Origin: Squalus acanthias
Taxonomy: Eukaryota
NCBI GenBank assembly: GCA_030390025.1
Contig: CM059431.1
Coordinates: 141,672,001 to 141,736,000, forward strand
Direction of reading: 5' to 3'
DNA length: 64,000 nucleotides
In this document: positions 1 through 64,000 of the stretch, in pieces
How the letters are laid out: every line of letters starts with the position of its first letter
Numbering within the stretch: the first letter of the stretch is position 1
The notes under the pieces: model-generated
Databases searched by the model: none
The model's input: the letters and a program-made list of their open reading frames with translations, nothing else
What the model was told of the DNA's origin: nothing
Made by a program: the position numbers and the translations under genes

Positions 1-263
1 TGTTACAGAATCAATTCCCATCAGTTTCTTTGAAGCCAATAACTGAATATATTTCTAACGGGTTGGTTGGAGGAACATGATCCATCTGCATGTTTTTATC
101 ATTTGATTTGAAATGAGTACTCATAAAAGTATTTGGGTGGGAATTTACTGGATAACAGCACAGCTGTCAATGTTTGCGTAATATTTTCCTGCAGCCAAAG
201 CACACATTGATAACCTGGAACTGTGCGGCGAAGAATCATAAAGGGGAAAAAAGTTAAAAACTT

Positions 264-337
264 CGTCCGTGGGTCGGCTCAAACCACAAACTTTGCGCTT
301 AACAGCCGAACATGCTAACCGATTACGTCACAAAGAC
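264..337 (-). pseudogene. tRNA-Asn-GTT: Decayed tRNA-Asn(GTT) gene
   Basis: Reverse complement GTCTTTGTGACGTAATCGGTTAGCATGTTCGGCTGTTAAGCGCAAAGTTTGTGGTTTGAGCCGACCCACGGACG aligns end to end with vertebrate tRNA-Asn(GTT) as I recall it, with about 12 substitutions (T-loop TTCGA>TTTGA, broken stems). T-runs follow on the minus strand (Pol III terminator-like, 247-260). Confidence 0.85.
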
Positions 338-1134
338 CGCCAGATCGGTTACTGCAAAATCCCCTAAACCAGGGTGTCAGAGAGTTAAAGTTACAGATTG
401 CTGCGACCGGAGTAGCAATTGCCCACTCTCAGTTTTACATTTCCAAATTAAAGAATGGGACATTCATTGTGAGCACACAGAGACTGTCTGGTCCCGCACA
501 CTGCAGACACACCCATGGCACCGTGAACCAGCTCTCCTGCAACCGGTGCCGTCTCCCTTCCAGACTTTCGGTGCCTTGTTTGATTGTGAAGTAATCTGAT
601 TGTCCCGATTTTAATTTCTGATCAGGACTAATGAGAAACCATTAAATGGCTCGGAACAGTAAATTGCACAGATAAAATAATTACATTTTGTGGAAGATGT
701 GTATAATATGATCCGTTGCTCCACTGGGCCAGGGCGGAACTTACAAACTTGGACAGGTGGAATAGTTGGGAGCAACTTTCAATGTTCAATGACCCACCGT
801 AAAATATATTCTGGATAGAAGAAGGAGAACCCTTTTTTTTTAGTTTCAAGAATTAACAGATGATAAAAACATCCAAGGTGCCCCTTTGTGTGTTTATTGA
901 GCTATAACTGCACTGTTCATGCGATGTACTCTGCCTTGGTCCGGATCTTATACTTAATAATTAATGGTGGCCTCAATCCGGTGTCAGGACTGAACCTAAC
1001 AGATTCAAAGGGGAGTGAGACTCTCTTGAGCAGGTTGTCTCATTTCATTTCCTATTGAATTCAACTTGAACACTGTTTCACAGTCCAAAATTCTCCTGTT
1101 CGGAACCCCCCACCCGACCGTGCTTTCCACCGAC

Positions 1135-4100
1135 ACATTGAGAGCGCGGACCTGAGCGGGAGCGGAGGCAACGGCAGCAGCAGAAAGGGACGTGAGCGGC
1201 GAATCAAAGAAAACACAAGGCGTGACGTTACAGGATAGCTGGTAACTGATTGTTTTTTTTCTCTTCAATTACGGGGTGGGGTTAAATAGCTGCTTGGGGA
1301 TAAAGTAGGAGCTTGGAGATTAGCAACTGTTAATACTATGTTAAATTAGTAACTGTTAATACTATGTTAAATTAGTAACTGTTAATACTATGTTAAATTA
1401 GTAACTGTTAATCCTATATTAAATTAGTAACTGTTAATCCTATATTAAACTAGTAACTGTTAATACTATGTTAAATTAGTAACTGTTAATACTATGTTAA
1501 ATTAGTAACTGTTAATACTATGTTAAATTAGTAACTGTTAATCCTATATTAAACTAGTAACTGTTAATACTATATTAAATTAGTAACTGTTAATACTATG
1601 TTAAATTAGTAACTGTTAATACTATATTAAACTAGTAACTGTTAATACTATGTTAAATTAGTAACTGTTAATCCTATGTTAAATTAGTAACTGTTAATAC
1701 TATGTTAAATTAGTAACTGTTAATACTATGTTAAATTAGTAACTGTTAATACTATGTTAAATTAGTAACTGTTAATACTATATTAAATTAGTAACTTTTA
1801 ATACTATGTTAAATTAGTAACTGTTAATACTATGTTAAATTAGTAACTGTTAATACTATATTATTTTAATTTCTTGAATTAGATACATCTTAGTCTTAAG
1901 TTTCTGTAAAGTTAGTTAATAGTCGAATAAATAAAGGCATGGCAGGGCAGCTCGGTGGAATGCGCATGCTGTGCCATGTGGGAACTCCAGGACGCGTCCA
2001 GTATCCTGGACAACCACATGTGCAGGAGGTGATGTCAGCCAGAGGAGCTCGAGCTCCGGGTATCAGAGCTTAAACAGCCGCTGGCATCACTGCGGTGCAT
2101 CCACAAGGCTGAGAGCTACGTGGAAAGCACGTTTCAGGAGGTGGTCACCCCGCAGCTAAGGAGAGTGCAAGCAGAGAGGGAATGGGTGACCAGCAGACTG
2201 AAAAGGAGAACCAGGCAGGTAGTGCAGGAGTCCCCTCTGCATCTCGCTCTGCAACCAGTATTCTTTTCTGAGTACTGGCGAGAGCGATGGTTCCTCTGGG
2301 GAGTACAGCCAGAGCAAAGTCCATGACATCACGCGTGGCTCAGCTGTGCAGGGGTGAGGGAGAAATATAGGGAAAGCAATAGTGGTAGGGGATTCGATAA
2401 TTAGGGGAGCAGACAGGCGTTTCTGCGGCCACAGACGACTCCAGGATGGTATGTTGCCTCCCTGGTGCCAGGGTTAAGGATGTCACCGAGCGGCAGCAGA
2501 ACATTCTGAGGGGCGAAGGTGAGCAGCCAGAGGTTGTGGTCCATATTGGTACCAACGACATAGGTAGAAAGAGGGATGAGGCCCTGCAAGCAGATTACAG
2601 GGAGCTTGGAAAGAGATTAAAAAGCACTGGATTATTCCCAGTGCCAAGCGTGACTGAGTATAGAAATAGGAGGACAGAGCAAATGAATGCGTGGCTAGAG
2701 AGATGGTGCAGGAGGGAGGGCTTCAGATTCCTGGGACATTGGGGCCGGTTCTGGGGGAGGTGGGACCTGTACAGTCCGGACGGATTGCACCTCAACAGAG
2801 CCGGTTCCAATATTCTCACGGGGAGGTTTCCTAATGCTGTTGGGGTTGTTTAAAGCTAAACTGGCAGGGGGATGGACACCAGTATGTAGCATTAGAAGGA
2901 GAAACAAAGTGCACAAAGGATTGGGACAGACGGATAGCACTAAAGTAAGAAATAGTAAGGTATTTGGTGGGCTCAGCCTAAGAGAGAACACAGGATGGTC
3001 TAAGATAGGTTTACAGTGTATGTATGTGAACGCCCGAATTATTGTAAACAAGGTTGGTGAGCTGCAGGCGCAAATAGCCACATGGGAATATGATGTCGTG
3101 GCAATAATGGAGACCTGGCTCAAAAAAGGGCAGGATTGGATATTAAATATTCCTGGACATAAGGTGTTCAGGAAAGATAGGAGGTGTGGTGGCAGTATTG
3201 GTTAAGGAGAATGTTACAGTGCTGGAGAGAGAGGATGTCCTGGAGGGGTCAAGGACAGAATCTATATGGCGAGAGTTAAGAAGCAATAGAGGTACCGTTA
3301 CACGACTAGGTGTATTCTATAGGCCACCAACTAGTGGAAAAATATGGAGGAGCAAATTTGCAGAGAAATTACAGAGAAATGCAAGAACTATAGAGTAGTG
3401 ATAATGGGGGACTTCAACTATCCTAATATAGACTGGGATAGTAATAGTGTAATGAGCAGAGACGGGGAAGAATTTCTGAAATGTGTTCAGGAGAACTTTC
3501 TTGATCAATATGTTTCCAGTCCAACGAGGGAGGAGACATTCCTGGGTCTGGGTCTGGGGAAAGAAGTCGGTCAAGTGGAGCAAGTGTCAATAGGTGAACA
3601 TTTAGAGCACAGTGATCATAGTATCATAAGGTTTAGATTAACTATGGAAAAGGACAGGGAGCAATCTAGAGTAAAAATAATTAATTGGAAGAAGGGCAAT
3701 TTCAGTGGGATGCGAACGGATCTGGCTCGGATAAATTAGAATCATAGACCGGCAGGCAAAACTGTAATGGAACATATGGGCTGCCTTTAAAGAGGAAATA
3801 GTTCGGGTACATCGAAGTACATTCTCACTAAGGGGAATGGTAGGGCAACCAAAGTCAGAGCTCCCTGGATGACAAAAGAGATAGAGAGTAAGCTGAAACG
3901 GAAAAAGAGCGCGTATAACAGATGTCAGGTCGAGAATGCATCTGGGAATCAGGCTAAATATAGAAAGATCAGAGGAGCAGTGAAAAGGAAAATAAGAGGG
4001 ACTAAGAGAGGTTATGAGAATAGAGTGGCAGCCAACATAAAAGGTAATTCAAAAGTCGTCTATAGGCATTTCAATATTAAACGGGTAGTAAGAGGATGGG

Positions 4101-4379
4101 GGGTGGGGGAATCAGGGACCAAAAAGGAGACCTATGCATGGAAGCAGAGGGTATGGCTGAGGTACTAAATGAGTACTTTGCATCTGTCTGTACCAAGGAA
4201 GAAGATGCTGCCAAAGTCATAGTGAAAGAGGAGATAGCAGAGATACTGGATGGGCTTAGAATTGATAAAGACGAGGTACCAGAAAGACTGGCTGTAATTG
4301 AAGTAGATAAGTAACCAGGACTGGATGGGCTGCATCCTAGGACGCTGAGGGAAATGAAGGAACAAATCGCAGAGGTACT
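1135..4379 (+). mobile_element. CR1 LINE, 5'-complete but 3'-truncated (5'UTR, ORF1 with SGNH esterase, ORF2 endonuclease part), decayed
   Basis: ORF1 starts near 1939 with a Cys-rich start, then GDSIIRG...VCCLPGARVKDV...VVVHIGTND...DGLHLN (SGNH blocks). ORF2 APE motifs CMYVNAR, ETWL, MGDFNYPNIDW and SDH follow, with frameshifts. It stops abruptly after PGLDGLHPRTLREMKEQIAEVL, before the RT core. The 5' boundary is approximate. Confidence 0.9.
1325..1862. repeat. AT-rich 26-bp minisatellite (GTTAATACTATGTTAAATTAGTAACT), ~20 copies, upstream of CR1 ORF1
   Basis: Directly visible tandem units. Confidence 0.95.
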
Positions 4380-5736
4380 CGCCCATCTTCCTTGCTGTGG
4401 GCTTCTCTGAGGAGTTTCAGGATGTCCCCGGGATCTGGAGTCAGGAATTGTGAGAGTGCGGCTACAAACTCTTGGATGGTGAGGTGCGGGAATGTGTACA
4501 CCACGCTCTGGGCAGAATCAGCTCTCTCCAAAAGTTCCATCATGAACCCAGACAGGAACTGGGAAGGTTGCAGATTGTACTTGATCAAATCTCCATTTCT
4601 AAACACAATCTTCTTCTCGGAGACTCCAGTGAAGGCCATCTCACCAAGCTTCAGTAACACATCACGGGGGCTTTCAATCTCTCGACCGTGGTTTTTCAGA
4701 ATGTTGTAGATATAGTAGGAATATAGTTGGGTGATGGTCCTGGGAAGTCGCTGCTGATTCCTGTCTCTTTGTGTAAAGAAGGGACCCAGTGCTAGACCGA
4801 GGATGAAGCAGTAGGAAGGGTTGTAGCTCATGGTGTACAGGATCTCGTTCTCCTCCACGTGTTTGAAAACTGCTGCTGCCACCGTCTGATCTTCAAAATA
4901 CTTGTTGAAATATTCCTTCCGTTCTTCACCAACAAATCCCAGGATTTCAGCCCAGACACGGATCTCAGCCTTTTCCAATAAATGTAATGCAGTGGGGCGG
5001 CTGGTCACTAGCACTGAACATCCTGGGAGCAGCTTGTGCTGTATTAAACTGTACACAATGTCAGACACTTCACACCAGTCCTCGGGATCTGTGCACATGG
5101 ACTGAGGTTCTGTATTTCTCCGATTGTCAGCAAAATCGATACTGTCCTTGAATTCATCCAGCCCATCGAATATAAACAGCAATCCCTCTGGGTTCTTCCA
5201 GAGCTCTCCCAGAATATTCCCAAAGTAAGGATACAGATCCAGTATCAGATTCCTCAGGTTTATTCCACAGTTAATAGCGTTCAAATCCCGGAATTTAAAG
5301 CTGAAAACAAATTGAAAGTGTGGGTATATTTTCCCAGTGGCCCAGTCATGAACAATCTTTTGTACCATTGTTGTTTTTCCAATCCCCGGGACTCCGCTCA
5401 CTGCTGCTGAACTCCCAGAATTGGATTGCCGGAAGAAACTCTGAATTTTCTGGAACAAACCTCCTCTCCGGGAAAAACTGCTCTGGAAAAATTGATCAGT
5501 TCGGATTTTTTCCAGTTCTCCCCGGAGATGTTGCTCTCTCCACTCTTCATGGTCTCGGCCTCTTGCCAGCAGTTCATGTTCTGCAAGTGTCCGATCTCGA
5601 ACAGTAGAAATGACCGTTAGCTCAGCGTATCGATCAACCAGCTGCAAAATCTTAACCTTCTCCTTTATTAGGATAGTGTTCACTCTCAGTGTTTCAGTTT
5701 GTACCCGGAGTGTTTCCTTGTGTTTCTGTTGAACAT
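4337..5736 (-). CDS. NLR-A coding exon 5: NACHT NTPase plus winged helix, truncated in HD2; last ~13 codons and stop come from antisense CR1
   Basis: Acceptor gaag|ATGTTCAA (phase 1, DVQQKHKETL). Motifs: RYAELTVIS, Walker A GVPGIGKTT, Walker B LLFIFDGLDE, VLVTSRP, WAEILGF, YNPSYC, FPHLTIQEFVAA. No internal stops. Confidence 0.93.
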
Positions 5737-6186
5737 CTTCAATTAGAAGAGACAGAAAGTGGTTCTCAATGTTAGTTGTATTGACAAAAAAACAACTTCT
5801 CAACACCCCTTTATTATTCATTGAAATGTTGCAAGTATGAATTTACAGCTTTAATAGACGTGTGTGTAGAAATTAAACTCAGTTAATGGAAACCTGGCCT
5901 TAAAGTGAGCAATGGCTGAGAAAAATTTCAAACCCTCACTTGATTCTAACATTCACTGAAGATGGAGATTACTATGAAGGTGATTTTTTCCCTCTGATGG
6001 TTAATACTGTCCGACCTGCCCTGTGCTATAGAAATCTCATTATAAATCCACACATGATCCTGGTTATATGACAGCAGTGGTTCTAGTGGATCAATATGTG
6101 AAACGGTCAGTGGAGTTTCCCTTCTGCCGCAATGGATTGGTTGCACATCGAGAGGGGCAATGTGCAAAAGATCCACTGTTACTCTA

Positions 6187-6365
6187 TCAGGCCTTGGGCA
6201 GGTTATCTGGGGTAGTGTGGGCACTGGGAGAGGGACAGTCTGTGAATGTACAGAAGTTCCACCGATAGTGTGTCAGGTCCTGGGCAGGTTATCTGGGGTA
6301 GTGTGGGCACTGGGAGAGGGAGACTGTGAAAGGAGAGAACTTCCACCGTTATTGTGTCAGGTCCT
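6187..6365. repeat. ~85-bp tandem duplication (~2 copies), NLR-A intron
   Basis: GGGCAGGTTATCTGGGGTAGTGTGGGCACTGGGAGAGGGA is repeated. Confidence 0.85.
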
Positions 6366-7429
6366 GTGTGTGCTTCTAATTACCTAATCACAGGAAGAAT
6401 GTTATTGTAATGGTGAAGATGCAGAGAGAAATAAGATGATTATGCCACAATTAAGGCAGAGGAAAGGGTGCGGTGTTAGATTTGGTTCGTTTGGAATTAG
6501 AGACTTTGGATATTGAATTATTGATCAGAATTTCTAACGGAATTCACAAAATTAATGCCAGAATGAAATTAATAATGATCACAATTAATTAAGAGAAAAG
6601 TGACACTAAGATGCCAGGAGAAAGAAGGGAAGTCAGGGTAATCTTTTTCACCAAAGAGTAATAGAGTGGGAGATCAGTTACCAGGGAGGACACTAAGGGG
6701 CAGTGTAATTGGGAACAAGAGACAATTGGTTGTGTTTCTGTGGATACTCAGAGGAGGGGCAGGTGGGTTCATCTCTAACAGGGACAGACTTGTTTGGACC
6801 AAAGTGACCTTTTGTTCCCCTAAACATCCTCCTGTTGTGTTTCAGAAAATGTGAACAGTTTTGCAGTAATTTTACACCTATATTATTTTTATATAAAAGT
6901 CTCGTCAGAAAACCGATCAGAATCAGAAATAGAACTACTGCCCACTTCACTCAGTATTACGTCAGGGAAGAAAAGACAGAGTTAATTTCAACAGTTACAA
7001 TTATTACATTCTATCGTTTCATTTGGATACGAGTTTCCTACAATGTAGTTTTGAAAATTACAAATATGTTTTTGATAATCAGTAAATTGGGAATCAAAAG
7101 CCTCCTGAATGAAAGGACGCTTCCTTCAGTACAACAAGTTTCTCTGTGCCTAGTTTGTCTGTTTCTCTGCCAGTGTGAATCGGTCCAATCAGTTTCTAAT
7201 CACGCATAACATTGCCTTTATCTCATGTACCTCCTCGGTTAATGTTTGATTGAGTGAACATCTGTAGAGCTTCTCAGATTGGATTGAACACGATTAGACG
7301 GTTCATGACGTGAGGCACAATGGTAATACTTAAATCTTTCCCATTTCTCGGCCACTCTTCCGACAGTTTGTGCTGGATAGAAACCCAGGGGCAGAGTAAC
7401 TTCCACATCAGGCTCAAGGACCTATGTCA

Positions 7430-8625
7430 CAGGGTATAATGATCTGGCCAGGTGTCTATGGAGTTTCACAGTGTATCAGGATGCTGCCAGGGGTTCATGT
7501 TTTAGGATCCTGCAAGTTGTGTCTGGTGATTCACAATGTCAGGTTCCGTACAGGTGTGTATGGAGTTTCAGTGTATCAGGATCCTGCCAGGTGTGTATGG
7601 GGTTTCACAGTGTATCAGGGTCCTCCTAGTTGTGTATGGGGTTTCACAGTGTATCAGGATCCTGCCACGTGTGTATGGGGTTTCACAGTGCATCAGAATC
7701 CTGCCAGTTGTGTATGGGGTTTCACAGTGTATCAGGATCCTGCCAGGTGTGTATGGGGTTTCACAGTGCATCAGAATCCTGCCAGGTGTGTATGGGGTTT
7801 CACAGTGTATCAGAATCCTGCCAGGTGTGTATGGGGTTTCACAGTGTATCAGAATCCTGCCAATTGTGTATGGGGTTTCACAGTATATCAGGATTCTGCC
7901 AGGTGTGTATGCGGTTTCACAGTGTATCAGGATCCTGCCAGGTGTGTATGGGGTTTCACAGTGTATCAGGAATCTGCCAGGTGTTTATGGGGTTTCACAG
8001 TATATCAGGATCCTGCCAGGTGTGTATGGGGTTTCACAGTGTATCAGGATCCTGCCAGGTGTGTATGGGGGTTTCACAGTGTATCAGGATCCTGCCAGGT
8101 GTGTATGGGGTTTCACAGTGTATCAGGAATCTGCCAGGTGTGTATGGGGTTTCACAGTGTATCAGGAATCTGCCAGGTGTGTATGGGGTTTCACAGTGTA
8201 TCAGGATCCTGCCAGGTGTGTATGGGGATTCACAGTGTATCAGGATCCTGCCAGGTGTGTATGGGGTTTCACAGTGTATCAGGATCCTGCCAGGTGTGTA
8301 TGGGGTTTCACAGTGTATCAGGAATCTGCCAGGTGTGTATGGGGTTTCACAGTGTATCAGGAATCTGCCAGGTGTGTATGGTGTTTCACAGTGTTTCAGG
8401 ATCCTGCCAGGTGTGTATGGGGTTTCACAGTGTATCTGGATCCTGCCAGGTGTGTATGGGGTTTCACAGTGTTTCAGGATCCTGCCAGGTGTGTATGGGG
8501 TTTCACAGTGTATCTGGATCCTGCCAGGTGTGTATGGGGTTTCACAGTGTATCTGGATCCTGCCAGGTGTGTATGGGGTTTCACAGTCTATCAGGATCCT
8601 GCCAGGTGTTTATGGGACTTCACAA
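7430..8625. repeat. 39-bp minisatellite (GGGGTTTCACAGTGTATCAGGATCCTGCCAGGTGTGTAT), ~30 copies, NLR-A intron 4
   Basis: Visible tandem units; produces spurious 13-aa repeat ORFs in all three + frames. Confidence 0.95.
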
Positions 8626-8893
8626 GTGATAGAGATCAGCAGCTGGATTTTGTGAAATGATAGTAACGTCCGCATATTTACAGGAAATGTCAGAAATGGT
8701 CTGAATTGTATCTTGAACCAATACAGAATAGTTTTGGATTGATGACAAATCTAAATGACATCCAATCCTATTTGTCCAGTCTTTGAACTTCTGATTCCCA
8801 GATTCTGACAACCTCTAAAGAAAGGGCTACAGTCAAACATTCTGATTCTCAGAAGTGAGATAATAGTTTTTAAATCTGAATTTCCTCAATTAC

Positions 8894-8959
8894 CTTTCAG
8901 GTGCATGGGTATTTCGGATAAACCTCGTGCGATGTTCATATAATCAAATGGACTGGAAC
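8894..8959 (-). CDS. NLR-A coding exon 4 (linker, GSSPFDYMNIARGLSEIPMHLK)
   Basis: ttaaacag|GTTCC...CTGAAAG|gtaatt; 66 nt, phase 1/1; keeps frame between exons 3 and 5. Confidence 0.85.
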
Positions 8960-9062
8960 CTGTTTAAATCAATTAACTTTCATGAAATCAGATCTGTGTA
9001 ATATTATAGTAAAGTCTTCAGTGTTTAAATTAATATTTGAATTCAGTGTGATTTTACCGTAC

Positions 9063-9234
9063 CGTGTTCCTGTATTTCTTTCAGTATTTTGTCCAGCTTT
9101 GGTACCCCATGGCGCATTTTCACAAAGGATTCCCACATCACCCTTCGGGCCCTAGAGCCTTTCTCCATCACCAGGTTTAGGAGAAGTTTGGAACTGTCCG
9201 CCCGGTTTCCCTTCTCCACGAGATCAGTGACTTT
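9063..9234 (-). CDS. NLR-A coding exon 3 (C-terminal half of CARD-like death fold)
   Basis: ttacag|AAAGTC...GAACACG|gtacgg; KVTDLVEKGNRADSSKLLLNLVMEKGSRARRVMWESFVKMRHGVPKLDKILKEIQEHG; phase 0/1. Confidence 0.88.
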
Positions 9235-10009
9235 CTGTAAAGAATAATAATGAATGTATTGAGGAGCGGAGAATGAGAGGGAAAGGATCTGCTTTGTGAT
9301 GGGATCTCCCAGTTGTTTTGAGCTGAGAAAGCAATCACTGGGCCGGGTACTGACACATTCTGAACATGGGCTGAATATTCGGTAAACATCTTGATTCACC
9401 ATTAACGACAAAGAAATGTGATGAATTATGTTTCCAGGAGAGAAAGGAATCACTGAGAATCTGCAGCAGTTTGAATGTGATTCGTTTTCTCTCTCCTTTC
9501 GTGTCCAACATGACATCAGATTACTGATTGACGATATGATACACTCGTTTCTCACATTTTTTCCTGGTGCCGCACTTTGTGATTTAATTAGAAATAAAGC
9601 AGTAGCGAGTCAGAACTCCAGTTACAGGGAAGGAACGAATCTGAAGTGAGAGAAACAGCGAGAAAACTGTCTGAAAAATTATCGCTGACTAATCGAAACA
9701 ATCACTGTTGATGTATCGGCGGGCCGGAGAATCGACCAATTAAAATAAAGATGAGAAATCAAATCATTTGTTCCCTCGGTAATTAAAATGGCACCCATTA
9801 TTTGACACATCCGCTGCCGGTATGAAACCTCGGTAACCGGGAACAGATATCAGCAATGGGGTTGGTATAGTCAGGACTTTCTTCCTCAAAGCTTAGATTT
9901 ATATAACACCTTTAAAGCAGAAAATAAATCGTCGAAAGGCACTTCACAGAGGTGCAATCAGACAATGGATACAGAGACGGCGAGGCGTCGAGTACGAGAG
10001 CGTGTTGAT

Positions 10010-12010
10010 TAAGTTACTGGACGAGTAATCCAGAGATAATGGTTCAAATCAATTCGTTGTCGTTTCCTGAATTTGAATTTATATTCGAATCTGAAACATT
10101 TCAAAATAAATAGCTGGTATTAGTAAAGATTGTCGTAAAACCTAATGTCCTTTACGTCTGGTCTATACGTGACTCCAGTCCTTCACCAATGTGGTGGCCT
10201 CTCAAATGGCGGAGAAAGCCTCTAGAAAGAAAGATATAGAAGAATAAAACCAGGCGGACCGCTCGGCTTCGGCACTGGATTCAGAGACGACAAAGGGACA
10301 CCCAGCCCAGTCAATCCTGTAAAGCCCCCCTCACTAACTCCTGGGGACTGGTGCCAAAGTAGGGAGCAGTGGACCACATAATAGTCAAGCAACGTTCTGA
10401 TGTAGTGATAGTTATAAAATCATATTTATCAGCCAACGTCTCAGGCTCCTCCATCAGCATTCATCGGTATTTCCTGTCCCACCGCAGGACAGACCCACCA
10501 GTGGTGGGTCACAGTGATATACCCTCAGGTGCAAGTGCCCTGGGAATCATTAACTTTGACTCCGGAGCCAATGAAATCTCATGCCTTCAGGTCAAACATG
10601 TGCAAGGAAACCTCCTGTTGATTCCCACCTTCCCTCAGCCAATTAATCAGTACTCCTCAATTTTGAACACAACTTGAAGGAAGCACTAAAGGTACCAAAA
10701 GGTGCAGAATGTACATTAGGTGGGAGATTTCATGTCTATTTCCCAGCTAATTCGATATCAAGAAAAAAATGAATGCACTGCGCACAGCAAATGCTACAGG
10801 TCCCAACAACGTTCCGGCTGTAGTGTTGAAGATCTGTGCTCTGGAACTAACTGCACCTCTAGTCAAGTTGTTCCAGTACATCCAGAACACTGGTGTCTAC
10901 CCAACAATGTAGAGAATTGTCCAGGTATGTCCTGTCCACAAAAATCAGGACAAATCCAACCCATGCAATTACCGCCCTATCAGCCTGCTCTCAATCATCA
11001 TGAAAGTGTTGGAAGGAGTCATCAACAGTGTTATCAAGCAGCATTTAATCACAAATAAACTGCTCACCGAGGCTCAATTTGAGATCCACCAGGACCAATC
11101 GGCTCCAAACATGGACCAAAGAACTGAATTCCAGCTGAGGTGAGAGTGACGGTGCTTAACATCAAGGCAGTGTTCGACGTGTGTGGCACCATGGAGTGTG
11201 GTTGTTGGAGGCGAATCGTCTCAGCACCAGGACATCACTGCAGGAGTTCCTCGGGGCAGAGTCTTCGGACTAACTATTTCAGCTGCTTCATCAATTACCT
11301 TCCCTCCATCATAAAGCCAGGAGTGGGGATGTTCACTGATGATTGCACACAGTGTTCAGCTCCATTTTCAATTCGTCAATGGTCGCATGCAGCAAGTCCT
11401 GGACAAAATCCAGGCTTGGGCGGACAAGTGGCAAGTAACATTCGCGCCACACAAATGCCAGGCAATGCCCATCTCCCACAAGAGTGTCCAACCATGTCCA
11501 TTTGTCATTCAGTGGCATTGCCAACGTCTATTCCCTACCATTGACTAGCCACATAAATCTCGTGGCTACGAGAGCAGGTAAGAGGCTGGGTATTCTGTGG
11601 AGAGTGTCTCACCTCCTGGCCACCCAGAAGCCTCTCCTGCACCTACAAGGTACAACTGCGGTGTGTGATGGAAAACTCTCCACTTGCCTGGATAGGTGCA
11701 GCTGCAACAACACTCAAAAAGATCCACGCAATCCAGGACAAATTAATACCCTTGATCGGCAGTCCACCCGCCACCTTAAACAGCCATTCCCTCCACCAAC
11801 GGTGCACCATAGCTGCAGTGTGTACTATTTACAGAAAGCACTGCAGCAGTTCACCAAGGCTTCTTTGACAGCACCTCCCAAACACGCGCCCTCTGCCACC
11901 TAGAAGGACAAGAACAGCATGTGCATGGGAACCCCATCAGCTGCAAGTTCTACTTCAAGTCAGAGACCATCCTGAATTGAACATATATCGCCGTTCCTTC
12001 ATCGTCACTG
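10010..12010 (+). mobile_element. Heavily decayed LINE (CR1/L2 group) with a tRNA-SINE-like 5' segment
   Basis: Remnants VKQRSDVVIVIKSYL (endonuclease), GMFTDDCT (RT), QVLDKIQAWADKWQVTFAPHKCQAM and MENSPLAWIGAAATTLKK. 10010-10230 resembles the SINE at 61.25 kb. Confidence 0.7.
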
Positions 12011-12204
12011 TAAATTGAGAGCCAAAACGTCCAGCGCCGGCTACAGAGGGAACAGGACAAGCAACAGAATGTTTCCTTAACCAATCAGATTGAGGAATCC
12101 TTACTGATGCTCGCAAAGTCTGAACCAGAAACTTTCAGTTAGGATAAAGAATTGAATGACAGATCACGTGCAGAAAGTGAAATAAAGAGGGAAAGAAAGA
12201 TTGA

Positions 12205-12585
12205 TTCAGATTGGATCTCACTGAAACATACAAAATTCTTACAGGGCTCGACAGGGTAGATGCAGGGAGGATGTTTCCCTGGCTGGGGAATCTAGAATCA
12301 GGGGTCACAATGTCAGAATAAGGGGTCGGCCATTTAGGACTGAGGTGAGGAGAAATTTCGTCACTCACAGGCTGGTGAATCTTTGCAATTATCTACCCCA
12401 GAGGGCTGTGGAGGCTCAGTCGTTGAATATATTGAAGACAGAGATCGATAGATCTTTGAATATTAAGGGAATCAATGGATATCGGGGATAGTGCAGGAAA
12501 GTGGAGATGAGGTGGAAGATCAGCCATGGTCTTATTGAATGGCGGAGCAGGCTCGAAGGGACATTTGGCCTGCTCATGTTTTTAT
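12205..12585 (+). mobile_element. CR1 3'-end fragment
   Basis: Matches 3' ends of other CR1 copies in the window (e.g. 35800-36180). Confidence 0.85.
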
Positions 12586-13779
12586 GTTTAGAGGGAGCGA
12601 AAATAGAGACAGAAGGAAAAGGTACAGACATGGATTCTTTTTTGTTTGTACAGCTCCAACAATAATTACAATCCAAAGGAATGCGACTACACACTTGTAA
12701 AAGTTAATTTTCTGTGCCAGAGAGGTTGTCTGGCATTAGTTAAGACTGATCACGCCGTTAAACAAATAAGTACACTGGAACAGGCAAGCCCTGACTTTTC
12801 CTGGCGAGTTCCATGTGTATCTATTAGTTAAGTACAGTAATGTTACGCCATTCCATGCATTTCAATGGCGAGTCTCTCGGCGAGATACCATTCTCGCGCA
12901 GCTTTTGGAGCAGCAGGGCAACTCGGACAGGACCTTCCTGATTTTCGTGTTTAACTCCGCATGTGCGGTCGCTGGAAATTACTGTCCAATTTACACTTTA
13001 ATAACAGTGAGCGCTGTTAGCCCCACCGTTATTTCTACTGCAAAATCTGGTCTGTTACAAAAATATGAAACTAACAATATTTCATCCCCCAGTCACTCAC
13101 TCTGAACAAAATGATACAGAAACCAAACCATTAAAGTGAGCGGATGGAAAATGACAGACTGAGAAATCTCAATTTCCTGATGTTCCTCCCTGGGAGGTGA
13201 CGTCCCACACCAAGAGCACAGGGGCTGGTAATTTACCCAGTAGTGTATAATTTTGGACAATCTATTTATACAATGTAAAAGCAATGGAAAAACTGGCGTG
13301 CCATTGCACTAGGATGTTAGCAGGGCTGTGGAGTTACTGTTAGAGACTGCGATTTGAGAACGTTGGACTCATTCCACTAGAGGTGAGCAGATTAAGTGAG
13401 GAGTTGCTGCAAGTCTTCAGATTCTGAAGTTACGATCAAAAAAATTGTTACTGATAGTTTCCACTGATTGGTCATAGGGCACATATTTCGGCTAATTCGA
13501 AGAATTCGCGGTGAAGGTTGATAAATTTATTTAAACTCGAGGCGGTTAGAAAGCATAATCCAATCGCACAGACTATTGTGGAAGCAAGTCGACAATTTTT
13601 TGAAAAAATCTATTTCTATTGCTGCATGGATAGAAAGGAATGCTGGAGTATCGAGAGTGAACAGAAGATTGCACCTGGACTAATTGGGATACTAATCATA
13701 ATGCGGTCAGCAGGAGTTTGGGATTAGATGGGCTTTTTTAAGGACACCAAATGGACAGGAAATTGTCATTAGATCCAGA

Positions 13780-16700
13780 GGCATATTAACAGTAATGGGT
13801 AGTGAGCAGGAGGTTGGGATTAGACTAGGTGCGATATTAACGGTAATGGGCAGTGAGCAGGAGGTTGGGATTAGACTAGGTGGGATATTAACAGTAATGC
13901 GTAGTGAGCAGGAGGTTGGGATTAGACTAGGTGGGATATTAACGGTAATGGGCAGTGAGCAGGAGGTGGGGATTAGACTAGGTGGGATATTAACGGTAAT
14001 GGGTAGTGAGCAGGAGGTTGGGATTAGACTAGGTGGGATATTAACGGTAATGGGCAGTGAGCAGGAGGTTGGGATTAGACTAAGTGGGATATTAACAGTA
14101 ATGGTAGTGAGCAGGAGGTTGGGATTAGACTAGGTGTGATATTAACAGTAATGGGTAGTGAGCAGGAGGTTGGGATCAGACTAGGTGGGATATTAACGGT
14201 AATGGGTAGTGAGCAGGGGGTTGGGATTAGATTAGGTGGGATATTAACGGTAATGGGTAGTGAGCAGGAGGTTGGGATTAGACTAGGTGGGATATTAACA
14301 GTAATGGGTAGTGAGCAGGGGGTTGGGATTAGACTAGGTGGGATATTGACGGTAATGGGCAGTGAGCAGGAGGTTGCGATTAGACTAGGTGGGATATTAA
14401 CGGTAATGGGTAGTGAGCAGGAGGTTGGGATTAGACTAGGTGGGATATTGACGGTAATGGGCAGTGAGCAGGGGGTTGGGATTCGACTAGGTGGGGTATT
14501 ACGGTAATGGGTAGTGAGCAGGAGGTTGGGATTAGACTAGGTGGGGTATTAACGGTAATGGGTAGTGAGCAGGAGGTTGGGATCAGACTAGGTGGGATAT
14601 TAACTGTAATGGGCAGTGAGCAGGAGGTTGGGATTAAACTAGGTGGGATATTAACAGTAATGGGCAGTGAGCAGGGGTTGGGATTAGACTAGGTGGGATA
14701 TTAACGGTAATGGGTAGTGAGCAGGAGGTTGGGATTAGACTCGGTGGGATATTAACGGTAATGGGCAGTGAGCAGGAGGTTGGGATTAGACTAGGTGGGA
14801 TATTAACGGTAATGGGTAGTGAGCAGGAGGTTGGGATTAGACTCGGTGGGATATTAACGGTAATGGGCAGTGAGCAGGAGGTTGGGATTAGACTAGGTGG
14901 GATATTAACGGGAATGGGTAGTGAGCAGGAGGTTGGGATTAGGCTAGGTGGGATATTAATGGTAAAGGGTACTGAGCAGGTGGTTGGGATTAGACTAGGT
15001 GGGATATTAACGGAAATGGGGAATGAGCAGGACGTTGGGATTCGGCTAGGTGGGATATTAACGGTAAAGGGTACTGAGCAGGTGGTTGGGATTAGACTAG
15101 GTAGGATATTAACGGTAATGGGTAGTGAGCAGGAGGTTGGGATTAGACTAGGTGGGATATTAACGGAAATGGGCAGTGAGCAGGAGGTTGGGATTAGACT
15201 AGGTGGGTTATTAACAGTAATGGGGAATGAGCAGGAGGTTGGGATTAGACTGGGAGGGATATTAACGGTAAAGGATACTGAGTAGGTGGTTAGGATTAGA
15301 CTAGGTGGGATATTAACGGGAATGGGCAGTGAGCAGGAGTTTGGGATTAGACTAGGTGGGATATTAACGGTAATGGGCAGTGAGCAGGAGATTGGGATTA
15401 GACTAGGTGGGATATTATCAGTAATGGGTTGTGAGCAGGAGGTTGGGATTAGACGAGGAGGGACATTAACAGTATTGGGTAGTGAGCAGAAGGTTGGGAT
15501 TAGACTCGGTGGGATATTAACGGTAATGGGTAGTGAGCAGGAGGTTGGGATTAGACGAGGCGGGATATTAACGGTAATGGGCAGTGAGCAGGAGCTGGTG
15601 ATTAGACTAGGTGTGATATTACCAGTAATGGGTAGTGAGCAGGAGGTTGGGATTAGACTAGGTGGGATATTAACGGTAATGGGTAGTGAGCAGGAGGTTG
15701 GGATTAGACTCGGTGGGATATTAACGGTAATGGGCAGTGAGCAGGAGGTTGGGATTAGACTAGGTGGGATATTAACGGTAATGGGTAGTGAGCAGGAGGT
15801 TGGGATTAGACTCGGTGGGATATTAACGGTAATGGGCAGTGAGCAGGAGGTTGGGATTAGACTAGGTGGGAAATTAACGGGAATGGGTAGTGAGCAGGAG
15901 GTTGGGATTAGGCTAGGTGGGATATTAATGGTAAAGGGTACTGAGCAGGTGGTTGGGATTAGACTAGGTGGGATATTAACGGAAATGGGGAATGAGCAGG
16001 ACGTTGGGATTCGGCTAGGTGGGATATTAACGGTAAAGGGTACTGAGCAGGTGGTTGGGATTAGACTAGGTGGGATATTAACGGTAATGGGTAGTGAGCA
16101 GGAGGTTGGGATTAGACAAGGTGGGATATTAACGGAAATGGGCAGTGAGCAGGAGGTTGGGATTAGACTAGGTGGGTTATTAACAGTAATGGGGAATGAG
16201 CAGGAGGTTGGGATTAGACTGGGAGGGATATTAACGGTAAAGGATACTGAGTAGGTGGTTAGGATTAGACTAGGTGGGATATTAACGGGAATGGGCAGTG
16301 AGCAGGAGTTTGGGATTAGACTAGGTGGGATATTAACGGTAATGGGAAGTGAGCAGGAGATTGGGATTAGACTAGGTGGGATATTAACAGTAATGGGTTG
16401 TGAGCAGGAGGTTGGGATTAGACGAGGAGGGACATTAACAGTATTGGGTAGTGAGCAGGAGGTTGGGATTAGACTCGGTGGGATATTAACGGTAATGGGT
16501 AGTGAGCAGGAGGTTGGGATTAGACGAGGCGGGATATTAACGGTAATGGGCAGTGAGCAGGAGCTGGTGATTAGACTAGGTGTGATATTACCAGTAATGG
16601 GTAGTGAGCAGGAGGTTGGGATTAGACTAGGTGGGATATTAGCGGTAATGGGTAGTGAGCAGGAGGTCGGGATTAGACTAGGTGGGATATTAACAGTAAT

Positions 16701-19700
16701 GGGCAGTGAGCAGGCGGTTGCGATTAGACTAGGTGAGATATTAACGGTAATGGGTAGTGAGCAGGAGGTTGGGATTAGGCTTCGTGGGATATTAACGGTA
16801 ATGGGTAGTGAGCAGGAGGTTGGGATTAGACTAGGTGGGATATTAACAGTAATGGGTAGTGAGCAGGAGGTTGGGATTAGACTAGGTGGGATATTAACGG
16901 TAAAGGGTAGTGAGCAGGAGGTTGGGATTAGACTAGGTGGGATATTAACAGTAATGGGTAGCGAGCAGGAGGTTGGGATTAGACTAGGTAGGATATTAAC
17001 GGTAATGGGCAGTGAGCAGGAGGTTGGGATTAGACTACGTGGGATATTAACAGTAATGGGCAGTGAGCAGGAGGTTGGGATTAGACTAGGTGGGATATTA
17101 ACAGTAATGGGTAGTGAGCAGGGGGTTGGGATTAGATTAGGTGGGATATTAACGGTAATGGGTAGTGAGCAGGAGATTGGGATTAGACTAGGTGGGATAT
17201 TAACAGTAATGGGTTGTGAGCAGGAGGTTGGGATTAGACGAGGAGGGACATTAACAGTATTGGGTAGTGAGCAGGAGGTTGGGATTAGACTCGGTGGGAT
17301 ATTAACGGTAATGGGTAGTGAGCAGGAGGTTGGGATTAGACGAGGCGGGATATTAACGGTAATGGGCAGTGAGCAGGAGCTGGTGATTAGACTAGGTGTG
17401 ATATTACCAGTAATGGGTAGTGAGCAGGAGGTTGGGATTAGACTAGGTGGGATATTAGCGGTAATGGGTAGTGAGCAGGAGGTCGGGATTAGACTAGGTG
17501 GGATATTAACAGTAATGGGCAGTGAGCAGGCGGTTGCGATTAGACTAGGTGAGATATTAACGGTAATGGGTAGTGAGCAGGAGGTTAGGATTAGGCTTCG
17601 TGGGATATTAACGGTAATGGGTAGTGAGCAGGAGGTTGGGATTAGACTAGGTGGGATATTAACAGTAATGGGTAGTGAGCAGGAGGTTGGGATTAGACTA
17701 GGTGGGATATTAACGGTAAAGGGTAGTGAGCAGGAGGTTGGGATTAGACTAGGTGGGATATTAACAGTAATGGGTAGCGAGCAGGAGGTTGGGATTAGAC
17801 TAGGTAGGATATTAACGGTAATGGGCAGTGAGCAGGAGGTTGGGATTAGACTACGTGGGATATTAACAGTAATGGGCAGTGAGCAGGAGGTTGGGATTAG
17901 ACTAGGTGGGATATTAACAGTAATGGGTAGTGAGCAGGGGGTTGGGATTAGATTAGGTGGGATATTAACGGTAATGGGTAGTGAGCAGGAGGTTGGGATT
18001 AGACTAGGTGGGATATTAACAGTAATGGGTAGTGAGCAGGGGGTTGGGATTAGACTAGGTGGGATATTGACGGTAATGGGCAGTGAGCAGGAGGTTGCGA
18101 TTAGACTAGGTGGGATATTAACGGTAATGGGTAGTGAGCAGGAGGTTGGGATTAGACTAGGTGGGATATTGACGGTAATGGGCAGTGAGCAGGGGGTTGG
18201 GATTCGACTAGGTGGGGTATTACGGTAATGGGTAGTGAGCAGGAGGTTGGAATTGGACTTGGTGGGATATTAACGGTAATGGGCAGTGAGCAGGAGGTTG
18301 GGATTAGACTAGGTGGGATATTAACCGGAATGGGTAGTGAGCAGGAGGTTGGGATTAGACTAGGTGGGATATTAACGGTAATGGGCAGTGAGCAGGAGGT
18401 TGGGATTAGACTAGGTGGGATATTAATAGTAATGGGTACTGAGCAGGAGGTTGGGATTAGACTAGGTGTGATATTAACGGTTATGGGTAGTGAGCAGCAG
18501 GTTGGGATTAGACTAGGTGGGATATTAACGGAAATGGGGATGAGCAGGAGGTTGGGATTAGGCTAGGTGGGATATTAATGGTAAAGGGTACTGAGCAGGT
18601 GGTTGGGATTAGACTAGGTGGGATATTAACGGAAATGGGGAATGAGCAGGAGGTTGGGATTCGGCTAGGTGGGATATTAACGGTAAAGGGTACTGAGCAG
18701 GTGGTTGGGATTAGACTAGGTGGGATATTAACGGTAATGGGTAGTGAGCAGGAGGTTGGGATTAGACTAGGTGGGATATTAACGGAAATGGGCAGTGAGC
18801 AGGAGATTGGGATTAGACTAGGTGGGATATTAACAGTAATGGGGAATGAGCAGGAGGTTGGGATTAGACTGGGAGGGATATTAACGGTAAAGGATACTGA
18901 GTAGGTGGTTAGGATTAGACTAGGTGGGATATTAACGGGAATGGGCAGTGAGCAGGAGTTTGGGATTAGACTAGGTGGGATATTAACGGTAATGGGCAGT
19001 GAGCAGGAGATTGGGATTAGACTAGGTGGGATATTAACGGTAAAGGGTAGTGAGCAGGAGGTTGGGATTAGACTAGGTGGGATATTAACAGTAATGGGTA
19101 GCGAGCAGGAGGTTGGGATTAGACTAGGTAGGATATTAACGGTAATGGGCAGTGAGCAGGAGGTTGGGATTAGACTAGGTATGATATTAACAGTAATGGG
19201 TAGTGAGCCGGGGGTTGGGATTAGATTAGGTGGGATATTAACGGTAATGGGTAGTGAGCAGGAGGTTGGGATTAGACTAGGTGGGATATTAATAGTAATG
19301 GGTAGTGAGCAGGGGGTTGGGATTAGACTAGGTGGGATATTGACGGTAATGGGCAGTGAGCAGGAGGTTGCGATTAGACTAGGTGGGATATTAACGGTAA
19401 TGGGTAGTGAGCAGGAGGTTGGGATTAGACTCGGTGGGATATTAACGGTAATGGGCAGTGAGCAGGAGGTTGGGATTAGACTAGGTGGGATATTAACGGG
19501 AATGGGTAGTGAGCAGGAGGTTGGGATTAGGCTAGGTGGGATATTAATGGTAAAGGGTACTGAGCAGGTGGTTGGGATTAGACTAGGTGGGATATTAACG
19601 GAAATGGGGAATGAGCAGGACGTTGGGATTCGGCTAGGTGGGATATTAACGGTAAAGGGTACTGAGCAGGTGGTTGGGATTAGACTAGGTAGGATATTAA

Positions 19701-22700
19701 CGGTAATGGGTAGTGAGCAGGAGGTTGGGATTAGACTAGGTGGGATATTAACGGAAATGGGCAGTGAGCAGGAGGTTGGGATTAGACTAGGTGGGTTATT
19801 AACAGTAATGGGGAATGAGCAGGAGGTTGGGATTAGACTGGGAGGGATATTAACGGTAAAGGATACTGAGTAGGTGGTTAGGATTAGACTAGGTGGGATA
19901 TTAACGGGAATGGGCAGTGAGCAGGAGTTTGGGATTAGACTAGGTGGGATATTAACGGTAATGGGCAGTGAGCAGGAGATTGGGATTAGACTAGGTGGGA
20001 TATTAACAGTAATGGGTTGTGAGCAGGAGGTTGGGATTAGACGAGGAGGGAGATTAACAGTATTGGGTAGTGAGCAGGAGGTTGGGATTAGACTCGGTGG
20101 GATATTAACGGTAATGGGTAGTGAGCAGGAGGTTGGGATTAGACGAGGCGGGATATTAACGGTAATGGGCAGTGAGCAGGAGCTGGTGATTAGACTAGGT
20201 GTGATATTACCAGTAATGGGTAGTGAGCAGGAGGTTGGGATTAGACTAGGTGGGATATTAACGGTAATGGGTAGTGAGCAGGAGGTTGGGATTAGACTCG
20301 GTGGGATATTAACGGTAATGGGCAGTGAGCAGGAGGTTGGGATTAGACTAGGTGGGATATTAACGGTAATGGGTAGTGAGCAGGAGGTTGGGATTAGACT
20401 CGGTGGGATATTAACGGTAATGGGCAGTGAGCAGGAGGTTGGGATTAGACTAGGTGGGAAATTAACGGGAATGGGTAGTGAGCAGGAGGTTGGGATTAGG
20501 CTAGGTGGGATATTAATGGTAAAGGGTACTGAGCAGATGGTTGGGATTAGACTAGGTGGGATATTAACGGAAATGGGGAATGAGCAGGACGTTGGGATTC
20601 GGCTAGGTGGGATATTAACGGTAAAGGGTACTGAGCAGGTGGTTGGGATTAGACTAGGTGGGATATTAACGGTAATGGGTAGTGAGCAGGAGGTTGGGAT
20701 TAGACAAGGTGGGATATTAACGGAAATGGGCAGTGAGCAGGAGGTTGGGATTAGACTAGGTGGGTTATTAACAGTAATGGGGAATGAGCAGGAGGTTGGG
20801 ATTAGACTGGGAGGGATATTAACGGTAAAGGATACTGAGTAGGTGGTTAGGATTAGACTAGGTGGGATATTAACGGGAATGGGCAGTGAGCAGGAGTTTG
20901 GGATTAGACTAGGTGGGATATTAACGGTAATGGGAAGTGAGCAGGAGATTGGGATTAGACTAGGTGGGATATTAACAGTAATGGGTTGTGAGCAGGAGGT
21001 TGGGATTAGACGAGGAGGGACATTAACAGTATTGGGTAGTGAGCAGGAGGTTGGGATTAGACTCGGTGGGATATTAACGGTAATGGGTAGTGAGCAGGAG
21101 GTTGGGATTAGACGAGGCGGGATATTAACGGTAATGGGCAGTGAGCAGGAGCTGGTGATTAGACTAGGTGTGATATTACCAGTAATGGGTAGTGAGCAGG
21201 AGGTTGGGATTAGACTAGGTGGGATATTAGCGGTAATGGGTAGTGAGCAGGAGGTCGGGATTAGACTAGGTGGGATATTAACAGTAATGGGCAGTGAGCA
21301 GGCGGTTGCGATTAGACTAGGTGAGATATTAACGGTAATGGGTAGTGAGCAGGAGGTTGGGATTAGGCTTCGTGGGATATTAACGGTAATGGGTAGTGAG
21401 CAGGAGGTTGGGATTAGACTAGGTGGGATATTAACAGTAATGGGTAGTGAGCAGGAGGTTGGGATTAGACTAGGTGGGATATTAACGGTAAAGGGTAGTG
21501 AGCAGGAGGTTGGGATTAGACTAGGTGGGATATTAACAGTAATGGGTAGCGAGCAGGAGGTTGGGATTAGACTAGGTAGGATATTAACGGTAATGGGCAG
21601 TGAGCAGGAGGTTGGGATTAGACTACGTGGGATATTAACAGTAATGGGCAGTGAGCAGGAGGTTGGGATTAGACTAGGTGGGATATTAACAGTAATGGGT
21701 AGTGAGCAGGGGGTTGGGATTAGATTAGGTGGGATATTAACGGTAATGGGTAGTGAGCAGGAGGTTGGGATTAGACTAGGTGGGATATTAACAGTAATGG
21801 GTTGTGAGCAGGAGGTTGGGATTAGACGAGGAGGGACATTAACAGTATTGGGTAGTGAGCAGGAGGTTGGGATTAGACTCGGTGGGATATTAACGGTAAT
21901 GGGTAGTGAGCAGGAGGTTGGGATTAGACGAGGCGGGATATTAACGGTAATGGGCAGTGAGCAGGAGCTGGTGATTAGACTAGGTGTGATATTACCAGTA
22001 ATGGGTAGTGAGCAGGAGGTTGGTATTAGACTAGGTGGGATATTAGCGGTAATGGGTAGTGAGCAGGAGGTCGGGATTAGACTAGGTGGGATATTAACAG
22101 TAATGGGCAGTGAGCAGGCGGTTGCGATTAGACTAGGTGAGATATTAACGGTAATGGGTAGTGAGCAGGAGGTTGGGATTAGGCTTCGTGGGATATTAAC
22201 GGTAATGGGTAGTGAGCAGGAGGTTGGGATTAGACTAGGTGGGATATTAACAGTAATGGGTAGTGAGCAGGAGGTTGGGATTAGACTAGGTGGGATATTA
22301 ACGGTAAAGGGTAGTGAGCAGGAGGTTGGGATTAGACTAGGTGGGATATTAACAGTAATGGGTAGCGAGCAGGAGGTTGGGATTAGACTAGGTAGGATAT
22401 TAACGGTAATGGGCAGTGAGCAGGAGGTTGGGATTAGACTACGTGGGATATTAACAGTAATGGGCAGTGAGCAGGAGGTTGGGATTAGACTAGGTGGGAT
22501 ATTAACAGTAATGGGTAGTGAGCAGGGGGTTGGGATTAGATTAGGTGGGATATTAACGGTAATGGGTAGTGAGCAGGAGGTTGGGATTAGACTAGGTGGG
22601 ATATTAACAGTAATGGGTAGTGAGCAGGGGGTTGGGATTAGACTAGGTGGGATATTGACGGTAATGGGCAGTGAGCAGGAGGTTGCGATTAGACTAGGTG

Positions 22701-25597
22701 GGATATTAACGGTAATGGGTAGTGAGCAGGAGGTTTGGATTAGACTAGGTGGGATATTGACGGTAATGGGCAGTGAGCAGGGGGTTGGGATTCGACTAGG
22801 TGGGGTATTACGGTAATGGGTAGTGAGCAGGAGGTTGGAATTGGACTTGGTGGGATATTAACGGTAATGGGCAGTGAGCAGGAGGTTGGGATTAGACTAG
22901 GTGGGATATTAACCGGAATGGGTAGTGAGCAGGAGGTTGGGATTAGACTAGGTGGGATATTAACGGTAATGGGCAGTGAGCAGGAGGTTGGGATTAGACT
23001 AGGTGGGATATTAATAGTAATGGGTACTGAGCAGGAGGTTGGGATTAGACTAGGTGTGATATTAACGGTTATGGGTAGTGAGCAGCAGGTTGGGATTAGA
23101 CTAGGTGGGATATTAACGGAAATGGGGAATGAGCAGGAGGTTGGGATTAGGCTAGGTGGGATATTAATGGTAAAGGGTACTGAGCAGGTGGTTGGGATTA
23201 GACTAGGTGGGATATTAACGGAAATGGGGAATGAGCAGGAGGTTGGGATTCGGCTAGGTGGGATATTAACGGTAAAGGGTACTGAGCAGGTGGTTGGGAT
23301 TAGACTAGGTGGGATATTAACGGTAATGGGTAGTGAGCAGGAGGTTGGGATTAGACTAGGTGGGATATTAACGGAAATGGGCAGTGAGCAGGAGGTTGGG
23401 ATTAGACTAGGTGGGATATTAACAGTAATGGGGAATGAGCAGGAGGTTGGGATTAGACTGGGAGGGATATTAACGGTAAAGGATACTGAGTAGGTGGTTA
23501 GGATTAGACTAGGTGGGATATTAACGGGAATGGGCAGTGAGCAGGAGTTTGGGATTAGACTAGGTGGGATATTAACGGTAATGGGCAGTGAGCAGGAGAT
23601 TGGGATTAGACTAGGTGGGATATTAACGGTAAAGGGTAGTGAGCAGGAGGTTGGGATTAGACTAGGTGGGATATTAACAGTAATGGGTAGCGAGCAGGAG
23701 GTTGGGATTAGACTAGGTAGGATATTAACGGTAATGGGCAGTGAGCAGGAGGTTGGGATTAGACTAGGTATGATATTAACAGTAATGGGTAGTGAGCCGG
23801 GGGTTGGGATTAGATTAGGTGGGATATTAACGGTAATGGGTAGTGAGCAGGAGGTTGGGATTAGACTAGGTGGGATATTAATAGTAATGGGTAGTGAGCA
23901 GGGGGTTGGGATTAGACTAGGTGGGATATTGACGGTAATGGGCAGTGAGCAGGAGGTTGCGATTAGACTAGGTGGGATATTAACGGTAATGGGTAGTGAG
24001 CAGGAGGTTGGGATTAGACTAGGTGGGATATTGACGGTAATGGGCAGTGAGCAGGGGGTTGGGATTCCACTAGGTGGGGTATTACGGTAATGGGTAATGA
24101 GCAGGAAGTTGGAATTGGACTTGGTGGGATATTAACGGTAATGGGCAGTGAGCAGGAGGTTGGGATTAGACTAGGTGGGATATTAACCGGAATGGGTAGT
24201 GAGCAGGAGGTTGGGATTAGACTCGGTGGGATATTAACGGTAATGGGCAGTGAGCAGGAGGTTGGGATTAGACTAGGTGGGATATTAATAGTAATGGGTA
24301 CTGAGCAGGAGGTTGGGATTAGACTAGGTGGGATATTAACGGTTATGGGTAGTGAGCAGCAGGTTGGGATTAGACTAGGTGGGATATTAACGGAAATGGG
24401 GAATGAGCAGGAGGTTGGGATTAGGCTAGGTGGGATATTAATGGTAAAGGGTACTGAGCAGGTGGTTGGGATTAGACTAGGTGGGATATTAACGGAAATG
24501 GGGAATGAGCAGGAGGTTGGGATTCGGCTAGGTGGGATATTAACGGTAAAGGGTACTGAGCAGGTGGTTGGGATTAGACTAGGTGGGATATTAACGGTAA
24601 TGGGTAGTGAGCAGGAGGTTGGGATTAGACTAGGTGGGATATTAACGGAAATGGGCAGTGAGCAGGAGGTTGGGATTAGACTAGGTGGGATATTAACAGT
24701 AATGGGGAATGAGCAGGAGGTTGGGATTAGACTGGGAGGGATATTAACGGTAAAGGATACTGAGTAGGTGGTTAGGATTAGACTAGGTGGGATATTAACG
24801 GGAATGGGCAGTGAGCAGGAGTTTGGGATTAGACTAGGTGGGATATTAACGGTAATGGGCAGTGAGCAGGAGATTGGGATTAGACTAGGTGGGATATTAA
24901 CAGTAATGGGTTGTGAGCAGGAGGTTGGGATTAGACGAGGAGGGACATTAACAGTATTGGGTAGTGAGCAGGAGGTTGGGATTAGACTCGGTGGGATATT
25001 AACGATAATGGGTAGTGAGCAGGAGGTTGGGATTAGACGAGTCGGGATATTAACGGTAATGGGCAGTGAGCAGGAGCTGGTGATTAGACTAGGTGTGATA
25101 TTACCAGTAATGGGTAGTGAGCAGGAGGTTGGGATTAGACTAGGTGGGATATTAGCGGTAATGGGTAGTGAGCAGGAGGTCGGGATTAGACTAGGTGGGA
25201 TATTAACAGTAATGGGCAGTGAGCAGGAGGTTGCGATTAGACAAGGTGAGATATTAACGGTAATGTGTAGTGAGCAGGAGGTTGGGAATTAGACTAGGTG
25301 AGATATTAACGGTAATGGGCAGTGAGCAGGAGGTTGGGATTAGACTTGGTGGGATATTAACGGTAATGGGTAGTGAGCAGGAGGTTGGGATTAGGCTAGG
25401 TGGGATATTAATGGAAATGGGCAGTGAGCAGGAGGTTGGGATTAGACTAGGTGGGATATTAACGCTAATGGGCAGTGAGCAGGAGGGTGGGATTAGACTA
25501 GGTGGGATATCATCAGGAATGGGTGGTGAGCAGGAGGTTGGGATTAGACTAGGTGGGATATTAACAGTAATGGGTAGTGAGCAGGAGGTTGGGATGA
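13780..25597. repeat. 51-bp satellite (ATGGGTAGTGAGCAGGAGGTTGGGATTAGACTAGGTGGGATATTAACGGTA), ~230 copies, with higher-order repeats, in NLR-A intron 2
   Basis: Visible units; 17-aa periodic ORFs; variant blocks recur at 816, 969, 1274 and 4588 bp. Confidence 0.97.
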
Positions 25598-26355
25598 GAG
25601 TAAATTGCCTAGATTATCAACTTGGAAAGTTGGTATCAGGTCGACCGTCCATTATACACCCTGCCCGATTATCATTTCCATTTAGTTCTATTCCATTAAA
25701 GGTAACTGACAGAACATTACAGGCTGCTTGCTGTAATTTCCTGAAGTGCTGTCCCGGGGAGTGACGCTCCACGACAGGTTCTACCGCCCGGATTGAGTCT
25801 CTGCCGAAGTTGGAATTGACCCCCGGTGATGCAGGGGGAGGAAAAACCTGCACAGCCTCGGGTTTTCAATCCACATTTTTGGGGGTTTAGTTGTCCTGTT
25901 TGGGTCTCATACATTTTAGCCATTTTACCCTTTTGTTTTTGTTCTTGAAGAGCCTCTCATTTACTGCGCAGATTATTCTTCTCATCTCTCAGTTCCTTCA
26001 TTTCCATTAAGTAGTTCCAGGTCAGTAAACTCATGACCTTCCATTTAATCCCGGTTACTTGCCTCTGGTCTCTCCTTTTCCCAGTCCCACTAAAACTGTT
26101 TCCCTTTGTTTTCAGTCCACACAAGAGTTATACCAGGACCATTCCCCTGTCCTTTGTACAGATACTGTCGGATCCGCTGGGTATTTTCACCTCTTCATAT
26201 CATAGCTTCAGATTCACAATATTTTCAGTTTTATACATTTCTTTCCTATTTGACCTGTTTCTCTTCTGTAACATTCTATGATTCTAAGATCTGATTTCCT
26301 GTCAGTTCTGTGATGTTTGAATAATTCAAACTCATTCTGTGTCCCTCCCACTCAC

Positions 26356-26522
26356 CCGATGTTCTTGTCCACTGAAATGCCTCTCATATGTTAACAACGA
26401 GCTGACTCCGTCCACCCCTCCTTCAATCGCCTGTTCCAGTCTGGCCCGGTAGAATTTCGTGAACTGGAACAGCTGGTAATCGTCGCACTTTGTCAAGAAC
26501 TCAGTGATTGTAGAGTTCGGAT
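26356..26522 (-). CDS. NLR-A coding exon 2 (N-terminal half of CARD-like death fold)
   Basis: gttcacag|ATCCG...CATCGG|gtgagt; DPNSTITEFLTKCDDYQLFQFTKFYRARLEQAIEGGVDGVSSLLTYERHFSGQEHR; 167 nt, phase 1/0; paralogue at 62787-62953. Confidence 0.9.
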
Positions 26523-26699
26523 CTGTGAACACAAATGGAGAAAATTAAACACATTATCCACTTTCTGCCCAGCTGCTACATTTCATCTTATACCAAACGG
26601 CTAAAGCTTCCTGTAAGCCACATTATCAATCACCTTCAGAAAACCCATACGCACGTCATGTACGACATTCCTTTGACCTGTATATAGTCACGTCTCAAC

Positions 26700-27680
26700 A
26701 CAACTGCATCTTAATGTGTTGGCAGATTGGCCTCATGACTGGCAAATGAGGTTTATCTTGGATAAGTGCCATGTTATGCCTGTGGACAGGGCGAATGCTC
26801 AACATTCATACACCCTTCATGGAGAAGCATTAAAGAAGGGGGAGAAAGGAAGATCCGGGCACTCTAGTGCAGACATCTCTAAAGATACTGGAGCAATGCC
26901 GTGAAGCGATGCTAGAGCTAAGAGGGTGTTGGGGTGCATTCATAGGACAGTTGGGTATAAGACGACCTATTTTGTCCTAGTACAAGACCTTGGTAAAGGC
27001 CTCACTTGGAATACTGTGTCCAGTTTTGGTCTCCGCACATGGTGGGTGATATTGAGGCTTTGAAACTGTTGCAGAGGAGGGAAATTAGACTAATTCCCAC
27101 TATAAAGCAACTTAGTTACCAATATAGGCTAAGAGTTTGGACTCTACACTTTAGAGAAGCAAAGATTTACGGGTGATCTGATTGAGGTTTATAAGATGAT
27201 GAAGGGAATAGATTGTGTTCCAGTTGACAGCTTAGGGAGGGACAGGGGTCACAATTTTAAGTTGTGCAAGGCCAGATTTAAGTTAGATGTCAGGAGGTGG
27301 TTCTTTTCCAAGGAGAATAGTCAACTTCAGGAACAGGATGCCTTCTCTTGCGGTGGACGCTGACTCGCTGAATTCCTTCAGGCGAGAGCTGGACCTGTTC
27401 CTGTTTGGGGCGGACATCACCTCTTACAACAGGAAGACACTTCCGGGAATTCAGTGCAAGAGTGATCTGCTGGACTAGTTTCAATCGCCTAGATGGTCGG
27501 AGAGGAATTCCCCGTATTTTAATCCCCCAATTTGGCCTGTGTTTTTACCTGTTTGTTTCCACCTCACCCAGGAGATCACATGGTTCTGTTTGGGACAGCT
27601 AGAACAAAGTATGACAAAGTATTGCAATTGCCTGGGAAAGTCTGGATGGACCAAAGGGTCTTCACCTCTCCGTCATTGTT
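26700..27680 (+). mobile_element. Decayed CR1-type 3' fragment
   Basis: [26 protein letters not shown] and downstream C-terminal remnants with stops. Confidence 0.8.
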
Positions 27681-28289
27681 CGTAAAATTGTCATATACGA
27701 CTTTTCTACAGCTAATCCGTTCCAGCCTCCCCTCATCACCCTCTTTATTGCTAAATGCTCATGAATTCGAACTGGATTAACAGATTTGAGGAGTTTTGAC
27801 ACAATAGTCTCTGGTTACCAGATTGATCCTCTCTCCACATTATAACAGAATCATCACTTGGGCTCCTTCAGTCCACCTGAATATTTTTGATATCAAACGT
27901 GGGTTGAAATGCTGTGCTCAGTCCCTCCTATCTCCTCTCTGACTTCCTTTAACAGTCTGGGGTGCATTATTTCTGAGCCCAGTGACTTCTCCACCTCGGC
28001 TACTTTACTCAGATCCAAATCCTTCTCTACAGTGATCTTCACTGTGGATCCACATCCTCCTCTAGTACAACAACATTCTCACTTCAACCATCATTTTAGA
28101 AAGTAAAGGAAATATTTTGTATCTCCCCAAAATTGCATCCTCCACAACTAGTTTCCCCAGGCCCCCCTCTATCTGCCCTCCACTGCTTGCTGGCCTGCAA
28201 AACCCACTGAGAATTGTACTGTCTCCCTTCCTATTGCTGAACTGCATACATATGGATTCCATCTTATCATAGCTCCCTGGAACACCCGT

Positions 28290-28510
28290 ATGTTCTAAAC
28301 CTCTCCGCCTCTCTCTCTCTCGCTCTCCTCCTTTCAGTCATTCCTGAAACCTTACCTCTTTGAGCAATCTTTTGCTCATCTTTCCTAATATGTCCTTATG
28401 TGACTCGGTGTCAAATTTTGATTGATAACATTCCTGTGAAGCACCTTGAGACGTTTTACAACATTGATGCCGCTATATAAACGCAAGTTTGTTCTTGTTG
28501 TTGTTCTTGC
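28290..28510 (+). mobile_element. L2-type 3' tail fragment
   Basis: Similar to the tails at 48700-48870 and 55660-55740. Confidence 0.6.
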
Positions 28511-29703
28511 GCTGTCGTAGAACGCTTTATTAATATTGGCGTCCACAACTTGTTTGCACTTCCCTCAATATGTTATCACCAGGAACATCTCCCTCTGAAT
28601 CCTGTGAAAACCCAGGCCCTGTCTTATAGATACTAGATCACATCTCTCATGCTTCTGAATGTTTGGAATGATTTGTACACTTACACACACAACACTGAAT
28701 ACTAGCTCCAACGTTTGGAATGTTGACTAGTCCCGGTTTATTTTATTTATTTTTTTAAATCAAGTGACTTTATCTCTCACTATTTCAAATCCTCCTTCCT
28801 TTTTCTTGCCAATAACTTTTCACTATTTCTTAAATCTTCTGTTTCAGCTCCAACGTTTTTATTAATTCCACTCTCTAGTCTCAGATCCGGATATTTCCCA
28901 CTCTCCAGTCACATCGCCTGATACCCTCCCACTGCTCCATTCACCTTTTCAGTAAAACCATTATTGTTTGTCAGTACAGATCGCGGCCGTCCCTTCCCTT
29001 CTCCCTGAACTCACCCTCGTGCCCCAAGATCGTGAGCGCTCCCCTCCTGCTCCAGCCCTGCAGCCGCACATTGACCAGCCTCATATTTCCCTCCTGAAGC
29101 AGCCCAGTGCAAAACAATCCGGAGATCAGTAGCTTGAGGCCTGGTTTCTTAGTTTAGTGCCTAAGTGTTAACAGTCCCTCTATAAACATATTTCTATCCG
29201 TGTTACTGGTTCCGACCATGGCTATTTTCTGCTCTCCTTTCCTTCCCACCCGTTCCAGGATGTTCTTCCCTCTGGAACCAGTGATGCAACTAACCATTCG
29301 GGGCCTGCTCAGGGCTGCAGAAGAGCTGGTTTATCCCACTGACGATAGAATCTCCCACCACTATCGCTCTCCTATTCCTGTGCCCCAACTGCCTCTCACC
29401 CCCGCCCCACTCGGGGTGGTCTCCTGCTCCCTGGTGTCACACTGTTGCTCAGGAAGACCCTCCTCTGAGTCACTGTCTCCATCCACCTTACAGACCCCAA
29501 TACCAGGTATCTATTGGAAAGTTCCAGTACTCGGGGGCTCCCTCCACCTGTGACTGCGGTGTCCCTCTCGATGGTCACTCAATTCCCTCTTTGTACTCAG
29601 TCCCTGCCCTGTTCCCTCTTCCTGTGTGAGCTGCAGGTTCATGTACAAGATCCGGACTTTTGTCAGGACAGAAATTGTATTTTAAAGTATTTTCTGAACC
29701 TAC

Positions 29704-29799
29704 CTGTGTCCATTCTCAATTTTTTTGAAGATGTTGGATCTTCTCCCCTGTTTGGACCTTCAGCCATAGTGGTGACAGGCGTTCCCAGGCTCTGATGCT
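29704..29799 (-). CDS. NLR-A ATG exon (32 nt UTR, then MAEGPNRGEDPTSSKKLRMDT; ATG at 29767)
   Basis: ccag|AGCATC acceptor and GACACAG|gtaggt donor; 64 coding nt, phase 1; same architecture as 59984-60079. Confidence 0.85.
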
Positions 29800-30179
29800 C
29801 TGGAACAAATAGAATATTAATAGGAGGGTTAGACAAAAAAAATTGAAATGAGAAGGAGAACGTTGTCTTGTTAAACATGATTTCAAGTCCCTCCTCCCCC
29901 ATCAGTACAGCAGTTGTTAGCTCCGGGATCTCAGAAAACACCATGAATATACAAGTGGTAGATTTGACTGCTGTTTTACAATCATTATTCTCCATTTGTG
30001 TCAGCTCGCGCATGTGCGTCCATTGAAGCTATCGATCAGCGGCCTTTCCTTTCCCCACTGTGGAAATATAAAAGCGATTCAGTTAATTTATAACCAGTTT
30101 GAGACTTTATAACATTCAGTACTTTGCTGTTTCACTAATGCTGCCACTAGTGTAATAAACACACAACAGCAACAACAGA

Positions 30180-30975
30180 GGGGCAAGGAGAATGTATGAG
30201 AAATGATTAGTGGTAACATAATAGGGAACACTAATGCCTTTTATAAACATATAAAGCGAGAAAGAATAGTCCAAGGAAAGGTGGGGCCGATTTGGGACCA
30301 AAAAGGTAATCATCTTGTTGAAGCAGAGGACATGGCTGAGGCACTAAATTAACACTTTGCCTCCGTATTCACTAAAAGGAGAGGATGCTGCCAATCGTAC
30401 AGTAAATGAGGAGGTGGTAGAGAAATTGGAGAGGATATAAATAGATTAGGAAAATCTACTAAATCGGTTGGCAGGGCTCAAAGTAGAAATGTCACCCGCT
30501 CTGCCACAATCTTCCAATCCTTGGATATGAGAAAGGTGCCAGAGGAGTGGAGGGTTGCAAACGCAACTTCCCTGTTCAAAGAAGGAGAGGGTGATAAACC
30601 AAATAACTACAGGCGACTCAGCTTTACATCGGTGTTGAGGAAGCTTCTAGGGACAAAAATCCAAATCAAAATTCATTGTCACTTGGAAGAACATCGAGTA
30701 ATTATCGACAACCAAAATGTTTTTTTTTTTTTTTAAGGCAAATCAAATCTGGCTGACTTGAATGAGTTAAGCGATGAAATAGGAGAGGGTTGATGCGGGT
30801 AGTACAGTTGATGTTCTGTATATGGACTTTCTGAAGGCGTATGATAAAGTACCCCATAATAGCCTGGTTAACAAAATTGAAGCCAATGATATTAAAGGAG
30901 CAGTGGCAGCGTGGATACTAAATTGGCGAAAGGACAGAAAACAGACTGTAGTTGTGAACCGATAGTGTTCACACT
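30180..30975 (+). mobile_element. Decayed internal CR1 ORF2 fragment
   Basis: VPEEWRVANATSLFK...NYRRLSFTS and VDVLYMDFLKAYDKVPH. Confidence 0.8.
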
Positions 30976-30994
30976 GGAGGGACGTGACTTGTTG

Positions 30995-31340
30995 CGAGTT
31001 AGAATACACGGAGCAGATTTTTGGATGAGTTCAAGTTTATGGAGAGTGGAAAAGGGAGGCCGGCCAGGAGAGCCTTGGAACAGTCAAGTCTAGAGGTAAC
31101 AAAGGAATGGATGAGGGTACCAGCAACAGATGAGCTGAGGCAGGGGCAGAGACCGGCGCGGTTACGGAGCTGGAAGTAGACGGTGTTGGCTATGGAGTGG
31201 ATATGTGGTCCGAAGCTCATCCTACGGTCAAATACGACAGCAAGGTTGCAAACGGTCTGATTCAGCCTCAGACAGTGGGCAGGGAGAGGGATGGAGTCGA
31301 TGCTTCGGGAACACAGCTCGTGGTGGGGACCGAAGACTAT
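30995..31340 (-). mobile_element. L2-clade LINE fragment, shared with the paralogous arm (55080-55390)
   Basis: RMSFGPHIHSIANTVYFQLRN...LIHSFVTSRLDCSKALLAGLP. Confidence 0.8.
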
Positions 31341-31730
31341 GGCTAATGTTACCTTTCTACCTGTCCCACAGGTGCTGCTCACCCAGGAGAATCCCTCCCA
31401 CTGACACAGCTGGTTGATGCTTTTCAAGCATCTCCACAACAGCAGGTCTAGGAAACACTTACAATGGAAAGCCTGATCACTCTCACAGGCCGAGGGGTTG
31501 GGCGTCCAGCAGGCACAGGGGTTTGGTCAGTGTGGCGCGGGTAGAGGCAGAGGAAAGAGAGGGGGAGGCAGGGGGCAGAGTGGGAACAGGAATTTATTGC
31601 ACTCTGAACAGTCTTACCCTGAATCTAACAGACATTGTGCAAGGGAGGAAACATACATCTCTTCTAATATCAAAACCAACTTCTAATATTATTACTAACA
31701 GCAAAATACTGGAGATGCTGGAAATCTGTC

Positions 31731-31921
31731 ATAAAAGCTGAAAATGCTGGAAACACTCAGCGGGTCAGGCAGTGTCTGTGGGGAGGGGACGGTGGGGTTA
31801 ACGGTTCAGGTCAATGACCTTTCCTCAGAACGGGTTCAGGATCTGAAACATTAACCCCACCTTCCTCTCCCCACAGACACTGCCTGACCCGCTGAGTGTT
31901 TCCAGCATTTTCAGCTTTTAT
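31731..31921. repeat. ~190-bp palindromic (hairpin) element with perfect 55-bp arms
   Basis: 31731-31785 is the exact reverse complement of 31867-31921; imperfect pairing extends to ~80 bp. Confidence 0.92.
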
Positions 31922-32132
31922 TTCTAATATTATTACCCATCCCCATTTCAGACTATATTCTGTGTTTTACTTGGTTTGGGTTCTCACCATTTCAGAATAC
32001 ACTGGGAATCTGATGCTTGCTGTGTATCTGACGTTGATTTTGGAAGCACATTCCCTGCTTGCTTTGACCGGTGTTGTTCTACTTCTGTATTGTGCGTGTC
32101 TGTGACCAATGAAACAGGAGGCAAACACTCAC

Positions 32133-32471
32133 CCGGCGTTTAATGTCTTTCACCGTCCCCAGTACTAAACACTGGGGATATCCAAAGGTAATGAAGCTGT
32201 GCTCAGCACTCACTATCCGAAAATACTCTGTACCCGCTGGTCACAGGCCGTGCTGATCTTTGAGGTTTCTCTGCATCGTGTTCAATGAATTGACTATCAT
32301 TAGTTTCTCTGTTCAATCTTTCCCCTTGATTAGTCACCAGATCTGAGCTATTTTAACACTGAGATCTGATGGTGTCGGTGTGAGTTCAGCCCCAGCTAAT
32401 AAACAGACACGTGTCCATCTGCTGGGCTCTGCCACAGACTGGAGTCACCTCTCAGATCAAATTCCTTTACT
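32133..32471 (-). other. Putative non-coding 5'UTR exon of NLR-A
   Basis: Acceptor tgtgtgtcttttag|AG and donor CGCCGG|gtgagt. The following intron is homologous to the intron after the NLR-B first-exon donor (CGG|gtgagt, 52364). No long ORF. Confidence 0.55.
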
Positions 32472-32639
32472 CTAAAAGACACACAAGATTCAGTGTAACT
32501 GTGTGTTTAGAGACAGAACCTGATTTCACTTCACATTTCATTGCACGGCCTCATGCTGGATAATTGTGCTCAGTGGTCAGACTCTCCTAGTCTCATTCTC
32601 ACCATTTCCTGCCTCACCCTGTAACCTTTGTGTACGGTC

Positions 32640-35600
32640 TACAGGACCAGTGTGTATCTGAGTCAATGGGACTCTCTCTGACCTTTCTCCCCAGTCCATC
32701 TCCAGGACCAGTGTGTATCTGAGTCAATGGGACTCTCTCTGACTTTTCTCCCTAGTCCATCTCCAGGACCAGTTTGTACCTGAGTCAATGGGACTCTCTC
32801 TGACTTTCAGCCTCTCACCTTTCTCCCCAGTCCATCTCCAGGACCAGTGTGTACCTGAGTCAATGGGACTCTCTCTGACCTTTCTCCCCAGTCCATCTCC
32901 AGGACCAGTGTGTACCTGGGGCAATGGGACTCTCTCTGACCTTTCTCCCCTGTCCATCTCCAGGACCAGTTTGTACCTGAGTCAATGGGACTCTCTCTGA
33001 CCTTTCTCCCCAGTCCATCTCCAGGACCAGTGTGTATCTGAGTCAATGGGACTCTCTCTGACCTTTCTCCCCAGTCCATCTCCAGGACCAGTGTGTATCT
33101 GAGTCAATGGGACTCTCTCTGACCTTTCTCCCTAGTCCATCTCCAGGACCAGTTTGTACCTGAGTCAATGGGACTCTCTCTGACCTTTCTCCCCAGTCTA
33201 TCTCCAGGACCAGTGTGTATCTGAGTCAATGGGACTCTCTCTGACCTTTCTCCCTAGTCCATCTCCAGGACCAGTTTGTATCTGAGTCAATGGGACTCTC
33301 TCTGACCTTTCTCCCCAGTCTATCTCCAGGACCAGTGTGTATCTGAGTCAATGGGACTCTCTCTGACCTTTCTCCCCAGTCCATCTACAGGACCAGTGTG
33401 TATCTGAGTCAATGGGACTCTCTGACCTTTCTCCCCAGTCCATCTCCAGGACCAGTGTGTATCTGAGTCAATGGGAATCTCTCTGACCTTTCTCCCCAGT
33501 CCATCTACAGGACCAGTGTGTATCTGAGTCAATGGGACTCTCTCTGACCTTTCTCCCCAGTCCATCTCCAGGACCAGTGTGTACCTGGGGCAATGGGACT
33601 CTCTCTGACCTTTCTCCCCTGTCCATCTCCAGGACCAGTTTGTACCTGAGTCAATGGGACTCTCTCTGACCTTTCTCCCCAGTCCATCTCCAGGACCAGT
33701 GTGTATCTGAGTCAATGGGACTCTCTCTGACCTTTCTCCCCAGTCCATCTCCAGGACCAGTGTGTATCTGAGTCAATGGGACTCTCTCTGACCTTTCTCC
33801 CTAGTCCATCTCCAGGACTTTCTCCCAGTCTATCTCCAGGACCAGTGTGTATCTGAGTCAATGGGAATCTCTCTGACCTTTCTCCCCAGTCCATCTACAG
33901 GACCAGTGTGTATCTGAGTCAATGGGACTCTCTCTGACCTTTCTCCCCAGTCCATCTCCAGGACCAGTGTGTATCTGGGGCAATGGGACCCTCTGACCTT
34001 CCTCCCCGGTCCATCTCCAGGACCAGTGTGTATCTGAGTCAATGGGACTCTCTGTCCTTTCTCCCCAGTCCATCTCCAGCACCATAGGCAATGGCTAACA
34101 TTTAAGGAACGAATGCATGAATTGCAACAGTTATACATTCCTTTCTGGCGCAAAAACACAAAAGGAAAAGCGGCCCAACCATGGCTAACAAAATAAATTA
34201 AGGATAGTATTAGATCCAAAAAGGAGTCATATAAAGTTGCCAGAAAAAGTAGCAAGACTGAAGATTGGGAGCAGTTTAGAGTTCAGCAAAAAAGGACCAA
34301 GAGATTGATTAAGAGGGGAAAAATAAGTATGAGAGTAAACTTGCAAGGAACATAAAAGCAGATTGTAAAAGGAAAAAGATTAGTGAAAATAAATGTAGGT
34401 CCCTTACAGTCAGAAACGGGAGAAATTATAATGGGGAATATGGAAATGGCGGAGCAATTAAACACATACTTTGGTTCTGTCTTCATGGAAGAGGACACAA
34501 ATAACTTCCCAGAAATGCTAGGGAACGAATGGTCTAGTGAGAAGGAAGAATTAAAGGCAATTAGTATTAGTAAAAAATAGTGCTGGATAAATTAATGAGA
34601 CTGAAAGCCAATAAATCCCCAGGGCCTGATAATCTGCATCCCAGAGTACTAATAGAGGTAGCCATTGAAATAGTGGATGCATTGGTTGTCATCTTCCAAA
34701 ATTCTATAGATTATGGAAGAGTTCCTGCAGATTGGAGGGTGGCAAATGTAACCCCACTATTTAAAAAAGGAGGGAGAGAGAAAACAGGGAACTACAGACC
34801 GGATAGCCTAACATCAGTAGTAGGGAAAATGTTAGAGACTATTATAAAGGATGTGATAACTGGACACTTAGAAAATATCAACGGGATTAGACAAAGTCAA
34901 CATGGATTTATGAAAGGGAAATCGTGTTTGACAAAGCTACTGGAGTTTTTTGAGGATGTAACTGGTAGAATAGACAAGGGAGAACCAGTGGCTGTGGTGT
35001 ATTTGGATTTTCAGAAGGCCTTTGATAAAGTCCCACATAAGAGGTTAGTGTGCAAAATTAAAGCACATGGGATTGGGGGTAATATACTGGCATGGATTAA
35101 AAATTGGTTAACAGACAGGAAACAGAGAGTAGAAATAAATGGGTCTTTTTCGGGGTGGCAGGCGGTGACTAGTGGGGTACCGCAGGGATCAGTGCTTGGG
35201 CCCCAGCTATTCACAATATACATCAATGATTTGGATGAGGGAATCAAATGTATTATTTCCAAGTTTGTTGATGATATGAAACTAGGTGGGATTGTGAGTT
35301 GTGAGGAGGATGCAAAGAGGCTTCAAGGCGATTTAGACAAGTTGAGTGAGTGGGCAAATACATGGCAGATGCAGTATAACGTGGATAAATGTGAAGTTAT
35401 CCACTTCGGTAGGAAAATCAGAAAGGCAGAGTATTATTTAAATGGTGATAGATTGGGAAATGTTTATGTACAAAGGGACCTGGGTGTCCTTGTTCACCAG
35501 TCACTGAAAGCAAACATGCAGTTGCAGCAAGCAGTTAGGAAGGCAAATGGTATGTTGGCCTTCATTGCAAGAGGATTTGAGTACAGGAGCAAGGATGTAT

Positions 35601-36465
35601 TACTCCAGTTATACAGGGCCTTGGTGAGACCACACCTGGAGTACTGTGCAGTTTTGGTATCCTTACCTAAGAAAGGATATACTTGCCATAGAGGGAATGC
35701 AGCGAAGGTTTACCAGACTGATTCCTGAGATGGCAGGACTGTCGTATGAGGAAAGATTGGGTCGACTTGGCCTGTATTCACTAGAGTTTAGAAGAATGAG
35801 AGGGGATCTCATTGAAACGTATAAAATTCTGACAGGTCTGGATAGACTGGATGCATGGAGGATGTTCCCCCTGGCTGGGGGGTATCTAGAACGAGGGGTC
35901 ATAGTCTCAGGATACAGTGTAGGACATTTAGGACTGAGATGAGGAGAACTTTCTTCACTCAGATGGTGTTGAACCTATGGAATTCTCGACCACAGAAGTC
36001 TGTGGAGGCCAAGTCACTGAATATATTTAAGAAGGAGATAGATAGATTTCTAGAAACAAAAGGCATCGAGGGGTATGGGGAGAGAGCGGGAATATGGTAT
36101 TGAGATAAAGGATCAGCCATGATCATATTGTATGGCGGAGCAGGCTCAAAGAGCCGAATGGCCTATTCTTGCTCCTATTTTTCTAAGTTTCTATGTATCT
36201 GAGTCAATGGGACTCTCTGACCTGTCTCTCCAATCCATGTCCAGGACCAGTGTATATCTGAGTCAATGGGACTCTCTCTGACCTTTCTCCCCAGTCTATC
36301 TGCAGGACCAGTGTATATCTGAGTCAATGGGACTCTCTCTGACCTGTCTCTCCAATCCATGTCCAGGACCAGTGTGTATCTGAGTCAATGGGACTCTCTC
36401 TGACCTTTCTCCCCAGTCTATCTCCAGGACCAGTGTGTATCTGAGTCAATGGGACTCTCTCTCTC
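32640..36465. repeat. 61-bp minisatellite (CCAGGACCAGTGTGTATCTGAGTCAATGGGACTCTCTCTGACCTTTCTCCCCAGTCCATCT), ~23+5 copies, split by a CR1 insertion
   Basis: Units at 32640-34080 and 36193-36465. Confidence 0.95.
34081..36193 (+). mobile_element. 5'-truncated CR1 LINE with RT domain, inserted in the 61-bp array
   Basis: ORF 34580-35728: [35 protein letters not shown]; 3' end TTCTAAGTTTCTATG. Confidence 0.95.
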
Positions 36466-36671
36466 TGACTCTGAGAGGCGGGCTGTGTCTGCAATTCACT
36501 GCAAACTGTAAAGTCTGGCTGTGTGGGGCGGGGCAGGAAGGTTTCTAGCTATAAGTGAGGCATATTAATCAGAATATTCAACAATCACAACCGGCATTAA
36601 CTGTGGCTCAGCGCGGGAACTCACAGAGGGAACTGTCCCAGTGTTGGAGTGTAAGAGACAACAAGAGCGTT

Positions 36672-39610
36672 ACATACATCGGATTACATAGGATATACAG
36701 GCGCAGTAACAGGCCATTCGGCCCAACCAGGCCATGCCGTCTTTAATGCTCCATTCAAGCCTCCTCCCGCCTTTCCTCATCGAAATCTATCAGCATAATC
36801 CTCTATTCCCTGCTCCATCATATGCTTGTCTAGCCTCCCCTTAAATGCATCTATACTATTCGCTTCAACCACTCCCTGTGGCAGCGAGTTCCACATTCTC
36901 ACCACTCTTTGGGTAAAGAAGTTTCTTCTTAATTCCATATTGGATTTCTTGGTGACTATCTTATATTGATGGCCTCTAGTTACGCTCGTCCCCACAGAGT
37001 GGATACAGAGAGAATGTTTCCACTTATCAAATGCTCTCAATTTTAAATACCTCTATTGGGTCACCCCTCAGCCTTCTTTTTTCAAGGGAAAAGAGACCCT
37101 GTTCATCCTTTCTTGATATGTATACCATCGCATTTCTGTTATCATCCTTGTAAATCATCTCTGCACCCTCTCCAGTGCCTCTATATCAGTTTTATAATAT
37201 GGCAACCAGAACTGCACGCAGTACTGCAAGTGCGGTCTAACCAAGCTTCGATACAGGTTTAGCATAACTTCCTTACTTTTTAATTATACACCTCTAGAAA
37301 TAAACCCTAGTTCTTGGTTTGCTTTATTTAAGGCCTTGCTAACCTTTGTAGCAACTTCGTGATTTGTGTATTTGTACTCCTAGATACCTTTGTTCCTCTA
37401 CCCCATCTAGACTCGCACCCTCCAAGTGATGTGACCTCCCTATTCTTCCTACTAAAATGTAATACCTCACATTTATCGGAGTTGAACTTCATTTGCAAAT
37501 TATATGCCCATTCTGCAAGGTTATTAATGTCCTCCTGTATCTTGTTGCAGTCCTCCTCAGTATTGACTAACACCCCCACCCCCCAATTTGGTATCATCCG
37601 CAAATTTAGAAATTTTGATTTTCATTCCCAAGTCGAAATCGTTAATGTAAATTGTGAACAGCAGTAATCCCAGCACTGATCCTTGTGGAACACCACTACC
37701 CACCTTCTGCCACTGTGAATAGCTACTCTTTACTCCTACTCTCTGCTTTCTGTCCTGAAGCCAGTCAGCAATCCATTCTGCTACTTGTCCCCTGACTCTG
37801 CATTCACTGACCTTGTTCATCAGTCTTTTATGGGCACCTTATCGAAGGCCTTTTGAAATTCCAGATAAATTACATCTACTGCATTACCATTGTCTACTCT
37901 CTCGGTTACCTCTCCAAAAAATTCAATAAGGTTGGTCAAGCAAGACTTTCCCTTTTGAAATCAATGTTGAATATTCATTATTATTATTTTTGGTTTCTAG
38001 ATGTTCTTCTATTTTCTCCTTTAGTAGGGATTCCATTATTTTTCCCACCACCGATGTTAAGCTGACTGGTCTATAATTCCCTGGACATGTTCTAACCCCC
38101 TTCTTAAATATCGGTATTATGTTAGCTATCCGCCAGTCCTCTGGCTCTATACCTTTTTCTAACGAATTATTAAATATGTGTAATAATGTACCTGCTATCT
38201 CTTCCCTAGATTCTTTTAAAATGCAATCCATCCAGACCAGGGGTTTTATCCTCTTTGAGTTTGATTAATTTATTTAATTTATTTAATATATCACATTTAT
38301 TGTTTTAAATGCACTTATGTCATTACTAATCTCATCATCCATTGTCATGTCCACCTGTTCTATCTCCCTGGTAAATACTGAAGCAAAATAATTATTTAAT
38401 ATTTCTGCCATCTCTCTATCGTTACCCGTGGTATTGTCCTGACTATCCCTTAATGGCCGTATTCCCATCCCAACCTTCCATTTTTTATTGATGTGCCTCT
38501 AAAATATTTTACTATTTTGCTTTATGGTCCCTGATGATTTAATTTCATAGTTCCTATTTGCCTCACGAATTGTTTTTCTGACTTCTCTCCTAATCTTTTC
38601 GTATTCTCTCTTATCATGCACTCCCCTGCTGTCTATGTACTTAATGTATGTCTCTTTCCTTACCCTCAATTGTGCCCTTATGGCTTTATTCATCCACGGA
38701 GTCTCATTGTTGTTTAGTTTGTTCTTTCCTTTTAGCGAAATATATTTTTCCTGCACTCTGTTGAACACCATTTCAAATGTTTCCAATTGCTATTCTGCAT
38801 CGTTGCTTGCAAATATTGTTGCCCATTTTTGTTTCCCAAGTTCTATTCTCAGCCCCTCAAAATCAACTTTTCCCCAATCTATTAACCTGGTTTTCATCAT
38901 ACTTGTGTCCTTTTCAATTATCATCTTAAAGCGTATTATATTATGGTCACTATTGCCTATATGTTCCCCTACCTTTACTTCTCTTATCTGCTCTGGTTCA
39001 TTCCCCATTACTAGATGCAATATTGAATCCTCCCTTGTTAGGCTTCTTACATATTGGGTTAGAAAAGAGTCTTGTAGACATTGTAGGAACTCCATTCTCT
39101 TATCCCCTTCACCTACCTCTTCTGTCCAATTAATATCAGGGTAGTTGAAATCCCCCATGATTATTATTCTATGTTTTTTACTCATTTCCCTAATTTGTCT
39201 GCATATTTCTTCCTCCACCTCCCTTCCACTATTAGGTGGTCTGTAGACTACACCTATTAGTGTGATTGATCATTTATTATCTTATCTCTATCCATATGGA
39301 TTCTATTTTGTCTTGCTGATATCGGCGTCACCTTTTTCTACTGCCATTATGTTATCCCGAATAAGTACAGATACTCCACCCCTACTTTATCCCTCTCTAT
39401 CTTGTCTAAATATGTTATATCCTGCAATGTTTAATTCCCAGTCCTGATTTTTCTGCAGCCATGTCTCAGTAATCACTACTATGTCTGGTTCCTCGCGACG
39501 TATGATTGCCTCCAGCTCCCCTGTTTTATTACGGACACTGTGTGCACTGCTGTACAGACAGTTTCACTCATTTTTAATAGGATTTCCTCTCACTTTATGC
39601 TTAACCATTT
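36672..39610 (-). mobile_element. CR1 LINE ORF2 (endonuclease plus RT), decayed
   Basis: [41 protein letters not shown] and [10 protein letters not shown], with several frameshifts. Confidence 0.92.
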
Positions 39611-40249
39611 TACTAAAGTAAACGGAGTCTCATAGCTCAGCCCCTTCATCTCAGCTCTCACCCTGAACAATTCCAGCCGGACTCCCTCCAGAGACAATCT
39701 GTCCTTCCTGGGACAGGCGTCCCAAGCTCAACACAGCGAGTTCCAGCTCACTGAACAACTGCAGTGACCTCGAGTGTTGTTTAGAGCTGGAATCCAAGGT
39801 TTAGTGATTTCTGTATCTAGAGTGAACTCCGTGTGACCCTCTCCCAGTCATTCCCTATTCACGCTGTATTCCAGTCTGTAACCCTTCAATCCAGAGTGTA
39901 TTGTCCCACATTGTGTTACATTAAACTCCTTCCACAATCCCACCGCTGTCTACCTGACCAGCCTAGGATTGGCGGACACTGTGGAGCCCGTGTTCCTGGT
40001 CACTCTCGCTCGACCCCTCTGAACAATGAGAGGGATGGTGGGGAACGGGAGCAGGTTGAGCCGAGGGTCCCAGTGTTGGACAGACCGCCCTCGGTCACTG
40101 TCCGAGCGGACACAGAGAATGGCGATAGCCGCCCGGGAATGGATTGACCACAGCGGCCCGTGGAACAGAATCTCCCCGGGAGAGCCCGGCTTTAAACGGG
40201 TAGAGTAAAGAATCAATGCCGAGTGAGACAGAATAAAGGTTCACATTAC

Positions 40250-40363
40250 CTTGGTCCCCGGGATTCTCCGTCTCTCTGCAAGCTCCGTCTGTGGACATTC
40301 ACTGCAGCCAATGGCTGGTTTTCACAGTTTGATCATTTGAGCTGATCCTGGTTGTTAAGATTT
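40250..40363 (-). promoter_or_regulatory. Putative first exon/promoter of NLR-A (module copy A)
   Basis: Donor GACCAAG|gtaatg at 40249, a CCAAT motif at ~40308 and CpG-rich context; a diverged second copy lies at 47341-48090. Confidence 0.4.
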
Positions 40364-41058
40364 GGGCCCGAGTTTCACCCTCTGGGGAAAAGCGGCTTTC
40401 TGCTCGGAGATCCCCGTGCGCATGCCCGGGAAACCGGAACTTCCATTCTGGTGAAAGAAGGGGTTGAAGGGTCAACCGCGTGCGCGGGAGAGGCTGCGCG
40501 CGCGCAGCGAACTTCCGGTTTTTACAGGTTTTGGAGTGAGGGTAAGTCAAGGCCTGCTTTTAACAAGGTAAGTGGGGAATTAACTAAAATTAAAAAATTT
40601 TACCCACAGGTTTATCTTTTTTAAATACTTTAAAGAAAGGTAAGTTTATTTTTAGCCCCGTTAAAAACTGTAATTAATTTTTTCAAAAATGTAAATTATT
40701 GTTTAAAATAGTTAATTTATGTAATTTATAGATATTTTAAAAATGTGATGTTTTTTTTAATTTATTTTAAGTTTTAGTGAGGTTTTGGGGCCGATCTCTA
40801 TTCATTGATTTGACAGGTTCCTGTCAAATCTATGAATGGAGATTCCCTGCTCCGATTGGCTCCCCATGGCCCACATGATCCCAGGGGACGCTTCGAACTA
40901 ACTGCGCCCCTGGGATACGCGAGCACTGTGCGCCGGCCGCTGGAGGAGGCCCAGGATCGGAATCCCACGCGGGCCCACAGCACAACGGCAGGCGTGCTAT
41001 GTCAGTGAAGGTCGGGGGCTTGTACCCGCGAGAAGCCTTCGACCCGAATTTCTGGCCC
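40364..41058 (+). mobile_element. Harbinger-family MITE 1
   Basis: Ends GGGCCCGAGTTTC and GAATTTCTGGCCC. Terminal regions are homologous to the two ends of the adjacent transposase element and, inverted, to MITE 2. No clean TSD. Confidence 0.8.
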
Positions 41059-41067
41059 GATCGATCT

Positions 41068-41243
41068 CACCGGGAGACACCGGCTTTAAACAGGGAGATT
41101 AAAGTTAGACCCTGGAAACAGGCTGCACCGGGAGACACCGGCTTTAAACAGGGAGATTAAAGTTAGACCCTGGAAACAGGCTGCACCGGGAGACACCGGC
41201 TTTAAACAGGGAGATTAAAGTTAGACACTGGACACCGGCTGCA
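41068..41243. repeat. 58-bp tandem repeat x3
   Basis: CACCGGGAGACACCGGCTTTAAACAGGGAGATTAAAGTTAGACCCTGGAAACAGGCTG; resembles 40171-40210. Confidence 0.9.
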
Positions 41244-42022
41244 AATTTTGCCCTGAAATTCCGTTCCCTACGGGTGTGTACTCACCCGTAGAGCCAACGG
41301 AAGTGCCGCTTTCGCGCACGCGCTGGAAACCGGAACTTCCGTTCTCTTGAAGGAAGGGGTTCACAGTCCAACCGCTTGCGCCAGAGAGGCAGCGCGTAGA
41401 CCTGGAACTTCCGTGTTTTTCTCAGCTGGTGCAGTGCGGGTAAGTCCCTAGCAGCTGCGCGTGGAAAAAGCCGGCGTACAGTCTTGGCAGAAGCTCCTGG
41501 ACAATCAGGAAGAACTCTTTCAGCAGTGGGGCTAATAAACAGAACATTTTTAATTGTGAAAGGGAGCAAAGTTCTTTTCAGAAAGTCTGAGGTAAGTTTC
41601 CAACTTTAAAAATTTGTTAAAAACGGGTTTGGACCATGTTTTGAGTAGTGTAGTTATAAGGAGCAACTCTTGCTGTGTGCAAGACCTAATTGAATTATAT
41701 TTTTTTCTTAAATGTGAAAATGATTGTTTAAAAATGAATTATGTAACATTTACAAAAGTTAAAAAAAATAAAATATCAATTATATTCCTTTAAGTATGTA
41801 TGTATGGCTTTCTGAAAATGTTAGTTATTGGAAAATCATCTCGGGCCGTGATATACATCAGGCGGGTATGAGGTGTGCCTGATCTGATACCGCACGTTGC
41901 ACACCAGAGCCCCACGTGATTTTCCAGCCACTCACTTTATTAAAATTACTTTTACAACTCTTTCCATTTTTTTCCATACAAGTACTTTATCTGTTTAAAG
42001 AGGAAGCCTGTGAGGGAGAAAC

Positions 42023-43171
42023 ATGCCCCTTGAGGATGTTGCCCTGATCCTCGGTGCGATTTTGCTTCAGAGAATTGGAAACGCCAGGGAACAAGAAAGA
42101 AGACTGAGGAACCATAACTGTCTCCAGATCAGGAGAAACTACTACCCACCCCAGAGAGTGTACAGGGAGAGGCTGTCATTTGAGATGCTGTCGGAGGAGT
42201 TGTGTGTGAGGAGGCTGCGCTTCAGTAAAGAGGCAATCGGCCGACTATGTGATATGTTAAAGGAGGACCTTCAAACACGCTCGAAGACCGTCACTGCCTT
42301 GTCAGTGAACATGAAGGTAACCACAGCACTGAACTTCTTTGCAAGTGGGTCATTTCAGTCAAGGACCGGTAACATTACCAACATCTCCAAGAATGCTGCG
42401 AGGGCCTGCATTCACCAGGTCACAGATGCCATTTTCCGTAGGGCTTCAGAGTTTATTGACTTTGACTTGTCCACTCGCCATCAAAAGGAGATGGCCCTTG
42501 CATTTTATAGCATTGCTGGATTCCCCAAAGTGATTGGGGCCATTGATGGAACCCATGTTGCATTGAAGGCACCACTGAGTGCACCTGTGACATACATCAA
42601 CAGGAAGGGGTTTCATTCATTGAATGTCATGATAGTCTGTGATGCGCAACTCAGGATCCTAAACGTGAATGCAGAGCACTGGGGAAGTAATCATGACTCC
42701 TTCGTCCTCCATAACTCGAACTTATATGGCGCCCTCAGCGCATTGCCTCCAGGATCCGCATGGATATTGGGCGACAAGGGCTACCCGCTAAGACCATGGC
42801 TGATGACTCCCTACCACAAGACCAATAATGAGGCTCAGGAGAGATACAACCGGGCACACGTGTCCACACGGCAAGTGGTGGAGAGGACAATCAGACTTCT
42901 GAAATCACGCTTCCGGTGCCTGGACAGGTCAGGGGGGACCTTGCAGTATTCTCCTCTGAAAGTGGCAAGGATTGTGGTGGCCTGTTGTGCTTTGCATAAC
43001 TTTGCCCTGCGGGAAGGACTGACCCTTAACCCCGCAGAGGAGCTCCCTGCTGAAATGGAGGACATGGATGATGCCGATGTGCCTGTGGCCAGGCCTGATG
43101 GGGAGGAGCCAAGTGCTGCTGAAAGTAAGGCTGCTCGGGAGCAGCTGGTAGCCAACACCTTCACGAGGTAG
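42023..43171 (+). CDS. Harbinger/HARBI1-like DDE transposase, intact, 382 aa
   Basis: TTALNFFASGSFQ (HTH region), VIGAIDGTHV, YINRKGFHSLNV, GSNHDS, WILGDKGYPLRPWLMTP, YNRAH, VVERTIRLLKSRFRCL, CCALHN. Possible 5'UTR intron 41592-42000; AATAAA at ~43362. Confidence 0.95.
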   Translation: MPLEDVALILGAILLQRIGNAREQERRLRNHNCLQIRRNYYPPQRVYRERLSFEMLSEELCVRRLRFSKEAIGRLCDMLKEDLQTRSKTVTALSVNMKVTTALNFFASGSFQSRTGNITNISKNAARACIHQVTDAIFRRASEFIDFDLSTRHQKEMALAFYSIAGFPKVIGAIDGTHVALKAPLSAPVTYINRKGFHSLNVMIVCDAQLRILNVNAEHWGSNHDSFVLHNSNLYGALSALPPGSAWILGDKGYPLRPWLMTPYHKTNNEAQERYNRAHVSTRQVVERTIRLLKSRFRCLDRSGGTLQYSPLKVARIVVACCALHNFALREGLTLNPAEELPAEMEDMDDADVPVARPDGEEPSAAESKAAREQLVANTFTR

Positions 43172-44051
43172 TGTCGCCTTGTACCTCTCCCTCCCCCAGC
43201 AAGGCAAAGAAAGGAACAGACACAATTTAAAGTGAAACAGTGAACTTTTATTGCAGCATCAAAGACTTTTGAGGTTCAGTGTTGATGTACATAGTTTATA
43301 ACTTTTAAATGTTAACTAGCTATTTTCTACTTTTCAAACATTCGCAAACATAATAGTTTAGAATAAAGTTTGTAAACAGTTTAAAGTGACTTTTTTGGTT
43401 TCTTAGTGCAATTAAGACATTCAAGATGGAAACTAGCTATTTTCTAAATTTCAAACAGTTGTAATTTTAAATATTTTTGCAAATAAAAAAGTTGAATTTT
43501 TTTTCAAAGTGATTAGAGGCTGTACTTTTTAAACGAAAAGGTTACATACACTTTCAGTCACAAATATATATTTCAATAAAAAAAGCAACGTCAACATTTA
43601 ACATTTAAATAAAACGAAAAATTAAACAATTGAACAATTTGCCCCCTTGCATCTGTGCCTGAGGGTCAAAGGAGGTGGATTGTGCAATAGGTGGCACCTA
43701 CTGTCTCCTGCGCTTTCCCCCTCCCCGTGACCGGAGCCCTCTGCTGCCAAGTGAAAGGCCCCTGTGTACAATCTCTGGCCCTTCAGCAATTGGCTCCTGA
43801 CAGGGTTGCTGCTGCTGCTGCTGCAAGGCAACGTTTGCTTGCATCACGACTGGAGGAGCAGCTGGTTCTTGGGCCCGCACTGTTTCTGTGCTGGGAGCAG
43901 GTAAGGGCGGTTCTGCGGGAGTCAAAGTAATGGCAGCAGAAAGTGGTTTAAGCAACTGCAAGAGTCGAACGAGAGACTCATTTATTTGATTAAGCGCCAC
44001 TGTAACATGATCTTGTTTTTGCAACTGCAATACTATCTGATTAAGTGACAT

Positions 44052-45001
44052 AGAACATAGAACAGTACAGCACAGTACAGGCCCTTCGGCCCTCGATGTT
44101 GTGCCGAGCATTGTCCGAGACCAAGATCAAGCTATCCCACTCCCTATCATTCTGGTGTGCTCCATGTGCTTATCCAATAACCGCTTGAAAGTTCCTAAAG
44201 TGTCCGACTCCACTATCACAGCAGGCAGTCCATTCCACACCCCAACCACTCTCTGAGTAAAGAATCTACCTCGGACATCCCTTCTATATCTCCCCCCCAT
44301 GCACCTTATAGTTATGCCCCCTTGTAACAGCTACCTCCACCCGAGGAAATAGTCTCTGAACATCCACTCTATCTATACCCCTCATCATCTTATAAACCTC
44401 TATTAAGTCGCCTCTCATCCTCCTCCGCTCTAAAGAGAAAAGCCCTAACTCCCTCAATCTTTCCTCATAAGACCTCCCCCCCAAACCAGGCAGCATCCTG
44501 GTAAATCTCCTTTGCACTCTTTCCAATGCTTCCACATCCTTCCTATAGTGAGGTGACCAGAACTGCACACAATATTCCAAATGTGGTCTCACCAAGGTCC
44601 TGTACAGTTGTAGCATAACCTCACGGTTCTTAAACTCAAACCCCCTGTTAATAAACGCCAACACACTATAGGCCTTCTTTACTGCTCTATCCACTTGAGT
44701 GGCAACCTTCAGAGATCTGTGGATATGAACCCCCAGATCCCTCTGTTCCTCCACGTTCCTCAGAACCCTGCCGTTGACCCTGTAATCCTTATTCAAATTT
44801 GCCCTACCAAAATGAATCACCTCGCACTTATCAGGGTTAAATTCCATCTGCCATTTTTCGGCCCAGCTCTGCATCCTATCAATGTCTCTTTGCAGCCTAC
44901 AACAGCCCTCCACCTCATCCACTACTCCACCAATCTTGGTGTCATCAGCAAATTTACTGATCCACCCTTCAGTCCCCTCCTCCAAGTCATTGATAAAAAT
45001 C
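44052..45001 (-). mobile_element. Young-looking 5'-truncated CR1 inserted in the last Myb exon
   Basis: FINDLEEG...[11 protein letters not shown]...[12 protein letters not shown]; tail CTATGTTCTATG; ATGT shared at both junctions. Confidence 0.95.
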
Positions 45002-45907
45002 ACATGTTAACATCTTTACCAAGATCATCAATTCCCTGCCTGATGGAGGCGAGAGAGTCAACTTTCTTCTCAGTAAGAGAACACATCGATTGCCTCAACC
45101 CTTCAATCTGTTCCACCGGAGCTTGTAAGTCATTCCGTTCTGTTGAATGTCTTTCTGCTTCTCCCACCTGCTCTGCAGTATCAGGCTGGTGTCTGTCTGT
45201 GGAACAACAGTCATCGGTGCCTCGCACAGAGCCAGAGGGGCCAGGAGATGGAGAGGTACTGTGCAGCAACCCAGGGTCCATACCCTCCTCTTCCACTAGC
45301 TGACAAAGCACAAATTGCTCCTGCTCCACCACCACCTCACTCACTGCTCCCACTGTATCAGTAACCCCCTTCCCCAATGCCCTCTGCGGCCGCAGACTCA
45401 ACGCACTGCTCATCCCGTGTGTCAGAGGTCTGCTGTCCACCTGTGGAATGGAAACAGTAAACATTTGCAAAGGTGAAGCTGATATTCAACACACACCTAA
45501 CAGTTTTAAACATATAGCTGGCCAGAGCAACTCACGTTTACGTATCCCAATGTCTGATTCTACACCAGCCAAGGGGCAACCGCTACTAAATCCAAACAGC
45601 TGCTCGAGCCTTTCCTCATGTTCGGATAAATCCCTTAGCGTGACAACACCACCGCCTGTCAGTGCACGCTCTCTGGCGTTGGGAACAGTTTTACTCCAAA
45701 ATGAAAACAGAAAATATGAAACGTCCGCTTTTTCTGCAGATTACACCCACCTGCATTTGAAACATGGACACAGCCTGCTTTGCAGACAGGGGTTTTTTTT
45801 CACTCACTAATTGAAATTTTACAACTCAAACCAGTGGAATCCAGATAAGAGCACAATGGATGACCCTGAACTGGCCCCAAAGCCATAAAATTTTATGGCA
45901 AGCTCAG

Positions 45908-46525
45908 GTCGTCTTCTTAGGCAGTCCCTCGGAACCAAGGATGACTTGCTTCCACATTAAAAATGAGTTCACAGGTGACTGATGAGTCCAATGCGGACCT
46001 ACAGTCTCTGTCACAGGTGGGGCAGATGGTGGTTGAAGGGGCAGTTGGGTGGGATGCTTGGGTTGACGTGCGCTCCTTGCGCTGCCTGCGCTTGCTCCCG
46101 GCGAAGAGACTCGAGGTATTCGGCGCCTTCCCGGATGCTTCTCCTCCACTTTGTGCTGTCTTGGGCCAGGGATTCCCAGGTTTCGGTGGGGATGTTACAC
46201 TTTTTCAAGGATGCTTTGAGAGTGTCCTTGAAGCGTTTCCTCTGCCCACCTGGGGCTCTCTTGCCGTGCCGGAGCTTCGAGTAGAGCGCTTGTTTTGGGA
46301 GTTTCGTATCGGGCATGCGGACAATGTGACCCGTCCATCGGAACCGATCGAGCGTGGTCAAAGCTTCGATGCTGGGGATGTTGGCCTGAGCGAGAACACT
46401 GATGTTGGTGCGCCTATCCTGCCAATGGATTTGCAGGATCTTGTGGAGGCAGCGTTGGTGGTACCTCTCCAGTGCTTTGAGTTGCCTACTGTACATGGTC
46501 CATGTCTCTGAAGCATACAGCAAGC
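45908..46525 (-). mobile_element. RTE-clade LINE 3' fragment in a Myb gene intron
   Basis: LLYASETWT...ERYHQRCLHKILQIHWQDRRTN...RWTGHIVRMPDTKLPKQ...GGQRKRFKD. Confidence 0.88.
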
Positions 46526-47406
46526 TCAGGTGCCTGGATAATGAAGTCACTTGACTACACACATGCATTGAATAGCTTTTTAAAACTAGTTCAGTTAAAT
46601 TTAAAGAAATATTACAGTTGACTTTTCTAATAACTGTACGAACCTTGACAGATCGCAATAAATCACTAAATTTCTTGTGGCATTGTTCCGCTGTCCGTGT
46701 AATGGTGGAGTTCGCGCTGACAGCCTGGGCTACTCTCACCAAGCTATCATCTGTCCTTTGCGCGGCGCCCTGGAATTCTCATTCCCAATGATCCACAGGC
46801 GCTTCGCCTCAACCTCATTGAGGAGTGTGCTGAGGACATCGTCACTGAAATTCTGAGTTCTCTTATTGATGTGAATTGTGCTCATTCCAGCCATTTCACT
46901 TTGCTGATTAAATAAAATGAATGAAAAAAATGCTTTCAGGGCTTTAAAAACTCTTTAAATTGCTTCAAATCTCTTTAAAACTATTTAAGATCCTTCCAAT
47001 CCATGTAAAAGTCTTTAAAAGTTTCTAAAAGTTAGCAAAAGATTCATAAAAATACAAAGAACCTACTTACCATGCTGTTCTGCATCTACCAAAGCTTTGG
47101 ATCATCTGAAAAAAGTCAGGGGCGTGGCCTATGCAAATGCAACTTCTGAGGGCGGGTCTCCCCTACCCTCCGCGCCGGAGGATCCGCGCACACTGCGCTC
47201 CTGGGCGGTGTGACGTCAGACGCTGCCCGGGAGTCCTCTTCATTAAAACCGAATTCCACGCGGGCCCAGAGCACAAAGGTCGGCGCGTTTCTAAAGTGCA
47301 GGTCGGGGGCTTGTGTCCGCGGGACGCCTCCGACCAGAATTTACCTGGACCCGCAGATTCTCCCTTTCCGTGTGCAGCCTGCCAGTTCTGACTTTGCAAA
47401 CTCATT

Positions 47407-47997
47407 GGCCCAGAAATTCGGGTCGGAGGCTTCCCGCGGGTGCAAGCATAGCGGGTGCACTTACCTAGAGCGCCTGCCGTTGTGCTGTGGGCCCGCGTGG
47501 GATTCCGATCCTGGGCCTCCTCCAGCTGCCGGCGCTAAGTGCTCACGTATCCCAGAGGCGCAGTTAGTTCAAAGACCTGTCAAATCTATGAATAGAGATC
47601 GGCCCCAAAACCGCACTTAAACTTAAAATTAATTACCGTTTTTAATGGGGCTAAAAATAAACTTACCTTTCTTTAAAGTATTTAAAAGTAATAAACCTGT
47701 GGAAAAAATGTTTTAATTTTACTTAATTCACCTCTTACCTTGTTAAAGGCAGGCCTTGCGCCTGCTTTTTCCCCGCGCAGCTGCTCGGGACTGACCCGCA
47801 CGGAGAAACCTGTAAAAAAATCGGAAGTTCCAGGTCTACGCGCTGCCTCTCCGTCACCCGCATTTGACCTGTGAACCCCTTCCTTCAAGGGAACGGAAGT
47901 TCCAGTTTCCAGTGCATGCGCAAAACCGGCACTTTCGTTGGGTCTACGGGTGAGTACACAGCGCGTACTCACCCGTGGAGACCCGAATTTCTGGCCC
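47407..47997 (-). mobile_element. Harbinger-family MITE 2 with 18-bp TIRs and 3-bp TSD (ATT)
   Basis: att|GGCCCAGAAATTCGGGTC ... GACCCGAATTTCTGGCCC|att; one mismatch between TIRs. Confidence 0.92.
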
Positions 47998-48464
47998 ATT
48001 GCCACCAATCAGGAGGCTGTTCCTGGTTTTCTTCCTGCCAATCACAGTTTGGTAATTGGAGCTGATCCTTGTTATTTGAGATTTGAGCCAATCTCCGCCC
48101 TCTGACTGGATGCTGCTGTTTCAAAATACTCATCGAACCGATTTGATAACTCATTTAACTATGAACAAAGTGAGTTAGAAACAATTCTTTATGAAGTATT
48201 AACCCAATAAAAGAGACCCAGCTCTAGGAATGAATTGTAACGCCTCTATCTGGGTCTTTATGAACCGTTCCACGGATTCCCTGATGTTTGATCTTTCAGA
48301 CCAACAGCTCAGAGCCAGTGTCTGGTGTTTCAGTGCGGGGAGGGCGAGCCGCCTCGAAGGCCCAACACATTAACCATTTAACTGCTGAATGACGGTGTCC
48401 TTGAATGGGGAGGAAATGATGTCTCCATGGTCACTTCTCTCCTGTGACTGGATGGTATTCAGTG

Positions 48465-48870
48465 CCGCTCCCTGTTCACCCATCACCCCTGTGCTCACTG
48501 ACCTACATTGGCTCCCGGTCCAGCAACGCCTCGATTTTAAAGTTCTCATCCATGGCCTCACTTCTCCCTATCTCGGTAACCTCCTCCAGCCCAACAACCC
48601 TCCGAGATCTCTGCGCTCCTACAATTCTGGTCTCTTGTACATTCCCAATTTCCTTCATAACTCCATTGGCCATCAAGTGCCTAGGCCCTAATCTCTGGAA
48701 TTCCCTCTCCACCTCTCTCTCCTCCTTTAAGACTGTCTTTAAAACCTCCCTCTGTCAACAAGCATTTGGTCACCTGTCCGAATATCTCCTTACGTGACTT
48801 GGAGTCAATGATTTTTCAGATTACGCTCGAGACATTTTAATTCATTAAAGGATCTACATAAATTTCAATT
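48465..48870 (+). mobile_element. L2-clade 3' fragment
   Basis: SPITPVLTDLHWLPVQQRLDFKVL...PRSLRS...LWNSL. Confidence 0.85.
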
Positions 48871-48904
48871 TTTGTTCTGAGACAGTGAAGTGAAAGGGAG
48901 CGGA

Positions 48905-51630
48905 TTAGACCGAGACAGAGGGTGGTTCAGTCTGAGAGAGGGGGTGGTTCAGTCTGAGACAGAGGGTGGTTCAGTCTGAGAGAGGGGACGGTTCAGTCCG
49001 AGACAGAGGGTGGTTCAGTCTGAGAGAGGGAACGGTTCAGTCTGAGAGAGGGGACGGTTCAGTCTGAGAGAGGGGGGATTCAGTCTGAGAGAGGGAACGG
49101 TTCAGTCCGAGAGAGGGGACGGTTCAGTCTGAGAGAGGGGGCAGTTCAGACTGAGAGAGGGGGTGGTTCAGTCTGAGAGAGGGGGCGGTTCAGTCTGAGA
49201 GAGGGGACGGTTCAGACTGAGATAGGGGGCAGTTCAGTCTGAGAGAGGGGGTGGTTCAGTCTGAGAGAGGGGGCGGTTCAGTGTGAGAGAGGGGACGGTT
49301 CAGTCTGTGAGAGGGAACGGTTCAGACTGAGAGAGGGGGCGGTTCAGTCTGAGAGAGGGGGCGGTTTAGACTGAGAGAGGGGAGGGTTCAGTCTGAGAGA
49401 GGGGACGGTTCAGTCTGAGAGAGGGGACGGTTAAGTCTGAGAGAGGGGACGGTTCTGTCTGAGAGAGGGGACGGTTCTGTCTGAGAGAGGGACGGTTCAG
49501 ACTGAGAGAGGGGACGGTTCAGTCTGAGAGAGGGGACGGTTCAGTCTGAGAGAGGGGACGGTTCAGTCTGAGAGAGGGGGGGTTCAGTCTGAGAGAGGGG
49601 GGTTCAGTCTGAGAGAGGGGACGGTTCAGTCTGAGAGAGGGGACGGTTCAGTCTGAGAGAGGGTCGGTTCAGTCTGAGAGAGGGGGGGGGTTCAGTCTGA
49701 GAGAGGGGGGTTCAGTCTGAGAGAGGGTCGGTTCAGTCTGAGAGAGGGGGCGGTTCAGTCTGAGAGAGGGGGGTTCAGTCTGAGAGAGGGGGCAGTTCAG
49801 TCTGAAAGAGAGGGTGGTTCAGTCTGAGAGAGGGGGCGGTTCAGTCGGAGAGAGTTGGCGGTTCAGTCTGAGAGAGGGGTGGTTCAGTCTGAGAGAGGGG
49901 ACGGTTCAGTCTGAGAGAGGGGGCAGTTCAGTCTGAGAGAGAGGGTGGTTCAGACAGAGAGGGGACGGTTCAGTCTGAGAGAGGGTGGTTCAGTCTGAGA
50001 GAGGGGACGGTTCAGTCTGAGAGAGGGGACGGTTCAGTCTGAGAGAGGGGGGGTTCAGTCTGAGAGAGGGGGGGTTCAGTCTGAGAGAGGGGACGGTTCA
50101 GTCTGAGAGAGGGGACGGTTCAGTCTGAAAGAGGGAAGGTTCAGTCTGAGAGAGAGGGGGGTTCAGTCTGAGAGAGGGGGGTTTCAGTCTGAGAGAGGGG
50201 ACGGTTCAGTCTGAGGGGACGGTTCAGTCTGAGAGAGGGGACCGTTCAGTCTGAGAGAGGGGGGGTTCAGTCTGAGAGAGGGGACGGTTCAGTCTGAGAG
50301 AGGGGGGGGTTCAGTCTGAGAGAGGGGTGGGTTCAGTATGAGAGAGGGGACGGTTCAATCTGAGAGAGGGGACGGTTCAGTCTGAGAGAGGGGGCAGTTC
50401 AGTCTGAGAGAGGGGACGGTTCAGTCTGAGAGAGGTGGGGTTCAGTTTGAGAAAGTGGACGGTTCAGTCTGAGAGAGGGAACGCTTCAGTGTGAGAGAGG
50501 GGGCGGTTCAGTCTGAGAGAGGGGGCGGTTCAGTCTGAGAGAGGGGGCGGTTCAGTCTGAGAGAGGGGGCGGTTCAGTCTGAGAGAGGGGACCGTTCAGC
50601 CTGAGAGAGGGGATGGTTCAGTCTGAGAGAGGGGGCGGTTCAGTCTGAGAGAGGCGTGGTTCAGTCTGAGAGAGGCGTGGTTCAGTTTGAGAGAGGGGGG
50701 GATTCAGTCTGAGAGAGAGGGTGGTTCAGACTGAGCGATGGGACGGTTCAGTCTGAGAGAGGGGACGGTTCAGTCTGAGAGGGGGCGGTTCAGTCTGAGA
50801 GAGGGGACGGTTCAGTCTGAGAGGGGCGGTTCAGTCTGAGAGAGGGGACGGTTCAGTCTGAGAGGGGCGGTTCAGTCTGAGAGAGGGGACGGTTCAGTCT
50901 GAGGGGACGGTTCAGTCTGAGAGAGTGGACGGTTCAGTCTGAGAGAGGGAACGGTTCAGTCTGAGAGAGTGGACGGTTCAGTCTGAGAGAGGGAACGATT
51001 CAGTCGGAGAGAGGGGGGGTTCAGTCTGAGAGAGTGGACGGTTCAGTCTGAGAGAGGGGACGGTTCAGTCTGAGGGGACGGTTCAGTTTGAGAGAGGGGA
51101 CGGTTCAGTCTGAGAGGGGGGGGTTCAGTCTGAGAGAGGGGACGGTTCAGTCTGAGAGAGGGGACGGTTCAGTCTGAGAGGGGGGGTTCAGTCTGAGAGA
51201 GGGGACGGTTCAGTCTGAGAGAGGGGGGGTTCAGTCTGAGAGAGGGGGGGTTCAGTATGAGAGAGGGGACGGTTCAATCTGAGAGAGAGGACGGTTCACT
51301 CTGAGAGAGGGGGCAGTTCAGACTGAGAGAGGGGACGATTCAGTGTGAGAGAGGGGGGGTTCAGTCTGAGAGAGTGGACGGTTCAGTCTGAGAGAGGGAA
51401 CTGTTCAGTCTGAGAGAGTGGACGGTTCAGTCTGAGAGAGGGGACGATTCAGTCTGAGAGAGGGGGGGTTCAGTCTGAGAGAGTGGACGGTTCAGTCTGA
51501 GAGAGGGGACGATTCAGTCTGAGAGAGGGGACGGTTCAGTCTGAGAGAGGGGCGGTTCAGTCTGAGAGAGGGGACGATTCAGTCTGAGAGAGGGGGCAGT
51601 TCAGTCTGAGAGAGGGGGCGGTTCAGACTG
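48905..51630. repeat. 22-bp G-rich minisatellite (GGTTCAGTCTGAGAGAGGGGAC), ~120 copies
   Basis: Visible tandem units. Confidence 0.96.
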
Positions 51631-51875
51631 ACAGAGTGAGGGATTCACCAGTGCTGTGAGATAAGACTCACTGTTAATACTGCAGGAGTGGGACCAGTAC
51701 CAGCACTGACAGAGTGAGGGATTCACCAGTGCTGTGAGATAAGACTCACTGTTAATACTGCAGGAGTGGGACCAGTACCAGCACTGACAGAGTGAGAGAT
51801 TCACCAGTGCTGTGTGATAAGGCTCACTGTTAATACTGCAGGAGTGGGTCCAATCCCAGCTCTGACAGAGTGAGG
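51627..51875. repeat. 78-bp tandem repeat x3
   Basis: ACTGACAGAGTGAGGGATTCACCAGTGCTGTGAGATAAGACTCACTGTTAATACTGCAGGAGTGGGACCAGTACCAGC. Confidence 0.9.
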
Positions 51876-51889
51876 TATTCCTTGAGAGT

Positions 51890-52363
51890 GAGTCTGGCGC
51901 AGGCGCACTGGGAGTGACCCCCGACACTCAGGAACGGCAGCCGCTGTGGGAGAAGCTATGACGTCATCCGCGCTCGTACTGAAGCGGTTGAAAGGCCGCG
52001 CGGGAGGACATGTCAGGAGACACGTGACTCCGGCCCGACAGCGGCACTTCAGCACAGTGGGCGGGGCCCTGTGGCGGTCCGGGCTCCCATTGGTTGTATG
52101 CGGCAGTCAATCTATGAGTCGCACCCAATAGAAGAGACGAGCTCAGTGATCGACGTTATTTATTGCTCTTGTGGACACTGTGGCCGCAGTGCGCATGCTC
52201 GGTACTGACCCCACCCCAGTCTGGACCCCGGAGGAAGTAAAATTCCTTGAGGAAGAAACGGTCCCGGAGATAAAATGGCCGAGTTACCGGGGAGCGCTGG
52301 GAACCGGACTGAGGAGTGGCGGATGGAGCCGGATCAGAGACTGGGCGGGCGGCGATGGTGCGG
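51890..52363 (+). promoter_or_regulatory. CpG-rich promoter and first exon, probably of NLR-B
   Basis: NRF1-like GCGCAGGCGCA (~51897), CRE TGACGTCA (51959), E-box CACGTG (52021), GC box (52059), CCAAT boxes (52089 reverse, 52125), TGCGCATGC (52190), YY1-like AAAATGGCCG (52272), donor CGG|gtgagt (52364). Confidence 0.75.
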
Positions 52364-52811
52364 GTGAGTTTGGGGATCAGAGAATCACAGAGATTTACAG
52401 CACAGAAGGAGTCTTGTCCCCGCCGGCCGACAGAGAGCGATCCTCCCCAGGCCCACTTTCCAGCTCCTTCAGAACATCAGGAGCAGGAGTGGGTGACCCG
52501 GCCCCGAGCCTGCTCCAATTGCCCTCACTCCCCTCCCTCCCTCCCCCCCGCCTCTGCCCCCTCCTGTTTCATTTTTTGTCCACCCCAGTCCAACAGCGGC
52601 ATCTCAGACACACACGTTACCGAAGTAGAACAACACCGGTCAAAGCAAGCAGGGAATGTGCTTCCAAAATCAACGTCCGAGAAACAGCGACCATCAGATT
52701 CCCAGTGTATTCTGAAATGGTAAGAACCCAAAACAAGTAAAACACAGAATATAGTCTGAAATGGGAATGAGTAATATTAGAAATAAAAGCTGAAAATGCT
52801 GGAAACACTCC

Positions 52812-54702
52812 GTGGGTGAAATTAGGAGAGCAAAGAGGGGGCATGAAAAAACACTAGCGGGCAAAATAAAGGAAAATCCCAAGGTGTTTTATAAGTATAT
52901 TAAGGGCAAGAGGATAACCAGGGAAAGAGTAGGGCCCGTTAGGGACCAAAGTGGCAATCTGTGTGTAGAGCTGGAAGATGTAGGTGAGGTTTTAAATGAA
53001 TATTTTGCATCTGTGTTCACTATGGAGAAGGACGATGTACGCATAGAAATCAGGCAGGGTTTTGTGATCTACTTGAACAAATTAGCATTGAGAGGGAGGA
53101 GGTATTAGCGGTTTTAGCGGGCTTAAAAGTGGATAAATCCCCAGGACCAGACGAGATGTATCCCAGGCTGCTGTGTGAGGCAAGGGAGGAGATTGCAGGG
53201 GCTCTGACACAAATTTTCAGATCCTCTCTGGCCACAGGGGAGGTGCCTGAGGAGTGGAGGACAGCTAATGTAATACCATTATTCAAGAAGGGTAGTAGGG
53301 ATAAATCTCGGAATTACAGGCCAGTGAGCCTATCAGTGGTAGGGAAATTATTGGAAAAAATTCTGAGGGACAGAATTAGTCTCTACTTGGAGAGGCAAGG
53401 ATTAATCAAGGATAGTCAGCATAGCTTTGTCAGGGGGAGATCATGTCTAACCAATTTGATTGAATTTTTCGAGGAGGTGACTAGGTGTGTGGATGAGGGT
53501 AGTGCAGTTGATGTAGTCTACATGGACTTCAGTAAGGCTTTTGACGAAGTCCCGCATGGGAGACTGGTCAAGAAGGTAAGAGTCCATGGGATCCAGGGCA
53601 ATTTGGCACATTGGATCCAAAATTGGCTTAGTGGCAGGAGGCAGAGGGTGATGGTCGAAGGTTGTTTTTGTGACTGGAAGCCTGTGTCCAGTGGTGTACC
53701 GCAGCGATCGGTGCTGGGTCCCTTGCTGTTTGTAGTGTACATTTAATGATTCAGATATGAATGTAGGACGTATGATCAGTAAGTTCGCAGATGACACGAA
53801 AATTGGTGGAGTGGTAAATAGCGAGGAGGGAAGCCTCAGGCTACAGGACGATATAGACAGGTTGGTCAGATGGGCAGAACAGTGGCAAATGGAATTTAAC
53901 CCTGAAAAGTGTGAGGTGATGCATTTTAGGAGGACTAACAAGGCAAGGGAATACACAATGAATGGTAGGACCCTAGGAAGGACGGAGGATCAAAGGGGCC
54001 TTGATGTGCATGTACAAAGATCCCTGAAGGCAGCAGGACAGGCAGATATGGTGGTTAAGAAGGCATATGGGATACTTGCCTTCATTAGCCGAGGCATAGA
54101 ATATAAGAGCAGGGAGGTTATGATGGAGCTGTACAAAACGCTAGTTAGGCCACAGCTGGAATACTGTGTGCAGTTCTGGTCGCCACACTATAGGAGGGAT
54201 GTGATTGCATTGGAGAGGGTGCAGAGGAGATTCACCAGGATGTTACCTGGGCTGGAGCGTTTCAGCTATGAAGAGAGACTGGACAGGCTGGGGTTGTTTT
54301 CCTTGGAGCAGAGAAGGATGAGGTGGGACCTGATTGAGTTGTACAAAATTATGAGGGGCATAGATAGGGTAGATAGAAATGAACTTTTCCCCTTAGTAGA
54401 GGGGTCAATAACCAGGGGGCATAGTTTCAAGGTAAGGGGCAGGAGGTTTAGAGGGGATTTGAGGAAAAGCTTTTTCACCCAGAGGGTAGTTGGAATCTGG
54501 AACTCACTGCCTGAAAGGGTGTTAGAGGCAGGAACCCTCACAACATTCAAGAAGCATTTAGATGAGCACTTGAAACATCATAGCATACAAGGCTACGGAC
54601 CAAGTGCTGGAAAATGGGATTAGAATAGACAGGGCTTGATGGCCGGTGCAGACACGATGGCCCGAAGGGCCTCTTTCTGTGCTGTATAACTCTATGACTA
54701 TG
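52812..54702 (+). mobile_element. 5'-truncated CR1 LINE with RT, in a 5'UTR intron of NLR-B
   Basis: [34 protein letters not shown]; tail CTCTATGACTATG. Confidence 0.95.
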
Positions 54703-55079
54703 TTTCCTCCCTTGTACAATGTCCGTGAGACTGTTCAGACTGCAATAAATTCCTGTTCCCACTCTGCCCCCTGACTCCCCTCTCTTTCCTCTGCCTCTAC
54801 CCTGCCGCACTGACCAAACCTCTGTTCCCACTCTGCCTCCTCCCTCCCCCTCTCTTTCCTCTGCCTCTACCCTCACCACACTGACCCGCGCCTGTGCCCG
54901 CTGGACGTCCAACCCCTCGGCCTGTGAGTGTGACCAGTCTTTCCATTGTAAGTTTCCTAGACCGTGCACCCTGCTGTTGTGTGGAGATACATGAAAAGCA
55001 TCAACCAGCTGTGTCAGTGGGAGGGATTCTCCTGGGTGAGCAGCACCTGTGGGACAGGTAGAAAGGTAACATTAGCCAT

Positions 55080-55745
55080 TGTCTTCGGTCCCCGCCACGA
55101 GCTGTGTTTCCGAGGCATCGACTCCATCCCTCTCCCTGCCCACTGTCTGAGGCTGAATCAGAGCATCCGTAATCTTGCTGTTGTATTTGACCGTACGATG
55201 AGCTTCTGAACACATATCCATTCCATAGCCAACACCGTCTACTTCCAGCTCCGTAACAGCGCCAGACTCTGCCCCTGCCTCAGCTCTAGACTTGACTGTT
55301 CCAAGGCTCTCCTGGCCGGCCACCCTTTTCCACTCTCCATAAACTTGAACTCATCCAAAACTCTGCTCCGCGTGTTCTAACTCACAACAAGTCCCGTTCA
55401 CCCATTATCCCTGTGCTCGCTGACCTATATTGGCTCCGGGTCTGGTGTTGCATTGATTTTATAATTCTCATCCTTGTTTTCAAACCCCTCCATGGCCTTG
55501 CCCCTCCCTGTGTCTGTAATTTCTTCCAGTCCTACATCCCTCTGAAATCCCTGTGCTGCTCCAATTCTGACCTGTGGCACATCTCCGATTTCCTTCTCTC
55601 CACCATTGGTGGCCGTGTCTTTAGCTGCGGAGGCCCTAAGCTCTGGAATTCCCTCTTTAAACATCTCTACCTCTCTCTGCTCCTTTAAGACGCTCCTTAA
55701 AACCTACTTCTTTGATCAAATGTTTGGTCACATAAAAGCTACTTA
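55080..55745 (+). mobile_element. L2-clade 3' fragment (paralogue of 30995-31340)
   Basis: Inverted homology to the left arm; LADLYWL...KLWNSL. Confidence 0.8.
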
Positions 55746-56400
55746 TGGCTGGGCCAGTGGGGTGCACGGCTGGGCCAGTGGGGGTCGCGTGCCTGGGCCA
55801 GTGGGGTGCGGGGCTGGGCCAGTGGGGGGTCGCGGGGCCGCGTCGGTGGGGGTCGCGGGGCTGGGCCGGTGGGGGTCGCGGGGCCGCGTCGGTGGGTGTC
55901 GCAGGGATGCGTCGGTGGGGGCCGCGTCGGTGGGTGTCGCAGGGCTGTGTCGGTGGGGGTCGCCGGGGGCCGGGCCTGGGTCAGTGGGTGTCGCCGGGGG
56001 CCGGGCCTGGGTCAGTGGGTGTCGCTGGGGGCCGGGCCTGGGTCAGTGGGTGTCGCCGGGGGCCGGGCCTGTGTCAGTGGGGGTCGCCGGGGGCCGGGCC
56101 TGGGTCGGTGGGGGTCGCCGGGGGCCGGGCCTGGGTCAGTGGGGGTCGCCGGGGGCCGGGCCTGTGTCAGTGGGGGTCGCCGGGGGCCGGGCCTGGGTCA
56201 GTGGGGGTCACCAGGGGCCAGGCCTAGGTCAGTGAGGTGCAGGGGGCTGGGCCAGTGGGGTGCGGGCCTGGGACAGTGGGGTGCACGGCTGAGTCAGTGG
56301 GGGTCACGGGCCTGGGACAGTGGGGTGCGGGGGGCTGTGTCAGTGTTGGTGTCGGAGCTGGGACAGTGGGGTGCGGGGCTGGGCCAGTTTGGTGAATGGC
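55745..56400. repeat. GC-rich degenerate ~31-bp minisatellite (GGTCAGTGGGGGTCGCCGGGGGCCGGGCCTG)
   Basis: Visible units; CpG-rich, with many G-runs on the + strand. Confidence 0.85.
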
Positions 56401-56773
56401 AGTGCCAGTGGTGTATGTAGCTGCGACTGCGGGGTGAGAAATAGCTTCAAAGCCCTGCTCACTCATCATCCCTGTGCTTGTGAACCTACATTGGCTCCCG
56501 GTTCCCCGAGCGTCTCCAATTTAAAAGTCCCATCGTTGTTTAAATCCCTTCCTGTCTCTAAGCTCCTCCAGCCCTACAATCCCCCACCACCAAGATCTCT
56601 CTCTTCCTCCGACTCTGGCCTCTTGTGGCATTTCACCCTCTCCTCCCCCCATCTATTGCGGCTGTGCCTTCGGCTGTCCCGGCTCAATGCTCATCAATTC
56701 CCCACCTAAACCTCTCCAGCTCCCTCCTCCTTTAGAACCCTCCGAAACTCACTGCTGTGACCAACATTCTGAC

Positions 56774-58815
56774 CATAGAAACATAGAAGATAGGAGCAGG
56801 AGTAGGCCATTTGGCCCCTCTAGCCTGCTCCGCCATTCAATGCGATCATGGCTGATCATCCAAACTCAGTACCCTGTACCTGCTTTCTCCCCTTATCCCT
56901 TGATCCCTTTAGCCTTAAGAAATATATCATAGAATCACAGAATCCCCACAGTGCTGATAGAGGCCATTTCGGCCCATCGAGCCCATATCCCACCCTATCC
57001 CCGTAACCCCACGTATTTATTCCCCCCCTAACACTAAGGGTCAATTTATCATAGCCAAATGAACCTAACCTGCACATCTTTGGACTGTGGGAGGAAACCG
57101 TAGCACCCGGAGGAAACCCACGCAGACACGGGGAGAACGTGCAAACTCCACAGTCACCCGAGGCCGGATTCGAACCCGAGTCCCTGGCGCTGTGAGGCAA
57201 CAGTGCTAACCACTATGCCACCGTGTTGCCCCTCCTTGAATATATTTAATGAATTGTCCTCTACTGCCTTCTGTGGTATAGAATTCCAAAGGTTCACCAC
57301 TCTCTGGGTGAAGAAATTCCTCCTCATTTCTGTCCTGAATGGCTTACCCCTTATCCTTAGACTGTGACCCCCTGGTTCTGGACTCCCCCGCCATCGTGAA
57401 CATCCTTCCTGCATCTAATCTGTCCAGTCCTTTCAGAATTTTACAAGTTTCAATGAGATCACCTCTCATTCTTCTAAACTCCAGCGAGTATAAGCCCAAA
57501 TGACCCAATCTCTCCTCATACGTCATTCCTGCCATCCCAGGTATCAGCCTGGTGAATCTTCGCTGAAATCCTTCCATGGCAAGAACCTCCTAAGGCGATA
57601 AGGCGACCAAAACTGCACACAATACTCAAGATGTGGTCTCACCAAGGCCTTGTACAACTACAGCAAGACATCCTTGTTCCTGTACTCGAACCCTCTCGCT
57701 ACGAAGGCCAACATACCATTTGCCTTCTTAACCGCCTGCTGCACCTGCATGCTTACCTTCAGTGACTGGTGCACAAGGACACCCAGGTCTCGTTGCACTT
57801 CCCCATTCTCCCAGTCTATTGCCATTCAGATAATAATCTGCCTTCCTGTTTTTGACACCAAAGTGGATAACCTCGCATTTATCCACGTTATATTGCATCT
57901 GCCATGCTTCTGCCCAATCACCCAACCTGTCCAAATCATCCTGGAGTTTCTTGGCATCCTCCTCACAGCACACACTCCCACCCAGCTTTGTGTCGTCTGC
58001 AAACTTGGAGATATTACATCTAGTTCCTTTGTCTAGATCATGAATATATATTGTGAATAGCTGGGGTCCAAGGACCGATCCCTGCGGTACCCCACTAGTC
58101 ACTGCCTGCCACTCGGAAAATGACCCGTTTATTCCAACTCTTTGCTTCCTGTCTGCCAACCAGTTCTCTATCCAAGTCAATACCTTGCCCCCAATCCCAT
58201 GTGCCTTAACTTTACACGCTATTCTCTTATGCGGGACCTTATCGAAAGCCTTTTGAAAGTCCAAATACACCACATCCACTGGTTCTCCCTTATCTATTCT
58301 ACCAGTTACATCCTCAAAAAATTCCAGTAGATTAGTCAAGCACGATTTACCTTTTGTAAATCCATGTTGACCTTGTCCGATCCTGTCACTGTTTTCCAAG
58401 TGCTCTGCTATTCCATCTTTTATAATGGACTCTAGCATTTTCCCCACTACCGATGTCAGGCTTACCGGTCTGTAATTCCCCGTTTTCTCTCTGCCACCTT
58501 TTTTGAATAGTGGGGTAACATTAGCTACCCTCCAATCCATGGGAACTGTTCCAGAGTCTATAGAATGTTGGAAGATGATCAGCAATGCATCTACTATTTC
58601 TAGGGCCACTTCCTTAAGTACCCTAGGATGTAGATTATCAGGCCCTGGGGATTTATCGGCCTTCAATCCCGCCAATTTCCCTAACACCATTTCCCTACAA
58701 ATACTGATTTCTTTCAGTTCCTCCCTCTCATTAGATCCTATGTTCCCTGACATCTCTGGGAGGTTATTTGTGTCCTCCTTTGTGAAGACAGAACCAAAAT
58801 ATGTATTTAATTGGT
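56774..58815 (-). mobile_element. 5'-truncated CR1 LINE with RT
   Basis: ORF 57728-58753 with RT motifs; 3' tail CTTCTATGTTTCTATG near 56775. Confidence 0.95.
56928..57232 (-). mobile_element. tRNA-derived V-SINE (HE1-like) nested in the CR1 3' end
   Basis: A box GGTGGCATAGTGG, B box GGTTCGAATCC, V-domain GGAGTTTGCACGTTCTCCCCGTGTCTGCGTGGGTTTCCTCCGGGTGC, tail GATTCTGTGATTCTATG. Confidence 0.88.
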
Positions 58816-59660
58816 CTCCTTCTACCCCCTTTAGTCTGAGCCCATCTTTTGTCGTACTTGGCTTCTGTGAAGCACCTTGCGATGTGTTTCGATGGACAAG
58901 TTGGTGTTGCTGTGTGTTTATTGTACCAGTGTCAGCGTGAGTGACACAGCAGATAACTGAATCTTACAAGATCTCAAACTGGGTTATAAGTTAATGCCGG
59001 AGAATAACTTCAGCTATAGTTTGTAGAAATTTCTGATCTGAGACTGAATCACTTTTACATTTCCCCAGTGGGGAAAGGAAAGGACGCTGACTGAGAGTTT
59101 GATTGGACGCACGTGTGTGGACACACACAGCGAGACACGCGCACAAGTGGAGAATATTCACTGTAAAACAGCAGGCAAATCTACCACTTGTATATTCATG
59201 GCCATTCCTGAGATTGATAAAACCTGTGAATATGTTCCACAAATCAATGCTGAGCATCACCTCACTGTTTAAATTTACATGATTCATAACATTATACATT
59301 AGTGTTAATATTAGTGGAATAGCGGTAAATATCCTCACCTCCTACAGTGCTCATTAGTCAGGTGCTGACACCAGGAGAGATATGGTCAATATATTCAAAT
59401 AGAAGCACCAACCAGGACACATCTCCATGTACACACGGACAATGTCACAGCCCATAGAGACCAGAGTAATCACACCTAGCTGTATATTGTATATGGATGG
59501 AAATCATATTCGGAAAGTACTGGATTTTAATATCAAAACTCGAATCAAAATTAATAAATACAAATATGCAAATAAAAAATACAATAGCGCCACATTGTGT
59601 AAAACCGAGTGGTGGATCATTGAATTCATCAATGATCACTCGCTCCATATTTTCCTGCAG

Positions 59661-59705
59661 AATATTCTCTACCTCAGGAATAAGGCTGGCTTTGGCCTGC
59701 ACTGT
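59661..59705 (+). other. Possible 45-nt non-coding exon of NLR-B
   Basis: ttttcctgcag|AATATT...CACTGT|gtgagt; lies in a segment absent from the NLR-A arm. Confidence 0.35.
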
Positions 59706-59983
59706 GTGAGTAAATCTCACCAATGTGCGAGTCTCGGCCGACGGGAGCCCGTCTGGAACTCGGTTGTGGGGATCAGCGGGACTCACTGGATTTCACTGGG
59801 CAGCTGTCTGTGTCACACCTGATGTGGAGAGTTGATCGTAACACTCGGGAAATGCTCGATCCCAGAGCTAACAGCTGGTGTACTGATGGGGGGGAGAAGG
59901 GGCTTGAAATCATCTTTAACAAGGCAGCGCTCTCCTTATTTTAATATTTCTATCTAACCCTCCTATTAATATAGTTATTACAG

Positions 59984-60079
59984 AGCATCATAATCTGGGA
60001 ACGCCTGTCACCGCCATGGCTGAAGGTCCAATCAGGGGAGAAGATCCAACATCTTCAACAAGAATGAGAATGGACACAG
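59984..60079 (+). CDS. NLR-B ATG exon (MAEGPIRGEDPTSSTRMRMDT; ATG at 60016)
   Basis: ttacag|AGCATC acceptor, strong Kozak CCGCCATGG, donor GACACAG|gtaaga; paralogue of 29704-29799. Confidence 0.88.
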
Positions 60080-60509
60080 GTAAGAACAACACAATATTAT
60101 TTACAATATAATTTCTGTTCTGACAAAGGGTCCAGATCTCGTGCAAGAACCTCCAGCTCACACAGGTCGAGGGAACAGGACAGGGGCTGATTAGAAAGAG
60201 GGAAGTGAGTGACCATCTAGAGAGGCATCACAGTCACAGGTGGAGGGAGCCCCCGAATACTGGAACTGTCCAATAGATGGGGACTGTAAGGTGGATGGAG
60301 ACAGTGACTCAGAGGATTGTCTTCCTGAGCAATAGTTTGAAGCCAGGGAGCAGTAGGTCACCCCGAGTGAGCCGAGGGTGAGAGGAGAATGATAGAAATA
60401 TCTGATTCCAGAGGGAAGAACATCTTTGAACGGCTGTGACCTTTTCTGTGAAGGCAAGAAGAGCAGAAAATTGTCCCGGTCAAAACCAAAAACACAACTA
60501 GAAATACAT

Positions 60510-61900
60510 TTAAAAAATAATTTTCGGGACTTGAGTGTCACTGGCAAGGCCCCCATTTATTGCCCACACCAAGTTGTCATTGAATAGATGATGGTGGGCC
60601 ACGTTCTTGAATCGCTGCAGTCCATGTGGTGAAGGTGCTCCCACAGTGCTGTTAGGTAGGGAGTTCCAAGGTTTTGATCCAGTGACAATGAAGGAGAGGT
60701 GCTGTATGTCCAAGTTAGGGTTGTATGTGACATTAGGAGAACTTGGAAGCGAAGGTATTCCCACGCACCTGGTGTCCTTGTCCTTCTAGGTGGTGGATGT
60801 CGTGGGTATGGGAGGTGCTGTCGAAGATGCCTTGCCAACTTACTGGAGAGCATCCAGTAGACAGTAATCTGCAACCACGGTAAGCCAATGGTGGAGGGAG
60901 TCAATGTTTAACCCAATGGATGGGGTGCTGATCAAGCATAATGCTTTGTCCTGGATGGTGTTGAGCATCTTCAGTGTTGTTGCAACTTCACTTGTCCAGA
61001 CAAATGGAAAGTGTTCCATCACTCTCCTGACGTGTGCTGTAGGTGGGGGAGAGAATTTGGGGAGTCACGAGGTGAGCCACTCGCCACAGAATACCCAGCC
61101 TCTGACCTGCTCCCGTAGACACGGGGGATGTATGTGGCTGGTCCAGTTCTATTCTGTTTTATGTGGGGGAATTGTTGATAATGTCATTGACTGTCATGGC
61201 ATATGGCAATGGTATCTCTGGTTGGAGATGGTCATTGCCTGACCCTGGGAACGGTAGCGTAGTGGTAATGTCACTGGGCTAGTAATCCAGAGGCCTGGAC
61301 TAATGATTCAGAGACGTGAGTTCAAATCCCACCACGGCAGCTGGGGACTTAAATAAATCTGGAATAAAAAGCTAGAATCAGTAATGGTAACCATGAAACT
61401 ATCGGATTGTCGTTAAAAACCCATCTGGTTCACTAATGTCCTTTTAGGGAAGGAAATATGCCGTCCGTACCTGGTCTGGCCTGTATGTGACTCCAGACCC
61501 ACAGCAATGTGGTTGATCTTAACTGCCCTCTGAAATGGCCTAGCAAGCCACTCAGTTGTAACTAACCGCTACGAAACAAAATACCATCACCACACGGACT
61601 GCAGCGGTTCAAGAAGGCGGCTCACCACCACCTTCTCAAGGGCAACTTGGGATGGGCAATAAATGCTGGCCTTGCCAGCGATGCCCAGATCCCATAAAAG
61701 GAATAAAAAAAACTTGTCTGGTTCGAATATAATTTGCCACATATCAGGCCAAAACTGGATGTTATCCACGTATTGCTGCAAGCAGGCATGGACTGCTTCA
61801 TGAATGGGGCCGAACAAACTGCAACCATCAGCGAGCAGCCCCACCTCTAACCTTATGATGGAGCGAAGGTCACTGATGAAGCAGCTGGAAGTAGTTGAGT
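60510..61900 (-). mobile_element. Decayed LINE 3' part (same family as 10.3-12.0 kb), interrupted by a SINE
   Basis: MEHFPFVWTSEVATTLKMLNTIQDKA, KPWNSLPNSTVGAPSPHGLQRFK, LQQYVDNIQFWPDMWQIIFEP. Confidence 0.75.
61245..61712 (+). mobile_element. Full-length tRNA-derived SINE with LINE-derived tail
   Basis: A box GGTAGCGTAGTGG, B box GAGTTCAAATCC, tail CAGCGGTTCAAGAAGGCGGCTCACCACCACC...AATAAATGCTGGCCTTGCCAGCG, A-rich end. Confidence 0.85.
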
Positions 61901-62786
61901 CTCGGATGCTGGCCTGGTTTGAGGCCTATATTGAGGGAATTTAAAGTCAGGCAATGGAATGTAAAACAAAGCATCAAGGTGGTGATCTCTGGCTGTAGGG
62001 TGGGGGCGGGGTGGTTAAAATGGAATTAGGTTCAAGGCCAGTGGATAATACAAAAAGTCAGGGTTTATGAAAAGTAAAGCAATAATTCAAGGTTCTATCA
62101 CTGGGGATGAAGGGAGAATCTAATTGTGGAGGATGATGTTTTAAGGAGGTATCAAACATTTCCAATAGTTTCTAAAAATGATGGTGGTGGTGGTGCGAGA
62201 AGGTGGACTAGAGGAGGATGTGGGATCATAGTTGGAGTTAAATGTAGGGAAGGATTTGGAGCTGAAAAAGTAGCCAAGATGGGTAAGTGACTGGGCCCAG
62301 AGATAACACACTCCAGGCTGTTAAATCAAATCACAGAGGAGGGAGGACAGACTCTCCACAATTGTTCAATCTGTTTTAGATTTAAACAATACACTGGAGC
62401 ACTGAAGGAGCCCAAGTAACGTCTCTGTTCAACAATGGAGGAGAGAGGATAAACCGGGTAACTAGAACAGTCTACGGCAGTTATGGGCAGAATGCTCGAG
62501 TCCGGAATTTAAGGTTGAATTAGTGAATGTTGAGATACAGGGGATGATCAGGGGAGGCTGGAACCGACTAACTGTAGGCAAGATGTGTTTGACAAATTTG
62601 CACGCTTTTTTTAAAGAATGGACTATATAGATCGATGGGATGCAGCATCTGCGGTGTATATGTAGTTTAAGAAGGTGTTTGATAATGCGGCTCACAGGAG
62701 GTTTCAGCTGTTTGGTATAAGAGGCAATGTAGCAGCTTGGATATAAAGTGGATAATGAGTTTAATTTTCTCCATTTGTGTTCACAG

Positions 62787-62953
62787 ATCCGAACTCTACA
62801 ATCACTGAGTTCTTGACAGAGTGCAACGATTACCAGCTGTTCCAGTTGACGAAATTCTACCGGGACCGACTGGAACAGGCGATTGAAGGAGGGGTGGACG
62901 GAGTCAGCTCGTTGTTAACATACGAGTGGCATTTCAGTGGACAAGAACATCGG
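62787..62953 (+). CDS. NLR-B coding exon 2 (CARD-like death fold, N-terminal half); gene continues beyond the window
   Basis: gttcacag|ATCCG...CATCGG|gtaagt; 160/167 nt identical to NLR-A exon 2. Confidence 0.9.
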
Positions 62954-63544
62954 GTAAGTGGGAGGGACACAGAATGAGTTTGGGTTATTTAAACATCACA
63001 GAAGCAACAGGAAATCAGATCTTAGAATCATAGAATGTTACAGAAGAAAAACAGGCCAACTAGGAAAGAAAGGGTTAAAGCTGTTAATATTTTAAAACAG
63101 AAACAACAACACCAATGTGAAAATACCCACTGGATCCATCAGTCTATGTAAAAAGGACAGGGTAACGGGTACGAAATTATCCTTTGTGGGCTGAAGTCAA
63201 AGGAAACCAAGAATTTTAGCAGGTTCTCTCAAAGAGACAGGAGACAACTAGCTGGAGTTTTAGGGAAGGTCATGAGTTGAATGTCCTACAAAGTATTTAA
63301 AGTAAATTGAGGAACTGTGAGATGATTTTAAAAAATCAGCTGCGGGTTAAAGGAAAGATATTTTTATAAAATGCTAAACTAGTGAACAAGTATTGGACCA
63401 AAACAACCCCAAAAAACCTATGGGGAGTGTCGGATCAACCGAATAGAATGATCCCAATTATATTGATTCAGATACCAGCGATAAATCAACTTATTGGTTC
63501 TATGAAGATCCTCAGGATGTTCAAGCAAATTATCCAGCTACAGT

Positions 63545-63960
63545 TAGTAGAATCACAGGAACTTACAGCACAGAAGGAGGCCACGTCGTGCCTGTGCTGG
63601 CTCTTTGAAAGAGCAGCCGAGCTCAGTCCCACACCCCCACTATTTGTCCGTAACCCTGCAAGTTCCTCATCCACAAGTACCTGTCTAACTCCCTTTAAAA
63701 CTATTGATGGCATCAGCTTACATCACCTTTTCAGGTCGAGCGTTCCAGATCCCGACATCACTCTGAGTGAAAACAATTCTCCTCATCCCCCCTCTAGATC
63801 TTTTGGCAATGAATTTAAATCTATGGCCTCTGGTTATTGACCCACTCGCCAGACGGAATAGTTTTTTCTCTCTGTGTCAAAACTTTTTATCATCTTGAAA
63901 CCCTCTATTAGGTCACCTGTTAACCTTCTCTGTTCCAAAGAGAACAGTCCTGACTTTCCC
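63545..63960 (-). mobile_element. CR1 3'-end fragment
   Basis: Reverse-strand similarity to other CR1 3' ends in the window. Confidence 0.75.
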
Positions 63961-64000
63961 GATCTAGTAATAGTACATCCTTTTGTATTCTGTCTCTATT

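What the first reader, a model, noticed from the sequence alone, without database searches (positions are those of the whole stretch)
4337..5736. LRR-less NLR created by fusion to an antisense CR1, with all exons still in frame
Seen: the NACHT exon reads ...HSKEDGR and runs directly into antisense CR1 ORF2 (VPLRFVPSFPSAS*). All five exons have canonical GT-AG sites and splice to 1869 nt (622 aa) with intact Walker A and B. A minus-strand AATAAA lies at 893-898. Known: LRRs autoinhibit NLRs and sense ligand, and LRR-less NLRs exist (NLRP10). Inference: a stop in the last exon would escape NMD, so this may be a constitutively active or dominant-negative CARD-NACHT protein with a transposon-derived C-terminus and 3'UTR.
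Basis: partly seen in the sequence, partly recalled or inferred. Interest (0 to 1): 0.7.

Follow-up and report, generated by a model that had tools for sequence, protein, structure and literature searches.

The report
Shark NLR gene truncated against a LINE
One copy of a hugely expanded shark immune-sensor (NLR) gene family has lost its back half at a breakpoint that abuts a dead retrotransposon, and it is most likely a young gene relic, not a new kind of always-on sensor.

Summary
On the minus strand, five coding exons with canonical GT-AG sites splice to 1869 nt (622 aa). The NACHT exon stops matching its paralogues at window 4379. It then reads 13 codons and a TAG from the antisense interior of a LINE.

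- The cut removes the LRRs and about two thirds of the HD2 helical domain. By analogy with published NLRP3 truncations, this predicts an assembly-incompetent protein, not a constitutively active one.
- This is not a transposon insertion. The LINE lacks its 3' part at the junction. The rest of the exon and all LRR exons are absent from 44 kb downstream.
- The junction joins two unrelated segmental-duplication blocks inside a large NLR cluster.
- The copy is young: 97.9% identical to its nearest paralogue, with 11 private substitutions. An open frame is therefore expected by chance.
- 5 of the 11 nearest paralogues carry frameshifts, so broken copies are common in this family.
- No other locus in this genome shares the junction.
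- No reads or transcripts specific to the junction could be obtained.
- The "CARD" and "CR1" labels remain unverified.

Verdict: an ordinary, recently truncated family member, probably a pseudogene.

The parts
29704..29767 (-). Coding exon 1 (ATG at 29767; MAEGPNRGEDPTSSKKLRMDT), donor GT
   Evidence: tblastn of P0007/P0009/P0016; exon model. An AG lies 35 nt upstream of the ATG, so a further upstream 5' exon is possible.
26356..26522 (-). Coding exon 2 (first half of the helical N-terminal domain), AG/GT
   Evidence: tblastn 81-88% identity to homologues; model
9063..9234 (-). Coding exon 3 (second half of the N-terminal helical domain), AG/GT
8894..8959 (-). Coding exon 4 (linker, GSSPFDYMNIARGLSEIPMHLK), AG/GT
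4379..5736 (-). Retained part of the large NACHT exon: pre-NACHT region, NBD with Walker A/B, HD1, winged helix and the first ~36 residues of HD2. It ends ...SKEDGR.
   Evidence: Pfam NACHT and NOD2_WH; 93-98% DNA identity to 39 other genomic copies; homology stops at 4379
4337..4378 (-). LINE-derived coding tail: 13 codons (VPLRFVPSFPSAS) plus TAG, read from the antisense strand of LINE ORF2
   Evidence: Alignment of window, LINE sister copy L017 and NLR paralogue
4379..4383 (.). Junction. Base 4379 is shared by both parents, and 4 of the 5 bases 4379-4383 fit both. It sits inside a longer imperfect similarity (GGAAGAT..GG.C.A on the minus strand).
1940..4383 (+). 5' part of a degenerate LINE: ORF1 N-terminal region ~2033-2326, GDSL-esterase domain 2401-2853, APE endonuclease 3335-3739, pre-RT linker up to 4383. 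Several frameshifts. The reverse transcriptase and the 3' end are missing.
   Evidence: Pfam Lipase_GDSL_2 E=4.2e-13 and Exo_endo_phos_2 E=1e-10; 95.8% identical sister copy L017 runs on past the junction into RT-like ORFs
1..1939 (.). Rest of the left duplication block, including a 26-bp tandem array at 1319-1863. It is collinear with C3498:871 kb and C7:144.65 Mb.
893..898 (-). AATAAA hexamer, 3.4 kb downstream of the stop
   Evidence: 1 found, 1.5 expected
4379..45706 (.). Right duplication block (~41 kb) holding the whole truncated gene. It is collinear with C7:143.765-143.804 Mb, where the paralogue keeps the full NACHT exon and the LRR exons.

Best explanation
This is a recently truncated member, most likely a young pseudogene, of the very large NLRP3-like NLR expansion of sharks. 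A non-homologous rearrangement, helped by a few bases of microhomology, occurred inside a segmentally duplicated NLR cluster. It joined the middle of the big NACHT exon to the middle of an already dead LINE lying in the opposite orientation.

Everything 3' of codon ...DGR was lost from the locus: two thirds of HD2, the exon's splice donor and all LRR exons. The frame now runs 13 codons into antisense LINE sequence and meets a TAG.

Shown: the junction as assembled, the missing parts, the two unrelated duplication blocks, and the youth of the copy. Inferred: that the event was an end-joining deletion or a duplication breakpoint; that the open frame reflects youth and not selection; and that any protein made would be unable to assemble a signalling oligomer.
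For: 1. Breakpoint. 39 of 39 other scored genomic matches to window 4180-4580 cover only the NACHT side, starting at window 4379. Only the window itself spans the junction.
2. Not an insertion. The LINE is cut at its 3' side. Its sister copy continues into RT-like ORFs, and that continuation is found nowhere else in the window at high identity.
3. Missing parts. tblastn with three full-length homologues finds no HD2-remainder or LRR hit in the window, and none in the next 40 kb downstream. Two intact-locus comparisons have LRR exons 1.2-8 kb after the NACHT exon.
4. Two blocks. Window 4379-45706 is collinear with C7:143.77 Mb at 91-98% identity. Window -9000 to 4383 is collinear with C7:144.64-144.66 Mb and C3498:871 kb at 88-97% identity. 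The two blocks share nothing with each other.
5. Youth. The NACHT exon differs from the nearest paralogue at 29 of 1353 sites. The window has 11 private substitutions, 4 synonymous and 7 non-synonymous. 64% of random 11-substitution trials stay free of stops.
6. Family decay. 5 of the 11 nearest paralogues carry frameshifting indels in this exon, including the nearest one.
7. Truncation point. P0007 residue 626 lies inside HD2 (591-702). There is no HD2 Pfam hit in the window's frame. The cut maps to about residue 556 of NLRP3. NLRP3 constructs ending at 541, 572 or 665 are inactive, even on gain-of-function backgrounds (PMC6281599).
Against: All five coding exons are open, with canonical splice sites and intact ATPase motifs. 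The nearest paralogue, by contrast, is frameshifted.

The private-substitution dN/dS is about 0.5, below 1. With 4 versus 7 changes this is not significant.

Short gene models of this family are annotated in other sharks and rays. 13 of 120 near-length homologues end at or before the end of the NACHT exon, and one (P0152) ends inside HD2 at the equivalent of residue 659. Truncated forms may therefore be tolerated or used.

The 41-kb block carries about 16 kb upstream of exon 1, so a promoter may be present. Expression of this locus was not tested either way.
Confidence: 0.72

Rival explanations
1. The truncated gene is transcribed and makes a 622-aa protein (N-terminal helical domain plus NBD-HD1-WHD). 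This protein acts as a decoy, adaptor or dominant-negative partner of intact paralogues. Its C-terminal tail and 3' UTR come from the LINE.
For: The frame is open and the splice sites and Walker motifs are intact. The stop lies in the last recognisable exon. Upstream sequence is duplicated along with the gene. RNA-labelled runs of the same organism hold NACHT-family contigs, so the family is expressed. LRR-poor models are annotated in related species.
Against: The junction is unique to one locus in this genome and is very young, so nothing indicates retention by selection. The cut falls inside HD2 and not at a domain border. No RNA contig specific to this locus was seen, and the RNA contigs laid carry paralogue letters, for example at 4521. 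There is no 3'-end signal above chance.
Confidence: 0.15
2. The junction is an assembly artefact: a chimeric join of two loci within a highly repetitive NLR cluster. The real gene is complete.
For: Both sides belong to duplication blocks with 94-98% identical copies elsewhere. No second copy of the junction exists in the assembly. No read or contig bridging 4379/4380 was listed.
Against: False joins arise inside sequence shared by two loci. Here a NACHT exon abuts a LINE interior with only 1-5 shared bases. The window has no N. The contig is chromosome-sized at 159.8 Mb. The DNA runs available hold only 2.0-4.5 billion letters for a 3.7-billion-base genome, so they could not be expected to show a single-copy junction.
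Confidence: 0.07
3. Loss of the autoinhibitory LRRs makes the product a constitutively active NLR.
For: The passages read note reports of partially constitutive activity of LRR-truncated NLRP3 when over-expressed in HEK293 or THP-1 cells. That LRR deletion activates some other NLRs (NLRC4, NOD2) is recalled and comes from no call.
Against: The truncation also removes most of HD2. In the NLRP3 series, constructs ending at or before residue 665 could not assemble an inflammasome, even with activating mutations (PMC6281599). The window's cut maps to about residue 556. A constitutively active death or inflammation trigger would be expected to be selected against (inference).
Confidence: 0.04

Closest known systems
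Shark/ray 'NLRP3-like' NLR expansion (NLRP-related family reported as expanded in whale shark, PMC8455134)
   Same: The NACHT exon is 85-92% identical in protein to annotated NLRP3-like proteins of Heptranchias perlo, Scyliorhinus, Mustelus and others. The exon layout matches theirs. The gene lies in a multi-megabase cluster with many near-identical copies. The paper (passages read) describes a lineage-specific expansion and suggests birth-death or concerted evolution.
   Different: This copy lacks two thirds of HD2 and all LRRs and ends in LINE-derived codons. All 120 near-length homologues list an HD2 Pfam domain.
Engineered NLRP3 truncations (miniNLRP3 1-686 versus 1-665, 1-572, 1-541; PMC6281599)
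   Same: Domain content: effector domain plus NBD-HD1-WHD without LRR. The window's cut aligns to about residue 556 of NLRP3.
   Different: Those are laboratory constructs of a mammalian protein that is only distantly related (phmmer E=8e-44 over 320 residues). The comparison is an analogy and not a test.
NLRP10, the natural LRR-less NLR
   Same: It has an N-terminal effector domain plus NACHT and no LRR.
   Different: NLRP10 is a conserved gene with a complete NACHT-associated region (recalled). The present junction is private to one locus in one genome and cuts inside HD2.
Vertebrate LINEs with an esterase-type ORF1 (CR1 subgroup 7 / L2 subgroup 9; PMC4120745)
   Same: A GDSL-esterase domain sits upstream of an APE endonuclease. 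The paper (passages read) finds this ORF1 type only in those two vertebrate subgroups.
   Different: CR1 versus L2 was not resolved here. The copy is degenerate and lacks its RT and 3' end.

Membership tests
NLR (NACHT-LRR) protein | NACHT NTPase domain with Walker A and Walker B | tested here: met
   Pfam NACHT E=4.7e-37; GIGKT and LLFIFDGLDE present
NLR (NACHT-LRR) protein | Winged-helix domain following the NBD/HD1 | tested here: met
   Pfam NOD2_WH E=3.5e-13, residues 394-451 of P0001
NLR (NACHT-LRR) protein | Complete helical domain HD2 | tested here: not met
   No NLRC4_HD2 hit in P0001. In P0007, HD2 spans 591-702 and the cut is at residue 626.
NLR (NACHT-LRR) protein | C-terminal leucine-rich repeats | tested here: not met
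   No tblastn hit to homologue residues beyond 646 in the window or in 40 kb downstream
   No Pfam family at E<=1 on the N-terminus of P0007 or on exons 2 and 3. Atlas feature search gives CARD clusters at only 0.76-0.78, which the tool rates as a lead only. PDB phmmer gives only spurious repeat-protein hits. The single-sequence AlphaFold model is five helices but has mean pLDDT 57, too low to search with.
Natural LRR-less NLR gene (NLRP10-like) | Conserved, recurrent architecture retained across loci or species | tested here: not met
   Only the window itself spans the junction among 40 scored matches of 4503 candidates. No near-length protein ends at or before the cut (0 of 120). Other species' DNA was not examined.
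CR1 LINE | APE endonuclease followed by reverse transcriptase in ORF2 | tested here: inconclusive
   The endonuclease is present (Exo_endo_phos_2, E=1e-10). The RT part is absent from this copy. The sister copy has RT-like ORFs that were not run through Pfam.
CR1 LINE | Placement in the CR1 and not the L2 clade | not tested
   The esterase ORF1 fits either CR1 subgroup 7 or L2 subgroup 9 (PMC4120745). No RT phylogeny was made. The Pfam scan of 2033-2326, upstream of the esterase, found nothing.
Transposon insertion into an exon | Element's 3' end present and host exon resuming on the other side | tested here: not met
   The LINE is cut at its 3' side at 4383. No NACHT remainder lies to the left.

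The most novel reading that the evidence does not exclude
A newly born, expressed NLR fragment (helical N-terminal domain plus NBD-HD1-WHD, with no HD2 or LRR) borrows its last 13 codons, stop codon and 3' UTR from an antisense LINE. It acts as a decoy or brake on its many intact paralogues. This would be a snapshot of how regulator genes arise from rearrangement debris in a fast-turning immune gene cluster.
Probability: 0.08. Interest if true: 0.5.

Novelty: new member of a known kind. Interest (0 to 1): 0.2.

Why it matters
Large NLR clusters evolve by birth and death. This locus is a clean, datable example of a death or remodelling event: the breakpoint is resolved to the base, both parental blocks are identified, and the frame is still open. 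It helps genome annotators, because a 622-aa "NLR" model here should be flagged as truncated. It is also an example of rearrangement within shark immune gene clusters. It would become interesting only if junction-spanning transcripts, or the same junction under constraint in other individuals or species, were found.

Tried and rejected
- **Reads.** The look-up of sequencing runs listed 24 runs and no RNA holder. Read laying on 2000-7300 with two DNA runs and two runs guessed to be RNA returned only short contigs. None of the listed pieces bridges 4379/4380, 6639 pieces were not shown, and contigs at 4521 carry the paralogue letter. This gives no verdict on either the junction or expression.
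- **Simple LINE insertion.** Rejected.
- **NLR block pasted into a LINE, with the LINE remainder at the block's other end (~45.7 kb).** Not supported. The remainder of sister copy L017 matches the window only at 64-69% identity, in other LINE copies.
- **Deletion versus duplication breakpoint.** Not resolved. The 30 kb downstream of the nearest paralogue share nothing with the window's left side.
- **N-terminal domain.** Pfam, PDB sequence search (only designer pentatricopeptide hits built from many sub-threshold repeats) and a single-sequence fold (pLDDT 57) gave no classification. No fold search was run on that model.
- **Pfam on the spliced 622-aa model.** Replaced by per-exon references and the stored homologue.
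- **Whole-genome file.** Not available.
- **Earlier findings of this scan.** None.
- **Selection test.** With 4 synonymous and 7 non-synonymous private changes it has no power.
- **Supplementary files** of the cited papers were not opened.

Full report
**What the window is**

The window is G000:C7:141672001-141736000 of a 3.7-billion-base genome in 3882 contigs. Proteins most similar to the NACHT frame are shark and ray "NACHT, LRR and PYD domains-containing protein 3-like" models. The best is a 935-aa Heptranchias perlo protein, P0007, at 92% identity. In that search 1001 proteins had E<=0.001 among 8000 scored candidates, and 120 were listed. No annotated protein is identical: the best among near-length proteins is 88%. 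The window is dense with LINE fragments and satellites.

**Checking the observation**

The minus-strand frame 5842-4337 translates to a NACHT protein that ends ...LLREAHSKEDGRVPLRFVPSFPSAS*. Pfam finds NACHT (E=4.7e-37) and the NOD2-type winged helix (E=3.5e-13), but no HD2 and no LRR.

tblastn with three full-length homologues places five collinear minus-strand pieces. Refined on the sequence, the coding exons are:
- 29767-29704
- 26522-26356
- 9234-9063
- 8959-8894
- 5736-4337

Every intron has GT...AG. The total is 1869 nt, giving 622 aa plus the stop. Walker A, Walker B and the winged-helix histidine motif are present. An AG lies 35 nt upstream of the ATG, and MDWGER-like frames lie at 33.3-34.3 kb. 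P0007 begins MDWGER..., so an additional upstream exon is possible; it was not pursued.

The AATAAA at 898-893 exists. It is the only one in 4336 nt, where 1.5 are expected from composition.

**The junction**

A 401-base query across the junction found 40 scored matches in the genome, out of 4503 first-look candidates. Only the window itself covers the whole query. The 39 others start at query base 200, which is window 4379, at 98-99% identity.

On the other side, a sister copy of the LINE on contig C3498 (locus L017) matches window 1787-4383 at 95.8% identity and then continues with its own sequence.

The three-way alignment shows the following on the minus strand:
- NLR paralogue: ...GAAGATGGGCGA TTTGAG...
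- Window: ...GAAGATGGGCGA GTACCTCTGCG...
- Antisense LINE: ...GAAGATTATGGCCA GTACCTCTGCG...

One base (4379) is strictly shared, and four of the five bases 4379-4383 fit both parents. Both parents carry a GGAAGAT...GG.C.A patch at this point. That pattern is what end joining with microhomology leaves behind (inference). The apparent LRFV match to the paralogues' FLRFV is coincidental. Those codons are the antisense of the LINE's ...EQIAE... stretch, which is conserved in other LINE copies in the window.

**What the transposon is and what it did**

On the plus strand, the element has these parts:
- an ORF1 N-terminal region (2033-2326; no Pfam hit);
- a GDSL-esterase domain (2401-2853; E=4.2e-13);
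- an APE endonuclease (3335-3739; E=1e-10).

It then stops at 4383, before the reverse transcriptase. Its ORF2 is spread over several frames, so the copy is dead.

According to passages of PMC4120745, an esterase-type ORF1 occurs only in one CR1 subgroup and one L2 subgroup of vertebrates. "CR1" is therefore plausible but not shown.

The key point is that the element lacks its 3' part at the junction, whereas LINE insertions keep their 3' end (established knowledge). The missing remainder occurs nowhere else in the window at high identity; only other copies at 64-69% are found. The rest of the NACHT exon is not on the element's far side. So this is not an insertion.

**What was lost**

In P0007 the winged helix spans residues 532-589 and HD2 spans 591-702. 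The cut corresponds to residue 626. About one third of HD2 is kept. The rest of the exon (to residue 765), its donor site and all LRR exons are gone.

Two paralogous loci show the normal layout. LRR exons lie 4.4-5.2 kb (C1406) and 1.2-7.8 kb (C7:143.76 Mb) after the NACHT exon. In the window there is no such hit in the 4.3 kb left of the stop, and none in the next 40 kb on either strand.

**Two duplication blocks**

Window 4379-45706 is collinear at 91-98% identity with C7:143.765-143.804 Mb, 2.1 Mb away. Collinearity begins exactly at 4379.

The left side, from at least 9 kb before the window to 4383, is collinear with C7:144.64-144.66 Mb and with C3498:871-876 kb at 88-97% identity.

The 30 kb downstream of the nearest paralogue share nothing with the window's left side. 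The junction therefore joins two unrelated segmental-duplication blocks. Two histories remain possible: a large deletion in a once complete gene, or a copy born truncated at a duplication breakpoint. These could not be separated, because further genome stretches were not available.

**Age and constraint**

The retained NACHT exon has 39 other scored copies at 93-98% identity, out of 386 candidates. I compared it with the 11 closest:
- The nearest (C7:143.765 Mb) differs at 29 of 1353 sites (97.9% identity). It carries three 1-base indels.
- In all, 5 of the 11 have frameshifting indels. The other 6 have no indel and no stop.
- These indels could include assembly errors; this was not checked.

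The window copy has 11 private substitutions, 4 synonymous and 7 non-synonymous. That gives a crude dN/dS of about 0.5, with no statistical weight. In simulations, 64% of sequences given 11 random substitutions remain free of stops. The truncation may also be younger than those 11 changes. An intact frame is therefore the default expectation for such a young copy.

**Likely consequence for the protein**

The retained part aligns to NLRP3 structures over query residues 110-432, which correspond to chain residues 222-537 of 7pzc. The query ends 19 residues later, at about residue 556, assuming no gap (inference).

In the NLRP3 truncation study PMC6281599 (abstract and passages read):
- LRR-less constructs down to 1-686 behave like the wild type and are not spontaneously active.
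- Constructs 1-665 and shorter, including 1-572 and 1-541, do not respond, despite sufficient expression.
- 1-665 and 1-572 are not activated by disease mutations.
- Some partial LRR truncations are degraded.

By this analogy, the shark fragment would bind nucleotide but fail to assemble. That argues against constitutive activity. A decoy role remains conceivable but is unsupported.

**How unusual it is**

Among 120 near-length homologues:
- 42 list no LRR family in the precomputed Pfam column (my count from that table).
- All 120 list HD2.

By alignment to P0007:
- 13 of 120 end at or before residue 790.
- 8 of those end exactly at the exon end (residue 765).
- One ends inside HD2 at residue 659.
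- None ends at or before residue 626.

Truncated models are thus common in annotations of this family, and this one is the most severely cut. The whale shark genome paper describes an expanded NLRP-related family in sharks and suggests birth-death or concerted evolution (PMC8455134, passages read). Relics like this one fit that picture.

**Evidence not obtained**

Read-level support for the junction and locus-specific expression are both missing. The runs offered were contig sets from runs of 2.0-4.5 billion letters (DNA) and about 0.1 billion letters (guessed RNA). The pieces laid were 60-200 bases long, and none of those listed bridges 4379/4380.

The junction is unlikely to be an assembler's false join. 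There is no shared repeat at the joint and no gap. That argument is an inference.

The N-terminal domain is helical (low confidence). It has only a weak CARD lead and no Pfam or PDB sequence match.

**Verdict**

The most likely reading is a young, truncated and probably non-functional member of a very large, fast-turning NLR family. It was produced by non-homologous rearrangement against a dead LINE, not by a transposon-driven innovation.

Noticed in passing
window 59989-60096 (+) and 62777-62953 (+): The first two coding exons of a second NLR gene of the same family lie on the opposite strand. It is head-to-head with the truncated gene and runs out of the window's right end (tblastn).
   Followed up: no
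window 13783-25599: An 11.8-kb satellite of 51-bp units (232 copies, 90% matches) fills most of the 17-kb intron between coding exons 2 and 3. It is open in several frames on both strands and gives spurious ORFs of over 1000 aa.
   Followed up: partly
window 7504-8624: A 39-bp satellite (29 copies) lies in the intron before the NACHT exon. It is also present at the paralogous loci.
   Followed up: partly
window 42014-43171 (+): An uninterrupted 385-aa frame has a DDE_Tnp_4 (Harbinger/PIF-type) transposase domain, E=1.8e-42. It is either a recently active DNA transposon or a domesticated HARBI1-like gene.
   Followed up: partly
G000:C7:143765426-143766781 (locus L019): The nearest paralogue keeps its full NACHT exon and LRR exons but has three 1-base indels in the NACHT exon. 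The two sister copies are disabled in different ways, if the indels are not assembly errors.
   Followed up: partly
window 33320-34282 (-): Repeated MDWGER... frames resemble the alternative N-terminus of homologue P0007. They may be upstream start exons or a small tandem duplication of one.
   Followed up: no
window 44048-45004: A 957-bp segment matches the paralogous region at 98.2% identity, but inverted and about 40 kb out of place (paralogue coordinates 27953-26998). It overlaps a LINE RT frame, so it is a recent mobile-element copy or a small inversion.
   Followed up: no

Follow-up and report, generated by a model that had tools for sequence, protein, structure and literature searches.

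Expanded NLR genes are known from sharks, where they form lineage-wise clades, a pattern that has been read as concerted or birth-and-death evolution (Tan et al., 2021, PMC8455134, excerpt); their NCBI models carry the automatic name "NACHT, LRR and PYD domains-containing protein 3-like", as do P0026 and P0001 from Heptranchias. In zebrafish, hundreds of paralogous NLR-B30.2 (NLR-C) genes are clustered, pseudogenes among them, and gene conversion homogenises parts of the genes (Howe et al., bioRxiv 10.1101/022061, excerpt). The NLRP genes of human chromosome 19q13.4 are likewise vertebrate NLR paralogs lying adjacent after local duplication (PMC2735741, excerpt). Functional head-to-head NLR pairs are described in plants, e.g., RPS4/RRS1, RGA4/RGA5 and Pik-1/Pik-2; in the validated pairs from some hundreds up to some thousands of nucleotides are shared, one member carries an integrated domain and the two come mostly from different clades, exceptions allowed (PMC9528088, excerpt). 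The literature that we searched for vertebrate head-to-head NLR pairs, which largely excluded subscription papers, yielded none.

We have analyzed a 64-kb stretch of the Squalus acanthias genome (the window) in which two NLR paralogs, gene A on the minus strand and gene B on the plus strand, lie head-to-head and point apart across 20.5 kb, as self-BLASTN of the whole window indicates. This is the divergent orientation around a spacer of about 20 kb that the initial annotation had described. By exon plan and protein matches, A and B are members of a high-copy shark CARD-NACHT-LRR (NLRP-related) family, and they share the exon plan of the expanded shark NLRs mentioned above. We consider it likely that they are ordinary neighbours, products of gene birth, death and sequence exchange, and not a functional pair. 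Their parts within the window are as follows.

4380..5736, minus strand: gene A NACHT exon with linker, NBD, HD1 and WHD (Pfam NACHT, E 4.7e-37; NOD2_WH, E 3.5e-13)
8894..8959, minus strand: gene A coding exon 4, 66 nt
9063..9234, minus strand: 172-nt coding exon 3 of gene A, encoding the predicted CARD's second half (fold taken from a homologue)
13783..25599, no strand: 51-bp tandem array of about 232 copies, within the 17-kb intron that splits gene A's predicted CARD
26356..26522, minus strand: 167-nt coding exon 2 of gene A, encoding the predicted CARD's first half
29704..29799, minus strand: gene A coding exon 1, 32-nt leader plus 64 nt, ATG at 29767
31988..32099, minus strand: gene A 112-nt leader exon, internal (acceptor and donor), family-wide
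52608..52719, plus strand: gene B 112-nt leader exon
59984..60079, plus strand: gene B coding exon 1, 32 plus 64 nt, ATG at 60016
62787..62953, plus strand: 167-nt coding exon 2 of gene B, encoding the predicted CARD's first half, the remainder of the gene lying beyond the window

Exon 2 of gene B is matched by 134 proteins and the end of gene A's NACHT exon by 379, all those listed coming from sharks or rays. With loose patterns, the 55-codon span of exon 2 is kept in 104 of 120 listed models, and that of exon 1 in 77 of the 82 whose start can be recognised; the basking-shark model P0103 takes in the 112-nt leader exon (E 1e-9). The NACHT exon of gene A is 86-92% identical to the best 40 models, and the whale-shark model P0070 is among the matches with 76% over exon 2. 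Thirteen of the 16 Heterodontus models matching gene B exon 2 (some of them isoforms) apparently share one 74.9-Mb contig, which suggests that the family clusters. In the window no further NLR can be seen, and a local cluster is therefore not established here. A tblastn search with eight full-length relatives found the first two coding exons alone of gene B in the window; its naming as a NACHT gene therefore holds by homology and not directly, the NACHT lying outside. Gene B is probably an ordinary full-length receptor and would sense through its LRRs, oligomerise through its NACHT and signal through its CARD.

The N-terminus of the homologue P0056 was modelled (mean pLDDT 76.6), and its best VIA match was the NLRC4 CARD (Z 11.8, rmsd 2.8, 89 aligned), with a designed protein also at Z 11.2 and death domains at Z 7.5 or below. 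The top Foldseek rows were CARDs, none reaching E 0.001. Pfam gave no CARD, PYD or death domain match, so the "death fold" ascribed to these genes found its backing, as a CARD, in the modelled homologue and none in Pfam. The automatic PYD label would accordingly be corrected to a CARD, the fold that this model, which is of a relative and not of the window's own protein, gives for the family N-terminus.

The colinear inverted homology that had been noted was recovered by self-BLASTN as seven blocks, with E-values from 1e-10 to 0 (gene A side/gene B side).

25982-26689/63325-62621: inverted block, 81% identity
27684-28158/62599-62113: inverted block, 71%
29183-29281/60512-60402: inverted block, 71%
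29392-29930/60385-59858: inverted block, 83%
29928-30176/59214-58900: inverted block, 77-80%
30982-31655/55397-54699: inverted block, 84-85%
31887-32105/52817-52602: inverted block, 91%

The first three exons of both genes, of 112, 96 and 167 nt, are covered together with patches of intron. The 96-nt exon consists of 32 non-coding and 64 coding nucleotides, and the phases and flanking AG/GT sites of the 96- and 167-nt exons agree between A and B, confirming the identical lengths (32+64 and 167 nt) and phases reported before. The 112-nt exon (A 32099-31988; B 52608-52719) is an extra, third shared exon further upstream. We rejected it as coding in the main frame, as direct splicing places a stop upstream of the ATG. 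Of 6.1 kb in A and 10.7 kb in B, about 2.5 kb can be aligned, which makes the homology patchy. In the regions upstream of this exon, blastn with word size 7 found no A/B homology; since it stops there, the spacer is not a mirror image. The two genes could not be haplotypes of one gene, given a divergence of 4-26% and kilobases of insertions.

It had been proposed that the pair was formed by inverted duplication. The paralogy is certain, and the derivation of one copy from the other is not established, the exon plan being family-wide, the introns mosaic and the two genes showing no special closeness. Among 109 homologues, A and B share 68 of 77 amino acids (88%), A and P0004 also 68, B and P0001 69, and B and P0010 68; the resemblance between A and B thus does not exceed that of either gene to Heptranchias paralogs. 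Across nine A/B intron blocks, the divergence ranges from 6.1 to 25.9% over 2143 aligned bases (chi-square 104, 8 df, p 5e-19), and two repeat relics shared at matching intron positions differ by 6.7% and 24.2%. The synonymous difference is 2 of 49 sites versus an intron mean of 15.3% (p 0.014). This mosaic is not the uniform age expected from one duplication, with the caveat that splice-site constraint and the choice of blocks by BLAST could explain part of it. In a NACHT tree of 108 sequences, the groups are largely species-wise and there are no one-to-one orthologues. An A plus B clade appeared in 0% of 200 bootstrap trees and the AU test (p 0.39) did not reject a sister relationship, these trees using 51 of 93 rows (window, Pristiophorus, Heptranchias and Heterodontus) and only 77 columns, which resolve little. 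That A and B are direct products of one mutual duplication is, on this evidence, less likely than not.

Gene A ends in a repeat.

4337..4379, minus strand: antisense CR1 stretch that supplies a tail of 13 residues and the stop codon of gene A
1900..4379, plus strand: CR1-type LINE with ORF1 and endonuclease pieces, left boundary approximate, very high summed depth

The NACHT exon, with Walker A and B intact, breaks at the first residues of HD2, and the LINE is cut off at this joint, where its RT region begins. The spliced frame amounts to 622 aa without LRRs, of which 609 family-derived codons are free of stops and frameshifts, and the splice sites are intact. No HD2 or LRR motif occurs in the six frames of the window, which makes gene A a truncated member that, compared with the shark NLRP-related family, lacks HD2 and the LRRs. 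A clean LINE insertion was discarded as an explanation because the element has no 3' part and HD2 never resumes. The break is covered by 223 of 233 fetched relatives (the 120 best of 134 matches and the 120 best of 379), 222 of which continue for at least 37 residues; none of the 233 ends at the break or carries the tail. Ten of 120 listed family models end before HD2, at differing positions, and an RNA-like contig departs from the window at 4379 and goes on as HD2.

Against the same-species majority letters, gene A has eight non-synonymous and six synonymous differences (dN/dS about 0.38), which does not suffice to reject neutrality (p 0.07-0.17). Of 256 conserved NACHT columns it departs at 6, the median of 107 homologues being 3, and at this level the sequence gives no clear indication of decay. 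Only these 14 listed letters in about 1.35 kb set it apart from the species majority, so that an open frame would be expected even if the gene were dead. Like NLRP10 and engineered NLRC4 and NLRP3 deletions, gene A is without LRRs and matches death-fold-NBD-HD1-WHD truncations. NLRP10 is a conserved gene that retains HD2. Gene A, unlike it, has a break that none of the fetched relatives shares, and its end lies in LINE sequence.

These data bear on whether gene A could be an expressed CARD-NBD-HD1-WHD protein acting alone, either a de-repressed signaller or a decoy joining any family oligomers, with gene B incidental. The open frame, the intact splice sites and Walker motifs and the dN/dS value point in this direction, as do the raised IL-1beta release after HD2 deletion in mouse NLRC4 and the example of NLRP10 without LRRs (PMC7583971, excerpt). 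However, the truncation is absent from all the fetched relatives, the few differing letters would leave the frame open in any case, no AATAAA or ATTAAA lies within 2.4 kb past the stop, and NLRP3 cut to PYD-NBD-HD1-WHD, the equivalent truncation, was inactive (PMC6281599, excerpt). We regard a stand-alone protein as unlikely, and gene A as probably a young disabled copy. Two runs guessed to be RNA, with 4 of 24 runs aligned to 1900-7390, are deep over the NACHT exon, and at most listed A-specific sites their whole depth carries the other letter; such contigs are dominated by paralogs, lose rare variants and cannot separate gene A from its paralogs.

The chance outcome of cluster turnover, put forward before as a fallback, thus fits best, given the family-wide exon plan, the absence of special closeness and the mosaic introns. 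In this reading of A and B as ordinary neighbours, the family template would be the source of their shared exons; an older duplication and inversion, followed by conversion or recombination among family copies, may have produced the uneven divergence; and a recent deletion-type event may have joined the NACHT exon of gene A to the middle of a LINE, with loss of HD2 and the LRRs, stops having probably not yet accumulated. The zebrafish NLR-C genes would be comparable in their many paralogs and pseudogenes, although they belong to another clade and have another N-terminus and a B30.2 domain; the account of them makes no use of the term "orientation". With random strands, one quarter of adjacent pairs is expected to be head-to-head by simple arithmetic. 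In the human cluster NLRP2/NLRP7, NLRP11/NLRP4 and NLRP13/NLRP8 are divergently oriented, and the arrangement of A and B would therefore be unremarkable in vertebrates. As read here the locus matters little, a known shark expansion gaining two members; it is a tidy case of mosaic paralog exchange, and of a LINE joint removing the repressive half of an NLR.

The region between the genes bears on a functional pairing.

32100..52607, no strand: 20.5-kb spacer without A-B mirror homology, holding tandem arrays of 61 and 22 bp, CR1 pieces and Harbinger elements
40250..40330, minus strand: candidate for a distant first exon of gene A, with a strong donor near 40250 and a CCAAT box upstream
~40390-41060: short Harbinger-related element
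41248..47999, plus strand: Harbinger with long inverted ends 41275-41476/47960-47759 (85%) and nested LINE pieces
51890..52363, plus strand: stretch rich in CpG, candidate for gene B's promoter and first exon, with a donor near 52364

Repeats make up about 86% of the spacer with hand-drawn boundaries. The Harbinger announced there is real, its transposase ORF at 42014-43171 matching DDE_Tnp_4 (E 1.8e-42). The promoters also placed there are present as candidates near 40.3 and 52.2 kb, not as established promoters; positions 52001-52500 have a GC of 0.60 and a CpG o/e of 0.77. Neither candidate exon could be tied convincingly to NLR models through the N-terminal extensions of 156 proteins, a look-alike search found nothing, scans for interferon, NF-kB, ETS and NRF1 motifs revealed no telling pattern, and ARAGORN and Rfam had no matches. 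The candidate first exons are 12.1 kb apart, about 1.3 kb of it non-repeat, and the two starts may thus once have been close.

In a plant-style unit, A and B would be co-regulated as regulator and effector from a once-compact two-way promoter, the truncated A tuning or priming a full-length B through CARD and NACHT contacts. They share the head-to-head arrangement of the plant pairs; only about 1.3 kb of non-repeat sequence, Harbinger elements and tandem arrays being disregarded, separates the candidate first exon near 40,250 on the minus strand from that near 52,363 on the plus strand; exon 2 of gene B has no deviation at 20 conserved columns; and Pi5-1/Pi5-2 probably arose by recent duplication (PMC9528088, excerpt). 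Yet the spacer is long and repeat-filled, with 12 kb between the candidate starts, the upstream regions are not homologous, and nothing ties the 40.3-kb exon to gene A. In contrast with the plant pairs, A and B are near-identical members of one subfamily, no integrated domain is seen in gene A (most of B being outside the window). The protein data give no sign that the pair is conserved, there being no one-to-one orthologues in the family tree and no relative among the 233 with A's truncation. The regulator/effector idea gained no positive support, and we consider it very unlikely. We would give equally little credit to a vertebrate NLR pair in the making, with CARD-NLR starts once about 1-1.5 kb apart, spread by Harbinger elements and a tandem array, and the LINE-truncated A as a primed or decoy subunit of B. 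Should a pair reading hold, vertebrates, in parallel to plants, would also have evolved linked NLR logic of the sensor/helper style, and a natural NLR without HD2 would be available for testing at this locus.

Finally, the joint between NACHT exon and CR1, or the inversion itself, might be an assembly error among near-identical copies, since the joint unites two very high-copy sequences (summed depths from thousands to hundreds of thousands). Over the NACHT exon the summed depth is about 7,000-45,000, versus about 11-17 for exact intron pieces in sample X1, which indicates very many copies and is not usable as a copy number. No piece among those listed (32 of 26,743 pieces, with 24 of 362 loose ends and 15 of 27 joints) bridges position 4380, which is evidence neither way. 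We find such an error highly improbable: the window holds no N, A and B differ by too much in sequence and insertions to be two haplotypes, and unique intron stretches of gene A match contigs exactly in two DNA samples (X1: 5764-5877, 6568-6697 and 7112-7206; X5: 7245-7356).

The head-to-head arrangement of the two NLR paralogs is real. Self-comparison of the window recovered, where the initial annotation had placed them, the colinear inverted blocks (71–91% identity), and we consider it very unlikely that an assembly error produced the arrangement or the NACHT-CR1 junction. The exons of gene A and their counterparts in gene B, which exits the window after coding exon 2, are the following:

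32099-31988, minus strand, gene A leader exon (112 nt)
29799-29704, minus strand, gene A coding exon 1
26522-26356, minus strand, gene A coding exon 2
9234-9063, minus strand, gene A coding exon 3
8959-8894, minus strand, gene A coding exon 4
starting at 5736, minus strand, gene A NACHT exon
52608-52719, plus strand, gene B leader exon, counterpart of that of A
59984-60079, plus strand, gene B coding exon 1, counterpart of that of A
62787-62953, plus strand, gene B coding exon 2, counterpart of that of A

Spliced together, the coding exons of gene A amount to 622 codons, and no further gene B exons were found in the window by tblastn with eight full-length relatives as queries. An acceptor-like site between leader exon and coding exon 1 is kept in both genes (30060, minus; 59068, plus) and may belong to an optional leader exon; sequence reading identified no donor common to A and B for it.

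The NACHT and winged helix of gene A and the Harbinger transposase of the spacer were confirmed by Pfam. The death fold claimed for the N-terminus obtained no Pfam match, and what stands is a CARD-like fold in the structure model of the homologue P0056, built on a 66-sequence alignment. The top match of this model was the NLRC4 CARD (Z 11.8, rmsd 2.8, 89 residues), with death domains scoring lower (Z 7.5 and below). As CARDs fit the model best and also come first in the Foldseek ranking (no match below E 0.001), the domain is a predicted CARD, divided between exons 2 and 3. The intron dividing it in gene A contains 51-bp units that are repeated over 11.8 kb (13783-25599) and show higher-order structure; reading frames within this array are open for up to 1449 codons. 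In the NACHT exon, 12 residues are inserted directly before Walker A (window 5419-5470); this insertion, present also in the Heptranchias proteins P0001 and P0025 and missing from other same-species contigs, identifies either a subfamily or a loop of variable length.

Our tests do not single out A and B as a special pair. They are identical at 68 of the 77 residues visible in both, the same figure as for A and Heptranchias P0004, while B shares 69/77 with Heptranchias P0001 and 68/77 with Pristiophorus P0010. An A+B clade appeared in 0% of 200 bootstrap trees and the AU test did not reject their sisterhood (p 0.39; both with 51 of 93 rows and 77 columns). The equal exon lengths, cited earlier alongside an origin by inverted duplication, are, judging from the family models, a trait of the whole family: by loose patterns the exon-2 span is kept in 104/120 models and the exon-1 span in 77/82, and the leader-exon sequence is read into the basking-shark model P0103.

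One inverted duplication should leave a uniform level of divergence. Over nine intron blocks, A and B differ by 6.1% to 25.9% (heterogeneity p 5e-19). The divergence is 6.7% and 24.2% for two repeat relics common to both, assigned by eye to L2-like and CR1-like elements, and only 2 of 49 synonymous sites differ vs. an intron mean of 15.3% (p 0.014). This unevenness of introns, relics and synonymous sites points to exchange among family copies, and not to one inverted duplication alone; splice-site constraint and the choice of blocks by BLAST may account for part of the mosaic. A similar exchange among copies is described for zebrafish NLRs (10.1101/022061).

The 55-residue exon of gene B had 134 protein matches; the best 120 examined were all shark or ray proteins, most of them named 'NACHT, LRR and PYD domains-containing protein 3-like'. 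The end of the gene A NACHT exon had 379 (best 120 examined). Paralogs cluster largely by species in a tree built from 108 NACHT regions, where A is sister to the seven Pristiophorus sequences (support 0.85). The DNA accordingly comes from a shark, probably one of the squalomorphs. Most likely, A and B are members of the expanded NLRP-related family that was described in the whale shark by Tan et al., who interpret it as concerted or birth-death evolution (PMC8455134). Two automatic family models from Mustelus carry extra Pfam domains (PF00644 in P0154, PF02485 in P0093); these may have been integrated into the genes or may come from fused gene models.

We consider it likely that A and B are neighbours left by cluster turnover, in a probably ordinary arrangement. 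On random strands, one quarter of neighbours are head-to-head, and we assume that the human NLRP cluster includes divergently oriented pairs, a point for which literature searching gave no confirmation. Tandem location is all that the accessible text of PMC2735741 states. Of the traits of plant paired NLRs, the orientation is the only one seen in A and B, and no publication on vertebrate head-to-head NLR units was found in an incomplete coverage of the literature.

That gene A is functional on its own seems unlikely to us. Where relatives carry on into HD2, it enters an antisense CR1 and meets a stop 13 residues later; an RNA-like contig that departs from the window at 4379 carries the HD2 continuation. 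Because the 3' part of this LINE is missing and HD2 was not found to resume in the window beyond the break, we infer a deletion-type junction and do not favour an insertion. Among 233 relatives compared, 223 align at the break, 222 have at least 37 further residues and none has the 13-residue tail; of the family models (best 120 of 134), 10 end before the break, at varied points. A degenerate tRNA-like stretch at about 270-340 (minus strand), not called by ARAGORN or Rfam, presumably resembles tRNA-Asn. The sequence of gene A gives no clear sign of decay. Of 256 conserved NACHT columns it deviates at 6, against a median of 3 among homologues, and of 42 conserved N-terminal columns at 2. Against same-species majority letters there are 8 non-synonymous and 6 synonymous differences (dN/dS ~0.38, p 0.07-0.17). 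With listed differences of only ~1%, a live gene and a recently dead one would both be expected to keep the frame open. Known proteins give opposite hints for a form without HD2: HD2 deletion activates NLRC4 (PMC7583971), whereas NLRP3 shortened to PYD-NBD-HD1-WHD is inactive (PMC6281599).

The A-B homology stops at the leader-exon acceptor. This acceptor is present on both leader exons, so the true starts lie further inward in the 20.5 kb spacer, ~86% of which, with boundaries drawn by hand, consists of tandem arrays, CR1 pieces and Harbinger elements. The candidates are:

near 52,363, plus strand, donor at the end of a CpG-rich stretch, gene B candidate start
near 32,213, minus strand, weak candidate donor of gene A
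near 40,250, minus strand, strong candidate donor of gene A

Only 1,315 of the 12,110 bases between the far candidates (near 40,250 for A and near 52,363 for B) are non-repeat, the sole result favouring a once-compact two-way promoter, but nothing found ties the 40.3-kb candidate exon to gene A, and a co-regulated pair is very improbable.

Upstream of A is a 61-bp tandem array (32638-34084 and 36194-36462), whose translated unit gives the six first residues of the Heptranchias models P0025 and P0026, the best NACHT matches of A by identity; it may be a subfamily 5' feature common across shark orders, a six-residue match being weak. The Harbinger (41248-47999) has long inverted ends and an open 385-codon transposase frame, and a short related element adjoins it (40390-41060). 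Its ORF pieces at 43698-44126 and 45000-46800 may be a second, putatively Myb/SANT-like gene disrupted by LINE insertions. Short direct repeats of 83-86% (40322-40368 / 48042-48089; 40170-40210 / 41064-41243) flank and interleave these elements beside CCAAT boxes, and may be duplicated promoter modules.
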